Below, piece by piece: positions 1 through 64,000 of a DNA stretch of 64,000 nt. Numbering within the stretch: the first letter of the stretch is position 1; each line of letters starts with the position of its first letter. The position numbers and the translations under genes were made by a program. The notes below the pieces were generated by a model. It was not told the DNA's origin. It did not search any database and saw nothing but the letters and a program-made list of their open reading frames with translations. Source of the stretch: a bacterium (GTDB lineage Bacteria; Hinthialibacterota; Hinthialibacteria; Hinthialibacterales; Hinthialibacteraceae); contig CAXXMV010000008.1 in NCBI GenBank assembly GCA_963662285.2, positions 160,001 through 224,000 of the forward strand, read 5' to 3'.

Positions 1-656
1 TAAAATTAATATCACAGGCTACTTCAATGCTGACCGGAAGCGATCAGGGACGTCGATACGCCGAAAAAATCTTTATATTCAAAATACTACCCGTCAGTGA
101 AGGCGATGCCAGCATCGGCGCCGCCACGGTGCGTTACGCGAAAAGCGAAGAGCAAAACGATAATTTCCTTACCACTGCTTCATCAACTTTAACTATCCAA
201 CCAGCGCCTTTTTCTTTGCAAAAATGGTGCAGCCGACAATGGAGCAAAACATGGTTCAAGGTTCTTATATTAATTGTTTTAATAACAATAATTTTTTGCG
301 TTACTCTTGCATTATATAGACGTAGGAATAAGGACATCCCTCAAGAGATTGAGGAAAAGGAAAATCCAGCGGATGTAGCATTGCAGGCTGCTCGTCGTTA
401 CCGCATTGAAGGCGACCGATCAAGTTATATAAAACAACTAAAAAATGCTGTGCTATATTCTTTTACAGAGCGATTTCCGCAAATCAAATCGACTGATTTA
501 ATGGATTTTCATGATCAAATAGATATTGAGCAACAAATTATTCTTGATCGTTTTATCGAGAATAGTGAACATTTACAATTCGCTCCGGTCTCTTCTTCAG
601 CCGATCAACTAGATCGAGTAATGCAAGACGCCAGAAATTTGGCCGGGCTATTATAA
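1..656 (+). CDS. BatD-like membrane protein, 5'-partial
   Basis: The frame is open from the window edge (KLISQATSMLTG...). It has a BatD-like beta segment (FIFKILPVSEGDASIGAATVRY), one TM helix and a helical C-terminus, and lies directly upstream of moxR. Confidence 0.6.
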   Translation, partial: KLISQATSMLTGSDQGRRYAEKIFIFKILPVSEGDASIGAATVRYAKSEEQNDNFLTTASSTLTIQPAPFSLQKWCSRQWSKTWFKVLILIVLITIIFCVTLALYRRRNKDIPQEIEEKENPADVALQAARRYRIEGDRSSYIKQLKNAVLYSFTERFPQIKSTDLMDFHDQIDIEQQIILDRFIENSEHLQFAPVSSSADQLDRVMQDARNLAGLL

Positions 657-696
657 ACAAACAAAAGCATCATACCCGAAACAAAGGAGGATCGCG

Positions 697-1704
697 TTGG
701 TGAGCGAGTCAATAACTTCCAGTCAGGATATCCGAGAAATATCAGAGCGCATTCGTGAGGAAAGCGCATTTATTGCTCCCCTTCTCGAGCAGATCGACAA
801 AATTATCGTCGGGCAACAATATATGGTGGAAAGGTTGCTGATCGGTCTTTTAACCGGTGGTCATGTATTGCTGGAGGGCGTACCGGGATTAGCCAAGACG
901 CTTACCGTTTCAACCTTGGCTAAAACTATCAGGTCATCGTTTCAGCGCATCCAGTTCACTCCCGACTTGCTGCCCGCCGACTTGATCGGAACCTTGATCT
1001 TTAATCAGCAAACGGGAGAGTTCGTGCCTAAAAAAGGTCCACTATTCGCCCAGATTATTCTGGCTGATGAAATCAATCGCGCCCCGGCCAAAGTGCAAAG
1101 CGCTTTGCTGGAAGCCATGCAGGAAAAACAAGTAACCATCGGCGATACAACTTATCCACTTACCGCGCCATTCCTGGTTCTGGCTACTCAAAATCCCATC
1201 GAACAGGAAGGCACCTATCCGCTTCCCGAAGCTCAAGTGGATAGGTTTATGCTTAAACTGAAAATCAATTATCCCAGCAAAGCGGAAGAGCGTATCATAC
1301 TTGACCGCATGACGGGCGAAGCCCTGCCGGAAGCTGAAAAAGTCATTGATCCCGAGACGATAATTAAAGCGCAGAATGTGGTGCGTCAGGTTTATGTTGA
1401 TCCTAAAATCCGCGATTACATTGTTGATATCGTCTTCGCCACGCGCGAACCGAAACTGTTCAACCTTGATATTGAGGACTTGATCCAATACGGCGCATCA
1501 CCGCGAGCCACCATCTATTTAACTATGGCGGCCAAAGCGCATGCTTTCCTAAAGGGACGGGGATACGTCACGCCGGAAGACGTCAAGTCAATTGGCATGG
1601 ATGTTCTGCGCCACCGGGTTATTCTCAGTTATGAAGCCGAAGCCGAAGAGAAAACCCCTGAACAGGTCGTGCAAACCATCTTCGATCATATTGAAGTGCC
1701 CTAA
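697..1704 (+). CDS. moxR: MoxR family AAA+ ATPase
   Basis: Walker A GVPGLAKT, RIQFTPDLLPADL, Walker B ILADEINRAPAKVQSALLEAM, QNPIEQEGTYPLPEAQ. RBS AAGGAGG; the start is TTG 697 or GTG 700. Confidence 0.95.
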   Translation: MVSESITSSQDIREISERIREESAFIAPLLEQIDKIIVGQQYMVERLLIGLLTGGHVLLEGVPGLAKTLTVSTLAKTIRSSFQRIQFTPDLLPADLIGTLIFNQQTGEFVPKKGPLFAQIILADEINRAPAKVQSALLEAMQEKQVTIGDTTYPLTAPFLVLATQNPIEQEGTYPLPEAQVDRFMLKLKINYPSKAEERIILDRMTGEALPEAEKVIDPETIIKAQNVVRQVYVDPKIRDYIVDIVFATREPKLFNLDIEDLIQYGASPRATIYLTMAAKAHAFLKGRGYVTPEDVKSIGMDVLRHRVILSYEAEAEEKTPEQVVQTIFDHIEVP

Positions 1705-1708
1705 GAAG

Positions 1709-1737
1709 GTAGGGCGCGCCCCTCGTGGGCGCCCGGT
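1709..1737 (+). repeat. GTAG-type REP-like palindrome
   Basis: GTAGGGCGCGCCCCTCGTGGGCGCCCGGT, identical (29/29) to 8422-8450. Confidence 0.85.
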
Positions 1738-1797
1738 TCACTCACCACCCCAAAGGGAGATGAGTTTCGAGTTTGAAAAGGTTCTTTGGTAAAAGAG

Positions 1798-1839
1798 ATT
1801 CCTCTCCCAAGATTGGGAGAGGCTAGGAGAGGGTTGATA
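1798..1839. repeat. C/G-rich hairpin repeat (family A, single half)
   Basis: ATTCCTCTCCCAAGATTGGGAGAGGCTAGGAGAGGGTTGATA is nearly identical to 36118-36159 and to the reverse complement of 51421-51462. Confidence 0.85.
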
Positions 1840-1885
1840 TCAACAACTCTCGATAATAAACGCCCTTTTCAGGTTTAATAAAACC

Positions 1886-2787
1886 ATGACTGATAAACCG
1901 CAGGCATCCATAATCGTCCGGACTTACAATCGACCGAAAGGTTGATTGAATGCCTTCAGTCTATCCGTAAACAGACCTGTCAATCTTTTGAAACAGTAAT
2001 AGTCAACGATGCGGGGTCGGATGTTGAACACATAATTCAAGACGAACTAGGTTCCCTGCCCTTCCAGTATATATGCAACAAACAAAACATGGGGCGCACC
2101 GCAGCATTAAACATCGGCGTTGAAGCAGCTCAGGGAGCATACATCTGCTTTCTGGACGACGACGACGTAATCTATCCCGATCACATCAAGACGCTGACCG
2201 ATGCGGTTCGTAATCATAAACTTCCCATGGTCTACAGCGATGTTATCAACGTCACCTTCGAACAAAACAAAGACACGGGTGAGTGGATCCGCGCTAAAGA
2301 GCAATTGGTTTATTCGTTCGATTTTAATGCGGATAATTTCCTGTTGGCCAACTACATACCCATCACCTGTTGGTTAATCCGCCGTGATTGCTTTGATTCG
2401 GTTGGGCCTTTTGATGAGTCATTGCATATCTACGAAGATTGGGAATTCCTTATCCGCTTGTCACGCAAATTCAAATTCCTTCATATTCCCAAAATCACCG
2501 GCGAATACCGTCGGCGGGATGATAATTCCAATATTCTCGAACAAGACCAATATCCCATTAACGAGGGAGTCGTCAAGCGGCGCTACCGCGATAACCGCGA
2601 CGCAGCGTTTGACGCCATTTTCAAGCGCACTTTCCAGCAACATAGAGATATTAGAAACATGAATGCTCAGACTCAACAAACATTACGTCAGGCGGCTCAA
2701 TTGCAAACTCAATTGGGTGAAGCGCAAACCACGATTGTCAATTTGCAGCAACAGATAATTCAAATGCGTTCGGAGAAGTCATCATGA
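1886..2787 (+). pseudogene. GT2 glycosyltransferase with a 1-nt frameshift near 1937-1941 (pseudogene or sequencing error)
   Basis: ATG 1886 reads MTDKPQASIIVRTYNRPKG-stop, a canonical GT2 N-terminus. The rest (LIECLQSI...VNDAGSD...FLDDDD...EDWEF plus a coiled-coil tail) is in the 1942 frame. Confidence 0.8.
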
Positions 2788-3659
2788 TGCCGCGCGAACT
2801 GCTCAGCCAGATCCGGCGTATAGAAATCCGCACCAACCGGATGGTCAACGATATTCTGGCCGGTGAATATCACTCCGTCTTCAAAGGGCAAGGTGTGGAG
2901 TTCGAAGAAGTACGCGAGTATCAACACGGCGATGACATCCGCACCATCGACTGGAATGTCACCGCCCGCATGGGCATCCCCTTCGTAAAGCGCTACCGCG
3001 AAGAACGCGAACTTACCGTAATGCTGATGGTGGATGCTTCATCATCCAGTATGTTTGGCACGGCGGAGAAGATGAAAGGCGAGTTGGCGGTCGAACTTTC
3101 AGCCGTACTGGCTTTTTCCGCCATCAAGAATAATGACCGGGTTGGTTTGATACTCTTCACAGATAAGGTGGAAAAATTCTTCCCCCCCAAAAAAGGCAAG
3201 AAACACGTTCTACGCCTCATTAGAGATTTGTTGACTTTTGAACCAACCGGCGGATCAACCGATATCAAGTCAGCGCTTGATTATATGGGCAAGATTTTAA
3301 CCCGTAAAAGCGTGGTCTTTTTGTTGTCTGATTTCATGAACCAGAATTACGAAGATGCTTTGCGGGTGGCAAACAAAAAGCATGACCTGATCACCATCAG
3401 CATCACTGATCCCCGCGAAGTCGAAATGCCGCCTATCGGCTTCCTCGAACTGGAGGATGCGGAGACGGGCGAAATCATCGTAATCGATACTTTCGATGCA
3501 TCGATCCGAAAGCGCTTTTCAGACACGGCGGCAGCCGATCTAGATAAAATGACGCTTAATTTCAAACGAATGAAAGTCGATCATGTTCCAGTGCGGACTG
3601 ATCAATCATATATAGATCCACTAGTACGCTTCTTCAAAAAAAGAGCGCAACGGTATTAA
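2784..3659 (+). CDS. DUF58 (MoxR-associated vWA-like) protein
   Basis: GEYHSVFKGQGVEFEEVREYQHGDDIRTIDWNVTAR, DASSSM, SDF motifs. ATGA overlap with the upstream gene. Confidence 0.93.
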   Translation: MMPRELLSQIRRIEIRTNRMVNDILAGEYHSVFKGQGVEFEEVREYQHGDDIRTIDWNVTARMGIPFVKRYREERELTVMLMVDASSSSMFGTAEKMKGELAVELSAVLAFSAIKNNDRVGLILFTDKVEKFFPPKKGKKHVLRLIRDLLTFEPTGGSTDIKSALDYMGKILTRKSVVFLLSDFMNQNYEDALRVANKKHDLITISITDPREVEMPPIGFLELEDAETGEIIVIDTFDASIRKRFSDTAAADLDKMTLNFKRMKVDHVPVRTDQSYIDPLVRFFKKRAQRY

Positions 3660-3709
3660 GAAAACGCAACAGATCAGCAGAATGAAATGTTAAGATAAAA
3701 AATACTTAA

Positions 3710-3828
3710 TAGGCTCACATTCTCCCCCCAAGCCTGGGGGGAGTTAGAGGGGGGTTGCGCAACCCCCTCCTAACCTCCCCCAGGCTTGGGGGAGGAATAT
3801 AGCGTTTCAATCGGCTGACATATTACAA
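3710..3828. repeat. Composite palindromic element (family A, inward pair)
   Basis: Two CTCCCCC..GGGGGAG hairpins flank a GTTAG..CTAAC inverted pair. Homologous, including flanks, to 19324-19452 and 23475-23564. Confidence 0.85.
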
Positions 3829-3848
3829 TAAAACCAAAGAGGATTGCG

Positions 3849-5108
3849 ATGAAAGATATCGTTTTTTCAACCGTAACCATCTGTCTATTATTAGTAATTC
3901 TGGTCTTGATCCTGTTATCTCCCAGCGGCGGGACGCCGCAGAGTCCAGTGCTGCCCGAGCAAATGCGCACCCTGGCGGCGGCTCTTGAATCGCAGGGGCT
4001 TTATAAGCAAGCGGTCGATCAATACGCCAGTTACCTTGAGGTTGCTCAGGCGCCCGCCGAACAACGCGCCAATATTCTCTACCGCATGGGAACCATTTAC
4101 CTGGATCAATTAAGCGACTACGAAAACGCGCTGGCTTCTTTCCTGCGCATCAGTCATCTATATCCCAAAGCCGCAATCGTACGCGACGCCGAAAAGCGCA
4201 TGGTGCGCTGCTTTGAAGAGTTGCAGCGCGGCGGGGCGGCGCAAAGAAAATTGAAGCAACTGACCGACCTTGATCCCGATCAGGAGCCTCAAGGCGCCGG
4301 CCCGGTAGTCGCGCAGATCGGCGATAGAAAAATCACCCTGGATCAATTAGAGAGTGAACTGAACCAGATGCCTGATATGCAGCGCAAGCAATACGAAGCG
4401 CCTGACAAAAAGCGCGAATACCTGAAATCCAAATTATTCGAAGAACTGCTTTACGACATGGCCTTACGCAAGGAATACAACAAAGACCGCGAAGTACGCC
4501 AGCAGGTGCAGCGCATTGAGAAAATGATCCTGGCCCAAAAAGTGTTGCAAGAGGAAGTGACTCAAAAAATTCAAGTCTCTCAAGGCGATCTCGATCTCTA
4601 TTACAAAGCCAATCCCGACGAGTTCAAGATTCCTCTGTCACTACGCATATCACACATCCAAACCGCTGATGAAGAGAAGGCCAATCAGGCCAAAAAAGCA
4701 TTGGATGAGGGATTATCTTTCGCGGAAGCGGTCAACAAATTCTCTGAAGATGAACGCACCAAAGCTCGCGGCGGTTCCCTGGGCGCCATCTATCAAGGCG
4801 GACAGAGCATATCCGGCATCGGATCAGTCCCTGAAATAATCCAACAACTGATAACTTTGAACAAAGATGACGTCACTACTCCCATTAAAAGCGATAAGGG
4901 ATTTCATATTTTCAAAATTACCGAAAAAACGCCTGAACGTCAAATGCCGTTCGATGAAGTTAAATCGCAAGTTGAAGCGCGGCTCAAGCAACGCAAAGCC
5001 AGTGAACTGCAAACAGAACTGCTGCAACGTCTATTAAAAGCTGAGAAGGTGAAAATTTTCGATCAATCATTGATCGATCAACAACAGACGCAGAGCAGTT
5101 CAAATTAA
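3849..5108 (+). CDS. TPR-containing parvulin-type peptidyl-prolyl isomerase (PrsA/SurA-like)
   Basis: N-terminal TM/signal, TPR helices, VAQIGDRKIT, ISHIQ, FSEDERTKARGGSLG, PIKSDKGFHIFK. Confidence 0.85.
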   Translation: MKDIVFSTVTICLLLVILVLILLSPSGGTPQSPVLPEQMRTLAAALESQGLYKQAVDQYASYLEVAQAPAEQRANILYRMGTIYLDQLSDYENALASFLRISHLYPKAAIVRDAEKRMVRCFEELQRGGAAQRKLKQLTDLDPDQEPQGAGPVVAQIGDRKITLDQLESELNQMPDMQRKQYEAPDKKREYLKSKLFEELLYDMALRKEYNKDREVRQQVQRIEKMILAQKVLQEEVTQKIQVSQGDLDLYYKANPDEFKIPLSLRISHIQTADEEKANQAKKALDEGLSFAEAVNKFSEDERTKARGGSLGAIYQGGQSISGIGSVPEIIQQLITLNKDDVTTPIKSDKGFHIFKITEKTPERQMPFDEVKSQVEARLKQRKASELQTELLQRLLKAEKVKIFDQSLIDQQQTQSSSN

Positions 5109-5143
5109 TAAGCCGTATATACAAGACGCCAAAAGAAAATAAC

Positions 5144-6232
5144 ATGACCACTAGTTTTCTCTTTTACGCCATAATAACGCTAAGCGCGATAGCCCAGACG
5201 CCGACCAACGCAACAGCGCCTATTGCAGTTCAAATCAATTCTGCAACCGCTATCGCTGATCCAGGCATTTCTTCAGCCGTTATCGCTGATCATCTGGTTC
5301 CAACCATTGAAACCAGAGTCGACCGCAGCGAGATGCTGATCGGAGACGTCTTTCATTTGACTATCTCCATCACCCGCGACCCAAGCATCCAGGTAATTCA
5401 AAGCGGCGCAGACCTCGATCTGGGTCAATTCACCATCAAAGAGATCAATCCCGGCAATGATGAAAAACTGGATAACGGTAAAATCAAACAGACCGTGGAT
5501 TATCAGTTATCCACCTTTTTCACAGGTGAATTTGAAATCCCCGCTTTCGATATCCTCTTTCACGACGAAAACGGCGCTCAGGGAACCTTACGTACTGCAC
5601 CCATCAAAATCACCGTGCGCAGTTTGACCCCTGAGGAATCGGAAGACCTCGACATCAGAGACATCAAAGAGCCGGTTCTGATCGATGGCCCCAGCCGCAT
5701 GTGGATCATTTGGACTTCTTTAATATCGCTTATCGCGCTAATCCTTCTGATCTATTTCGTGCGGCGTTATTTAAATAATAAAAAGAAAATCATCCCAGAC
5801 GAACCGCCCCTGCCGCCTCATCTGGAAGCTTATCAGGCATTACAAGCATTGCGGGAAAACCGCGATTGGCTGGAGCAACGGGATTACGAATTCTTTTCAA
5901 CGAAGGTCAGCGAAATAATCCGTCGATACACATCCCGCCGTTGGATCATTAACGCCCTGGATGAAACATCCGACGAGATCATGATGGAACTGAAAAACAT
6001 CAATCTCTCTAATGATATTATCATCAGTTTTTTCAATTTATTTGGAGACTGTGATTTAATGAAGTTCGCTAAACACCAACTGCCCTTAGATGAGTTGGAA
6101 GGACTGATCGATCAAGCCAAAAGCATCGTCGATCATACCTGCGAAACCTCAGAAGATATTGTAGATTCATCGGAAAATAAAGACACACCGGAACAAAAAG
6201 TAGAACCGGTAGAACCTGTAGACGAGGCGTAA
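5144..6232 (+). CDS. Bat-operon membrane protein (BatD-like N-domain, TM helix, helical C-domain)
   Basis: Signal peptide, IGDVFHLTISI, GEFEIP, IRDIKEP, TM helix, PPHLEAYQAL, ALDETSDE, DLMKFAK. Confidence 0.8.
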   Translation: MTTSFLFYAIITLSAIAQTPTNATAPIAVQINSATAIADPGISSAVIADHLVPTIETRVDRSEMLIGDVFHLTISITRDPSIQVIQSGADLDLGQFTIKEINPGNDEKLDNGKIKQTVDYQLSTFFTGEFEIPAFDILFHDENGAQGTLRTAPIKITVRSLTPEESEDLDIRDIKEPVLIDGPSRMWIIWTSLISLIALILLIYFVRRYLNNKKKIIPDEPPLPPHLEAYQALQALRENRDWLEQRDYEFFSTKVSEIIRRYTSRRWIINALDETSDEIMMELKNINLSNDIIISFFNLFGDCDLMKFAKHQLPLDELEGLIDQAKSIVDHTCETSEDIVDSSENKDTPEQKVEPVEPVDEA

Positions 6233-7252
6233 ATGCGATTTGCTTACCAAGGTTACTTACTGCTGCTTCTGATCATCCCAATCCTGGCGTGGCGCTTTCG
6301 GCGGCGCGGCAGTGGAGCGCCATTGATCTATTCGGATATCAGCCGCATCAAAAAGATATTCGGAGTGCGCGGCGCCCGACGGCCTGTCACCCATAAGATA
6401 CGCCATCTGCTGGCCTATTTACGCTTTGTCGTACTGGCCTTGTTTATCCTGGCGTTGGCCAGACCGCAGGCCGAACTGATCAGCAGCCAGATATACACTG
6501 AAGGCATCGACATCATGCTGACCGTCGATGTATCTAACAGCATGGTGTTGATCGACATCGATATGGCTCAACGCCGCACGCGGTTAGATGTCACCAAGGA
6601 AGTCGTGCAATCTTTCGTGGAGGGACGTTCCAACGACCGCATTGGTATGACCGTCTTCGCCACCGACGCTTTCCTGCAATGCCCCCTGACCGTCGATTAC
6701 GGCATCGTCAAGAATTTCCTGTCTGAAATTAAACTGGAAATGATCCCCGGCAACAGCACCGCCATCGGCAACGCCATCGCCTCTTCGCTCAACCGCTTGC
6801 GTCATACCGAAGCCAAATCAAAGGTCATTATTCTAATCACTGACGGCGCCAGCAATTCCGGCGAAATTGATCCACTCACCGCCGCCGAGATGGCTAAAGC
6901 AATGGGAGTAAAAATTCACGCCATCGGCATCGGTGGAACCGGCGTTCCCTTCATCATGCAAAACGACCTGCTCTTCGGGCAGCACATGCGCAAAGTTCCC
7001 CAGGCCGAACGAATCGATGAAACAACTCTCAAAAAAATCGCTGAAACCACCGACGGCAAGTACTTCCGCGCCGCCAACACCGAGCAATTTAACGAGATAT
7101 TTAAATCTATCGATAAGATGGAAAAAAGCAATATTCAGACCCAGGGCAGCCGGCGTTACCGTGAACTGTTTTACTGGTTCCTCATTCCGGCGCTACTCCT
7201 GTTGTTGATTGAATTGATATTATCGCAAACGCGATTCAGGAAACTGCCATGA
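6233..7252 (+). CDS. batA: BatA-type vWA domain protein
   Basis: MRF start, LALARPQ, MIDAS DVSNSM, DRIGMTVFA, QCPLT, TAIGNAI, ITDGASN, C-terminal TM helix. Confidence 0.9.
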   Translation: MRFAYQGYLLLLLIIPILAWRFRRRGSGAPLIYSDISRIKKIFGVRGARRPVTHKIRHLLAYLRFVVLALFILALARPQAELISSQIYTEGIDIMLTVDVSNSMVLIDIDMAQRRTRLDVTKEVVQSFVEGRSNDRIGMTVFATDAFLQCPLTVDYGIVKNFLSEIKLEMIPGNSTAIGNAIASSLNRLRHTEAKSKVIILITDGASNSGEIDPLTAAEMAKAMGVKIHAIGIGGTGVPFIMQNDLLFGQHMRKVPQAERIDETTLKKIAETTDGKYFRAANTEQFNEIFKSIDKMEKSNIQTQGSRRYRELFYWFLIPALLLLLIELILSQTRFRKLP

Positions 7253-8307
7253 GATTTGGAGCGCATGAATTCTTAAACACTCTTTGGCTATTGATACCGC
7301 TGGCTCTATTCCTGCGCTGGGCGTGGAAACAACGCCTGCTGGCGTTGGAGCGCTTCGGCAATAAAGAGCTGGTGTCGCGCCTCATGGAAGGCGTCAGCCG
7401 CAAAAAACAGAAGGTGCGTCTATCGCTGCTCTTCTTCGTTTTCGCCCTATCGCTGGTCGCTCTTTCCCGCCCGCTATGGGGACAGAAAGAACAAACCGTC
7501 GTATCGCGCGGACACGATATAATCATAGCCCTGGACGTATCGCGCAGTATGCTGGCTGAAGATATCAAACCAAACCGCCTGGCCAAAGCCAAGCATGAAA
7601 TCGCCGCCTTGTTTGATAAACTGGAAGGCAACCGCATCGGGCTTATTGTCTTCGCTGGAGACGCTTTCGTGCAATGTCCGCTTACCCTGGATTATGCAGC
7701 GGCCAAGATTCTCTTAAGCGAGGTGGACGTCGGATCCGTCCCGGTTCCCGGCACGGCTATTTCCAAAGCCATAAACAAATCAGTCGAATCGTTCCCTCCC
7801 GGAGACCGGGAATCACGGGTGGTCATTCTTATCACCGATGGCGAAGATACAGAGGAAGACGCCAAGGCAGCTGCGGAAGCCGCCGAAAAAGAAGGCGTCA
7901 TGATTTACGCCATCGGCATCGGCGATCCCTTCGGCGTTCCCATTCCCCTTCGGGATGATTCCGGCGCCTTACGCGAATACATTAAAGATAGTGAAGGCAA
8001 CGCCGTCACTAGTAAATTGGATGAAACATCTCTGCGCGCTGTATGCCTCACCACTGGAGGCGCTTATTACCGGGTCCGGGCGGATTCGCTGCAACTGGAC
8101 GATATATACAATCACATGGAGCAACGCCGTCAGGAACGGCTGCTGCATTCTCAGTTCATCACCCAATTCGAAGAGCGTTTTCAATATTTTCTGCTGCCCG
8201 CGCTGGTTCTGCTTATGATCGAAATGATGCTTACAGACCGTAAACGAACCGTGACGCGCAGCGTTGGAGGATTCAGCCATAACGAGATTGAACAGAATAG
8301 GCTCTAG
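7249..8307 (+). CDS. batB: BatB-type vWA domain protein
   Basis: ALSRPLWG, DVSRSMLAEDIKPNRL, FAGDAFVQCPLTLD, ITDGED, SKLDE. Overlaps the batA stop. Confidence 0.9.
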   Translation: MRFGAHEFLNTLWLLIPLALFLRWAWKQRLLALERFGNKELVSRLMEGVSRKKQKVRLSLLFFVFALSLVALSRPLWGQKEQTVVSRGHDIIIALDVSRSMLAEDIKPNRLAKAKHEIAALFDKLEGNRIGLIVFAGDAFVQCPLTLDYAAAKILLSEVDVGSVPVPGTAISKAINKSVESFPPGDRESRVVILITDGEDTEEDAKAAAEAAEKEGVMIYAIGIGDPFGVPIPLRDDSGALREYIKDSEGNAVTSKLDETSLRAVCLTTGGAYYRVRADSLQLDDIYNHMEQRRQERLLHSQFITQFEERFQYFLLPALVLLMIEMMLTDRKRTVTRSVGGFSHNEIEQNRL

Positions 8308-8378
8308 GTCTATCTGATAAGATACGATTGTTGAGATACAATCCTAAATGTGTTTTGGATTTGATTAGGTGGTTCTTT

Positions 8379-8450
8379 GGCGGGTCGATAAAACTGACCC
8401 ACCCTACGCGTGGGAAACAATGTAGGGCGCGCCCCTCGTGGGCGCCCGGT
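8379..8450. repeat. Back-to-back pair of GTAG-type REP-like palindromes
   Basis: The reverse complement of 8379-8407 is GTAG-GGTGGGTC-N9-GACCCGCC. 8422-8450 is identical to 1709-1737. Confidence 0.8.
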
Positions 8451-8502
8451 ATCACCAAAAACTAGGTAAAAACGCAATCATACATATTAACAGGATATAA
8501 TC

Positions 8503-9306
8503 ATGAAAAGTATCACCAAAATCTTCCTCCTAGCAATATTGATTGGCTGTCAGGTCGCCTGGATCAATCCCCTGCGCGACCAAGTTAAAAAAGCTAACCA
8601 GGTCTATAGCGAAGAAAAGTATCAGGAAGCGATCCAGTTATATACCGACATCGCCGCCACCTACGCTCCCGAATCCAAAGAACTGCATTTCAATATAGGC
8701 GATTCGTGGTTCAGACAGGAAGATTACGATAAATCTATTGAGGAATATCAAAAAGTGGTCGGCGCCAGTGATGAGAAGTTTGAAGCCCTGGCCCACTATA
8801 ACATCGGCAACGCCCAGTTCCGCAAAGAGGATTATCAAAAAGCCATTGAATCATACATCTACTCTCTGAAACTCAATCCAACAGATGAAGACGCCAAATA
8901 CAATCTCGAAGTCGCCCGGCGCAAACTGAAAGAACAGATAGATAAAAATAAACAGCAGCAAGACCAACAGGATCAACAACAGCAAAACAAGAATGATCAA
9001 AAACAGGATCAACAGAAACAAAACCAACCACAAGACCAACAGCAAGAACAAGAACAAAAACAAGACGAACAACAGGATAAAAACGAAGAACAGCAGCAAC
9101 AACAGCAGCAAGAACAAAAAGATCAGGATCAAAAGCAGCAACAGGAACAACAGCAACCCAGCGATGAACAACCGCGTCAGGAAATGACCAAGGAACAGGC
9201 CATGCAGTTGCTCAATAACCTGGAAGACGACGAAAAAGAGAAGCGCAAGGAATTCAAGCGACGTCCTCCGGTCAATGGCGGGCGCCGGACGGATAAAGAC
9301 TGGTAG
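8503..9306 (+). CDS. batC: BatC-type TPR protein with Gln-rich linker
   Basis: TPRs (HFNIGDS, HYNIGNAQF, DAKYNLE), Q/D/E/K low-complexity linker, MTKEQAMQLL, C-terminal KDW. Confidence 0.9.
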   Translation: MKSITKIFLLAILIGCQVAWINPLRDQVKKANQVYSEEKYQEAIQLYTDIAATYAPESKELHFNIGDSWFRQEDYDKSIEEYQKVVGASDEKFEALAHYNIGNAQFRKEDYQKAIESYIYSLKLNPTDEDAKYNLEVARRKLKEQIDKNKQQQDQQDQQQQNKNDQKQDQQKQNQPQDQQQEQEQKQDEQQDKNEEQQQQQQQEQKDQDQKQQQEQQQPSDEQPRQEMTKEQAMQLLNNLEDDEKEKRKEFKRRPPVNGGRRTDKDW

Positions 9307-9318
9307 GAGAGAAGAAAG

Positions 9319-11184
9319 TTGAACAGCGGTTATTCATACATCCAGTTTTTCCCTCATACGATACGCAACGCTGTCGTTGCTTGCGCTATCCTTATGCTTT
9401 GCGCTTTGCACGCTTCCGCTGAGATCAAGGTCGCAATAGAAGTTGAAAAACAAGTCCTCCGCGTTGGCGAACAGACTCGAATGGCGCTATCAGTGGTTAC
9501 TGATGGAGAACGCATCCAGCAAGAACCTTCCACGCCATCCTTGGACGGACTTAATTTCGTTTTCGTGAATTCCAATCAAGGTTCCCGTTTTGAATTCATT
9601 AACGGACGATCAAAAACCAGTTATGAATATACTTTTATTTACGATATTTTCGCTGTCAAAGAAGGTAAATTCACGGTAGACAATATCAGTATTTCTTCTG
9701 ATTCCGGCTCGGTAAAAGCAAAATCTTTCGAGATCACTGTTTTTCCGGGCGCCAAACCGATTCCCACCCGCGCCCCGTCTCTCACTGCGCCTCAAGGAAC
9801 CGACAGCATCAATATCTACCTCCTTTCTGATTCCAGCAAAAAAGAAGTATACCAAGGCGAGGAATTAGTCCTTTCATATGATGCGGTATACCATCAGAAA
9901 TGGCGCAGCTGGTTTGAATCGGCTATCCAAAGAAACCGCGATTACGCCATCTTTCATGAGGAACGCGGCGCCCTGAAGAATTTCTTATCCGAACCGGTCA
10001 ATCTGAAATTCACCACTGGACCAAAACCGGTTCGCATGGCTGGCAACCGCGACCTTTTCTTCCAGAAACCTCTGATCCGCTATGTTCTTTTCCCGTTAAC
10101 TCCAGGCGATTATTCCTTGAGTCCGCTGTCAGTCGAATTCAGAGTGCTGCTCAATCGCATGAACACTACGCCATTCAATGTTCAACCGGATCCATTGAAT
10201 ATAAAAGTCAAACCTCTACCCGATGAGGGTAAGCCCGATATTTTCAAAGGCGCGGTAGGTTCATTCACTATAAAAGCGCAGGCCGAACCTCTCGAATTAT
10301 CTGAAGGCGAGACGGTTACCCTGAAAATATCTTTGGATGGATTAGGCAATATAAAAAATGCTCCCAAACCTATTCTGCCCGATCTATCTAATTTCGACCA
10401 ATTCGATCCTACTCACAACGAGAGCATTGTCGTTAATGAGAATGGCATGAGAGGCAGCATCGAATATTCTCACGTTCTCATACCTCACGACCAAAACGCT
10501 GACCAGATTGATCCCGTCAAATTCGCTTATTTTGATCCCAATCAGGAAAAATATATCGTTATTCAAACAAACCCGATCACCTTGACCATTCATCCCTCCT
10601 CCAGCAAAGATGCATCCAGCGGCCGGATGGCTTTCAACCGCCGCTTGATAACCCGAGTCGGAGAAGATTTTCGTTTTATCGCCACCACTCCGGCGGCCAT
10701 TTCAAACATTGTTTTATCGATTCATAAATCATTGCGCTTCTGGCTTATTGTGCTTTTGCCGGTTCTTCTTCTTGCTTTGGCAATGGCGCTAAAATGGCAG
10801 CGCGATTATCTGACCGCCCGGCCCAACGTCGCCAAAAGCTTAAAAGCTCCCAAACTGGCCAGAAAATTACTTACCGACGCCCGGAAATCTCTGGAGCAGA
10901 ACGATTCCCAGGCGGTTTACGTATATTTAGGCAAAGCCATCACCGATTTTATCTCTAACCGCTGGAGCCTGGCCTGCGTCGGCATGACCAGCCTGGAATT
11001 AAAAGAGGCATTACAAAAAAAAGGCATCCCGGATAACCACATCATTTCCATCACGCAAATGCTGGATGAATTTGACGGCGCCCGCTTTTCCGGAGCGCTG
11101 CAAGACCAGCAGCGCATCCATGACGATTACGCCAAAACTGAAGAATTATTAAGCCAATTAATGAAAATCAAAACAACTATCTAA
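9319..11184 (+). CDS. batD: BatD family protein
   Basis: Signal peptide, KEVYQGE, LNIKVKPLP, FKGAVGSF, GLGNI, YFDP, TM helix near the C-terminus. The exact start is uncertain. Confidence 0.88.
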   Translation: MNSGYSYIQFFPHTIRNAVVACAILMLCALHASAEIKVAIEVEKQVLRVGEQTRMALSVVTDGERIQQEPSTPSLDGLNFVFVNSNQGSRFEFINGRSKTSYEYTFIYDIFAVKEGKFTVDNISISSDSGSVKAKSFEITVFPGAKPIPTRAPSLTAPQGTDSINIYLLSDSSKKEVYQGEELVLSYDAVYHQKWRSWFESAIQRNRDYAIFHEERGALKNFLSEPVNLKFTTGPKPVRMAGNRDLFFQKPLIRYVLFPLTPGDYSLSPLSVEFRVLLNRMNTTPFNVQPDPLNIKVKPLPDEGKPDIFKGAVGSFTIKAQAEPLELSEGETVTLKISLDGLGNIKNAPKPILPDLSNFDQFDPTHNESIVVNENGMRGSIEYSHVLIPHDQNADQIDPVKFAYFDPNQEKYIVIQTNPITLTIHPSSSKDASSGRMAFNRRLITRVGEDFRFIATTPAAISNIVLSIHKSLRFWLIVLLPVLLLALAMALKWQRDYLTARPNVAKSLKAPKLARKLLTDARKSLEQNDSQAVYVYLGKAITDFISNRWSLACVGMTSLELKEALQKKGIPDNHIISITQMLDEFDGARFSGALQDQQRIHDDYAKTEELLSQLMKIKTTI

Positions 11185-11196
11185 AGGAGAACGGCT

Positions 11197-12024
11197 GTGA
11201 AATCAATACTAAAAACATCATCCATAATCGCCGCTTTCCTCATTGTCACTATTAGTATTGCCTTAAGCGCAGAGCAAACAGCGGCGCCGGTTCTGACGCC
11301 CGGCTATTCACCCGAACTTGATATAAACGGCGTATTTGAACAAGCCAACGAATTTTACCGTAACGGCGACCTGACCAAGGCCTTGGCGGGCTACCAATAT
11401 CTTACGGCGCTAGGAATAAAAAACGGCTATCTATTTTATAATCTGGGCAACTCCTATTTCCGTGAAGGCAACCTGGGATCAGCAATATTGTGGTACGAAA
11501 GAGCGCTGCGATACCTTCCCCGCTTCCATGATCTTAACATTAACTATCAATATGCCCGTAATATATTAGCTGACGAGGAATTCCAGGCGCCCGAATACAG
11601 CGGGACGCTAGGCTTTTTAATCAATATCCATCAACAATTCAATCTCCGTGAATGTCTTTTAATCACCGGCATTTTATTATGGATATTCCTTGCTATAATG
11701 ATTATTCGCATGTTTCTAAACAACCAATCCTTCCGCTCACGGCTTTCCATCCCTTGTTGGGTAGTAGGGTTTGCGTTTATAATTTTCTTTTCATCCTCCG
11801 TTTTTAAAGTATATCAACATGAATCAATCAGACAGGCCATTGTCATGGCTCCTGCGGTTGAAGTAAAAACGGGTCCGGGAAATGATTTTTCCACATCTTT
11901 CTCTCTTCACGAAGGAACCAAAGTCAAGTTGCTTCAAGATCAGGGAGATTGGGTGCGGGTTATCTTACCCGGCAATACAACCTTCACTGGTTGGATGCTG
12001 AGATCCACGGTTGAGACAATCTGA
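11197..12024 (+). CDS. batE: BatE family TPR/SH3 protein
   Basis: FYNLGNSYF, AILWYERA, two TM helices, C-terminal SH3-like LHEGTKV...W...GW. RBS AAGGAG. Confidence 0.88.
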   Translation: MKSILKTSSIIAAFLIVTISIALSAEQTAAPVLTPGYSPELDINGVFEQANEFYRNGDLTKALAGYQYLTALGIKNGYLFYNLGNSYFREGNLGSAILWYERALRYLPRFHDLNINYQYARNILADEEFQAPEYSGTLGFLINIHQQFNLRECLLITGILLWIFLAIMIIRMFLNNQSFRSRLSIPCWVVGFAFIIFFSSSVFKVYQHESIRQAIVMAPAVEVKTGPGNDFSTSFSLHEGTKVKLLQDQGDWVRVILPGNTTFTGWMLRSTVETI

Positions 12025-12120
12025 TATTTTTCAGATAAGTATTTAGTTTAATATTACTTATTAATAGAAATCATCCCTATTTAGGGAATAAAATATTTCC
12101 ACATTAGATTCAGATATTGA

Positions 12121-15166
<3,046 letters not shown>

Positions 15167-15290
15167 ATATCATTTATTCCTTAACTTTGGATTAATTTGT
15201 AGTGTCATAAGTAAACTCTAAAGGTAAGACCGTAATACGGTCAGTTCTCGGCGCCCGACTGGAGGTATATGGCATTATCTGATTATTCTA

Positions 15291-15345
15291 TTGACAAAGG
15301 AGTACACATCATTGACAATTCTGTAATGCTGAATACAGCATTACA
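15291..15345 (+). promoter_or_regulatory. Candidate sigma70 promoter with downstream palindromic operator
   Basis: TTGACA (15291), 17 nt, GACAAT, then the perfect inverted repeat TGTAATGCTG-AATA-CAGCATTACA (15322-15345). Confidence 0.45.
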
Positions 15346-15368
15346 CTAAAGCAATGGGGAGAAATACA

Positions 15369-16154
15369 ATGAAAAAAATTTGTATTTTATTTGTTCTAGT
15401 CAGTTTTGCGGTTTTTTTTAATGGATTTACTGCATTTGGTGAATTGATTTTCGAAGACGATTTTATGGGTGAGAATGTTAGTGGGATTGATCCATTGAAT
15501 TGGCAGTGGTGGCTTAATTCTGATATTATTTTTGTCAGTGAAGCGGATGACGTCCCCGAATATGGACCTGGCGTCCTTACTATAGGAAATGGAACCGCAC
15601 ATATCGGTCTGGAAAATGAAGCAACCAAAAATCTTGTGGATTACCGCGTCACGGTCCTTTGGGTAGACAGATTAATCGACGGCGAAACGGATGATGCTGA
15701 TTTTCATATTGGCATTCGTTGCGCTGAATACGATGCGGAAACACAATTCCCTGAAAGTTGTTATGAAATAGAAGTGGATGGCGATGATAACGACTCGGCT
15801 AATGTAGTCCCGGAAGACGGGCCTACGTCATTCCACCTGTTTATTCGTGGAGGGGCCGCTGCGGTTGATAATAATGGAAATGCGTTAGCTCATGCGACCA
15901 GGGATATAGTGCCAAGACCGATTGCCAATGTCTGGTATTGGACATCCATCCAGATTCAAGGATTCGTCTTTCAAGGCAAGCAATGGAGATATAGCGCAGA
16001 GGAGCCGGATTGGCAATTGGAAGGTGAAGATTTAGACAAACAATTCCCCTCTGGCGGCATACGGGTAGGAGTATGGTCGGGAATGGCTGAAATTGCGTAT
16101 GTCAGAGTAGAAACAATTGAGCCTACCAGCGTTTCAGACTGGTCTTTGTATTAG
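15369..16154 (+). CDS. Secreted acidic beta-rich protein with C-terminal TSVSDWSLY motif
   Basis: RBS GGGGAG, signal peptide MKKICILF..TAFG, IFEDDF start of the mature part, SGGIRVGVW near the end (ConA-like fold inferred). Confidence 0.8.
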   Translation: MKKICILFVLVSFAVFFNGFTAFGELIFEDDFMGENVSGIDPLNWQWWLNSDIIFVSEADDVPEYGPGVLTIGNGTAHIGLENEATKNLVDYRVTVLWVDRLIDGETDDADFHIGIRCAEYDAETQFPESCYEIEVDGDDNDSANVVPEDGPTSFHLFIRGGAAAVDNNGNALAHATRDIVPRPIANVWYWTSIQIQGFVFQGKQWRYSAEEPDWQLEGEDLDKQFPSGGIRVGVWSGMAEIAYVRVETIEPTSVSDWSLY

Positions 16155-16182
16155 AACATTAGATTTATTCAGTATTTGAGCC

Positions 16183-16223
16183 AAAAAGGATGAGACAAAG
16201 CAAATGTTTGTCTCATCCTTTTT
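16183..16223. terminator. Bidirectional intrinsic terminator
   Basis: AAAAAGGATGAGACAAA-N7-TTTGTCTCATCCTTTTT between convergent genes. Confidence 0.8.
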
Positions 16224-16319
16224 CTATTCGCGTCATTATATCAAACAACCTTGATCCATTATAAAAACAATGTGCATCAATGCGCTTTCAATACACATAT
16301 ACTTTTGCTAACCGCTCTA

Positions 16320-17603
16320 TTAGTCTTTTTTTGATGCGTTCTGTTTTAAGATTGATAAAATCCGGTTGGCCAGCGGTTCTTGAGGATTGATCTTTAGCGC
16401 TGCTTTTAAATGTTTATGCGCTTCATTTACGTTATTTGATTCAAGATAGCATTGCGTCAAAAGAGAATGAATTACAGCTTTGTTCTCATGAAATTCCAGG
16501 CACTGTTTTAAGTATGTAATAGCTGTTTGAAAATCTCCACTGGACATATAAATTTGCGCTAGATAAAACTGCGCTTCGGGATGTGTTTGTTCCAACTCCA
16601 AAGTTCTTTTCATTTCCTCCGCCGCCAAATCACCTCTGCCAATTTCTAAATAGATTAATCCCATCTCGAAATGGGTTTCCGCCGTGTCCGGGTGATGACG
16701 CAGGTAACTGCGGTAAAAGTTGCGTTTAGCTTTCCCCATACGGTTGATAGTATCTAAACTTTGTTTCGCCAGTTTGACTTTATTACGTTCACGCTTAATG
16801 GAGTAGATCTTCACTAATTGAAATAATGCATGCTGATAAAACGGATCATCATCAATAATTTTTTCAAACAATTCTTGCGCATCATCAGTTTTGCGTTGTT
16901 TTATTAATAATTTGCCATACTCATAACGCGCCCGAATGTTTTTGGGATATTTCTCAAGGATTCTTTCATATAACGCAGTGGGCGTCTCTCCTTGCTGATG
17001 TTTGATTAGGGCTTGCAAAACCAAAGAATGTTCATGAGTTGTATTCTTAATTAAATTTGACGCTTGAGCGACATGGCCTTGGGTATGCAGGATAACAGCT
17101 TTGCGGTAGATGGCATCTATATTATCCGGTTCAATTTGTAATATAGTTTCCAGATGTTTTAGTGCAGGTGGATAGCGCTCTAAACGGTGATAGACGTTTA
17201 CTAATTCTTCCAGATATTCAATTGAATCCGGCGCAAGTTTTACTGCTTGGTTTAAGTTCGCAAGAGAACGTTCCGGATCGGATTTCTGACTTCCAAGTAT
17301 TTTACCTAAAAGGTAATATGCTTGATGCGCTGTAGGATTCAGTTGGATTATGTGATCCAGGATGCTGATAGATTGTGGATAATACCTATGTATATAATAA
17401 AACTGCGTCAACGCCATCAGGTGCACAATATTTTCCGGTTCATTTTTAATGGACTGAATAAGAATAGTTTCTTGTTTTTGTAATGCAGAATTTTCTATCG
17501 CAGGTTTAATATCAAAACTAAGGTCAGCGCACCATATTTCCAGTACAGTGCATGTAATGGTTAATAACAAAATGTGAGCAATGTAAATTAATTTCATTTT
17601 CAT
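16320..17603 (-). CDS. Tetratricopeptide repeat protein
   Basis: N-terminal hydrophobic signal and multiple TPRs (AYYLLGKI, ARYEYGKL, THFEMGLIY, AQFYLAQIY). ATGA overlap with the upstream gene. Confidence 0.88.
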   Translation of the reverse strand: MKMKLIYIAHILLLTITCTVLEIWCADLSFDIKPAIENSALQKQETILIQSIKNEPENIVHLMALTQFYYIHRYYPQSISILDHIIQLNPTAHQAYYLLGKILGSQKSDPERSLANLNQAVKLAPDSIEYLEELVNVYHRLERYPPALKHLETILQIEPDNIDAIYRKAVILHTQGHVAQASNLIKNTTHEHSLVLQALIKHQQGETPTALYERILEKYPKNIRARYEYGKLLIKQRKTDDAQELFEKIIDDDPFYQHALFQLVKIYSIKRERNKVKLAKQSLDTINRMGKAKRNFYRSYLRHHPDTAETHFEMGLIYLEIGRGDLAAEEMKRTLELEQTHPEAQFYLAQIYMSSGDFQTAITYLKQCLEFHENKAVIHSLLTQCYLESNNVNEAHKHLKAALKINPQEPLANRILSILKQNASKKD

Positions 17604-19249
17604 TCTTCTGTTATTGTGAGCCTTTGATTGGCTTTGACATTATGCAAGACGTTTTTTTTGCCGGATGTCCATTCTATTACAATTTCATCTACCGTATCTA
17701 ATTTTCCTAATCCTATATGAACATCAAAACTGCTTTGTGAAAGAAAACTGCAACCACTCTTTACGCCTTTCATAACTTTCAAATTCCCGTTTGTGCATTT
17801 GACAACAGTTCCAATAGCTGAACGATTGGAAGTAGTACCTCGCAATTGCAGGTGCAGCCAGTTGTTTTGATTGGCGCCGTCATTGCGCAAAATGGCGGCT
17901 TTCCCGTTCAGGGTATTTAGAACAATATCCAAATCTCCATCTTGGTCGATATCTCCTATAGCGCTGCCGCGCCCGACGCGTGGTAAATTAAAATCTTTAC
18001 CAAGGCTCTTCACTAAAGTGAATTTTCCGTTGTTGTTGACATACATTTGAGGAGATTGCGCGAAGGTTGTATCCAAATCAGGATGATCGGCTTCAGGATA
18101 AACATGCCCGTTGCAAAAAAACAAATCATCATCGCCATCATTATCAAAGTCTATCCAATGGGTTCCCCAACCTAGTGAAGTATATGTTGTATGACCAACT
18201 CCACTGGTGTAGGTTTCATTATCAAACATACCGTCTCCGACTCCATACAATACGGAAAAAGGTTCTTCAGAAAAATTTGTGACAGCTAAATCCCATTGGA
18301 AATCCCCGTTTGCATCACCATAATCGGCGCCCATAGAAGCCATTTCAGTACCGTCTTCGCTATAGGAAATACCGGCAATCAGTCCTGTTTCTTCAAATGT
18401 TCCATCACCATTATTGATATAGAGATAGCTGGGCATTGAATCATTGGACACATAAAGATCAGGGTAACGGTCATTGTTAATATCCGTCCATAAGCAAGTA
18501 AAACTATAAGCAGCAGGCGCATTCATTAAACCGGATGTTTGGGTAACGTTTTCGAATGTTCCATCCCTATTGTTATGGAACAAAGACATGCCTTGCGCCT
18601 TATATGCTCTTGGTCCGGGATATACATTAAATCCACGCCATTCAGCCGATTTTTCCGGTTCTCCAGGTTTTCGTTGAATCGACTCTAAATCCAGATAATC
18701 CGCCACCACCAAATCAACCCAGCCGTCCAAATCGTAATCTCCAAAGGCGACGCCCGTGCTTAATAAATTTGATTGACATCCCGCATCCTCTGTTATATCA
18801 GTGAATGTTCCATCGCCGTTGTTGCGGTAAAATTTGTTGGGGCCATAGTTTGTAACATAAAAATCCACATCGCCGTCATTATCATAATCAGCGGCAGCAC
18901 ATCCCATTCCCCAGCCGTTATCTCCAACGCCAGCGTCTTGAGTTATATCAGCAAAAGTGCCGTCATGGTTGTTGCGATATAGTTGATTGATCGCTTGAGG
19001 CTTGTTTTCAAAATGATTGCCATTCACGAAATAGATATCCAGCCAGCCGTCTCCATCAGCATCAAACAATGCCACGCTACCACCTTTGGCTTCGATGATG
19101 CATTTTTTATCGGTTGGATGCCCGCTGGAGTGAACAAAGTTGATTCCAGCGGATTGGGTAATATCCTTGAAAGTAACAGGAGCGGATGTCATCTGTATGC
19201 AAAGTAGAATATGGATCATTAGAATAACTATTAAAAATTGTTTAGTCAT
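17600..19249 (-). CDS. CRTAC1/ASPIC-UnbV family FG-GAP repeat protein
   Basis: Repeated DxDxDGxxD motifs, LYRNNHDGTF, SNRSAIG, SFLSQS, HIGLG, IEWTSG. Probable start is ATG 19249. Confidence 0.92.
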   Translation of the reverse strand: MTKQFLIVILMIHILLCIQMTSAPVTFKDITQSAGINFVHSSGHPTDKKCIIEAKGGSVALFDADGDGWLDIYFVNGNHFENKPQAINQLYRNNHDGTFADITQDAGVGDNGWGMGCAAADYDNDGDVDFYVTNYGPNKFYRNNGDGTFTDITEDAGCQSNLLSTGVAFGDYDLDGWVDLVVADYLDLESIQRKPGEPEKSAEWRGFNVYPGPRAYKAQGMSLFHNNRDGTFENVTQTSGLMNAPAAYSFTCLWTDINNDRYPDLYVSNDSMPSYLYINNGDGTFEETGLIAGISYSEDGTEMASMGADYGDANGDFQWDLAVTNFSEEPFSVLYGVGDGMFDNETYTSGVGHTTYTSLGWGTHWIDFDNDGDDDLFFCNGHVYPEADHPDLDTTFAQSPQMYVNNNGKFTLVKSLGKDFNLPRVGRGSAIGDIDQDGDLDIVLNTLNGKAAILRNDGANQNNWLHLQLRGTTSNRSAIGTVVKCTNGNLKVMKGVKSGCSFLSQSSFDVHIGLGKLDTVDEIVIEWTSGKKNVLHNVKANQRLTITEE

Positions 19250-19323
19250 AATAAATAGAAAAGTAAGCAACAGTTCAGCCACATGAAGTTATAAAATAAT
19301 AATTATGCTTTATACAAAGCGTT

Positions 19324-19452
19324 TAGGCTCTGATTCTCCCCCCAAGTTTGGGGGGAGTTAGGTGGGGGTTACGCTTCGACTAATCAACCCCCACCTAACC
19401 TCCCCCAGGCTTGGGGGAGGGATACGCGCTTCAATGGGCTAACCTATTACAA
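19324..19452. repeat. Composite palindromic element (family A, inward pair)
   Basis: Homologous to 3710-3828. The inner arms GTTAGGTGGGGGTT / AACCCCCACCTAAC pair perfectly over 14 bp. Confidence 0.85.
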
Positions 19453-19455
19453 AAT

Positions 19456-19483
19456 TAATAGGGGTGTAAAAACACCCCTATTA
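19456..19483 (-). terminator. Hairpin/terminator downstream of the CBM9-like gene
   Basis: TAATAGGGGTGT-AAAA-ACACCCCTATTA, a perfect 12-bp stem. Confidence 0.6.
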
Positions 19484-19533
19484 TGAATTGGATATCATCA
19501 ATGATATAGGGTAATCTGTCTTCATAAATCAAA

Positions 19534-20514
19534 CTAAAACAACGCCCATTCGCCTACATTTGTTCCACCGCCTAATGGATTATCGCTGGTAAAACGCATT
19601 TCACGGAAGAACTCAACACTCGATTCATTAGCTTGATGCCATCTTTGAAGATGGAATTGTTCTTCATCCCAATCAACCCAGTTGATATTGAAACCAATTG
19701 GTTCATCTGGTTCGAATGAAGGAAATACACCCCATGGGAGCATAATTTCCTGTACATAAGACGAATGTTGATCCCATGGTTTATCATCTAATTTTACTGC
19801 GCGTTGAATTTGCTCCAGAATAGCGATTTCATCACTATCTTCCGTATCTAATGCAGAGCGGAAAATAGCATAATCAAGCGGTAAACCATTCGCCATTATG
19901 TTTGGAAGATCAAATTCTTCTTTGATAAGCGCTTCATCAATGCTAAAAGCAGTTTGCAAGTCAAATTCTGAGCTTGTATCATCATTGATATTGACTGGTT
20001 CACGGTTATTATCGTTGTCAAACCACATTTCAATACCATCATTGGTAAAACCGGGTTGGTTGGCAGTATCCCGCTCCGGGTAGCTGCTTTCAAACCAACC
20101 AATCTGGCTGTCGGTTACAACATTCAACAGATAAAACCCTTCATCATTCCAACCGATATAAGTAATCGCAGAAAAATCATCTTCACCATCCGCTTCAAAG
20201 TTTGCTTCATTGCTTACTAACACTTTGGCTGGATCAAATTCAAAATGGTCGCCTGTTGTCAGTGCATCTGGATCATAAGCATTATCAGTTGCCTCATTTC
20301 CAAAGCCTTGACCTTCAGGTACATCAAGCATAACAGCAGGATCGCCAAATGCTTCCAAGGGCCAATCCGATGGATCACCGTCAATTGTGATGCTGATGTT
20401 AGCGCCAAATTTACGGCAATTGATAAAACGGTCTTGCGCAAAAACCATTTGAGTAAATAAAGAAACAGCCATGATTCCCGTTACAAAAATGACTAAACGT
20501 TTCGATCTACTCAT
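19534..20514 (-). CDS. Secreted CBM9/DOMON-like sugar-binding protein with C-terminal TNVGEWALF motif
   Basis: Signal peptide ..VFA/QD, ITIDGDPSDW, IGWNDEGFYL, DGIEMWFD, EIMLPW, IGFNINWVD. RBS AGGAGG. Confidence 0.8.
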   Translation of the reverse strand: MSRSKRLVIFVTGIMAVSLFTQMVFAQDRFINCRKFGANISITIDGDPSDWPLEAFGDPAVMLDVPEGQGFGNEATDNAYDPDALTTGDHFEFDPAKVLVSNEANFEADGEDDFSAITYIGWNDEGFYLLNVVTDSQIGWFESSYPERDTANQPGFTNDGIEMWFDNDNNREPVNINDDTSSEFDLQTAFSIDEALIKEEFDLPNIMANGLPLDYAIFRSALDTEDSDEIAILEQIQRAVKLDDKPWDQHSSYVQEIMLPWGVFPSFEPDEPIGFNINWVDWDEEQFHLQRWHQANESSVEFFREMRFTSDNPLGGGTNVGEWALF

Positions 20515-20858
20515 ATAACCCCTCCTTTTTTATAAAAATGTATTATTAAACTTAATTACACTAACATAAAATTATTGTACATGTCAACCTTTATTTTATT
20601 CTTTCGATAGACCGCTTTAACAGATGCAAATGCTTAAATTCTCCTGATTCATTTGCCTATTAAGGGTTGACTATATTTCGGTCAAACGTTGATTCTACAA
20701 CTTACTGTTTGAAGTATCCCTCAAGCGCTTGATTCTATTCGTAACCCGTTCAAACCTTTGATTCACATACGACTTGCCCTAAAATGTGGAACTTGCAATA
20801 TAATTGTTAAAATATTAATTCTTGTAATGATCCACTATTTTCTTAAGGAGAACGGGTA

Positions 20859-21845
20859 ATGAAACGATTCGGAATCATATCAACGTTATTTTGTGGTTTA
20901 ATCGCAATAAGTCTCATGTTTTCAATGGGATGCGCAAAAAAAGAAGCGAGTGGAAAACTTAGAATTGCTGTTATCCCTAAAGGAACAGCTCATATCTTCT
21001 GGCAAAGCGTCCATGCCGGAGCGGTTACTGCTGGAAAAGAATTCGGCGTAGAAATAAAATGGCAGGGTCCAGCCACTGAGACCATGAAAGAAGCCCAAAT
21101 TTCCATCGTTAACGATTTTATCGTCAAGCAAGTAGATGGCATTGTCCTGGCGCCCCAGGATCAGGAAGCGCTGGTCGGCGCGGTGGAAGACGCCTTCGAA
21201 GCCAAGATTCCTCTGGCCATATTCGACTCAGGCATCAACACTGACAAATACGTCAGTTTCGCAGCTACCGACAACTATAAAGGCGGCGTGGCCGCTGCTA
21301 ACGAGATGGCTCGTCTATTAGATAACAAGGGCACCTGCATCATCACCAAAGTCGATCCCGGCAGCGATTCAACCCTGCAACGCGAAAAAGGATTCGAAGA
21401 TACTCTGGCTGAAAAATACCCTGATATAAAAGTTATTGACGCTCAGTTCGGCTACAGCGACCGTGAAAAATCACGCGCCGTTACTGAAGATATGCTGATC
21501 AAACATCCTGAGGTCGATGCAATATTCGGTCCCAACGAATCAAGCACCTCCGGCGCTCTGCTAGCCCTGCAAGCCATTGATCTGGCGGGTAAGAAAATCT
21601 TCGTCGGCTTCGATTCATCCGACGCCCTGATCCAGGCCATGAAGAAAAATGAGATCAACGCTTTGATCCTGCAAAATCCTTTCAAGATGGGTTATGAAGG
21701 CGTTAAAGCGGTAGTGCGTCACATTAAAGGCGAAAAAGTTGAAAAACGCATCGATACAGGCGTTTATTTGATCACCCCGGAAAATATGGATGAACCTGAT
21801 AACAAACTGTTGCTTTCACCTGATTTATCAGTTCTAGGTGAATAG
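20859..21845 (+). CDS. Sugar ABC transporter substrate-binding lipoprotein (RbsB-like)
   Basis: Lipobox SMGC, IAVIPKGTAHIFW, VDGIVLAP, TDNYKGG, VGFD, QNPFKMGY. Confidence 0.92.
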   Translation: MKRFGIISTLFCGLIAISLMFSMGCAKKEASGKLRIAVIPKGTAHIFWQSVHAGAVTAGKEFGVEIKWQGPATETMKEAQISIVNDFIVKQVDGIVLAPQDQEALVGAVEDAFEAKIPLAIFDSGINTDKYVSFAATDNYKGGVAAANEMARLLDNKGTCIITKVDPGSDSTLQREKGFEDTLAEKYPDIKVIDAQFGYSDREKSRAVTEDMLIKHPEVDAIFGPNESSTSGALLALQAIDLAGKKIFVGFDSSDALIQAMKKNEINALILQNPFKMGYEGVKAVVRHIKGEKVEKRIDTGVYLITPENMDEPDNKLLLSPDLSVLGE

Positions 21846-21868
21846 TAATAATTAGGTCGCATTCGCGA

Positions 21869-21904
21869 TTTGGTTGAAGCCAGAACAGATTGGCTTCAAC
21901 CAAA
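21869..21904 (+). other. Intercistronic stem-loop after the binding-protein gene
   Basis: TTTGGTTGAAGCCA-N8-TGGCTTCAACCAAA, a perfect 14-bp stem. An mRNA-stabilising role is inferred from its position. Confidence 0.55.
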
Positions 21905-21965
21905 ACCAAAGATGATAAAAACTCACAAATTTTTGACAATCGCTCTAGAGGAAGGTTAATTATCC

Positions 21966-23465
21966 GTGGAGCCTTTACTTTCTATGAAACAAATTTCGAA
22001 AGCGTTCGGGGCGACCCGCGCCTTATCGAATGTTGATTTGGATGTTTATGCCGGTCAGGTGCATATTCTGGTCGGCGAAAATGGCGCCGGCAAAAGCACT
22101 CTGATGAAAATCCTGACCGGCGTACATGCGGCGGATCATGGTGAAATCCAATTCATGGGAAAGCCCTTCACTGCCCGGCATCCCAAAGAAGCCTCAAACG
22201 CTGGCATCGCCATGATCTACCAGGAATTTAATCTGGCGCTGGACTTGCCAGTCTACTCCAATATCTTTCTGGGTCACGAATATAGCAGGGCTGGCGTGGT
22301 GGGTAAAAAACGTCAGATAAACGAGACGCGCAAAATATTCCAACGTCTTGATTCAGATATAAACCCATCGGTTCCTGTACGTCAATTAGGCATCGCCCAG
22401 CGGCAGTTGGTTGAGATTGCCCGTGCGCTTAGCGTTGACGCCAAACTGATCATAATGGACGAACCTACTGCTGCGTTATCTGATAACGAGGCTCAAAAAC
22501 TGTTTGAAACGGTTCTCTCGCTTCGCGACCAGGGCGTTGGCATTATTTATATTTCACACTATCTGGAAGAATTCGACCATATTGGAAATGTGTACACCGT
22601 CCTGCGGGATGGCGAGAAAGTCGGTTACGGCCAGATCGAGGATACCAACTCTGAAGAGCTGATCCAGTTGATGGTGGGGCGTAAGATCGAAGACCTTTAC
22701 CCTCAACATGAAAACAAACCAGGGAAGGTTCTGTTATCTCTCAGCAACCTGCGAAGCCCCAATGGCACCAAGCGGGCTGATATCGAAGTTCGCGCTGGAG
22801 AGATCGTGGGCATCGCGGGTCTGGTTGGCGCAGGCCGCACCGAAATGATGCGCGCCCTGTTTGGTCTTGATCCTCAACAGGTCGATGACCTAAGCGTTCA
22901 GGGAGTCACCATCATCCCCCCCACCCCGCGCAAACTTATCAAGCATCATGTTGGTTTGCTCAGTGAAGACCGGGCTGGCGAGGGATTAGCCCAGAAGATG
23001 ACGATCAGCACTAACATCACTCTTTCCATCCCCGATAAAGTCAGTAAATACGGTATTGTCTCGTTCCGTAAATGCCGCGAATTATCAGATAGATTAATCA
23101 GGGATGTTGGCATCAAAGCCAGTTCTTCAGAACAGAATATAAATCAACTGTCCGGCGGCAACCAGCAAAAAGTGGCCATCGCGCGTCTGCTAGGCGCCGA
23201 GACCATTGTTCCCCTGCTGGACGAACCGACGCGGGGCATCGATGTCGGTTCCAAAGCCGAAATCTATAAGTTAATTGTCGCTCTATCCAAAGAAGGCAAA
23301 GGCGTTGTTATGGTCTCCAGTTACCTGCCGGAACTGTTCGGTATGTGCGACTCGATCTACGTCATGGCGCGGGGACGGTTAAGTAAAAAACATAGTATAA
23401 AAGATATCGACGCAGACAAAGTTATGGCGCTGGCCACCGGAGTTTCGACAGACCACGCAGCGTAA
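21966..23465 (+). CDS. Sugar ABC transporter ATP-binding protein (RbsA-like)
   Basis: GENGAGKSTL, IMDEPT, GLVGAGRTE, LSGGNQQKV, DEPTRGIDVG. Confidence 0.95.
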   Translation: MEPLLSMKQISKAFGATRALSNVDLDVYAGQVHILVGENGAGKSTLMKILTGVHAADHGEIQFMGKPFTARHPKEASNAGIAMIYQEFNLALDLPVYSNIFLGHEYSRAGVVGKKRQINETRKIFQRLDSDINPSVPVRQLGIAQRQLVEIARALSVDAKLIIMDEPTAALSDNEAQKLFETVLSLRDQGVGIIYISHYLEEFDHIGNVYTVLRDGEKVGYGQIEDTNSEELIQLMVGRKIEDLYPQHENKPGKVLLSLSNLRSPNGTKRADIEVRAGEIVGIAGLVGAGRTEMMRALFGLDPQQVDDLSVQGVTIIPPTPRKLIKHHVGLLSEDRAGEGLAQKMTISTNITLSIPDKVSKYGIVSFRKCRELSDRLIRDVGIKASSSEQNINQLSGGNQQKVAIARLLGAETIVPLLDEPTRGIDVGSKAEIYKLIVALSKEGKGVVMVSSYLPELFGMCDSIYVMARGRLSKKHSIKDIDADKVMALATGVSTDHAA

Positions 23466-23474
23466 GAGAATAAC

Positions 23475-23564
23475 ATTCTCCCACCAAGTTTGGGGGGTGT
23501 TAGAGGGGGGTTGCATTCCACCAATCAATCCCCTCCTAACCTCCCCCAGTTTTGGGGGAGGGAT
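23475..23564. repeat. Composite palindromic element (family A, inward pair) inside the ABC operon
   Basis: ATTCTCCCACCAAGTTTGGGGGGTGTTAGAGGGGGGTTG...CCCCTCCTAACCTCCCCCAGTTTTGGGGGAGG, homologous to the 3710 and 19324 copies. Confidence 0.85.
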
Positions 23565-23620
23565 CATACGATTCAGTTTACTGAGCAATTATTTCAAAAA
23601 GCAATGAATGGTGTTCAAAC

Positions 23621-24673
23621 ATGAATAAAAGATTTATAGAGTTATTAGGAAAACTAGGGCCTTTTTTCGCATTAATCATTATTATCATTTTCTTCCGCAA
23701 CAGAGCGGGAGAAATTTTCTTTAGTCCCCGTAATATCAGTAATATAATCCAGCAAACCAGCGTTATAGCTATCGGCGCCGTCGGCATGACCTTTATCATA
23801 GTCAGCGCAGGCATAGACTTATCGGCTGGATCATTGATCGCTTTTTCCGGCGTATGCAGCGCTATTGCCGTTGTAGCGACGGGCAATATTTATATCGCAA
23901 TTCTTGTCGCGGTATCGGTTGGTACGATATGCGGCGTATTGAACGGAGTGGTCATTACTAAAGGTAAACTTCCTCCCTTCATTGTAACTCTGGGAATGCT
24001 GGAGATTCTGCGTGGATCAGCATATCAGATAACCGACGGTCTACCGATCGATACCAACATTCCTGACGCATTCACCAATATCAGTAATGCAGTTTTCACT
24101 ATTCCCATCGGTGGAACTGAATTAATTATTCCTTACCTGTTCCTTATATTGATACCCGTCGCCATTATTGGCGGTTTCATTTTGAAGTACACAGTGTTCG
24201 GCGTTCAGGTCTATGCGGTTGGATCAAACGAACAGACCGCACGGCTGTGCGGCGTTAACGTCGACCGGGTCAAGATAATGGTATACGCCCTGGGCGGCTT
24301 CCTGGTTGGACTGGCGGGAATCTTACAGGCTTCGCGCCTGCGCAGCGGTCAGCCATCAACCGCCGTCGGCCTGGAACTGGACATCATCGCTGCTGTTGTA
24401 GTAGGAGGCGGCAGCCTGATGGGTGGTGAAGGAACCATCATCGGTTCAGTAATCGGCGCATTCATCATCCGCATCCTGCGCAACGGCTGCGTATTGATGG
24501 ACATCTCGCCTTACGTCCAGCGCATCATCATCGGCATCATCATAATCCTGGCCGTATTCGTAGACCAATTGCGCAGGATGTCAAAAGAGGAAAGAAACGA
24601 GATGTTCAGAAGAATATTCTTCATCTTGATTTATCCATACAATATGATATTCAACCGGACTGCTGAGAAATAA
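23621..24673 (+). CDS. Sugar ABC transporter permease (RbsC-like)
   Basis: GMTFIIVSAGIDLSAG, PPFIVTLG, YAVGSNEQTARLCG, ELDIIAAVVVGG. Confidence 0.95.
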   Translation: MNKRFIELLGKLGPFFALIIIIIFFRNRAGEIFFSPRNISNIIQQTSVIAIGAVGMTFIIVSAGIDLSAGSLIAFSGVCSAIAVVATGNIYIAILVAVSVGTICGVLNGVVITKGKLPPFIVTLGMLEILRGSAYQITDGLPIDTNIPDAFTNISNAVFTIPIGGTELIIPYLFLILIPVAIIGGFILKYTVFGVQVYAVGSNEQTARLCGVNVDRVKIMVYALGGFLVGLAGILQASRLRSGQPSTAVGLELDIIAAVVVGGGSLMGGEGTIIGSVIGAFIIRILRNGCVLMDISPYVQRIIIGIIIILAVFVDQLRRMSKEERNEMFRRIFFILIYPYNMIFNRTAEK

Positions 24674-24722
24674 CGAAGTGGATTTTGTAAACCTTATTAC
24701 GTATACATACTTTTAAACAATT

Positions 24723-24758
24723 AAATCCCCTGCCCTACTTCGGGAAGGGGATTTTTTT
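24723..24758 (+). terminator. Intrinsic terminator of the ABC operon
   Basis: AAATCCCCTGCCC-N6-GGGAAGGGGATTT followed by a T run. Confidence 0.75.
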
Positions 24759-24851
24759 GTCTTAGTATGCGTATCGCTTAATTTAGCGATACAGGTGGAA
24801 TGTAGGAGATTAATATTGATGGATCGATAAGGCATAATGTTTCCTATAAAA

Positions 24852-25010
24852 CTACGACTTATTATCCTTTTGTGGTTTTGGAGGTGGAGGTGGTGGTGAA
24901 GGTGGTGGCAAAGGCCTTTCTTTTGGGGTGGGTGGATCGTTTACCCCTTCGTTAATTGCTCTTGTATCATTTGCAGGCGGTGGTGATGAATTGGAATCTT
25001 TTTTAGTCAT
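24852..25010 (-). CDS. 52-aa proline-rich peptide (absent from the ORF track)
   Basis: MTKKDSNSSPPPANDTRAINEGVNDPPTPKERPLPPPSPPPPPPKPQKDNKS. AGGAG lies 7 nt upstream, and the ATG is 1 nt after the native stop of the DUF6338-like gene. Confidence 0.7.
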   Translation of the reverse strand: MTKKDSNSSPPPANDTRAINEGVNDPPTPKERPLPPPSPPPPPPKPQKDNKS

Positions 25011-25011
25011 T

Positions 25012-25052
25012 TTATTGCTCCTGTGTTTTCTCTAAAAACTCTACCCATTTAA
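25012..25052 (-). pseudogene. Detached 3' end of the DUF6338-like gene
   Basis: Removing the IS and one TSD copy gives ...VDSKD-IKWVEFLEKTQEQ-TAA in frame. Confidence 0.85.
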
Positions 25053-25060
25053 TATCTTTT

Positions 25061-26451
25061 GGTTCTATAAAGAAATCTGTGGGTGAATGATAGCAAAAAT
25101 ACTTCGAATAGTAGAGGTATAAAAAAGACATCCGGTCTCTTATCCTGAAAGAATGAAATCAGCGAAAAATCATCAACCAGGAGGAAACCGGATGGATGTC
25201 ATTAGAATCCTCAATCGTGTTCATAAAATCAAGGGGTATGTATATGCTTCTAGCAAATTTGGTGAATGGAATGGTAAAACATCCATAGAGGTAAAAGTCC
25301 GTGCTCATGTCAAAAGCCGCCCGATATGTTCATGCTGCGGAGAAAAAGGATCAGGTTATGACAGATTAGATGCGCGCCGATTTGAGTTTATCCCGATATG
25401 GGGATTAACCGTATTCCTGATCTATGCCATGCGCCGCGTGAATTGTCACCGCTGTGGAGTGAAAGTTGAAAAGGTACCTTGGGCCGATGGTAAACATGAA
25501 TTAACGCATATCTATCAATGGTTCTTGGCGAGCTGGGCCAAGCGGATGAGTTGGAGCCAAGTGGCGGAAGCATTTCAAACAAGTTGGTACAATGTTTTTC
25601 ATTCGGTTGAACGGGCGGTAGAATGGGGCCGCCAGCATGTGAACCTGGAAGGAATCACCGCCATTGGAATCGATGAAATGCAATGGGGCGGCGGCCATCA
25701 GTATGTGACAGTGGTATATCAAATCAATGAGAATTGCAAACGGCTGCTGTGGATCGGGGAAAAAAGAAAGATCAAAACACTGTTGAAATTCTTCAGATGG
25801 TTCGGGGAAGAGCGTTCAAAAAAATTGGAATTTGTGTGCAGTGATATGTGGAAAGCTTATCTCAAAGTCATTCGCAAAAAAGCCAAAAGCGCGCTGAATG
25901 TATTGGATCGGTTTCACATCATGGCTCATATGAACAAAGCCATAGATCAAGTCCGCGCTGGAGAATCCCGTGAATTGAAGGCCAAGGGATTAGAACCGGT
26001 ATTAAAAGGAAGTCGCTGGTGGTTTCTGAAACGCCCGGATAATTTGACAGTCAAGCAGGTCGATAAATTAGCCAACGTGGTTCGATATAATCTGCGCACG
26101 GTGAGAAGTTATCTTCTCAAAGAGGAATTTCAATTTTTCTGGGAATATAAATCAGCATGGTGGGCTGGACGCTTCATGGATCAGTGGTGTACTAAAACCA
26201 TGCGCTCGCGAATCGAACCAATGAAGAAAGTGGCCAAGATGCTGCGCAACCATCGCGAACTGATTTTGAACTGGTTTCGGGCGAAAAAGGAGTTTTCTTC
26301 TGGAGTGGTGGAAGGCTTAAACAACAAGGCCAAAGTGACTACCAAAATGGCGTACGGTTTTCGAACCTACAAAGCGCTGGAAATCGCCTTATATCATACA
26401 CTTGGCGATTTACCAGAACCAAATTTCACCCACAGATTTTTTTGAAGAGGC
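25061..26451 (+). mobile_element. ISL3 family insertion sequence, 1391 bp
   Basis: Terminal inverted repeats GGTTCTATAAAGAAATCTGTGGGTGAA and GCCTCTTCAAAAAAATCTGTGGGTGAA (22/27). 8-bp TSD TATCTTTT at 25053-25060 and 26452-26459. Confidence 0.95.
25192..26445 (+). CDS. ISL3 family transposase
   Basis: Zinc finger (CSCCG, CHRCG), IGIDEM, CSDMWKAY, LDRFH, SGVVEGLNNK, AYGFR. AGGAGG precedes ATG 25192. Confidence 0.95.
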   Translation: MDVIRILNRVHKIKGYVYASSKFGEWNGKTSIEVKVRAHVKSRPICSCCGEKGSGYDRLDARRFEFIPIWGLTVFLIYAMRRVNCHRCGVKVEKVPWADGKHELTHIYQWFLASWAKRMSWSQVAEAFQTSWYNVFHSVERAVEWGRQHVNLEGITAIGIDEMQWGGGHQYVTVVYQINENCKRLLWIGEKRKIKTLLKFFRWFGEERSKKLEFVCSDMWKAYLKVIRKKAKSALNVLDRFHIMAHMNKAIDQVRAGESRELKAKGLEPVLKGSRWWFLKRPDNLTVKQVDKLANVVRYNLRTVRSYLLKEEFQFFWEYKSAWWAGRFMDQWCTKTMRSRIEPMKKVAKMLRNHRELILNWFRAKKEFSSGVVEGLNNKAKVTTKMAYGFRTYKALEIALYHTLGDLPEPNFTHRFF

Positions 26452-27037
26452 TATCTTTTGAATCAACTAAAATTCGATTTACTCCAGTGATACGTTTCTC
26501 ACTAGTTTTTTTTTCCCCATCTTCTTCAATCTCATCTACTAACCAAGCAGGATCTTCGATCAGAAAATGCCCTTTTGCTGGTTCTGATGGCCATTCTATA
26601 GGCCAACCATATAGCCGTCTATCATCTTTAAAATGTAATACAACAAAAGTTGCGTTTCTAAAAAAACCGCCAAACCATTCAGAAGAGAATGATGTTTCCC
26701 TCGTAATCCCTGCTTGTCTAAATAATGCGTGTAATTTATCGTTATTAGCAAAGTAGGAAAATATAATGCCTAAGAATATAGCGCTAACAACGGAGCATAT
26801 TAATCTCGATGAGTCATTCCACTCCGAGATCACACAAAAGGTACCAATACACATTAGAAAATTTTTCAAAAAAATGACAAGAACTTCGACAAATATAGTA
26901 AAAATTAATGCTTGAACTACTCTCTCAAATTGCGCGGGCCTTGGATATGACGTAAAACTATAGAAAATCCATGCCGCTACAAATCCGGGCATTAAATATT
27001 GAAGAATCGATACCATCTCTTCCATGAAATGTTCCAT
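26452..27037 (-). pseudogene. DUF6338-like membrane protein, C-terminally interrupted by ISL3
   Basis: YLMPGFVAAWIF, QFERVVQALIF, three TM helices, SEWFG, VVLHFKDDRRLYGWP.EWPS. The current ORF ends with 8 IS-derived residues (SLFKKICG). Family name is from recall. Confidence 0.75.
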
Positions 27038-27187
27038 ACCATTATTTAGATATTAATAGTCTTTTTTCGACCAACTGTTGTTAAAAAGAACTACTGCCTT
27101 GAAAACTACAAATAAACAATAACGCATTCCACAAACTTAGTCTAGGGAACTCAATAACTTTTCAATCTGAATATCAAGATGGGAGGA

Positions 27188-27226
27188 TGCCAAGAGCAAG
27201 ACCGCAATGCGGTCTTGCTCTTGGCA
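27188..27226. repeat. Perfect 19-bp inverted repeat (TGCCAAGAGC family)
   Basis: TGCCAAGAGCAAGACCGCA-A-TGCGGTCTTGCTCTTGGCA. Related copies at 33524-33563 and 53687-53721. Confidence 0.75.
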
Positions 27227-27282
27227 CTATCACTTATGTTTTTGGATATACTACAGACCTCAGATATCCTTCCCTTGTGGTT

Positions 27283-30200
27283 TTACTGCGGGATCAGGGG
27301 TAAACGAATCAAATCATCTGGGTTGAAATTCTCCGTCTGTTTTGGATAATCAGCGGGATTAAAATCCACCGCCTGATAGCCGGGAACGAGAATGCGTACG
27401 TTAGAGACTTCCGGGTGAATGGATACGGGAACAAAATTGTAAATATCTCTTTCAGGATTGCTGCGGATACGGGCCTGGAATGAAACTGGTTCTGAAAAAC
27501 CGGTCAATTCGAGAAGTGCGAGTCCATCCAAGGTTTGGTTATCGGGCGCAACCAGCATCACCCCATATTTATCCGGTGCATACAGATTGAGCATGAGTTG
27601 CGGTTGTTCACCCGGGCGAATAGTGAGCCGTTGCGGCAGCGTTTCCATCATTTTAGAGAAGCAATAGGCGGTAACTCGAATTTCCAATTCTCCTTCTTGC
27701 ATACCATAGACTTTATAGTATCCCTCTTCGATTTGGGTAGAAGGTAATATCTGGGGATTATATTCCTGGCTTTCGGCAACGACATTAATCCAACTGCTGA
27801 CTGCCGGTTTTTCTTCTAAAAAGAGACGAAGGTATATGGCCATATCGTCTTTTTTCAAGTAGACCTTCACTATTATTGGTTGCATCGTCTCCCCGGAATT
27901 GAAGGGGGGAACCGTAATCTCAAATTCTTTGGCTTGATACCCGTCCTTGATCGCCGCTAAAGTGAACGAGCCGGATTCCATGGGGAGCAGAGTGAATGAG
28001 CCATCCGATTTTGTCTGCGTTTCAAGATTCCTTACTCCTTGGGGATTAGTTTCGTTGATTTTCAAGCGGGGTTCAATTTTCGCTTCGGCGATGGGTTCAT
28101 TGGTCTCTTCATCGAGAACCACGCCTTGAATTTCCAACGATGCGATGTGAAGGTCGACTGTGTATTCCGATTGATCTTCGGTAACCAGCACTTTCGCTGA
28201 ATACTCACAATTTCCTTCATAGAGGGGTTGATCGGGCTGAGTGGTTTCGCTGGACTCGGTGGTAACCATGATGGTGTATTCTCCCGCTTCGAGCGATGGG
28301 AATGAGTAGGCGCCTTGTCGGTCAGATACGGCTTTAAGTGAGTAGCCGATTTGGTTTTGACTTGTCCTTCGCATGGATAGAGCCACTTGGGCGTTGGGAG
28401 AGATTTGTCCCCGTTTGTAGACCGTTCCACGAATGACCGCACCCTCGCCGCCGCCGAAATCGCAACGCGTAATCTTGCCTTCTTCAACAAGAACGGTTTT
28501 GTATTGCTGGCTTTTGTAATCGTCATTGGGTCCGTAATTAAGTACCATGTACGAAGCGGGCGCAAGATGTTCGAAACGGTACTCTCCCTCTTCATCGCTG
28601 AGGGTTTTATATTTGAATTGATTTTCCGGCCAGTTTTGAATATTGAGGGCTACATTGGCTTCTTTCTTCCCAGCCAATCCATAAGTAGTTCCAGCGATGC
28701 CGCCTCCCAATGTCATACGAATCGTGAAAGGAGATTGCGCGATCATGGATGTATCAATCGCAAATAACGTAGGCGCGAAATCGTTGTGTTGAACGACCAG
28801 AGTGTCTCCTTGAGATGGAAAATTATCTATTTGAAATTGTCCTTCACCATCGCTGATTGCATCTTGTGGGTAATTCGGCTTGGAAAAAGGATGCCCATAG
28901 GAATTTTTTGGGATATCGGGTACATTGGATAGAATACTCAAGATTGCGTTGGCGATAGGTTGTCCTTGTGGATCAACGATCACGCCGGAAATTTCAATCC
29001 CTTTCTCCATGCGGATGATGATTGTATCAACTTTTTGCCCTTCACGCACGCTGATGGTTTCGCTATCGGCTTCCGGGAATCCTTTCATTTTGGCGTGGAA
29101 TTGGTAATCCATCGGATCGAGTTTGCTGAACGTGAACGCACCATCGTCATCGGTGGTTGTTGCTCTGTGGGTTTCATGATATGGTCTGCCGCTATACATT
29201 CTGACTGGATAAACCTGTGCGCCAGCCAGGGGTTGGTCGTTGTCGTCCAACACGATCCCGGTGATTTGACCACCTTTTTTCATAGCGAGGGTGTAATACG
29301 ATTCTCCAAACGGACGCTTCTGATTGGTTTGGAGATATTCCTCTTTACCAGAAATGTGGAATTGTATTTGATCTCCCTTTTTCACGAATCCCTTAATAAG
29401 AAATTCTCCATTAGCGTCGGTTTTTGCATACATCGAATCATTATGGTAAGATTCCGTATCGCTCAAGGGAAAGGCGCTAACTGACGCGCCCTCTAACGGT
29501 TCCGATGTTTCCTTGTCGATCACTTTTCCTTTAATCTCATAGGTCTCACCATTATTCATAATGAAATCAACGCCGGTTCGGTGTTCTCCCGCTTTTAATT
29601 CCAGGGTTTGAGACTGGATAGGATTAACCGGGTAATGATGGCTGCGGGTCAGGGAGATTCGATAGGAACCGGGCGCCAGCGTATCGAGGGAATAGTCGCC
29701 GTTTTGATCCGGTTCAACGCGGAGGTTAGTGGGATACTTCCATCCGGGGATATCCTGCAATTCGGCGTCGACTTCCTTATCGGGAACGGTATTACCTCCG
29801 CTATCCAGCACCTTGCCGGAAACAGAGGCATACGTTTGCAAAGCGATTTCCACGCGAATGGGCTGGGTGGGCATTCCAGGCGTGAATGCCTTGCTGAATC
29901 CCCGTCCTTCGGTGGGATGGGAAGCTTCCGCATACAAAGTGCGCTTGGGAAGGTTAGTATTTGTCGATGTTCCATTGCGATTGGTCGTGCAATTGCCGAT
30001 AGTATCCCATTCACTTTCATCGCCGGTTATTTGGATTTCAGCTTTTTCAACAGGTTGCCCCATAGGGTTTACGACGTAAAATTCCGCCGCTGATCCCGGC
30101 TGCATCTCAATGAGATATTCATTATCCCTGGAGCCTTTTGGAACATCTATTTGGAGTAAGGGGCTGTTTGGGATTTTATAAGCGAGGAATTGAACATATC

Positions 30201-30915
30201 CTTCCGCACTGGCCATCAAACTGTAATTTCCTTGCGTTAAACGCGTGATTTTAAATGAACCGTCTTCTTTGGAAATCGCTTTTTCTGTATGTTGGGGCGG
30301 CTTCTTTTTAAAGGCGCTGTGACACATGGCGGTGATTTCCGCTCCCTCAATGGGAGATTTGGTCTGCGCGTTGATAACTTTTCCTTGGATGTAATGGGGG
30401 GCTGGGGGGTGAGCAAAATGTTGAGCCAGCGTTGGTTGGCTTTGCGTCAAGGAAAACTCTTCGCCTAATGAAAGATATCCCTCCGGGGGTAAGGAATGGA
30501 TAAAGCCCTTAACTGGTCCGTCCAGATGGATTGTATAATAACCTTTTTCATCGACGCCGACCTTTTTTTCATTTTTCGATGCGGAGGAGTGTTTGTATTT
30601 TTGTTCAACAAAAACCGTAATAATGCTTCCAGGCAGGGCTTTTCCTTCTTCGGCGGTTACATATCCCGCGATCCAATATTCTTCCTGGGTAGCGGCTTGA
30701 GTTATAGGAGATGCAGAGGTTGAAAGAGTGGGTTCCACGGGAATTGGCTTGGGCGCTATGGTTGCAGCTGATTTAGGTGGTTCGGGAGGAGGAGTGTTAA
30801 GGACGGCCTGGTTTTGGGGAGATTCGAGCGTTTTTCCCCCCATGAATGTAACGCTAATCATGAAGACTAGAAAGAGTACAAAAAATGCGCCGCCTATTAT
30901 ATATCCTCGATTCAT
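27283..30915 (-). CDS. Large membrane-anchored carboxypeptidase-regulatory-like repeat protein
   Basis: N-terminal TM helix and Pro-rich linker, then about 10 repeats of the I.G.V.D..G.P+.GA.V...TD.DG.F pattern. RBS AAGGGGAG. Confidence 0.88.
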   Translation of the reverse strand: MNRGYIIGGAFFVLFLVFMISVTFMGGKTLESPQNQAVLNTPPPEPPKSAATIAPKPIPVEPTLSTSASPITQAATQEEYWIAGYVTAEEGKALPGSIITVFVEQKYKHSSASKNEKKVGVDEKGYYTIHLDGPVKGFIHSLPPEGYLSLGEEFSLTQSQPTLAQHFAHPPAPHYIQGKVINAQTKSPIEGAEITAMCHSAFKKKPPQHTEKAISKEDGSFKITRLTQGNYSLMASAEGYVQFLAYKIPNSPLLQIDVPKGSRDNEYLIEMQPGSAAEFYVVNPMGQPVEKAEIQITGDESEWDTIGNCTTNRNGTSTNTNLPKRTLYAEASHPTEGRGFSKAFTPGMPTQPIRVEIALQTYASVSGKVLDSGGNTVPDKEVDAELQDIPGWKYPTNLRVEPDQNGDYSLDTLAPGSYRISLTRSHHYPVNPIQSQTLELKAGEHRTGVDFIMNNGETYEIKGKVIDKETSEPLEGASVSAFPLSDTESYHNDSMYAKTDANGEFLIKGFVKKGDQIQFHISGKEEYLQTNQKRPFGESYYTLAMKKGGQITGIVLDDNDQPLAGAQVYPVRMYSGRPYHETHRATTTDDDGAFTFSKLDPMDYQFHAKMKGFPEADSETISVREGQKVDTIIIRMEKGIEISGVIVDPQGQPIANAILSILSNVPDIPKNSYGHPFSKPNYPQDAISDGEGQFQIDNFPSQGDTLVVQHNDFAPTLFAIDTSMIAQSPFTIRMTLGGGIAGTTYGLAGKKEANVALNIQNWPENQFKYKTLSDEEGEYRFEHLAPASYMVLNYGPNDDYKSQQYKTVLVEEGKITRCDFGGGEGAVIRGTVYKRGQISPNAQVALSMRRTSQNQIGYSLKAVSDRQGAYSFPSLEAGEYTIMVTTESSETTQPDQPLYEGNCEYSAKVLVTEDQSEYTVDLHIASLEIQGVVLDEETNEPIAEAKIEPRLKINETNPQGVRNLETQTKSDGSFTLLPMESGSFTLAAIKDGYQAKEFEITVPPFNSGETMQPIIVKVYLKKDDMAIYLRLFLEEKPAVSSWINVVAESQEYNPQILPSTQIEEGYYKVYGMQEGELEIRVTAYCFSKMMETLPQRLTIRPGEQPQLMLNLYAPDKYGVMLVAPDNQTLDGLALLELTGFSEPVSFQARIRSNPERDIYNFVPVSIHPEVSNVRILVPGYQAVDFNPADYPKQTENFNPDDLIRLPLIPQ

Positions 30916-31126
30916 GATTTCTCCCTTTTAAGAAAAAGTAAATATTGAATGGATCGCCGAGTTATTGGTTTATCCAACTAAATTGATAACGCGAGAAATC
31001 ACAAAAATGTTTCAGAATATGACAATTTCAGAATTAATTTTAAAGATAATATCTTTTTTAATATCATCAAAAAAATCTATAGGTAAATTTTGGTTTGGGC
31101 AAATCGCCAAGGATTAAGATACAATT

Positions 31127-31795
31127 CTATTTCCCGCGTTCGGAACCAGAATTCTTGTGATATTTCTGTAAAAACTCCTCTGCCACCTTCCGCGTTTTGG
31201 GACTTTTGCAATCGCATTGCTTTTCAACGAAGGTTAAAATTTTCTTTTTCTCTTTACATTCGTCATATATTTGGTCGAAAGATTGGATGATATCAGCCTT
31301 GATCAAATCAATGCGCTCAGGATCACGGTCGGTTTGGTCAATTTCAAGGAGGATTTTGATGATTTTATTTTGCAGTTTGTTTTTGCTTTTCATAATTTTC
31401 CCTGCGTTACGCGCTACGAAAACCGCAGGGATCAGCTTTACATCATTTAAGTAACTGAAATATTTGTCGAAAATCTTCTCGAATTTTTTCTGGGGATCGT
31501 TCTGAGATAGATTTGCGATTAAATTAAGAGCACAGCAGCGATGAAAGGAATTTTTACTATCAAGTAGTGAAATAAAATAATCCCATTCGGGATAAATAAT
31601 TGAGGGTTGATCTTCACTAATCTGTAAAAGAACTTTTTCACAATTAAAGCGTACAGTTTCCGTTTTAACTTTTAGACCTTCAAGGAGTTTTTCTAATACG
31701 CTCTTATCTGATAACGCAAGCGCAGTGACTTCGTCAATGTCAAAATTATCTTTACAATTCAATAACTCATTTAGATTCTTGCATTTCTTAATCAT
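31127..31795 (-). CDS. HEAT/ARM-repeat-like hypothetical protein
   Basis: Helical repeats (LEKLLEGL..VRFNCEKVL, FISLLDSKN, DCKSPKTRKVA). RBS GGAGG. Confidence 0.7.
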   Translation of the reverse strand: MIKKCKNLNELLNCKDNFDIDEVTALALSDKSVLEKLLEGLKVKTETVRFNCEKVLLQISEDQPSIIYPEWDYFISLLDSKNSFHRCCALNLIANLSQNDPQKKFEKIFDKYFSYLNDVKLIPAVFVARNAGKIMKSKNKLQNKIIKILLEIDQTDRDPERIDLIKADIIQSFDQIYDECKEKKKILTFVEKQCDCKSPKTRKVAEEFLQKYHKNSGSERGK

Positions 31796-31924
31796 GGATC
31801 ACCTCCACAAGTATTCCATATATCTGAGTTTTACCATTAACAATATTAAATGATATATACGTGAGCGCCTACGGATATTTTCAATTTCCCAGGATGTAAT
31901 AAGCAAGATATTGGATAGAATAAT

Positions 31925-33442
31925 TTATTGATGCAAATCCCAATGTTCAATAGACGAAACATTCTCAACAAGGTTCACTTTTACTGTAACTTTTTTTGTG
32001 CCGGGACCAGAAAAACCGAAGGGATCACCATAATCCCAGGCTTCATAATAAGGGCTTCTTGTGGTGGTATCGAAGCGCCAATTTTCAGGGCGTTCATTTT
32101 GATCGCTTACACTTTCTCCAGAAACACCTATGAAAACACCGTTTAACCACACTGCAGTCGCATCGTCACCTGCAATTTTTACAATAAGTTCTGTAATTGC
32201 GTTATAATTTTGAACATCAAAAATAGAACGTGTATAAATGGTTAAACTAGATTCATCCACTTTAATATCTAATTTTCCATTTTCGCCGTTTGATCCATAT
32301 CCGATAGGAAAACCAAGGTCAGTATTGTGGTTCCATTGACTCTCGTCAAAGTTACGTTGTTTCCAACCGGGTATTTCTTCACCCCTGCTATCTTTCCTGT
32401 AGACTGTTTTCCAAAAAAACTTTGTATCAGGAATCCAAGTTCCTAATTCACCATTTGTGTACATAACTCCATTATTATCGGATAATTCGACGGAACCTGC
32501 CAAATCGTCGCTCTTGAGATTTTCGTTATATATACCTGTTGCAAGTACATTATCTTTCCTATAGAGAGGGACTATGATATCCGCTTTGGTAAACGACAAC
32601 ATCCAACTGTAAATATCGGAATCTATCTTGTTATAAACTCTTTCCCATATATCATGGCCTAATTCTGGATAAACAGTAAACTCAACATTTCCTCCTAAGT
32701 TCCGAAGATTTATAACAGTTGATTCTCCTTTTGAAAATGGAAGGGTGTAATCACGTTTACCATGAAACGCCCAAATGGGTATGTCAACCAGGTTCTCAAG
32801 CGCAGCCGGTGGAGCAAGAGAAAGATCAGAACTAAGAGACCTTACATCGCTCGTTCCACAAATAGGAACAGCGGCGGCGAAAAGTTCGGGATGTACACTG
32901 GCGTAACTCCACGTACCGCATCCTCCCATACTATTTCCTGTTAAGTAAATTCGTTTACGATCTACGGCATAATTGGCGAGAACATCATCTAGCACTTGAT
33001 CCAGATATAGTTCAAACCACCATTCGCCTGGAGGGCAATGCGGAGAGACAAGAATGAATGTAAATCCCTCTTCTCCAAAGAGTTCTTTCATCTTTGCCGG
33101 ATCTTCTACAATTCCAGAAGGTTTATCTTTAGAATTTCTTAAGAAAACTATATCATCCGGTCTATTGGGTGCGAATCCATGAAGAGATAATAATAATGGC
33201 CATTTATCTTCTGTTTGGCCGTAGTCTTTCGGCAGATAGAGTAAATAATCATAATGGAATCCCTTGGATTGGACAACTTGTTTACCAGGTTCCTGCGCTT
33301 TGCTTTCAGAAAGAGTTAGAAATAAAAAACTAAACAAAAAAACGATTATCCATGCCCACTTGATTTGAGTGATTTGAAATAAAAAATTAACAAATGATCG
33401 AAAATATTTATTTAGATATTCTGCTGCCGTAAATAAACTCAT
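31925..33442 (-). CDS. Secreted alpha/beta-hydrolase (peptidase/esterase) with a C-terminal beta domain and SSIEHWDLHQ motif
   Basis: YLLYLP, PLLLSLHG, GNSMGG nucleophile, AFHGKRD, GHDIW, then DDATAVWLNG. AAGGAG lies 8 nt before ATG 33442. Confidence 0.82.
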   Translation of the reverse strand: MSLFTAAEYLNKYFRSFVNFLFQITQIKWAWIIVFLFSFLFLTLSESKAQEPGKQVVQSKGFHYDYLLYLPKDYGQTEDKWPLLLSLHGFAPNRPDDIVFLRNSKDKPSGIVEDPAKMKELFGEEGFTFILVSPHCPPGEWWFELYLDQVLDDVLANYAVDRKRIYLTGNSMGGCGTWSYASVHPELFAAAVPICGTSDVRSLSSDLSLAPPAALENLVDIPIWAFHGKRDYTLPFSKGESTVINLRNLGGNVEFTVYPELGHDIWERVYNKIDSDIYSWMLSFTKADIIVPLYRKDNVLATGIYNENLKSDDLAGSVELSDNNGVMYTNGELGTWIPDTKFFWKTVYRKDSRGEEIPGWKQRNFDESQWNHNTDLGFPIGYGSNGENGKLDIKVDESSLTIYTRSIFDVQNYNAITELIVKIAGDDATAVWLNGVFIGVSGESVSDQNERPENWRFDTTTRSPYYEAWDYGDPFGFSGPGTKKVTVKVNLVENVSSIEHWDLHQ

Positions 33443-33523
33443 TCCCATTTCTCCTTGATGGATAATCAAAAAATCGAAATTCATCAAATCAGTTTATCCT
33501 ATAAAAAAAACAATAAAGCATGG

Positions 33524-33563
33524 GCGCCAAGGGCAAAACCGCATTGCGTCCAGCCCTTGATGC
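33524..33563. repeat. Degenerate copy of the TGCCAAGAGC hairpin family
   Basis: GCCAAGGGCAAAACCGCATTGCG compared with GCCAAGAGCAAGACCGCAATGCG at 27189. Confidence 0.55.
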
Positions 33564-33645
33564 TGTTACTTATAATATAGAGAATTCATCAAGAACTTAC
33601 TTCACCTTTGCCTATGAGTCTGGATAATTTTCTACTTGAAGATGA

Positions 33646-33873
33646 CTAAAGGAGTTTGAGGAATTCTTCGCGTTCCAATCTCAAATCATGCTTCACAATT
33701 TTAAGCAATAATCCCCTGTCCAATTTTTCGCCGGGGTGATTAGGGATAACTGTTGTCCTGCCGTCAGGATGCTCAAAGAAAATATGACTGCCACGCTGAC
33801 GCTTATAGGAAAATCCCAGCCTATAAATAACATCAATAATTTCCTTCGCAGAAAGCTGAGGAAACCTCGACAT
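33646..33873 (-). CDS. hicA: HicA family toxin
   Basis: 75 aa; LGF..RQRGSH..F.HPDGR.T.IP.H...L..GLL..I. Confidence 0.92.
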   Translation of the reverse strand: MSRFPQLSAKEIIDVIYRLGFSYKRQRGSHIFFEHPDGRTTVIPNHPGEKLDRGLLLKIVKHDLRLEREEFLKLL

Positions 33874-33874
33874 C

Positions 33875-34087
33875 CTAAACCTCTACCTCGATTTCCTGCA
33901 AGCCAACAAAACGTGAACGCTCAGAGGGATTCTTACATTCCATGTAGAGTGCAATCGCCTCCTTGGTTCGCCCCATCAACTCATCATACGTCTTGCCTTG
34001 TGAATGGCAGCCGGGAAGCCCAACCACTTCGCTTATGAGATAGCCGTCCAGACCCTCCTCAATAATAACCGTAAAACGCTCAGGCAT
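33875..34087 (-). CDS. hicB: Short HicB family antitoxin without a DNA-binding domain
   Basis: GGAGG precedes ATG 34087; FTVIIEE..DGY...V.GLPGCHSQGKT.DE...EAI.LY. Confidence 0.9.
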   Translation of the reverse strand: MPERFTVIIEEGLDGYLISEVVGLPGCHSQGKTYDELMGRTKEAIALYMECKNPSERSRFVGLQEIEVEV

Positions 34088-34167
34088 AATAAACCTCCAC
34101 TCAATTCTTACATGATAGTATACCACCAACCATATATATAATGATTAGTTAAGTTTTTAGCGAAGCA

Positions 34168-34210
34168 GGATGGGACAAAGCGAAAGCGTGTCCCATCGGT
34201 TTTTCTATTC
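34168..34210. repeat. Hairpin related to the 16188-16229 terminator
   Basis: GGATGGGACAAAGCGAAAGCGTGTCCCATCGGTTTTTCTATTC compared with GGATGAGACAAAGCAAATGTTTGTCTCATCCTTTTTCTATTC. Confidence 0.6.
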
Positions 34211-34241
34211 ACCCACGAATCATTGAACAATGTTATAACTC

Positions 34242-34277
34242 GCGCCCCCTCGCCCTATCCGATGGGAGAGGGGGCGC
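34242..34277. repeat. C/G-rich hairpin (family A-related)
   Basis: GCGCCCCCTCGCCC-N8-GGGAGAGGGGGCGC. Similar-style sequences at 40121-40152 and 44959-45000. Confidence 0.5.
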
Positions 34278-34300
34278 TTGGTTCACAAGTTAATCTCTTA

Positions 34301-35695
34301 TCAAACGCCTGGATGCTGCCAAGGCTTACGATATGGGCGGCTTAGTAGTTTTGTGGCTTGCTCGTCTCCAACAACTACGCGCTGCTTGGGATCGTAAATC
34401 AGCGGACGGCCTCCCAGTTTCATGGATAGATTGGCCAGAATGCAGCTGGCGGTTGATATGTGGCCTTCTTCGATATCGGCGACAGGTTTGCTGCGCTTTT
34501 CAATCGCTTTCAGGAAGTCCAGCATGTGCAATCGCGTGGCTGGAGCGGCATTTAGTTCGATGCGTTTCTCGTTCACATCTTCAGGATATTTCTCGCGCTC
34601 GTATATGCAATCGAAATGGATAGGCTTGGCATTACCGCCTTGTGGAATAAAATCGGCGCGCATAGTGCTCGCTTTCAGGGTTCCCTTGTCGCCGTAAATG
34701 AATATGGCCCAGGGGTAGTCGGGATCAGGAGGCGTCCCCCAGGTGCGATGCTGCCAAAGGGCGTTAAATTTGTCATATTCAAAAGTAGCAATTTGGGTAT
34801 CAGCGATGTTCGATTTGCCATCCTTCTGCACCAGGATTCCGCCAGTCGAAGTAATACGGTTGGGCCACCCCAGGTCAAGCATCCAGCGGGCGGTGTCGAG
34901 CATGTGGACGCACATGTCACCCATAATGCCGTTGCCGTATTCCATGAATGTCCGCCACCAACGCGTGTGCGGCAGCCCGTCGTAAGGACGTAAAGGCGCC
35001 GGACCAGTCCACATCTCATAGTCGAGGAAATCGGGAACCGGCTGGACCTCCGGATTGCCATTGGCTCGCATGTGGAAATAGCAGCATAGTTCGACATGAG
35101 CAATGTTTCCCAACATGCCCGATTCAACAATCTCTTTCTTGGCATTAATCAGATGCGGAGTGCTTTTGCGTTGGGTGCCCACCTGCACCACCCGGTTATA
35201 TTTGCGGGCGGCGTCAACCATCGCTTCACCTTCACGCACATCAACACTGATAGGCTTTTGACAATACACATCCGCGCCGGATTTTACTGATTCAATCATT
35301 TGTAATGCATGCCAATGATCCGGCGATCCAATCAGCACGATGTCGAGGTCTTTCTCTTGCAACATCTCGCGGTAATCGTTATAGGTGCGCGGCGTTTTAT
35401 GGCCCTTTAATCTTTGGCCATGAATTTCAACAGCCTCAGCTAGCATATTTTTATCCGGGTCGCAAATCGAAACCACTTCAACCGGCGTCACCTGAATGAG
35501 CCTCCAGAGATCGCTCTTGCCATACCAACCGGCGCCAATCAATCCCACCCGCTTAGGCTTATCGCCAGCAAAGGCTAACGCGCTTGCATTTAGTGAAGAA
35601 AGCGCCAGCGATGCGGCGCCAGCCTGAAGGAAACTACGGCGGTTAATATTGGATGACCCGGTTCGCGGATGCTCTGATTTTATATCCATGTTCAT
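34301..35695 (-). CDS. Tat-exported Gfo/Idh/MocA oxidoreductase
   Basis: NRRSFLQ twin-arginine signal, VGLIGAGWYG, PDHWH, YCQKP, QVGTQR, DMCVH. Confidence 0.93.
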   Translation of the reverse strand: MNMDIKSEHPRTGSSNINRRSFLQAGAASLALSSLNASALAFAGDKPKRVGLIGAGWYGKSDLWRLIQVTPVEVVSICDPDKNMLAEAVEIHGQRLKGHKTPRTYNDYREMLQEKDLDIVLIGSPDHWHALQMIESVKSGADVYCQKPISVDVREGEAMVDAARKYNRVVQVGTQRKSTPHLINAKKEIVESGMLGNIAHVELCCYFHMRANGNPEVQPVPDFLDYEMWTGPAPLRPYDGLPHTRWWRTFMEYGNGIMGDMCVHMLDTARWMLDLGWPNRITSTGGILVQKDGKSNIADTQIATFEYDKFNALWQHRTWGTPPDPDYPWAIFIYGDKGTLKASTMRADFIPQGGNAKPIHFDCIYEREKYPEDVNEKRIELNAAPATRLHMLDFLKAIEKRSKPVADIEEGHISTASCILANLSMKLGGRPLIYDPKQRVVVGDEQATKLLSRPYRKPWQHPGV

Positions 35696-35998
35696 GAAAT
35701 TCTCCTCGTTATATGGTCAGTTTAATAAATAACAGGAAATACATTTTCCCGGCTGATGTGATTATTCCACATGAATACAGGCAGTACAAGAGACGCTCAT
35801 TTAGGTATCCATCAAGTAATTATCCTAATAAGCGCTCCCTTAGTTTGGCTAGTATATCAATCCGTTCATGCAAAACGGCGATAATAATGGGATTTTAACC
35901 TTTGGTATGAAGGAAGGCATATTCAAGACTCATTGTTTGTCAGGACTTCCTGCTAAAAACGGCAGTTAGATTATATTTATAAAGCCAATTGGAATATT

Positions 35999-36163
35999 TA
36001 AGGTTTTAGAAAACAACTCCCTCTTGTGATTCTCCCCCAGGCTTGGGGGAGAGGGATTTTGGGAATATAACCAGTTATATTGTATTGACTTAGTCATACA
36101 AAATACTGTGGTTTAACATTCCTCTCCCAAGATTGGGAAAGGTTAGGAGAGGGTTGATAGCGA
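35999..36163. repeat. About 165-bp REPIN/MITE-like element (family A, outward pair)
   Basis: Colinear with the reverse complement of 51417-51577, including the AT-rich core. Confidence 0.85.
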
Positions 36164-36280
36164 CCACTCGTGTAAAGGGATAACCAGCAAAACGAGATTG
36201 ACCTTTCAGGTGAAACGAAACAATATAGCATTATCATTTATCTTATTGATAACAAATGATTTATATATACCTTTCCTGAA

Positions 36281-37468
36281 TTAACCGCCGTTTTTAGGAT
36301 CAAAAGGATGGAGCGCTTCTTTCAGCGGCAGCCCTACAACTTCGATACGGCTTAGATCGTTGGTTCCCATACCTTTGGAAGCCAGGAAGCGTAGGTGGTT
36401 TTCTCCTGGAAACGGATGTTCCATGTGGTTCGCCATTGGATCGAAACCCATGACGGCGGTTCCCACGGCATCGGCGCAGACGCCGTTTCTTCCAGCCAGC
36501 AGAACCTTCGGTTCCTGGAGTTTGACTCCCTGGTTCCAGTAGCCCTCACCGCCGCTGATGGTTCGGATGCCGTCGATGATGGTCAGATCAACGGGACGGG
36601 CGCCATAAATATCGGACACAATGCGGGGGATGCGGTATTTCCAATGTTTTTCCAGACCGTGGTCGAGTTCCTGAGGGACTCCGGCGGGAGGCTTGGTTCT
36701 GCCATTGTGGAACATATTGGTTCTATGCGTAAGAGCGTTTTCGCCGGGAGCATCGTTGCCATATAACGAACAGGGCGTGTTGCCGAACATGTTTTTGATG
36801 GTCATGGTGACGCCTGCGCAGGCGTGTTGCTTCAATTTGGAAAGCGATACGAGGACGTCGGTTTTCTCAAAGCGCTGGTTCAGGTCGAAAGCGGGATAGA
36901 TGAAGCCGCCCCAGGGCACTTTGAACCTGCTGTAACCGGGAAACTTTCCTTTGTTGCGCATGTCTTCGAAAGTCACCTTGTGGCCGCCCGCTGATTGAAT
37001 CGCCGCAACGTCCCAACCTTCTTTAATCAATATGTCCTCGAAGGGATCTTCCCAGTAGAGATTTTCGATAATCACGATACGCTTGGCGCCTGCGTCGTTC
37101 AGGATAGCGCACAATGCCCCCACCGTGTGAGGATGGGTTTGATAGGATTCATAAGCGGGCATACCTGCGAAAGGTTTCCACTGCATTCCAGTGAGGTTAA
37201 CCTTTATGGTAACGGTCTTATTGCGCACCAGTTTGTCAACTCCACCGATCAAGTCTAACGCAGCCTCAATTTTGCTCCTCACCAGTTTAGGTTCAAACGA
37301 CTCACAACGCTGGATGGCTACCGGAGTACTAGGCGCCTTATCCGAAAGATCAACTTCCGCTCCTGCGCTTTTAGCGCCATAGGCGCCCTGTAATCCGCTA
37401 CCCGTCAGTAATCCCGTAGCCCCCAGACTACAACCTAAGAATTTACGTCTATTCAAATGATTCGACAT
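36281..37468 (-). CDS. Tat-exported DUF362 family protein
   Basis: NRRKFLG, VTIKVNL, THP, SKLKQH..AGVTMTIKNMFG, IIDGI...GEG, ADAVG..MGFDP. Confidence 0.88.
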   Translation of the reverse strand: MSNHLNRRKFLGCSLGATGLLTGSGLQGAYGAKSAGAEVDLSDKAPSTPVAIQRCESFEPKLVRSKIEAALDLIGGVDKLVRNKTVTIKVNLTGMQWKPFAGMPAYESYQTHPHTVGALCAILNDAGAKRIVIIENLYWEDPFEDILIKEGWDVAAIQSAGGHKVTFEDMRNKGKFPGYSRFKVPWGGFIYPAFDLNQRFEKTDVLVSLSKLKQHACAGVTMTIKNMFGNTPCSLYGNDAPGENALTHRTNMFHNGRTKPPAGVPQELDHGLEKHWKYRIPRIVSDIYGARPVDLTIIDGIRTISGGEGYWNQGVKLQEPKVLLAGRNGVCADAVGTAVMGFDPMANHMEHPFPGENHLRFLASKGMGTNDLSRIEVVGLPLKEALHPFDPKNGG

Positions 37469-37646
37469 AGTTTTTGTTTTCCTTCGATTTATATTGATAA
37501 TCCATTATGCTTGCTCGTTAATATTAAATCCTATCGTCAAAGTTCAACCAAGTGGATGGCGGAGCGCCCTATTTTAATTAAAAAAAACAGGTAAATAAGA
37601 TTCATCCCGCAAGTGAGTACTTATTGATTTAAGCAGAATCAAAAAA

Positions 37647-37735
37647 TGTCTGAATCATGATGCCCAGGATGAAAAGGATGCTCATGATGAAAAATCCTGA
37701 GTATCCTGCTAATCCGGGGTATCCAGATTCAGACA
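37647..37735. repeat. TGTCTGAATC-bounded inverted-repeat element with short CAGGAT/ATCCTG subrepeats
   Basis: 10-bp terminal inverted repeats TGTCTGAATC/GATTCAGACA. A longer copy is at 49869-50022. Confidence 0.8.
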
Positions 37736-37861
37736 AAAAAATAGACTCAAATTTTTTTAAAAGTACAAAATTCGAATTGAATCGTAAATAATATTGAATA
37801 CTATCAACGTAATTACGTTATTATAGTAGATAAAACACCATGTTGGATTGAGAGGATAATC

Positions 37862-37960
37862 ATGAAAACCAAAACAAAATTTCTTTACAATACTAAATTC
37901 CTTATTTGCGAAATTCTGTTCTTTTGCTTTTTAGCGTTTATTTATTACTTTTTCGGGTAG
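37862..37960 (+). CDS. Possible 32-aa small membrane peptide
   Basis: GAGAGG upstream; MKTKTKFLYNTKFLICEILFFCFLAFIYYFFG-stop. Ends 5 nt from the convergent hicB stop. Confidence 0.35.
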   Translation: MKTKTKFLYNTKFLICEILFFCFLAFIYYFFG

Positions 37961-37965
37961 ATAAA

Positions 37966-38433
37966 TCAACAGGCAACCTGGGCAGCCTTTTTAGAAATAT
38001 GAAGTTCACCACATGTTGTTTTAACTTCGGTTTTATATGTTGATAAAGAGAAACCAAGAGTTACGGCCTGGTTTAAGTATTGATTCAAACTCACACCTTG
38101 TTTCTCAGCAGCCTCAACCAATGATTGATGCATTTCCGGTGTGGTTCTAAATAGAATTTTTCCATTATAATTGGTTTCCAGCGTAGTTTCTTCAACTGGT
38201 TCTGGTATAACCAAGCCCTTTTCAAGCCAGAATTCAAACAAACTTTTCCTGGCTTCCCCTAATTCCAAAAGCGCTTCCTCTTGCGTGTCTCCAACCGCGA
38301 CGCATGAAGACTTGCCAAGAGTGGGATTGTAGGCTTCAAATCCCCCGCCCTCTTCAATCGGTATAGGCTCAATGATTGTTTTATAATTCAAAGACAAAAA
38401 ATACTCTAAATCCTTTTTTCGTTGCTTAGCCAT
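37966..38433 (-). CDS. hicB: HicB family antitoxin with C-terminal RHH-type domain
   Basis: LEYFLSLNY..IEP...EGGGF..C.A.GDT.EEA..L....WLE.G..IPEP, then YNGKILFR..PE.H..L...A...GVSLNQY. Confidence 0.88.
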   Translation of the reverse strand: MAKQRKKDLEYFLSLNYKTIIEPIPIEEGGGFEAYNPTLGKSSCVAVGDTQEEALLELGEARKSLFEFWLEKGLVIPEPVEETTLETNYNGKILFRTTPEMHQSLVEAAEKQGVSLNQYLNQAVTLGFSLSTYKTEVKTTCGELHISKKAAQVAC

Positions 38434-38728
38434 TTTCCTTCACCTGCAAATATTTAATGAACTCTAGAACAGTCTTATAGTATCTCTTCTTAACCTTGTT
38501 TTTGTGAACGGGTATTGAATACGTGTTGTTTCTTATATCCAAACCAGATATAGATTCTTCATGTTGGAAATTATCCCATTCAGGATGATATATTTTATAA
38601 TGAGAACCACTCGCTGGATTAGCTAATTTCAGACCGCTTTCTTCAACAATCGATTTAAAACTGCTAAAAGGAACTTCATTTGGAGAATTATTCAGCCACT
38701 TTTCCAGTCTCTTTTCACGCTTATTCAT
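38426..38728 (-). CDS. hicA: HicA-like toxin
   Basis: MNKREKRLEK..N.P..V.F, SGSHYK, SIPVHKNKVK..Y. Overlaps the hicB start. Confidence 0.75.
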   Translation of the reverse strand: MNKREKRLEKWLNNSPNEVPFSSFKSIVEESGLKLANPASGSHYKIYHPEWDNFQHEESISGLDIRNNTYSIPVHKNKVKKRYYKTVLEFIKYLQVKENG

Positions 38729-38748
38729 GAGCGTAATTCCTATATTAC

Positions 38749-38803
38749 TTAATAGTATCTGTAAGCGCTCATACTATTAAACTTGATATCGTATATGATA
38801 TCA
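38749..38803. promoter_or_regulatory. Two palindromes upstream of hicAB (candidate autoregulatory operators)
   Basis: TTAATAGTAT-N12-ATACTATTAA (38749-38780) and TGATATC-GTATAT-GATATCA (38784-38803). Confidence 0.55.
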
Positions 38804-38895
38804 CCAATAAACGTAGTGTGTATACAAATTTTTCCATTTTTTTAATTTCTTTAACCATTCTCCTATAATAGGAAGAGATAATACCATTGTTGACG

Positions 38896-40065
38896 TCAAT
38901 CCATCACATCAAGATCAGTCAAAGAATAGGCGTCATAGGCTTCTTGAACCATTCCCTGTTTTACGTCTCCACGATGAATCCATACGCGGTATTGCAATTC
39001 AAGACTCTCACCCGGTTCAATGGTATATGATCCGGTTCCGGGCCAGGCTACGCCGTTTATGCCGTAATAGCGGATAGTCCATCCCGGTGGATAATCGTGA
39101 TGATCCTCTGGAATGAAGATGGCGCTGCCGGACATCTTATCGGCGCCATGCCATATACCTGAATAATCAGCCCAGGGCATCCGCATCATGTTGCTGTCTT
39201 TGGTGTGATAACCGCTATCGCTGGTGATGGTTTTGCGGTCGCCCGCCGGGACGCGGAAATAGAGGCCGCCATAGCCTTTGCTATAATGCGTTTCACCTTG
39301 CAGAATAATTGGCTGGTTGAGCGCGGTTATTTTCAAGGTTACATCTATGGCCCTCCCGGTCTCATCAGCCTTAAAAACGACTAGTTCAACATCTTCCTGC
39401 GCGACGCGGGCATCTCCCGTATACCAGCCGTTTTGAGAAGCGATAATGGCGCATACCGGTCCGGTTTCTTTATATAACCACTTTTCAAATCTAGGTTTAA
39501 CTCCATTCAAAGCCCACAGATCAACATGCTTGCCGCCTATCATAATATTAGGCCAACTCCAGAATAATCCGCGATGATGGTAATGATCAGCAGGAAAATC
39601 ATCAGTCAGGATTTCTCCATCAAGCCCCCATATCGGATGGACATAACAAGAGCGGTATAGCGATTCAGGAACTCCTGCACGGGTCATCAGGCCAAAGTTA
39701 TAACATAGCACTGGTTTATCGTTTTCGGTCAGATAGAGGTGTTCCTGCTGTTTTTCCTCTATTTGAAACAGTGGTTCGTGGTTTGGCTTAGACCTTTTAT
39801 TAACAGATATCTTTAGAACCGCAGATTGTGGTATGGCATTTTGAGGAATGATAAAGTAAATCTTTTCAGGATTATGGAGCGACCGTTGCAAGGGTATTGA
39901 TAAGTCGTTGTCGTTATTCTTAAGTACTAATTCATCCCCGCTCAAAGATGATTGTTGAAGATGCCAAATAATCGGTATAGAAACGCCATTATGGGCTGGA
40001 CCATTGATCTGTACGATAGGGTTGGCGGCGCAAATAGTTAATAGAATAGCTATAAGTGATGTCAT
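38896..40065 (-). CDS. Secreted PmoA-like (PF14100/DUF6807-type) protein
   Basis: RSCYVHPIWGLDGEILTDDFPADHYHHRGLFWSW, KGYGGL, WADYSG, LQYRVWIH. Not particulate methane monooxygenase. Confidence 0.8.
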   Translation of the reverse strand: MTSLIAILLTICAANPIVQINGPAHNGVSIPIIWHLQQSSLSGDELVLKNNDNDLSIPLQRSLHNPEKIYFIIPQNAIPQSAVLKISVNKRSKPNHEPLFQIEEKQQEHLYLTENDKPVLCYNFGLMTRAGVPESLYRSCYVHPIWGLDGEILTDDFPADHYHHRGLFWSWPNIMIGGKHVDLWALNGVKPRFEKWLYKETGPVCAIIASQNGWYTGDARVAQEDVELVVFKADETGRAIDVTLKITALNQPIILQGETHYSKGYGGLYFRVPAGDRKTITSDSGYHTKDSNMMRMPWADYSGIWHGADKMSGSAIFIPEDHHDYPPGWTIRYYGINGVAWPGTGSYTIEPGESLELQYRVWIHRGDVKQGMVQEAYDAYSLTDLDVMD

Positions 40066-40297
40066 TAGAACTCATCCTTAAATAGGTTAAAACGTGGTTG
40101 GTAAGGTAAAATTTATCAATCCTCACCGGGCCTCTCCCATTCCTGGAAGAGGTATATAAAGATACTAACATATTTCGGCGGCCTGCTATAGTTTTAATAT
40201 AAATGCACTCTAAATTTCATGAAAACTATTGAATATTCTTATAATCCAACCATAATTCAATTATCAACAGGTACATATTCTTCAAGGAGATAACTCA

Positions 40298-41563
40298 GTG
40301 TCAAAAGATACTCAAATTACACGGCCAGACCTGCAATATCCAAAGATACGCCACATAGAAGCCTTCCCTATCAAGGATACGTTGGAAGAAGGAGTAGGTC
40401 TGCGCGATCCACGGCAAATAGCCAAGAATATGCTGGTGGTGCCGCCGCCGGTATTTTTCATTATCTCTATGTTCGACGGCAATCACTCTCTTCACGATAT
40501 TCAACAGTCAATTATCCGACAATACAATCAAACAATCCCCTTGGATAAAATAGAGGAGATTGTTCTGCAACTGGATAAAGAACTTTATCTTGAGTCGGGA
40601 ACATTCGAGAAAGCATTGCAGGAAACGCTGGATGCTTTTCGTAATGCGCCATACCGTGAACCGGCTCATGCCGGAACTGCGTATTCCGGAGAAAAGGATC
40701 AAATAAAACAACAACTAAACGGTTTACTGAGTTCTATTGAGAATGCTATTCCTGAAGACGATCACTGTCAGAATAACGGCGTTTCGCTGTTGATCGCTCC
40801 TCATATCGATCTGAACCGGGGTGGGAAATGCTTTGCTTATGCATATCGGGAATTGGCTCAACATTCTCCAGCCGACCTTTATATAATTCTAGGAACCGGG
40901 CATCAAAGCAATAAAAGCCTAATGTCGTTGACCAGAAAATCCTATTCAAGCCCCATTGGATTGATAGAAACAGATCAGCATTTTATTGATAAAATCAGTC
41001 AGGAAGCGCCTATCGACCTATTTGAAGAAGAATTCCTGCACCGCGATGAACACTCAGTAGAATTTCAGACTTTATGGCTGCGGCATATTCTACCGGAAGA
41101 ATGGAACGGCAAAGCTGTACCAATATTATGCGGGTCGTTTCACTCCTATATAATGAACGGCGACTCGCCGCGAGAGGATCAAAAGTTAGCCCGGCTTCTA
41201 GATAAATTACGCGCCGAAATCCATCAATACCCCGGCAAAGTAACTGTAATTGCAGGAGTTGACCTGAGCCATGTTGGTAGAAAATTCGGCCATGAGAAGG
41301 GGATACCGCCTGATGAACTGGAACGGGTAGAAAAAGAAGACCGTGAAGTTCTCGATGCTATCCTCGAAGGAGATGCGGAAAACTTTTACCGGGTGATAGA
41401 ACAAAAGAAAGACCGCAACAATGTATGCGGTCTTTCTCCGATATATATGGCTTTAGATATAATTCGCCCGTCTTGCGGTCGACTGCTAAACTATGATCGC
41501 GCCATCGAGGAAGACACGCAATCAGTTGTAACCTATGCCAGTCTGGTGTTCTATGAGGACTAG
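40298..41563 (+). CDS. amrB: AmmeMemoRadiSam protein B (MEMO1 family) with N-terminal extension
   Basis: REPAHAG.AY, IAPHID, ILGTGH, H..EHSVEFQ, DLSHVG, NVCG..PI, SVVTYA. Confidence 0.88.
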   Translation: MSKDTQITRPDLQYPKIRHIEAFPIKDTLEEGVGLRDPRQIAKNMLVVPPPVFFIISMFDGNHSLHDIQQSIIRQYNQTIPLDKIEEIVLQLDKELYLESGTFEKALQETLDAFRNAPYREPAHAGTAYSGEKDQIKQQLNGLLSSIENAIPEDDHCQNNGVSLLIAPHIDLNRGGKCFAYAYRELAQHSPADLYIILGTGHQSNKSLMSLTRKSYSSPIGLIETDQHFIDKISQEAPIDLFEEEFLHRDEHSVEFQTLWLRHILPEEWNGKAVPILCGSFHSYIMNGDSPREDQKLARLLDKLRAEIHQYPGKVTVIAGVDLSHVGRKFGHEKGIPPDELERVEKEDREVLDAILEGDAENFYRVIEQKKDRNNVCGLSPIYMALDIIRPSCGRLLNYDRAIEEDTQSVVTYASLVFYED

Positions 41564-41570
41564 TTTTCTC

Positions 41571-42050
41571 TTAAGCAGCTTGATGCACAGCTTCAAGAGT
41601 GTCGTCAATCATTTTTTTGAAGTCATAGACCATAACTCCAAAATATTTCTGTCCAGGAGAACGTACTAGAGAGATAGCTTCTTCCCCATTGACTAGTGCA
41701 AACATGTCTTGACCATCAGTCACAAAATAGAGTTCGTGTTCCAAGGGTTTATCGATATAGCGAGGCATGTTCTTACGCAAATAAGCGATTCCCTTGCGTA
41801 CTTTCTGCATACTTAACCCTTGTTTGCGCAACTGAAGGAACCATCTCAACATAACCAGATCAGACAACGAATACAGTTTATGCTTACCGCATCCCTGCGC
41901 CGGGCGTATGCTCGCTTTTATCAAGCCGGTTTTCTCGTAATAGTGCAAACGAACCGGATCAATCTTAATATCGTCCAAACGGCTAACGAGATCAATTACA
42001 TCACCCGATTGAAAAGCAGATTTAATTGATCGTATTTTACTTATTGTCAT
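41571..42050 (-). CDS. MerR family HTH regulator
   Basis: LHYYEKTGLI, LYSLSDLVML, GLSMQKVRK, FVTDG. RBS GAGGGG. Confidence 0.8.
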   Translation of the reverse strand: MTISKIRSIKSAFQSGDVIDLVSRLDDIKIDPVRLHYYEKTGLIKASIRPAQGCGKHKLYSLSDLVMLRWFLQLRKQGLSMQKVRKGIAYLRKNMPRYIDKPLEHELYFVTDGQDMFALVNGEEAISLVRSPGQKYFGVMVYDFKKMIDDTLEAVHQAA

Positions 42051-42183
42051 GGTTCCCCTCGTTTTTTTAAGCCGGATTGTCTAGCACCCTCCCCGCCTTG
42101 CGGGAAACCCCAGGGGGTTACGTTTCATGAAATCTTATTTGCATAGGTTACATCATAGCACAGTTTATACCTCAAGATAAAGA

Positions 42184-42220
42184 GAAAAAAAACAGCATCT
42201 TCAGATTTATCTGAAGATGC
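42184..42220 (-). terminator. Intrinsic terminator downstream of the histone-like gene
   Basis: GCATCTTCAGAT-N2-ATCTGAAGATGC followed on the minus strand by TG and a long T run. Confidence 0.65.
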
Positions 42221-42407
42221 CCTCAAAAACCCTACATATCCCATTGGGAAATAAAAAACAAATTTCTTGATGCACCACGAACTTCGAAGATTCATAGTCC
42301 ATAGCTAAAGCATGCTTCTAATATATCCATGCTGCCTTAGCAACTTTACTCCACATCATTATCTCTCTAGATAAGACATTAAAACATGAATACTAGTCCC
42401 CGAATCG

Positions 42408-42692
42408 TTATTTCTTCTTGGCTGCTGTTTTCTTCTTGGCTACAGTCTTTTTAGCCGCAGGAGCCTTCTTGGCTACAGCCTTTTTAGCCGCAGGGGCCTT
42501 CTTGGCCGCAGTCTTTTTCGCCGCAGGGGCCTTCTTTACTGCAGCCTTTTTAGCTGCAGGGGCCTTCTTGGCCGCAGTCTTTTTCGCCGCAGGGGCCTTC
42601 TTGGCTACAGTCTTTTTGGCTACGGTTTTTTTAACCACCGCTTTTTTCTTAACTGTAGTTTTCTTATTCGCCGCAGTTTTTTTCACTGCCAT
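42408..42692 (-). CDS. Histone H1-like Lys/Ala-rich DNA-binding protein
   Basis: Five KKAPAAKK units at an 11-aa (33-nt) period. RBS AAGGAGG; TTGACA upstream near 42777-42782. Confidence 0.85.
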   Translation of the reverse strand: MAVKKTAANKKTTVKKKAVVKKTVAKKTVAKKAPAAKKTAAKKAPAAKKAAVKKAPAAKKTAAKKAPAAKKAVAKKAPAAKKTVAKKKTAAKKK

Positions 42693-42883
42693 AGATTTTT
42701 ACCTCCTTCCAGGGTAATTAAAATCAGGGATTCTATATTCCCTAGACTTCTTTTATATTACAATTAGTGTAATTATGTCAAGTAAAAAATGCAATTAATC
42801 GAAAAAAAATTTGTAGCACTATACAAGTTTTTTTTTCATTTTGCCAAACAAATTCTTGCGAATGTATTGTAAATAAAGGCTAT

Positions 42884-44923
42884 TTGTGGTTTTTGAGGTT
42901 TCCGATGTATAAAAATTCGTCTATATATAGACTAAGATTTTTTTTAAATTTTTCCATTTTGTTTACAATTTTCCTTGTTCTTTTCTTATTTTTTCTATCT
43001 TCCAAGAGCGCCTCTCCATCTATTCGGCAATGGTTACATCATTTCAAGACGCTCCAACCCCATGCTTCCTGGATTGTTTTCATAAACATGCAGGGCGCTT
43101 TATGTCTTACTATCTTTGCCCTATCGCCGCTGTTGCGTAGTATTAAACTCTATAAACCCATCCGGTTCATTCTTATATTTTCGATCCTCTTCGCATCGAC
43201 TTTTCCTATCGGATATATATGGAAATTCAACTCCCTGTTTTATGAAAAATGGATGTGGTATTGCGTATTATGGTTTATGGGTTCATGCCTCAGCATTTTA
43301 GTCGCAGTATTCATCGCTGTGGATTGTTCAAACTCGCTTAAAAAAATCAGTTCTTGTTTAGAATCATTCTATGCATTCATACATTATAAGTCATGCGCAA
43401 AATCCGATTATTGGTATATCGCTGGTTTAAGTTTATGGGTATTAATTATTACTCTGGCGGTGAATGTATTGCTATTGGGAGGAATTCCTCATATATATGA
43501 TGGTGTGGCGCAATTATTCCAGGCGAAAGTATTCGCTCATGGATATGCAGCTATGCCTGCGCCTGACCAACCGGTTTTCTTTGAGCGAATGTATATCCCT
43601 ATAGAAGCAGGTCGTTGGTACGCCATTTATCCTCCAGGCTATGCTCTAATTTTAGCAATTGGAGTTTTATTACAATGCCCTCAATTGGTAAATCCAATAC
43701 TGTCAGCATTGATTATCCCCTTATTCTTTATCTATGCTCAACGGATTTCTTCACTATACGTCGCCCGTTTGGGATGTTTCTTTTTATCATTCTCTCCATT
43801 CTTTTTATTGATGGGCGGAGGATTTATGAATCATCCCACCTGCCTGTTGCTTCTATTTTTATTTCTCATACTCCTGGAATATTCATCAAGCGCTTCATCA
43901 ACTATTAAAATTACATTTGCAGCGGGATTCTGCGCTGGTTCAGCCTTTATTACGCGGCCTTTAACCGCCCTGTCATTTATCGCCGTAGGCTTGATATGGT
44001 TGGCCATTAAAGGTCGTAAAGACGCCAGGCGCCTTATGAAAACTGTCTTAATGGTCGGTTTGGGAGCATTGCCAGTTTTCTGTTTTTATTTATATTTCAA
44101 CCATCAAACCACCGGCGCCGCTCTTCGCACCGGTTACGTGCACTATTTCGACGCCAACCCAATGGGATTCGGCGACAAACCATGGGGCGAACATCCCCTC
44201 GGTCCACAGATACCCCGCGGCGAACATCATACTCCATTACGCGCTACGGCTAATATATTTTGCAACCTGAATGCGCTCAACTCATATCTATTCGGATGGC
44301 CGGTTCCATCACTGATATTCGCGTTTCTACTCTTTGCGCCGGGACTTCGCCGTACCAGGTCCGACTGGTTCTGCATCAGCGCCATAATAATGGTGCAGAC
44401 CATATATTTCTTCTATTTCTTCCAGGATGACTGCTTTGGACCACGTTTTCTCTATGAAACCATTCCTTTTTGGATCATACTCACCGCCCGGGCCATCGAA
44501 GAAATTCAAAACCGATGGCATAATAAGTTATTGATAAACCAGTCTCAAATACGCAGCCTAATATATATTATCCTTACGGCATATTTTATCATGGCAATAT
44601 GCACATCATGGATTGAACGAAGCGCACAATATGGAGATTCCTATTGGGGAACCAGAGATGAGATTGCGCAGCTGCTGCGCAAGGGAATTCAAGAAGAGAA
44701 CGCCGTTGTTTTCGTTGAAGACCCCAACGACCATATTGCCGTCTTTTCATTCCTTGATCCTAAACTGGATCAAGGTTGGATCATCGCCCATGATTTGGGA
44801 GACGAAAAAAACCGGGAATTATTGGTTCAATATCCTGAATGGCCGATATATCAATTGCGTCTAAAAGAAGATATAGCGACTAATCAGGTGGTTACGGTTC
44901 TGGAAAGAACCGATAGTTTTTAA
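42884..44923 (+). CDS. GT-C (PMT/ArnT-like, GT39-type) membrane glycosyltransferase
   Basis: Many TM helices, PHIYDG...FQAK.FA.G, YPPG, SPFF..M...FMNH, TRP, GPRFLYE. The start may be ATG 42905. Confidence 0.75.
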   Translation: MWFLRFPMYKNSSIYRLRFFLNFSILFTIFLVLFLFFLSSKSASPSIRQWLHHFKTLQPHASWIVFINMQGALCLTIFALSPLLRSIKLYKPIRFILIFSILFASTFPIGYIWKFNSLFYEKWMWYCVLWFMGSCLSILVAVFIAVDCSNSLKKISSCLESFYAFIHYKSCAKSDYWYIAGLSLWVLIITLAVNVLLLGGIPHIYDGVAQLFQAKVFAHGYAAMPAPDQPVFFERMYIPIEAGRWYAIYPPGYALILAIGVLLQCPQLVNPILSALIIPLFFIYAQRISSLYVARLGCFFLSFSPFFLLMGGGFMNHPTCLLLLFLFLILLEYSSSASSTIKITFAAGFCAGSAFITRPLTALSFIAVGLIWLAIKGRKDARRLMKTVLMVGLGALPVFCFYLYFNHQTTGAALRTGYVHYFDANPMGFGDKPWGEHPLGPQIPRGEHHTPLRATANIFCNLNALNSYLFGWPVPSLIFAFLLFAPGLRRTRSDWFCISAIIMVQTIYFFYFFQDDCFGPRFLYETIPFWIILTARAIEEIQNRWHNKLLINQSQIRSLIYIILTAYFIMAICTSWIERSAQYGDSYWGTRDEIAQLLRKGIQEENAVVFVEDPNDHIAVFSFLDPKLDQGWIIAHDLGDEKNRELLVQYPEWPIYQLRLKEDIATNQVVTVLERTDSF

Positions 44924-45066
44924 TAGGATTATGATTTAGATGCATCAATTTTTTGATACCCCCCCTCACCCTAGCCCTTCACCCGGTAGGAGAGGGGACT
45001 TGGTAAAACGAACATAATAAACGAACTTTTTTTACAATTGATCTAATAATAAAAGGATAATCTCGA

Positions 45067-46350
45067 ATGGCGAAATTCATGGTTGAAGGCGGGCATCCCA
45101 TAAGTGGTAAAATCCAACCGTCGGGCAATAAAAACGAAGCTCTCCCAGTGCTAGCTGCTGCGCTGTTGACCGATAAAAAAGTAAATTTCAGTAATGTTCC
45201 CGGCATTGGTGATGTAGCCAGTCTTCTGGAACTTATCGCCGCATGCGGCGCAACGATTCAAGAAACCAATTCACATCAACTATCCATCAAAGCTAATAAT
45301 TTAGAGGCATCCAAACTGCCGGCCAACCTGTGCAAAAAGATTCGCGCTTCCATGCTGTTGATTGCGCCATTACTGATTAGATGCGGACATGCGGAAATTC
45401 CCTTCCCCGGCGGCGACCGCATTGGACGGCGGCGGGTGGATACTCATTTGCTGGGATTAAAAGAGTTAGGCGCTGAATTTGAATTAACCGATAACTCGTA
45501 CAAGGTATGGTGCGATAAACGCTTGCAAGGCGCTGATATTCTGCTTGATGAAGCCAGCGTTACGGCGACGGAAAACCTGGTTATGGCGGCGGTTATGGCT
45601 AAAGGCGAGACCATTCTACGCAATGCCGCTTCTGAGCCTCATGTTCAACAATTATGCGCCTTCCTCAATCATTTAGGCGCTAAAATAGAAGGCATCGGCT
45701 CCAATGTATTGACAATCCAGGGAGTCGATTCTCTAAACGGGGGAAAACACCGCATCGCCGCCGATTATCTCGAAGTAGGAAGTTTTATCGGGCTGGCGGC
45801 CATTACCGGAGGAGAACTTTTAATTGAGAACGCTTCTCCTGATTACCTGCGCATGGTGCTTCATCAATATCAACGCCTGGGAGTTAACGTGGAAATTCGC
45901 GGCAACGATATTTTCGTACCCCAAAACCAGGAATTACGCATTCATGCAGACTTGCAGGCTACACAAGTGAAAATCGACGATGGTCCGTGGCCCGCTTTCC
46001 CGGCCGATCTGATGAGTATTGCGGTGGTCATGGCCACCCAAACTCAGGGCACGGTTATGATTTTTGAGAAGATGTTTGAAAGCCGTCTTTTCTTTGTTGA
46101 CCGCTTGATATCGATGGGCGCCAACATCATTCTGTGCGACCCGCACCGGGCGGTGATCGTGGGTCCAACACCCTTGCGGCGTCAGGTTATGAGCAGCCCG
46201 GACATTCGCGCCGGCATGGCGCTGCTTATGGCAGCCCTATGCGCCGAAGGAACCAGTGAAATACAAAATATCGAACAGATTGACCGTGGTTATGAGCGAC
46301 TAGATGAACGTCTAGCCGATCTCGGCGCTAAAATTAAACGCAAACGATAA
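45067..46350 (+). CDS. murA: UDP-N-acetylglucosamine 1-carboxyvinyltransferase
   Basis: [57 protein letters not shown]. Confidence 0.97.
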
Positions 46351-46546
46351 TCAACTTGTAGATCACTTTATTTGATGATTCGAGCTGGATACTTATATTT
46401 TGCAGGATATAGATTTTCTAATGCAATTATTATGATATAATACATATTGATAATAAATCTGAGCATGATCATTACATAAATTAGTGATTCTGGATATTTC
46501 AAAGGAGAAACCAAAATTCTTATTAGTAGAATGCTGGTCATAGAAA

Positions 46547-47740
46547 ATGCAATTAAAAGATACCTTACCAGGAAATACTGAGAACATATCAACATTTTTC
46601 GCTCCAGCGGAAAGACTGGATGATGAACGTATTCAACTGCAAATTAGTAATATTAATCAAAATGCGATTTTTGATTCGCTTATAAAAACATTTGGATGCG
46701 TTGTATGCATATTGAACAGTAAACGCCAAATATTGGCGGTTAATGATAATTTGTTGCAATTATTAGGTCTACCTAGCGCAAAGAATATACTTGGTTTGAG
46801 ACCGGGAGAAGCTTTGCAGTGCGTCCATTCTGAAGATCATCCTGGTGGTTGCGGGACTAGTAAATATTGCAGTACTTGCGGGGCGGCTATTGCGATTGTA
46901 GCAACTCAAAAAAACAAAGCTCCCCAGGAACGTGAATGTTTGTTGAACATTACAGAAGACAATATTGCTATTGAAATGAAAGTGCGGGCTGAAACATTAG
47001 AGGTTTGCGGTGAAGAGTTGGTGTTGTTAATGCTTATCGATATCCGGGATGAAAAACGACGGGAATCTCTGGAACGGGCTTTTTTTCATGACTTGAATAA
47101 TGTATTAAGCGGTTTACTTTTATCAACTAAACTTTTAGAAGAAAACATTTCCAATAATCCTCAAGAACAATTGGATTCAATCACGACGTATGTTAATCGA
47201 TTAGTCAATGAGGTGCGTTGTCAGCAGTTCTTGAGTAATTCTGAAGAATACATGCCTCAAATTGAATTTGCATATTATAAAGTTTCTTCAATCATAAATG
47301 AAGTTAAACTCATTTTTCTGCAATACGTAAAATCCCGTAAAGAGATACTTACTATTCGCGATTTGAAAAAAGACATCCGTATCCAGACCGACAATACGCT
47401 TATTCAAAAAGTTTTTATGAATATGATAAAAAATGCTTTAGAAGCATCCAATTACAAGAATAAAGTCTATTTCTGGTGTGATATTGGAGAGGATTCAGTT
47501 ACTTGGAATGTACAAAACCAAGAGGTTATTCCAGAAAAGGTAGCATTACAGATATTTCAACGGTATTTTTCAACAAAAAAGCAAAAAGGGCATGGTCTGG
47601 GAACCCATAGTATGAAACTTTTTGGAGAAAAATACCTTGGAGGCAAAGTCTCCTTCACCAGTATTGAAGGTCAAGGGACCATCTTCTCATTTAATCATCC
47701 AATAAAAGTCAATAGCGAGATTATGAATCAATTTAGATAA
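46547..47740 (+). CDS. Cytoplasmic sensor histidine kinase with Cys-rich PAS-like domain
   Basis: H-box FFHDLNN, N-box NMIKNALEA, IFQRYFSTK, GHGLG. C-x9-C-x5-C-x2-C in the sensor region. Confidence 0.88.
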   Translation: MQLKDTLPGNTENISTFFAPAERLDDERIQLQISNINQNAIFDSLIKTFGCVVCILNSKRQILAVNDNLLQLLGLPSAKNILGLRPGEALQCVHSEDHPGGCGTSKYCSTCGAAIAIVATQKNKAPQERECLLNITEDNIAIEMKVRAETLEVCGEELVLLMLIDIRDEKRRESLERAFFHDLNNVLSGLLLSTKLLEENISNNPQEQLDSITTYVNRLVNEVRCQQFLSNSEEYMPQIEFAYYKVSSIINEVKLIFLQYVKSRKEILTIRDLKKDIRIQTDNTLIQKVFMNMIKNALEASNYKNKVYFWCDIGEDSVTWNVQNQEVIPEKVALQIFQRYFSTKKQKGHGLGTHSMKLFGEKYLGGKVSFTSIEGQGTIFSFNHPIKVNSEIMNQFR

Positions 47741-47974
47741 TGACGAAGCGGTAAAAAGTCAAAACTTGTTTTTATAATCATAATAATTGGTAGATTTGTA
47801 AGTGTTTTGTATACAAGAGAATGTGTGAGTTTCGTCTTTCATCCACTTTTTGTCGACTCTTCGGGTAATAGGCGTATATAGAAAGTATTTAATACGCGTT
47901 GGAAACTAAATCGAATTATCCAACCACTTCATCTTGATCGTAAATTTATACCGGACAGCCATTAAAATTCAACC

Positions 47975-49852
47975 ATGACCAATCTTCTCTTAGGACTCTG
48001 GCAATTCTTTTGGGCTTGGGGCTTTGGTTTCTTCCTGGCTAAACGTTTAAGAGGAAAACTGCCCTATGGCTACTATGTAGCAATATCTTTCGCTTTGGGA
48101 GAGACTTGCCTGACTTACGTCTATTTCGCGCTGGGTATGGCGGGCGGTCTGCGCTTATCGGTGCTTTTACCTCTCTCCATAATACTTACCGCTCTTTCAT
48201 TACTTTCCTGGAACCATGAAGGCGTGGATCTTGCGCAAAAAATCTTTGAACATCTACGAAAATCACCTGGATCAGCCGTTGTTGCAGCTATTATTCTAAT
48301 TATCTATTTTCTGGCCGCCTGCGTTCCTGAGCGCGAGGTTGATTCGCTTTGGTACCACCTGGCCGTACCGCTGCATTACATAACTCATGGCGGCTATATC
48401 CAGCTGGTTCCATTCAATATGCCATCTCATTACCCCATGAACGCCCACTTGCATTACTGTTTTTCTCTTTTAGTGGGCAACGACACAACAGCTAAAATTT
48501 TCAATTATTGCCATTTCTTCCCGCTATTAATACTGATCGGCGCCGTAACTAAGAGATATGCATCCGCCAAATGGAGTTTATTTGCGGTTGCGCTGTATCT
48601 GTGCAGCCTACATTTCCGCCTGCCCATGATGGTAAATGTGCAACGCGCGGTCTATTTCTACGTTTTTCTATCCTCCGCCCTGCTCTGGTATTCACTGGAG
48701 CGTGGACGCTGGAATTTGACTCTTCTGGCGGCGGTATTCTGCGGCATGAGTATGGGAACCAAATTTAACGGGCTGCTGTTTGGATTTGCGCCCCAATTAC
48801 TTTTTATGTCCCTACGTATGATTTTATGGAAACGCAAAGCATGGAGAAAGGAGACGCGGCGTATATGCGTATATTCTCTGATTGCGCTGGCCATGATGAG
48901 CCCCTGGATGATCAAATCCTATGTCTTCACTGGTAATCCACTATACCCCATGCTGGAAGAGGTCTTCCCCACTGATCCAGAGTTCATCCCGGCTATGAAA
49001 TCCAACGCCAACAATCATGGCATAAACCTATTTAAATCCAAAACCACCACCGAATTCTTTGGCCAGATAGGAGTAAACCTGCGCTGGCTGATATACAACG
49101 CCTATCTGCTCTTCTTTTTAGGTTTATTCTCGCTCTTTATCCTTTTATTTATCAGAAAAAAACGTTGGGGATATCCCGTAACTGCGACCCTGTTGGCTTA
49201 TGGATTCTTTCCCTTGCTGTGGGGTTCAGACATAGCGCGGTTGTTTGGCGTGAACAACGGCTTGGTCGTACTATGCATCACCCTGGTCGTGTCATGGCTC
49301 GTCCCGCGTATAAACCGGGGGCATTGGTTGGTAGGCATTATCCTGTTCAGCCTGTTTTTTACCTTTATCAAAGAACGCTATTATTTTCTCAGCAGCCCGA
49401 ACATCCGCTGGTATGGCGCCACGGCGCTCAGCGAACCAGCCCGGCGCGAGTGGATTCTGGAAAGACGCATCTTCTCAGACAAACTCTTCCGCATGAAGCA
49501 ATGGTTAGAACAAAACGCCGACCCAAACGATGAACTCTATGGCTACCGCACTGGATACCTGTTTTATCTGGATAGAAAATACATCGTCAGCGGCGCCCAT
49601 TTTAAGGAGCAGATCGACATCTGGCTGCATCAAGGCGCTGATTATACCGCCCAAAAACTGCATCAACTGGACGTCAAATGGTTTCTAACCAATCGCGACA
49701 ACTGGCAATACCAGAACGATAAGATCACACAGAACTGGCAGGAATTCATGCATCGATATCTGGAACCAGTACGTCATGAGGGTGAGATTCATTTATACCG
49801 TTTGTTATATAATGATGACGCCATGACCTATCCCGAAGGGAGAGAGGATTAG
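47975..49852 (+). CDS. GT-C-like polytopic membrane protein
   Basis: Many TM helices, DSLWYHLAVP, HYP, GTKFNG, PWMIKSYVFTGNPLYP, YLFYLDR. Confidence 0.75.
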   Translation: MTNLLLGLWQFFWAWGFGFFLAKRLRGKLPYGYYVAISFALGETCLTYVYFALGMAGGLRLSVLLPLSIILTALSLLSWNHEGVDLAQKIFEHLRKSPGSAVVAAIILIIYFLAACVPEREVDSLWYHLAVPLHYITHGGYIQLVPFNMPSHYPMNAHLHYCFSLLVGNDTTAKIFNYCHFFPLLILIGAVTKRYASAKWSLFAVALYLCSLHFRLPMMVNVQRAVYFYVFLSSALLWYSLERGRWNLTLLAAVFCGMSMGTKFNGLLFGFAPQLLFMSLRMILWKRKAWRKETRRICVYSLIALAMMSPWMIKSYVFTGNPLYPMLEEVFPTDPEFIPAMKSNANNHGINLFKSKTTTEFFGQIGVNLRWLIYNAYLLFFLGLFSLFILLFIRKKRWGYPVTATLLAYGFFPLLWGSDIARLFGVNNGLVVLCITLVVSWLVPRINRGHWLVGIILFSLFFTFIKERYYFLSSPNIRWYGATALSEPARREWILERRIFSDKLFRMKQWLEQNADPNDELYGYRTGYLFYLDRKYIVSGAHFKEQIDIWLHQGADYTAQKLHQLDVKWFLTNRDNWQYQNDKITQNWQEFMHRYLEPVRHEGEIHLYRLLYNDDAMTYPEGRED

Positions 49853-49868
49853 ATTTTCAGAGTGTTTT

Positions 49869-50022
49869 TTGTCTGAATCAGGATAGCCAGGATGAAAGGA
49901 TGCTCATGATGGTTCATTCTATAATCAATAAGTTCATAATCAGAATAACCTACAGGAAACAAAATGTTTTTTATGTCAAATCCTGAGCATCCGGAAAATC
50001 CTGAGTATCCGGATTCAGACAA
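49869..50022. repeat. TGTCTGAATC-bounded inverted-repeat element
   Basis: TTGTCTGAATC...GATTCAGACAA. Shares CAGGATGAAAGGATGCTCATGATG and ATCCTGAGTATCC with the 37647 copy and has a longer core. Confidence 0.8.
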
Positions 50023-50164
50023 GAAGAATCGCAAATATCCCATTTAAGGATATAATGTAAATCATCCCATAATTCCTGTTTTTTCTCTCTCTTCTTCCCA
50101 AAATCCATTGAATCCTGTATTGTCATATCAAGAAATATTCATTTTATAAGAGAGGGTATGGAAT

Positions 50165-51322
50165 ATGAAAATCAGCAAATCATTTAGCATGGCAAGCCTT
50201 CTTCTGGTGGTTGCGTTTTTCTCATCATCCGCAATGGCGCAGGAAGACTGGATTGAATTATTCAATGGAAAAGACCTTAATGGATGGAGTTACGTCCACG
50301 ATGTAGATTTCGATGTTCATGACGGCAACCTGCGCCTTATCAAAGGCATGGGCTGGCTGCGCAGCGATCAACTGTATGATGATTTCATCATGGAATTCGA
50401 ATGCAAAGCGCTGGTTGAAAATTATGACAGCGGTTTCTTCTTCCGCTCCAGCATAACCGGCAAACCCTGGCCTGACGCTGGCTTCCAAGTCAATCTCAAA
50501 ACCGATGCCATGGCTTACCTGGTTCGCGGTTATCGCGCAATGCTGAAAACTGAGTTGGAAACGATTCCCGTAGGAGAGTGGATGAAATTCCACCTGGAAT
50601 CCAAAGGCGAGGAAGCACGATTGGAATTAAACGGTAAAGAGATTTGGGAAGCGGATTTCATTGAACCGGAAATCGGCCTTATCGGCATCCAGGCCGAAAA
50701 CCGCGCCTTTGAATTCAGAAACATGCGCCTGCAAGAGATTGGCTATACCAATCTGTTAGTCGGCCAAGGCAATGACCTGAAGCATCTAACCGTACAAGCA
50801 GGTGAAAAAGACGCCTGGTCGCTCAAAGACGGCGTTTTGACCTGCAAAGGCAAGCAAGGCGGCTGGATCAGAACCAAGTCTGATGATTACGGCGACTTTA
50901 TCCTTAAACTTGATTTCATGGTTCCCAAAGAAGGCAACAGCGGCGTCTATATCCGCACTCCGAAAGAAGGCGACGGCGCCTACACGGGCATGGAAATTCA
51001 GATACTTGATGATGACGCCAAACATTGGGGCGAATTGCAGGCCTGGCAAAAAACCGGCTCTATTTATCATGAAGTGGCGCCGTCAGTCCGCGCGACCAAA
51101 CAAGCCGGCGATTGGCAGAGCATGATGATCAAAGCTGAGAAAAGCCAAATTACGATTTACGTCAATGGCGTACAGATAGTTGACGCTGATCTTGATGAAT
51201 ATGTTAAATCAAGCACTGATAGCAAAGCCTTGAAAGATCGCCCCCGAACGGGATATATCGGCTTTCAGAATTACGACGGCAACATCCAATACCGTAATGT
51301 TCGCGTGAAACGACTGAAATAA
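50165..51322 (+). CDS. Secreted tandem DUF1080 (3-keto-disaccharide hydrolase-like) protein
   Basis: Signal peptide, LFNGKDLNGW, DSGFFFR, GNSGVYIR, EIQILDD, TGSIY, GYIGFQ..YRN. Confidence 0.88.
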   Translation: MKISKSFSMASLLLVVAFFSSSAMAQEDWIELFNGKDLNGWSYVHDVDFDVHDGNLRLIKGMGWLRSDQLYDDFIMEFECKALVENYDSGFFFRSSITGKPWPDAGFQVNLKTDAMAYLVRGYRAMLKTELETIPVGEWMKFHLESKGEEARLELNGKEIWEADFIEPEIGLIGIQAENRAFEFRNMRLQEIGYTNLLVGQGNDLKHLTVQAGEKDAWSLKDGVLTCKGKQGGWIRTKSDDYGDFILKLDFMVPKEGNSGVYIRTPKEGDGAYTGMEIQILDDDAKHWGELQAWQKTGSIYHEVAPSVRATKQAGDWQSMMIKAEKSQITIYVNGVQIVDADLDEYVKSSTDSKALKDRPRTGYIGFQNYDGNIQYRNVRVKRLK

Positions 51323-51344
51323 GTTGTATCGAGATATAACTATT

Positions 51345-51378
51345 AACGGGGTGGATCATAGTGATCCACCCCGTTTTG
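51345..51378 (+). terminator. Intrinsic terminator
   Basis: AACGGGGTGGATCA-TAG-TGATCCACCCCGTT followed by TT. Confidence 0.75.
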
Positions 51379-51416
51379 GTTGTGCTTATAATGACTTTTG
51401 TCCTCTGCTAAGGTAA

Positions 51417-51577
51417 TCGTTATCAACCCTCTCCTAACCTCTCCCAATCTTGGGAGAGGAATGTAATTCCAAGGTTTTTTATATAACTAAGTAAAACAAT
51501 ATAAGATAGTTATCTTTCAAAATCCCTCTCCCTCAATTTGTGGGAGAATTCAAGAGGGGGTTGTTTTCAAACCCTTA
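51417..51577. repeat. About 160-bp REPIN/MITE-like element (family A, outward pair)
   Basis: The reverse complement aligns with 35999-36163. Confidence 0.85.
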
Positions 51578-51588
51578 TTTCATGCAAG

Positions 51589-51840
51589 TCATTCCGTAGC
51601 TTCGTTTTGTGGATTGGATATTGATTTGGCGATTTTCACCGCCTCATCAGCATCTTTCTCAAGAACTAGAAAACGTGAATATCCTTCGGCTGGTTCAGAA
51701 GCTTGTTGGAACGATAAGGCATGAATTTTCTGAATAAAATAATCAATGCCAGCATCATCAAAAGCATTAGCGATCAAATTTTCATGAACGTAATCCTCGG
51801 CGAAGCCAATAGGTATCATGTTTTCCTGCTCGCGATTCAT
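51589..51840 (-). CDS. Small DUF2007-like protein
   Basis: AGGAG precedes ATG 51840; ENLIANAFDDAGIDYFI, FLVLEKDADEAVKI. Confidence 0.7.
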   Translation of the reverse strand: MNREQENMIPIGFAEDYVHENLIANAFDDAGIDYFIQKIHALSFQQASEPAEGYSRFLVLEKDADEAVKIAKSISNPQNEATE

Positions 51841-51868
51841 TATTGATTCTCCTAAAGTTTGAACAACT

Positions 51869-53518
51869 CTAATAAATAGACCAATCACCAACAGCTGATA
51901 TTCCAGGATCATTGGGGTCAAGGATCACGCCGCTGCCCCAGCGCACCCAATCAACCGTCATCGTACCGGAACTAGGACCAGGCCATCCGATATCCACGCG
52001 GCCATCACGATCCACCTCAGGCCATCCAACCCATCCGGTACCGTGGAAGGTTACGGCTGGTTGGCTGAAATCTCTGTTAACATAGACGTCATATTCACAC
52101 TGCTCACCAAGGGCGGCGGTATTGTTGGGATCAATCAGCGAATCCGAGCGCGATTCTTCATTGAAACGGCATACCACCGTAATGGTATTGAATTGCGTCA
52201 TATCTTGATCAAAAACTGGCTCATCGCCATTCAGGTTCCAACCGCCTAAGCGATCCTGGGCGAAACTGGGCTGCCATGATTCTCCACCGGGATGATATTC
52301 ATCCGTCATCAAGCAAGCGATAGTGCAATGCGGTCCACTAGCATCGGCGCCGCCTTCTTCATCTATGCGGAAATTGGCTTCGACGGTATATGGAACTACC
52401 CAGGCCGTTTCATGCACCATATAAAAATTGGCGTCTTCCTTATCATCAGTAATAGCCACTGTTCCATCAGTATTCTGAGTTAAGACGCCTTGCGCATTGG
52501 AACCATAGGGTTCCCATCCTTCGGCGACATAATCGGTTAATTCACTGGTTACGTCCCAATTACCCATATCAATCTGAGCCAATTGGGCGTCAAAGCCTTC
52601 GGCTACGCCAGAGCGGTATAGCCCGGTAGCGTCATTTCTACCGCCGCGCCACATCATGAATTTGCCTTTGCCCAGATAAACCACTGAAGCGTAATAGTTG
52701 CGGTTTTCGTTCCATGATCCAGCCTCACCAAGGCCGCCTACATCGTTGATCGGATCCCATTGCTCCCAGTTAAATCCATCCGATGAAACCAGGTATTGGT
52801 TTTCGGTATTGGATGCGAAAGCCCACATGCGGTAGTCATTCTGACCAATGGAAATCACACAGGTCGGATGCATAGCGGGTGGAAATGGAACAATATCAAA
52901 GTCATAAAATTCATAGCCATCGGTTGAGGAAGCCATCATTATTCCGCTGCCAGAATTGTAAAACATTCGAAATGGTTCTAATTGGCCTGGCATATATAAT
53001 ACCGCATGACCATCAGGATAAGTTCCAAGATCGGAATCTTCAGCAGATATGGACCTTTGATCGTTTTCAAAATTAATCCCATCAACGCTCTCAGCTACCC
53101 GCACTTGCCAAATCTCTTCTGGATAGCAATAATAATAAATCCGGAATGGTTTATCCCATGACGGCTCATACAGTACAACCGGACGTCCGCCGATCATCTC
53201 ACCTTCAGTGTTCAGTCCATTAACTTTCACCTGATTAGTCCAAGTGATGCCATCCGCCGATTGGGCATAGGCTAATCCGTTAATGCTGGCGAAATCAAAC
53301 CAGATGCGGAAGCGGGATTCTTCAGGCCAAGTCTCATTATAAAGTACATAAGGCATATATGACCGGTCACCCACTTCATTCAACTCTAATGGATTAACAT
53401 CAGCACGGTCAGTCCATTCTATAGACCATTTCTCTTGAGAATTTGCGGTCAAGGGGATAAAAAGCAACCCTAGAACACAAATACAACAACATTGTTGCAC
53501 CCAACTTTTCATGTTCAT
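51869..53518 (-). CDS. Secreted beta-propeller glycoside-hydrolase-like protein with C-terminal SAVGDWSIY motif
   Basis: Signal peptide ..ANS/QE, repeated P.V.Y...FR+++ and S.DG..W/F blades, second beta domain. GGAGG precedes ATG 53518. Confidence 0.78.
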   Translation of the reverse strand: MNMKSWVQQCCCICVLGLLFIPLTANSQEKWSIEWTDRADVNPLELNEVGDRSYMPYVLYNETWPEESRFRIWFDFASINGLAYAQSADGITWTNQVKVNGLNTEGEMIGGRPVVLYEPSWDKPFRIYYYCYPEEIWQVRVAESVDGINFENDQRSISAEDSDLGTYPDGHAVLYMPGQLEPFRMFYNSGSGIMMASSTDGYEFYDFDIVPFPPAMHPTCVISIGQNDYRMWAFASNTENQYLVSSDGFNWEQWDPINDVGGLGEAGSWNENRNYYASVVYLGKGKFMMWRGGRNDATGLYRSGVAEGFDAQLAQIDMGNWDVTSELTDYVAEGWEPYGSNAQGVLTQNTDGTVAITDDKEDANFYMVHETAWVVPYTVEANFRIDEEGGADASGPHCTIACLMTDEYHPGGESWQPSFAQDRLGGWNLNGDEPVFDQDMTQFNTITVVCRFNEESRSDSLIDPNNTAALGEQCEYDVYVNRDFSQPAVTFHGTGWVGWPEVDRDGRVDIGWPGPSSGTMTVDWVRWGSGVILDPNDPGISAVGDWSIY

Positions 53519-53686
53519 AATCCTCCATTTTGTGTAGTTTAAAAAAACGCCTGAATTCATTTATACTAAATTAACAGTGATATGTCAATCGTATGTGTTA
53601 TTAAGTATCAATTCGTAATACGGAATTGTGATTCTCTGGCCGGATAACATAAGATATTCAAGTTATAAACCTGCAGAAATTAAAAA

Positions 53687-53721
53687 ATGCCAAGAGCAAG
53701 TAATTCATCCGCTCTTGGCAT
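53687..53721. repeat. TGCCAAGAGC-family hairpin, probable terminator of the prepilin gene
   Basis: ATGCCAAGAGC-N13-GCTCTTGGCAT preceded by an A run (a T run on the minus strand). Confidence 0.6.
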
Positions 53722-53749
53722 GTATTTTGGTTATGAATATGTAACAATT

Positions 53750-54316
53750 CTACTGGTTATGAACTCCACGCGCAGTGGCGATAAAGTCGCCGGAAGATAT
53801 CAGGCCGTTTGATGCCTGATATAGGAAGAAAAGTGGTTGATCGCTGCGTCCTGAAAGCCTATCCATGGAATCCGTGCTCCAAGGCATATCGAGATCTGTA
53901 TCCGGACCGAAACTGATCATTACGAATCCAAGACCAGTTTTAGTGATATAATCCTGTTTCCCATAATCGTAATAATTTCTTACATTACTGCCTTCATCTG
54001 ATCGACCAGTTTTTGCGGTAAAGAAGTCGCGACAGATTTCCACACTGCTAATGTAGGCCACTGGAGTAGTCAGGAACTTGAATGACCTTGCTTCATCATT
54101 AGGACCAGCGACGTCAGGCGGATAATCATTATTATCCATACGATACATTTGCAGCGCTGTAGTGATGGCCCGAAAATCGGCTTGCAGGCGGGCTATTTTA
54201 GCTTTCAATTGAGCGTTCAAAAAGTTTGGAACCGCAATGGCGGCCAAAATGCCGATAATAGCCACAACGATCAGCAGTTCAATAAGAGTAAAACCTTTAC
54301 GTTTTTGCTTAAGCAT
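53750..54316 (-). CDS. Prepilin-type N-terminal methylation domain protein (GspG-like)
   Basis: KGFTLIELLIVVAIIGILAAIAVPNF, Y..D...YP, LTTPVAY, SFGPD, ASNGLISSGD. Confidence 0.9.
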   Translation of the reverse strand: MLKQKRKGFTLIELLIVVAIIGILAAIAVPNFLNAQLKAKIARLQADFRAITTALQMYRMDNNDYPPDVAGPNDEARSFKFLTTPVAYISSVEICRDFFTAKTGRSDEGSNVRNYYDYGKQDYITKTGLGFVMISFGPDTDLDMPWSTDSMDRLSGRSDQPLFFLYQASNGLISSGDFIATARGVHNQ

Positions 54317-54418
54317 AAGTTTTTTGTTCGTAACCTTTCCATAAAGAATAATCATTAATCTAATATGCCATAAACATAAGTATAGTTGATGTATAAGAAT
54401 TACTGAGGGTGATAACGT

Positions 54419-55081
54419 CTATTTTTGTAATGCTTGCTTGATATGCTTCACCACTTGCTCAGCTAATTGCTTTGATCCCTCATCGGTGTAATGTACATTG
54501 ACCGGTATTTGAATATCCTTTAAGCGAGGGAATGCAAATCCATATAAATCATTTACTTGAACATTATACCGTTTCATAATTTTAAGCGCTGCTTCATTAT
54601 AACGAATCACATCAGCGGGATCGCGTCTAGGGCTTACTTTTCCTTCTGGAACCGGAGTCGTGCTGCACCAGATCAAAGCGGCTTCAGTTTGTTTCAAACG
54701 CTTGACCAAACGCTCCAGCATAAGCGCATAATATTCCAAAGGAACCTGATGTTTACCATCATCAAGGTATTTAAGGTCATGCAATCCCCAGTTGAAGTGA
54801 ATTACGTCCCACTTCGTTTTTCCGATCCAGTTATCGATATTATCCCAACCTCTAATTGTCGGGCCGCCATTAGTTGGAATCCGGTGAACATTGGCGATTC
54901 CCTTGAGCATCTCGCGGGTTTGCAAGGTATATCCAATAGAGATTGAATCGCCGATCAAAAGAACTCTCGGCAAAGCTGGATCATCTATAATCTCGTCAAA
55001 AACAGAATTCTTTTGCTGCTGGGCGTCCGCCGTCGCAAATCCTGCCAAAAGCATAACAACAATAAGCAAATTTCGTTTCAT
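54419..55081 (-). CDS. Secreted SGNH/GDSL hydrolase
   Basis: VLLIGDSIS, FNWGLHD, TTP, NVHY. Signal peptide from ATG 55081. Confidence 0.9.
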   Translation of the reverse strand: MKRNLLIVVMLLAGFATADAQQQKNSVFDEIIDDPALPRVLLIGDSISIGYTLQTREMLKGIANVHRIPTNGGPTIRGWDNIDNWIGKTKWDVIHFNWGLHDLKYLDDGKHQVPLEYYALMLERLVKRLKQTEAALIWCSTTPVPEGKVSPRRDPADVIRYNEAALKIMKRYNVQVNDLYGFAFPRLKDIQIPVNVHYTDEGSKQLAEQVVKHIKQALQK

Positions 55082-55130
55082 AATAAGATTCCCCTTCTTG
55101 AAATTATTTATATCAAATGTTCTCAAGTTT

Positions 55131-55931
55131 TTACTGTTGATAAACCGAAACAATATTCAAACCTGTGAGTTCTATTAAGCGGTCTTCTATTGCCCTTGCT
55201 TCCTCAATGCTGATTGCCCGTAATGGTGTGGATTCATAGGGACGTAGTTCTTTGTTGTGTCCCCCGCGTGCAGCGATATGCCACGATTTGGGGTAAGGCC
55301 GGGTTGGAGTATTAAGTTGAACCTCATGCGGTTGAATATCAATCAATATTTCGGCGAGCTGATCAACATCACCCTTATTCAAGGGTAAGAACATAACTTG
55401 CACGCCTAACACTCCATTAAATCGGGTCTTAAAATGCTTGGCGCCCTGAACAATCGATTGCAGGGTTACTCCATCAACCGGGCGATTGATGCGCTGAAAT
55501 TGTTCCTCACTGGCAGCGTCAATTTTAACAAAGACGCGATCCACTTTCTGCAAGTCGGCGATTACTTCAGGGTCATTTAATAGAGTCCCATTAGTAAGAA
55601 CCAACTGGGGGATGTCGGTTATTTTGGCAATTTGACTGGCAACATCACCCAGATTCCGGGCTAAAGTCGGCTCACCGCTGCCGCTATAGGTAATAATGTC
55701 GGATTTCCGCCATAAACTGGTTTTGAAATCGTCTATTACTTTTGAAGTTTTAACAAATTCCTTACGCTGGTTTGAAACTATTTGTATAGAACCAAGTTGA
55801 CAGTAGATGCAATTAAACGAGCAGACCGAAGTTTCTAAGATCAGATCAATGCCCAAAGATTGGCCAACTCTCCATGAAAGGACAGGACCATACACAGTTG
55901 ATTCAAATTCATTGTTGTCTTTTTTCATCAT
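55131..55931 (-). CDS. Radical SAM protein (COG0731-like)
   Basis: YGPVLSWRVGQSLGIDL, CSFNCIYC (CxxxCxxC), SGSGEPT, LTNG, QLNTPTRP. Confidence 0.9.
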   Translation of the reverse strand: MMKKDNNEFESTVYGPVLSWRVGQSLGIDLILETSVCSFNCIYCQLGSIQIVSNQRKEFVKTSKVIDDFKTSLWRKSDIITYSGSGEPTLARNLGDVASQIAKITDIPQLVLTNGTLLNDPEVIADLQKVDRVFVKIDAASEEQFQRINRPVDGVTLQSIVQGAKHFKTRFNGVLGVQVMFLPLNKGDVDQLAEILIDIQPHEVQLNTPTRPYPKSWHIAARGGHNKELRPYESTPLRAISIEEARAIEDRLIELTGLNIVSVYQQ

Positions 55932-56560
55932 CTCTAATCCTGGAACGTAGTTATTTAGTTTTAACATTATCTAAAATATTCAAGTATCGCCTATCCATTC
56001 AGAAAAGATTCTACAAGTTAATTATTACTTATTTCAAAAATTAACCAATGTAGACATTACTATAATGACTAATATATAAATTATTATGGGAACTTAACTC
56101 TAATATAGTCAACATGTGTCAATAAACATATCTTGACTATCAATATTATGTAATCTTTCTAAAATGTTTTTATTATTTTTATATAGGTTTTTATATCAAC
56201 CCATATCTAAACGAGTTTTGCCAAAATTGACAAACCTCATAATTGATAATGTTGGTAAAATAAAATGGATACAAAAAATATTTCTATTTTCTGAATAAAT
56301 AAGGGATTTTTCAATATTACGCTAATATAAAAGTAATCATTATCGATAATTATGGGAAATAAAAAAGATTGAATAACCGACAGCGCTATAACTTTAATTA
56401 TTGAACATACTATTATAATTACACTTATATAACTTATAATAAAGTTAATTATTAATTATAATTGTCGTCATATATTTTTTATTGGCTAGCGAAGTCATGA
56501 GATGTCAAGATTATAATAATCGAATAATATCTTTTTTCATATAAAATCACTGAGAAACTC

Positions 56561-56591
56561 TGTTGAAAACCTGTGAATATTTTGTTCATAA
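56561..56591. promoter_or_regulatory. Three DnaA-box-like 9-mers at 11-bp period
   Basis: TGTTGAAAA, TGTGAATAT and TGTTCATAA are each one mismatch from TGTGNAWAA. Confidence 0.4.
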
Positions 56592-56920
56592 GGCACTGTT
56601 TTTTAATTATTTATATCAGATTATTTTATTTAAAATAGAGATATCTCCTATCATTAAGTGTAAACTTTTAAAAAAAATCTCTTGACGATTTGTTTGAGTT
56701 GTATAAACTATGTATTCGGATACAGTTTATTTACTTGCTTTAATGTTCAAATTTTCAATTCTAATTATTAAGTATTAGTCATTTTTGTCGCAAATATCTT
56801 ATCGTGTTATTATTAGGTAGTAGCAGGGATGTTAACTTAGCCCCTGCTATTGTTCTGGAAAAAAACGCTGTTTTGTTCTGGATGTCAAGTTTTTGTTATT
56901 TACTATTAGGAGTTAAGCGT

Positions 56921-57295
56921 TTGCCACACGTAGTTATTTCTGGGGACGCACCTGGAATAGACCTTAGTCAGGACCTGGTTCCAATTTCTTACAAGGACGA
57001 TGCTTACCGCATCAAGACTGAAGATATTTATATTGAACGCCAAGGAAACAAGGCGCTAATATCGACAATTGTTATTGAGGAAGGACATCCTCAAACGTTC
57101 TATATCCTTGTTACGAAAAACTGTACCGAGAATCACCTGACTATTCGTCTTGATCCATCCACAGATCCAATCAAAACCTGCGGCGTCAAACGTTCTATTG
57201 CTGTGGTGGCAGAGGATTTAATCGGTCGAAAACCGAACCTGGCCATTGAGCGGCATAATATACAAGATTATCTGGATTCTACAGTATCCCTATAG
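56921..57295 (+). CDS. Hypothetical protein
   Basis: AGGAG lies 8 nt before TTG 56921; MPHVVISG...TIRLDPSTDPIKTCGVKRSIA. Confidence 0.72.
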   Translation: MPHVVISGDAPGIDLSQDLVPISYKDDAYRIKTEDIYIERQGNKALISTIVIEEGHPQTFYILVTKNCTENHLTIRLDPSTDPIKTCGVKRSIAVVAEDLIGRKPNLAIERHNIQDYLDSTVSL

Positions 57296-57404
57296 TCTAT
57301 GTGGAAACTAACTTATCTAGATAAGAAAGGAGATTCTTTCGAAACCGAGCAATTCTAGTAAACAGTAAGAATCTGCCGAGTAACGGAAGAGATGGTTGTA
57401 ATCG

Positions 57405-58124
57405 ATGGAAACTATCCAGAAGAAAAATGAAGCAACCTCAAAAAGCGCCCGTGAAGCCATCGAAAATCATCTGGTGCAGGAATGGGGTATGGCGCCGGAG
57501 ACGGCGCGGCGGTTCGTAAACCGCCAACCAGGCTTAACCCTTAATGAAGCTGTTCTGTATATGAGGTCTGTAACGCGAGGCTATCGGCTTTTATACAAAC
57601 GTACGCATGGCCAACGCATCAGCCCGATTCTTTTGCGTCGTGCAGCTGAAATGGCTATGGAACGCACTGCTCGACGGCGACAACCTTTGACGGAAAAGGA
57701 TTTGCAGTATTTATTGCAACAAGCCAGAGATTCAACCGATGCTGATATCGCACGAAAAAGCGATCCCCAAACCGAAGAAGGACGCATCCGTATTCTTCGT
57801 CCGCTTCGTGAAGCTGTCATGTGCGAAGAAGACGCCATAACCCGCAACCGGCTGCTTGGAGTTGCGGAAGTATTTATCATTAATAGTTACGTGCTTAACA
57901 AACAAGGTTTGATCAACGAATGCCTTCAGCAGGAAGAGATTTTTCCCAACCGCCGTACGGTAGATGAAACACTTGAAATTTTGCGCACCTCATATGAAGC
58001 GCTGGGCTTCTCCAAAGACGATGTATTTATCGCATCAGCTTATCTAGATGTACCTTATGGCAAAGTGGACACGCGTAAGAAAAAGAAGGTCATGGAAAAC
58101 ATTGCACCGAGTATTACAGGGTAA
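57405..58124 (+). CDS. Hypothetical basic helical protein
   Basis: 239-aa ORF with coding-like composition, followed by a terminator. No family recognised. Confidence 0.72.
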   Translation: METIQKKNEATSKSAREAIENHLVQEWGMAPETARRFVNRQPGLTLNEAVLYMRSVTRGYRLLYKRTHGQRISPILLRRAAEMAMERTARRRQPLTEKDLQYLLQQARDSTDADIARKSDPQTEEGRIRILRPLREAVMCEEDAITRNRLLGVAEVFIINSYVLNKQGLINECLQQEEIFPNRRTVDETLEILRTSYEALGFSKDDVFIASAYLDVPYGKVDTRKKKKVMENIAPSITG

Positions 58125-58148
58125 CAACCTTTACCAATATAGACAATT

Positions 58149-58182
58149 AAGCCGCGCTGAAAAGCGCGGCTTTTTTATTTTT
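58149..58182 (+). terminator. Intrinsic terminator
   Basis: AAGCCGCGCT-GAAA-AGCGCGGCTT followed by TTTTATTTTT. Confidence 0.88.
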
Positions 58183-58265
58183 CATCAGAATTATTTTTGA
58201 AAATTTATATTTACTTGTCCATTTTTCGTAAAAAATATTGTATAGAATTATAAGAGGAAAAATTA

Positions 58266-58835
58266 ATGTCAGAAAATGCACAAGATTCGATCATCCGGCG
58301 TATTGGCAGAGATGATCCATCAGTATACGCCGATATCATCCGTATTTATGCGGATGATGTGATGCGATTGTGCTTCCTCATACTAGGCCATCAACAAGAT
58401 GCAGAAGAAATACTCCAGGAAACCCTGGTGAAGTTTGTTACTTTGGTAAGAGAAGGAAAATTCCGACAGCAAAATGGTTCCATCAAGGGATTATTAATGA
58501 CCTGCGCCAAAAATCTTTGCTTTAACCACTTAAAGAAAAAGTTAATTATTCTCTCTTTTCAAGATGATGAAACAAATCTTCCATCCATTCTTAAGGAAAA
58601 TTGGACTCCCATGCGACATTTGGAGGAAAAAGGAAAACAAGACTTATTAGAATTCGCCATCATGAAACTACCCGATTCACAACGAATTGTTTTAACGCTC
58701 CGAGAACTAAATGGTGAATCGTATCAGGAAATCGCTGAAACATTACGAATAACCATTGAGAACGTTCGCAAAACGCTCTATCGGGCGAGAAAAAATTTGA
58801 GAGCGATTTTAACGCCATATCGAGATCAATTATGA
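58266..58835 (+). CDS. ECF sigma-70 factor
   Basis: DAEEILQET, AKNLCFNHL, LPDSQRIVLTLR, SYQEIAETL, VRKTLYRAR. Confidence 0.93.
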   Translation: MSENAQDSIIRRIGRDDPSVYADIIRIYADDVMRLCFLILGHQQDAEEILQETLVKFVTLVREGKFRQQNGSIKGLLMTCAKNLCFNHLKKKLIILSFQDDETNLPSILKENWTPMRHLEEKGKQDLLEFAIMKLPDSQRIVLTLRELNGESYQEIAETLRITIENVRKTLYRARKNLRAILTPYRDQL

Positions 58836-59461
58836 ACGGTAAAAAACGGCAAGATTTAGAAGAACGCCTTTCTCAGAGTTTCGACGCAGGTCTTCAACAC
58901 GGCGAAACACCTGAAGAAAATTCTATTATGAAAGATTATCGGGATATCCAATCTTCTGTTCGTTCATTCAGTTCTATTCAATATAATCAGAAAATCTTAA
59001 AAAGAAGGATCGAGCAAGATAGCCAGATAAAGAAAAAGACCTGGAAATATTTCGCTGCGGCGGCATGTTTCGCCATTATTATCTGCGGAGCCGGGTTACT
59101 GCTAACTCTTTCATCCCACCGCACTCCCCAGCCAATCTTACGGTTTTCTTTTTCTGATAACTCTATAATTCCGGCTCAAATCGCCGACGAATTAAAAAGT
59201 GATTTGCTAGTAGGGAAAACGATTGTAGTCCCTTACGATGAGACGCTAAACATAGAACTCGAAGATGGAACCCGTCTAATTGGCGCTAACCAAGCGATTT
59301 TGAGCCTCGATTTCATCGGTCGGCGCCAAGTCGCCTTGTCTGCTGGCGCCATAGAAATTCACGCTTCAAAAAACAAAGACATTCCGCTTGTAGTTGATCT
59401 GCCTATGGGAACTGTTCAAGTCGTGGGGACGGTTTTCCATATTGAATTATCCGATGAGTAA
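58832..59461 (+). CDS. Anti-sigma factor with C-terminally truncated FecR domain
   Basis: Cytoplasmic N-domain, TM helix, IELEDGTRL, VALSAGAI, PLVVDLPMGTVQVVGTVFHIE, then stop. ATGA overlap with the sigma gene. Confidence 0.85.
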   Translation: MNGKKRQDLEERLSQSFDAGLQHGETPEENSIMKDYRDIQSSVRSFSSIQYNQKILKRRIEQDSQIKKKTWKYFAAAACFAIIICGAGLLLTLSSHRTPQPILRFSFSDNSIIPAQIADELKSDLLVGKTIVVPYDETLNIELEDGTRLIGANQAILSLDFIGRRQVALSAGAIEIHASKNKDIPLVVDLPMGTVQVVGTVFHIELSDE

Positions 59462-59483
59462 ATAAAGATCGGGGAGTTATAGA

Positions 59484-62405
59484 ATGCGAATCAATTTCCG
59501 CTATTTAACGGCAGGATTTTTTATTATTGTTGCCATCGGTTTGATAGCAACCTTAACTAATAAGATAAACGTTTCTTCCCAAAAGGTAAAAATCACTGTT
59601 CTCTCTGGAGAGGTTACCTACCAAAGTGATGACGGCGCAGTCAACGAACGCATAAAATCTGGAGAAGAGCTGAACGTATCATCCAATCAATTGGTATCCC
59701 GCACATTGATTCCTTCCACGACGAAAGAGGAATACTCGAATAGTAATCTAGAAATTATTCGTGAAGAATCGATCTTTGTGGCTCTCGATATATCGATCAT
59801 CGATACTGAAAACAAGCCTTTGAATGCGGTCTCTTGCACTATCCAAAATGCCACAAGTAAAGTCGAAGCGAAGACAGATGAAAATGGTCTTGTTGCAATC
59901 AACGATTTGCCCATAGGCGCGTACGTCGTTTCAGTGACGGATGATCGCATTTTCCCCATTAGAGATAAAACCATTGAGATATTTCAAAGTCAGAATCAAT
60001 TAACATTAACTGCATTGCGACGCGTGGAATTAGCCGGTTTCGTTAAAACAATCGAAGACCAACCCATCGCCAACGCCCGCTTAATCCTTTCCGCTTCATC
60101 ACGCCTTCAAGAAATTAAACAAGCCGATCTGAATGAAAAAAGCACAAAAGAAAATGGTTCGTTTCGTTTCAGTCCGCTGGTTTCCGGTACGTACGTTCTA
60201 ACTGCATCGGCGCCCGGTTATTTGATACATGAAGAATCAGTTCGCGCAAAAGATAATATCGAGCCGCAAACCATTTATCTTCACACTAAGAGCAGGATCA
60301 TGGTCCACGTTCAGGATAATGAATCCAATCCTATATTCTCCGCCAAAGTCACGCTGAAATCCAAACCTGGAACTGGGAGTATTGTGATGATCAGCGAAAC
60401 CAGCGATACGGTCGGTTTCACAGAATTTGAAGATGTTCCTCCCGGTGAATATGTGATTTATGCTGAGCATGTATGGTATACAAGCGGAGAAAAGTCACTA
60501 TGTGAAATCAAACTTGTTAAAGACCGGCATGAAGTAACTCTGACGTTGGAGAATAGAGAATCTTCTGTTTCGGGAAGAGTCTTAGAGAAAGAATCAGGTG
60601 AGCCAATATCTAATGCAAAAGTTGTTGCTTATGACTTTAGATATTTGAATTCTGATAATGCTCTGAAATGGGATAGAAACATTCGAGAATATACTGTTAA
60701 TAACCCACCAGCGGCTGAAAGTATTTCTAACCTAGAAGGGACATATCAATTAAATCTAAACAAGGGAGGCTCTTATGTAATAGGCGTCTTGCCAATGAAG
60801 GATTATGTTTATATTCCAATACATTATTTTCGAGGTTTTCGTACAACAGACTATGGTGAAGCACCTCAAGAAAATCCAGTTGTAATGTTTGACGGGAATA
60901 ATAAAATGACTGCTGACATTGCGCTAGAGAAATCATGGATTGTTTCTGGCAATGTTTTTTTGGATGATGGTTCACCAATTGTCGATGCTACTATTGTCGT
61001 TCGTATTAATGAATTCTTTGGAACATTCTCATTTGGGGAACTTATTCCTATCGGAATCTCTCAAAGTAAAAAATCAACAAACAATGGATACTTTGAAATT
61101 ATCAATAACCGTTTTATTCCTATAAATAAAAAAGTTTACATTTCTGCAGAACATTCTTTATTTGGGGTTTCGAACAAAGCCCTTGAAATTAAGCCTAGTC
61201 CAGGAACAAAACTGGAAAATATTAAGATTGTTTTTGATGCAAAAGCAAAAGTCTTATTGAAAGGAAATGTATATGATGAAGTTGGAAAACCTATACCTGA
61301 TGCAAGTATCACATTCGTTAATATTTCAAAAACAGTTTCTGATTCTAATGGTTTATTTGAAATATACATCGCATCAGGTGAGTATGAGATAATTGTTACA
61401 AAGCCAAAATATAAACCTTTAGATTTTAAGGCGAGGCTAGACCATGAATCAATAAAAAAATCCATGCGGCTTGTTATGGAAAAAGAAACAGAGTCATTTG
61501 AAGGCGTAGTAATTGATAATAATGGAAATCCTGTTTCAGGATGCATCGTTGAAGGGCAGTTTAATGGCGTCAAATATTTGGGTTATGATAGTATAAGAAT
61601 CACCGATAAGGATGGCCGTTTTTCTTTTTTTAGAACAAAAGCAGAAAAATTCATAGATGCATCTTTTGAAGTAAAGCCAACCAATGAATATGACAAAGCT
61701 AAAACTACTTGTACTGAATGGGCGTCAAAAAATATAACAATTGTCGTCAACAAATATACACAAGGATACTCAAATATAAATGGAAAAGTATTTAATTCAA
61801 TAAATGAACCTATACAAAATTATTCCATTTTTTTAATACCGTCTTCAAGACGTAAATTATTTGAATACGATCAAAAAGGTTCCCCAATATATCAAAGAGA
61901 TTACAAACAAATAATTGGTAATCCATATGGTAAATACAGTTTCGAACAAATCCCAGTTTCTGATGGACCCTTTGTGATTGTCGTTAATACCGGGAAAAAC
62001 TCTGTTAGCGTTTCTAAAATTTTTCACCTCCAAAAAGATCAAACTTTTAATATCGATATCATGCATAATACACCTTCATTTACAATCAAAGGTAGAATTA
62101 TTGATAAAAACACAAAAGACAAAGATGAATATTCAAAACATTTAATTCAAGTGTTTTTTGAAAATAAAATATATGGATTCACTTCATGGAGATATGGCTT
62201 ACCTGAAGTACCGAATATTTGTCATGCTTATGATCATGTTGAGGGATTAAAAATAGGAGATGAATTTACATTAAATGGAATACCCGTTCAGGGAGGAAAA
62301 TTGAGGATACATAGATTTTGGAATGAAACAATTATCCCCATCGCCCCCGGTCAACCGGGCGAAGTGCGTGATTTAGGGACAATATTGATTGATAGTCCAG
62401 AGTAG
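59484..62405 (+). CDS. Large membrane-anchored carboxypeptidase-regulatory-like repeat protein with a FecR-tail-like N-terminal segment
   Basis: GGGGAG RBS, TM helix, KITVLSGEV...IKSGEEL, then repeats of G.V.D..G.PI..A...G.F. Confidence 0.87.
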   Translation: MRINFRYLTAGFFIIVAIGLIATLTNKINVSSQKVKITVLSGEVTYQSDDGAVNERIKSGEELNVSSNQLVSRTLIPSTTKEEYSNSNLEIIREESIFVALDISIIDTENKPLNAVSCTIQNATSKVEAKTDENGLVAINDLPIGAYVVSVTDDRIFPIRDKTIEIFQSQNQLTLTALRRVELAGFVKTIEDQPIANARLILSASSRLQEIKQADLNEKSTKENGSFRFSPLVSGTYVLTASAPGYLIHEESVRAKDNIEPQTIYLHTKSRIMVHVQDNESNPIFSAKVTLKSKPGTGSIVMISETSDTVGFTEFEDVPPGEYVIYAEHVWYTSGEKSLCEIKLVKDRHEVTLTLENRESSVSGRVLEKESGEPISNAKVVAYDFRYLNSDNALKWDRNIREYTVNNPPAAESISNLEGTYQLNLNKGGSYVIGVLPMKDYVYIPIHYFRGFRTTDYGEAPQENPVVMFDGNNKMTADIALEKSWIVSGNVFLDDGSPIVDATIVVRINEFFGTFSFGELIPIGISQSKKSTNNGYFEIINNRFIPINKKVYISAEHSLFGVSNKALEIKPSPGTKLENIKIVFDAKAKVLLKGNVYDEVGKPIPDASITFVNISKTVSDSNGLFEIYIASGEYEIIVTKPKYKPLDFKARLDHESIKKSMRLVMEKETESFEGVVIDNNGNPVSGCIVEGQFNGVKYLGYDSIRITDKDGRFSFFRTKAEKFIDASFEVKPTNEYDKAKTTCTEWASKNITIVVNKYTQGYSNINGKVFNSINEPIQNYSIFLIPSSRRKLFEYDQKGSPIYQRDYKQIIGNPYGKYSFEQIPVSDGPFVIVVNTGKNSVSVSKIFHLQKDQTFNIDIMHNTPSFTIKGRIIDKNTKDKDEYSKHLIQVFFENKIYGFTSWRYGLPEVPNICHAYDHVEGLKIGDEFTLNGIPVQGGKLRIHRFWNETIIPIAPGQPGEVRDLGTILIDSPE

Positions 62406-62433
62406 GAATAAAAAGACTCTAAATAAACACTCT

Positions 62434-63741
62434 CTATCTCTTCAACCGCTTTGATATCCAATAGACTGGCAGTCCTGATAGAACAAGCGCAAATCCAAGC
62501 CAGGCGCCATAGGCCAACTGAGAATTGGCGTAGGTCAGGCTGCTATGAAACAGGATTCCACAGGATGCAATGTAAATTAGTGGAATCACCGGAAACAGCG
62601 GGACGCGAAACGGTCGTTGCAGGTTCGGTTCCCATTTCCTGAAGACGATAAGCGATATCCCCACCATCCCCATAAAAAGCCAATGCGCCGCAGAAGTGTA
62701 TATGACCAGTTGCTCAAATGATCCACTCAATAGAAGAAGGCAGGCGATCACGCCTTGAATCAAAAAAGCAGATAGAGGGACGGAAGATTTTGGATTCCAT
62801 TGTCCCAGGAAACGGAATAGTGAATGATCCTGCCCAAATGCATGATAGATTCTTCCACCGACCAGGATCATGCCATTGACCGAACCCAGGGCGCATATTA
62901 CCACCAAGGCGGATATAATGCGTCCTCCGGCTGTCCCCAGGCTTTGTTCCATAACCTGCGCCATGACGCCGCTAGAGGCCGCCATGCCCTGCGCTCCAAG
63001 GGCTGCAAGCAGCGCCAGGTTAATCAGCAGGTAAATCAAAGTAACGATGGCCAACCCCAAGAGCAGCGCACGTAGGATATTCTTCTCTGGCCGCTTGACC
63101 TCTGAAGCGACAAAGGCGCAATCGCTCCAACCGCCGAAGGTCAACTGTACAAAAATCAGCGCCATTAAAAAAGATTGGAATGTCACAGAAGAGGCTTTCA
63201 CTGGCTCTACAGGCGCCGGGGCGCCGGGTGAAAAGAAGAAAGCAACCAAGATCACGCCAACCAGACCAATGATCTGAGCTGAAGCCAGGATATTCTGGCT
63301 TATTTTTCCCTGACGCACTCCACAGCAATTAATGCCGGTAAAGATAATCACAGCACAAATTGCATATACAGTTTGAGCATGAGGAATAGGAAACAACTTG
63401 GCGCCATAAATTCCGGCGATGGCCGCCATCATGGCGATGTTGCCGCTATGGATGACCCACAGCCTACCCCAGGCGTACAAAAAGCCCGCCCAATCGCCGA
63501 ATGCATGATGCAGAAAGAAATAGTCCCCGCCCTCTTTGGGATGAGCCGAAGCCAACTCGGCGTAACACAACGCGCCGATGAAGGATAAGCCGCCGCCCAG
63601 TATCCAGACCAGAATTATCCAATGCGCCGAACCGAGAAAACCAGCGATAGTGGATGGCGTCTGATAAATGGCGCTGCCGATTATTATGCCGACTATTATG
63701 GCGGTGACGTCAAATAATCCTAGCGATTTTTGTTGAGTCAT
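62434..63741 (-). CDS. APC family amino acid permease
   Basis: GIIIGSAIY, GALCYAELAS..P.EGG.Y, FGGW, EVKRPEKN, RPFRVP. About 12 TM helices. Confidence 0.93.
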   Translation of the reverse strand: MTQQKSLGLFDVTAIIVGIIIGSAIYQTPSTIAGFLGSAHWIILVWILGGGLSFIGALCYAELASAHPKEGGDYFFLHHAFGDWAGFLYAWGRLWVIHSGNIAMMAAIAGIYGAKLFPIPHAQTVYAICAVIIFTGINCCGVRQGKISQNILASAQIIGLVGVILVAFFFSPGAPAPVEPVKASSVTFQSFLMALIFVQLTFGGWSDCAFVASEVKRPEKNILRALLLGLAIVTLIYLLINLALLAALGAQGMAASSGVMAQVMEQSLGTAGGRIISALVVICALGSVNGMILVGGRIYHAFGQDHSLFRFLGQWNPKSSVPLSAFLIQGVIACLLLLSGSFEQLVIYTSAAHWLFMGMVGISLIVFRKWEPNLQRPFRVPLFPVIPLIYIASCGILFHSSLTYANSQLAYGAWLGFALVLSGLPVYWISKRLKR

Positions 63742-63833
63742 GGTTGATTATAGTCATCCAGATATTATTAATGATGAAAGTGGATGAATCGCCTTTCCAA
63801 ATACTTGGTTGTATATTCACTTTTACGTAAAAT

Positions 63834-64000
63834 TCACCTCTGTACAGCCTTCATGGGTTTGATAGCCAATGTATACCCGAACGCTTGCAAAATACGTTGA
63901 AAGTTTTTCAAACGAGGATTTCCTTCAGGCGATAAGGTTTTATACAATTTTCCTCGATTGAGGTTGGTTTTTTTTGACAACTCTGTCATTCCGCCATTTA
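63834..64000 (-). CDS. Addiction-module antidote HTH protein (HI1420-like), 5'-partial
   Basis: The minus strand reads NGGMTELSKKTNLNRGKLYKTLSPEGNPRLKNFQRILQAFGYTLAIKPMKAVQR-stop. Absent from the ORF track. Confidence 0.8.
   Translation of the reverse strand, partial: NGGMTELSKKTNLNRGKLYKTLSPEGNPRLKNFQRILQAFGYTLAIKPMKAVQR

Follow-up and report, generated by a model that had tools for sequence, protein, structure and literature searches.

A nine-residue C-terminal tail as a probable lineage-specific sorting or export tag of secreted proteins in Hinthialibacterota and Sumerlaeota

The window, which is the whole stretch of DNA that was analysed (64,000 nucleotides), encodes four proteins with similar C-terminal tails and a pilin beside one of them. 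Proteins bearing the tail are called tagged here.

15369..16154 (ORF start 15354/15369), plus strand: 261-aa signal-peptide protein, tagged, from the sequence
16125..16151, plus strand: tail TSVSDWSLY, the highest-scoring tag of the genome
19534..20514, minus strand: 326-aa CBM9_1-like protein, tagged, from domain search
19537..19563, minus strand: tail TNVGEWALF, from the sequence
31925..33442 (ORF to 33487), minus strand: alpha/beta-hydrolase, tagged, with an extra C-terminal domain, from domain search
31928..31957, minus strand: tail SSIEHWDLHQ, with one extra end residue, from the sequence
51869..53518 (ORF to 53560), minus strand: 549-aa protein, tagged, from the sequence and a structure model
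51872..51898, minus strand: tail SAVGDWSIY, from the sequence
53750..54355, minus strand: GspG-like prepilin, an orphan, encoded 190 bp ahead of the tagged ORF at 51869 and in the same orientation

The four alike endings reported in the initial annotation are all present, and no fifth ORF of the window is tagged, in line with its remark that the other exported proteins here go without the tail. Three of the four tag genes lie on the minus strand, which it did not state. The 261-aa protein has no match in Pfam or NCBIfam; its Atlas look-alikes, lectin/3-keto-disaccharide-hydrolase-like clusters of Poribacteria and Eiseniibacteriota, are a lead only. All 32 homologues found for the CBM9_1-like protein end in W-x-[LIMV]-[YFHQ]. 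The hydrolase matches Peptidase_S9/Abhydrolase_2 and is PHB-depolymerase-like below cut-off. The 549-aa protein has a model similar to GH43/GH32 propeller-plus-sandwich enzymes, at a TM of about 0.35; residues 533-549, the tail, lie outside the fold at pLDDT below 50, and the Trp of this tail is invariant in 16 aligned orthologues.

The tail recurs throughout the genome (G000). A scan allowing W, F or Y at the anchor position finds it in 186 of 5,155 gene-like ORFs where the null gives 0.1, and tagged proteins make up about 3.6% of the proteome. With a PSSM, 160 ORFs score at least 12, against 0 per null scan. A regular expression close to the one first proposed matches within two residues of the end in 75 of 8,171 ORFs of at least 100 aa, with 2 internal matches. 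The proposed nonapeptide is thus more frequent than chance, but the true consensus is broader than was claimed: [TVS]-x-[VI]-x-[DNE]-W-x-[LIM]-[YFH] at the C-terminal end. Among the 186 tags, and counting from the anchor (W169/F13/Y4), position -5 is T118/V30/S26, -3 is V135/I42, -1 is D65/N44/E26/G14, +2 is L112/I41 and +3 is Y108/F38/H25; 38 have one or two trailing residues. Position -5 varies freely among T, S, A, V and G in orthologues. The Pro/Gly linker said to precede the tail is real only in part, with Pro raised 1.9-fold but Gly 1.2-fold; Thr is raised 1.4-fold, and Lys and Arg are depleted.

The carriers are exported, acidic and otherwise unrelated. Signal peptides, called by a hydropathy heuristic rather than SignalP, occur in 156 of 171 tagged proteins and in 1,476 of 4,984 others (OR 24.7), the strong enrichment among secreted proteins that the idea of a tag predicts. 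None of 174 tagged proteins has a lipobox, and 165 of the 174 are strongly acidic, against 263 of 1,476 others. They fall into 88 sequence clusters, including 68 singletons, and the 18 that were scanned include LTD, CotH, beta-helix and cohesin domains. No sulfatase-like protein (0/23) and no Tat protein defined by regular expression (0/63) is tagged; by eye, one tagged protein looks Tat-like and a few resemble periplasmic binding proteins.

The tail is found throughout OLB16/Hinthialibacterota and in some of the Sumerlaeota, the two groups for which similar endings had been mentioned. It is exchanged with other C-terminal domains. The 549-aa protein has 44 homologues, of which 15 bear the tail at their end and 27 an [FY][YF]R domain of about 55 aa at the same boundary; more distant homologues end in TIGR04183 CTDs (13 of 14 above cut-off), PEP-CTERM or WG-x-x-K tails. 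Elsewhere, what stands at this position in homologues is a T9SS CTD, PEP-CTERM or an end domain of verrucomicrobial type. One Sumerlaeota clade seemingly has only B-type copies of the C25 peptidases discussed below together with a divergent tail, judging from few sequences and a quick tree. Genome G001 carries three variant tails at one locus and A-like and B-like pieces of C25, and was dropped as a tag-free control; no tag-free relative was found for contrast.

None of the four window proteins matches a CTERM model in NCBIfam or Pfam, and a search of 70 tails against NCBIfam for an existing model gave three unrelated single matches. We found no description of the tail in the literature covered, which leaves aside subscription journals and bioRxiv supplements; the description of Hinthialibacter infers polysaccharide degradation and is silent on secretion and on a C-terminal signal (PMC9324843). 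The signal-peptide enrichment, the unrelated bodies, the modular gain and loss, the exchange for known sorting domains, the lack of an NCBIfam or Pfam model and the presence in both OLB16 and Sumerlaeota together give good support to the first suggestion, that the tail is a C-terminal tag for sorting or export specific to this lineage. Equal frequency in cytoplasmic and secreted proteins, a want of further examples and an already known family, the outcomes named against that suggestion, did not occur. Very likely it serves as a sorting signal at the C-terminus of Sec-exported (SPI) proteins destined for the cell surface or exterior, and probably an address label for the cell exterior that has not been described before.

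The known systems each share something with this tail. Like the tripartite CTERM signals (LPXTG with sortase, PEP-CTERM with exosortase, GlyGly-CTERM with rhombosortase, MYXO-CTERM with myxosortase), it is an end shared by dozens of otherwise unrelated signal-peptide proteins and swapped among homologues; many unrelated carriers and a swappable end correspond to criteria 6-8 of bioRxiv 10.1101/2023.06.07.544157. Unlike them, it has no TM helix, basic cluster or Cys: a TM-like stretch within the last 40 aa occurs in 1 of 186 tagged ORFs, two or more K/R in the last five in 1 of 186, and Cys in the last 12 in none. LPXTG, PEP-CTERM and GlyGly-CTERM had been set aside on the first two of these grounds, and rightly. 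Sortase PF04203 and exosortase PF09721 are each absent from 5 of 5 genomes, with positive controls.

The likeness to T9SS type A is that of a many-to-one C-terminal signal on SPI proteins, at the same position in homologues. The T9SS CTD (TIGR04183/PF18962), however, is a folded domain of 40-80 residues, whereas this tail has 9 and is disordered in the model. The TIGR04183 CTD is absent from G000, G101 and G035, with one sub-cut-off match in G003 and 54 in the positive control, G110. SprA/Sov (TIGR04189) is likewise absent from the first three, of which G000 is 92.5% complete, with short sub-cut-off pieces in G003 and a positive control in G110. Two PorV-like barrels in G000 are sub-cut-off (60 and 45 bits against 90), and 0 of 75 Sumerlaeota genomes match that family. 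As regards the translocon and the folded CTD, the early dismissal of T9SS was correct. It overlooked that the start of the tail loosely resembles PorU cleavage sites and that these genomes encode conserved PorU-like C25 peptidases with a His/Cys dyad. The features concerned in G000 are these.

C8:485880-491375: large gingipain-family C25 peptidase, 1831 aa, distant relative of T9SS PorU
C2:500515-504318: large gingipain-family C25 peptidase, 1267 aa, distant relative of T9SS PorU
C7:11.8-23.8 kb: T2SS cluster

The two conserved PorU-like peptidases and the one T2SS are the best candidates for acting on the tail. The C25 family is present in 35 of 35 OLB16 and 73 of 75 Sumerlaeota genomes, in none of 14 control genomes, and as short copies only in 2 of 5 other MAGs. 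The best PDB match is PorU (6ZA2), and alignments to the PorU sortase model NF033707 span 540-790 of its positions. His and Cys are present in 31 of 32 full-length copies. Several copies have signal anchors or lipoboxes, which suggests that these proteins face the periplasm. They differ from PorU in scoring far below its cut-off (136-248 bits in five orthologues, against 420), in having CARDB domains, in being untagged (0 of 32 full-length copies) and in lacking PorU Arg722: in that column, 32 residues past the Cys, both G000 proteins have Gly, and B has Arg one position on.

Our best model, which we hold tentatively and at somewhat less than an even chance, is that a periplasmic C25 cuts and transpeptidates the tail and the T2SS exports the cargo. 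Following Sec export, the hydrophobic-aromatic end V/I-x-x-W-x-L-Y would be recognised in the periplasm. The C25 pair would cleave directly before it, at about T/x-V, and would join the C-terminus so created to an anchor that bears an amine (glycolipid, LPS or lipid); LpxC is present in 5 of 5 genomes. The vertically inherited T2SS would then carry the folded cargo over the outer membrane, as happens with GlyGly-CTERM and MYXO-CTERM cargo, which leave via T2SS once processed.

PorU cleavage sites include GT/SIADV and DD/SVEDI, with the pattern X/[GSA][VLI] (PMC4560394, Table 2), and have a conserved +2 Ile and a tolerant +1 (PMC11969387). The first half of the tail is loosely like them, with T/x-[VI]-x-[DNE] apparently in register (p 0.02-0.3). 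In CTD homologues of the 549-aa protein, [TSDV]-[AGD]-V lies within 4-6 residues after the shared last propeller strand in 5 of 8 that could be anchored. Linker likeness appeared in a post hoc test (12/35 against 9/70, p=0.018) and in another with n=20 (p=0.03); the planned test, in CTDs of Algibacter, gave no significant difference (median 2.2 against 1.7, p=0.29; tags 9.3). Against the model, only 61 of 186 tags fit [SAG][VI]x[DEN], 24 of 186 have Pro at the putative P1', and position -5 is free in orthologues; the Sumerlaeota clade with B-type copies and a divergent tail, and the lack of a PorV match in that phylum, also count here. PorU cleavage is termed sequence-independent (PMC4804311), and so the motif likeness may only mark a linker. 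The C25 genes show no genetic linkage, their neighbours being housekeeping genes, and no shared machinery appears in the neighbourhoods listed for 20 C25 loci. Since the family is universal in both phyla, no profile contrast is available. When C25-B (295-1260) was predicted in complex with a 32-residue alignment of the tail, the score was 0.00 with unfolded controls, which weighs neither way.

The main rival reading, somewhat less probable in our view, is that the tail stays uncut and is read as a linear peptide by the T2SS (tip pilins, a GspC-like clamp or secretin N-domains) or by the expanded set of orphan GspG-like pilins, while the C25 pair serves another purpose. The C-terminal strand of PilC/PilY1 on PilK is the parallel: there, too, about ten residues form the very end of a protein exported by Sec, and a terminal strand of this length has a precedent (PMC13533445). 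The genome has type IV filament systems. That relation is one-to-one, however, whereas here it is about 190-to-one. The hydrophobic positions are the best conserved in the tag, which suits a binding pocket. One T2SS cluster is found in 35 of 35 OLB16 genomes and at all 16 Sumerlaeota loci inspected, and a GspK orthologue in 35 of 35. The 103 orphan pilins of G000 adjoin 25 of 171 tagged genes, against 66 of 1,373 other signal-peptide genes (OR 3.4, p=6e-6) and 12 of 254 acidic untagged genes. By permutation, 26 of the 103 abut a tagged gene against a mean of 8 and a maximum of 16; in other genomes, a pilin lies within 2.5 kb of the tag in 8 of 47 cases. Against this, 146 of 171 tagged genes have no adjoining pilin, and both kinds of gene may simply cluster in accessory regions.

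The conserved GspK has a loop of 25-45 residues ahead of its last strand, but that strand is its own, complete in cis (modelled pLDDT about 90), and pilin terminal strands score low on the tag matrix (GspK -5 and GspG about -2, against 9.3 for tags). The tail was accordingly rejected as an obligate donor strand of GspK, and an apparent visual likeness to the C-terminus of GspG failed on the same scoring. A giant PilX lacks the last strand, but in families f1-f3 a donor-like gene with a PilY1-like end lies next to it and seems dedicated to it, which disfavours the tail in that role.

We think it unlikely that the tail docks already exported proteins non-covalently on a surface scaffold, be it an S-layer or an outer-membrane protein, or on a periplasmic receptor or chaperone. 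Such a role would suit a tail that is free and disordered in the model and still conserved, in a genome with cohesin-bearing proteins and many outer-membrane barrels. But homologues have secretion or sorting domains at the tail position more often than docking modules, and no universal scaffold was found in the part of the proteome screened. A PorV-like barrel was rejected as universal reader: it is missing from OLB16 families f2, f3 and f4 with the query used, and its family from 75 of 75 Sumerlaeota genomes. Very improbable is a mark for periplasmic retention or turnover, unrelated to export and recognised by PDZ or TPR proteases: a free aromatic C-terminus is the kind of end that PDZ domains bind (PMC12369372), and the few binding-protein look-alikes would fit, but the usual periplasmic classes, sulfatase-like and Tat proteins, are untagged and homologues bear outer-membrane sorting domains instead.

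A sorting signal that is helix-free, domain-free and many-to-one matches none of the classes tested, and in two uncultured phyla nine residues predict which proteins are extracellular or at the surface. It is nearly an even call that OLB16 and Sumerlaeota have an undescribed export-and-anchoring pathway, with a PorU-type transpeptidase pair lacking a T9SS, a signal of nine residues and no helix, and a T2SS served by a very large number of accessory pilins. Uncultured phyla would then share a wider family of short tails, with this one the shortest, WG-x-x-K and PV-x-V-S as other members and the FYR domain as their folded counterpart, and C25 sortases or the T2SS would read them. If true, this would mean that sortase chemistry exists beyond Bacteroidota, or else that the T2SS can follow a signal that is linear and transplantable. 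The leading mechanisms touch on how the T2SS selects substrates and on whether PorU-type transpeptidation occurs outside a T9SS, and both can be approached in vitro without culturing the organism.

All four C-terminal endings reported by the initial annotation are present in the sequence, and three of the four genes lie on the minus strand. The genome has a size of 7.29 Mb in 8 contigs, and the features of the window (G000:C8:160001-224000, G000 being the source genome) are the following.

697-12024, Bat-type operon in which Pfam confirms BatD, TPR and SH3 proteins, with others that we take from their appearance to be MoxR, DUF58 and vWA
12136-13749, GroEL-like gene after that operon
15369, 19534, 31925 and 51869, genes of the four tagged proteins
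25153-26445, transposase-looking ORF, judged by eye
27283-30915 and 59484-62405, pair of large proteins with carboxypeptidase-regulatory-like repeats, neither of them tagged
37966-38728, possible HicAB-like gene pair, judged by eye
53750-54355, orphan pilin gene upstream of the 51869 gene
58266-59461, sigma/anti-sigma-looking pair preceding the second repeat protein

A regular expression close to the consensus first proposed matched no more than two residues from the stop in 75 of 8,171 ORFs, with 2 internal matches. An iterated matrix found 160 ORFs of G000 at a score of at least 12 and 0 in truncated-sequence nulls; a version accepting W, F or Y as anchor residue gave 186 of 5,155 gene-like ORFs, the null giving 0.1. 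The logo is [TVS]-[SAPDNG]-[VI]-x-[DNE]-W-[SEM]-[LIM]-[YFH], then 0-2 extra residues. The initial annotation had asked whether an existing CTERM model in NCBIfam covers such tails, and none matches. A literature search found no paper describing the tail; the words "secretion" and "C-terminal" are absent from the available part of PMC9324843.

A signal peptide without a later helix was called, by a hydropathy heuristic and not by SignalP, in 156 of 171 tagged genes versus 1,476 of 4,984 others (odds ratio 24.7, p = 4e-62). Tagged proteins are strongly acidic (165 of 174 versus 263 of 1,476), and none of the 174 has a lipobox. Ten of the 186 tagged ORFs have no signal-peptide call; several resemble fragments left by frameshifts, or ORFs with a late start; one is Tat-like in appearance. 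The bodies form 88 clusters, 68 of them singletons, and paralogue families include both tagged and untagged members; no sulfatase-like protein is tagged (0 of 23). Pfam matches were obtained for 8 of 18 tagged proteins from outside the window, including LTD, CotH, beta-helix, cohesin and PD40. Cohesins occur in a 958-residue protein adjoining a weakly PorV-like barrel (L235, G000:C3:327247-331306) and in two proteins ahead of PilM/PilQ-like genes (L234, C8:427705-431653). In the model of the 549-residue 51869 protein, the tail lies outside the fold (pLDDT <50); its Trp is invariant across 16 orthologues.

The initial annotation placed similar endings in Sumerlaeota/OLB16-type genomes, correctly, as a stop-anchored DNA pattern matched in 34 of the 35 genomes of the phylum (OLB16/Hinthialibacterota) and in 55 of 75 from Sumerlaeota. 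The phylum is identified as Hinthialibacterota through near homologues of one G000 protein, which bear the name Ca. Hinthialibacter. Matches number 17-76 per genome in the organism's own family and 0-5 with reversed-pattern controls. The sole genome of the 35 without a match is G001, and a single locus fetched from it contains three variant tails. Only 25 Sumerlaeota genomes, counted by eye, have at least four matches, and some low-count clades have single variant tails. In a scan of named genomes, 47 of the 80 named loci among the matches listed are true ends of ORFs of at least 100 residues; the records of all 47 are named Sumerlaeota, OLB16, "Omnitrophota" or simply "bacterium".

The tail exchanges with other C-terminal domains. 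The 44 homologues compared with the 51869 protein differ after a common boundary, where 15 have the tail and 27 have a domain of about 55 residues ending in [FY][YF]R; a count by eye adds one to each class. The latter domain, seen in verrucomicrobial-type homologues (P0017-P0044, P0147, P0148), three of them named Verrucomicrobia, has no match in Pfam or NCBIfam and probably represents a further sorting domain not yet described. In a set of 149 more distant hits, 7 ended in the tail (by regular expression), 14 in a T9SS CTD (13 above the TIGR04183 cut-off), 1 in PEP-CTERM and 3 in a WG-x-x-K tail, presumably of Poribacteria-like phyla; a rough classifier put 121 under "other". Short ends at the tail position include these WG-x-x-K tails, PVTVSHVEFE in the Sumerlaeota genome G101, and a PTAINLQTF motif that precedes a helix and a basic tail (P0169, P0188, P0284; L216:10078-12282; P0209). 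Families of large, acidic, untagged exported proteins in G000 have other repeated C-terminal domains (C2:1571032-1590589; C8:1017932-1054799), and one paralogue of the first has the tail in place of the repeated domain. Against the CTERM criteria, as set out in the available text of bioRxiv 10.1101/2023.06.07.544157, the tail agrees with numbers 6-8 but has neither the transmembrane helix nor the basic cluster. Since the tail is real, specific, found in two phyla and exchangeable with known sorting domains, it is very probably an export or surface sorting signal.

Neither SprA nor a T9SS CTD was found in G000, G035 or G101, the Algibacter genome being positive as control. PorV-family matches fell below threshold in G000, and the family is absent from all 75 Sumerlaeota genomes. 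Exosortase and sortase were each found in 0 of 5 genomes, and LpxC in 5 of 5. Six tandem paralogues of about 690 residues with ends of outer-membrane-barrel type lie at G000:C6:1100745-1113460.

We tentatively favor a model, putative at every step, in which the tail would be cleaved in the periplasm and the cargo anchored by the two large C25 peptidases of G000, and the T2SS would then export it. The nearest solved structure to both peptidases is PorU (E 3e-10 and 1e-9). The family occurs in 35 of 35 OLB16 and 73 of 75 Sumerlaeota genomes, mostly as proteins of 1,800 and 1,250-1,600 residues, in 0 of 14 controls, and as one short copy each in 2 of 5 unrelated MAGs. With NF033707, for which the cut-off is 420, the peptidases score 136-248. 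Of the 32 full-length copies, 31 have both His and Cys and none ends in the tail; signal anchors or lipoboxes occur in several of those from Sumerlaeota. A third class of about 770-800 residues, absent from G000, occurs in many Sumerlaeota (G035, G037, G090, G092, G101 and others), about 22 kb from the 1,800-residue copy in three genomes. Published PorU sites, X/[GSA][VLI] in the accessible portions of PMC4560394 and PMC11969387, match the tail's T/x-[VI]-x-[DNE] in register. The planned comparison of the tail with Algibacter CTD linkers (35 linkers from 43 fetched loci) showed no significant likeness (p = 0.29). When a cleavage-site class was tested post hoc, the figures were 12 of 35 versus 9 of 70 (p = 0.018), and only 61 of 186 tags fit this class; 20 other CTD proteins gave p = 0.03. 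Against cleavage by C25 are Pro at the putative P1' in 24 of 186 tags, the missing Arg at the PorU Arg722 column, C25 genes unlinked to cargo or machinery genes, and the statement in the abstract of PMC4804311 that PorU cuts regardless of sequence.

Recognition of an uncut tail by the T2SS or pilins ranks lower and seems rather unlikely. Eight secretin genes occur in G000, and T2SS genes form three clusters there; the GspK of the C7 cluster has an orthologue in 35 of 35 OLB16 genomes, and C7-type clusters occur at 16 of 16 inspected Sumerlaeota loci, shown without gspG, the canonical GspG being encoded elsewhere. Orphan GspG-like pilins number 103 in G000, one in the window, and are 3.4-fold enriched beside tagged genes. 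These prepilins share a near-identical N-terminus with divergent globular domains (median identity 27%), and smaller similar sets occur in G001, G035, G048 and G101. According to the available text of PMC13533445, proteins can be docked at filament tips by a terminal strand of about 10 residues. However, as donor strand the tail would meet a lineage-wide GspK with its own last strand or a giant strand-less PilX with its own donor-like neighbor, and pilin strands score low on the tag matrix; some other component of the T2SS may instead read the tail directly (PMC12369372). All 46 GspK copies viewed have a 25-45 residue insertion before the terminal strand (L232, G000:C7:16811-18097; L316-L365). 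The PilX-like protein (2129 residues, without the last strand) lies in a T4aP-like tip cluster (L233, G000:C1:1042692-1054334), followed by a 437-residue protein whose PilY1-like end is conserved and which has no match in Pfam; PilX-like matches occur in 35 of 35 genomes, and the donor-like gene only in OLB16 families f1-f3. Below the C25/T2SS model also fall a docking peptide, which is improbable, and a mark for periplasmic turnover, which is very improbable. The tail acts like a CTERM or T9SS signal, yet it is a member of neither.
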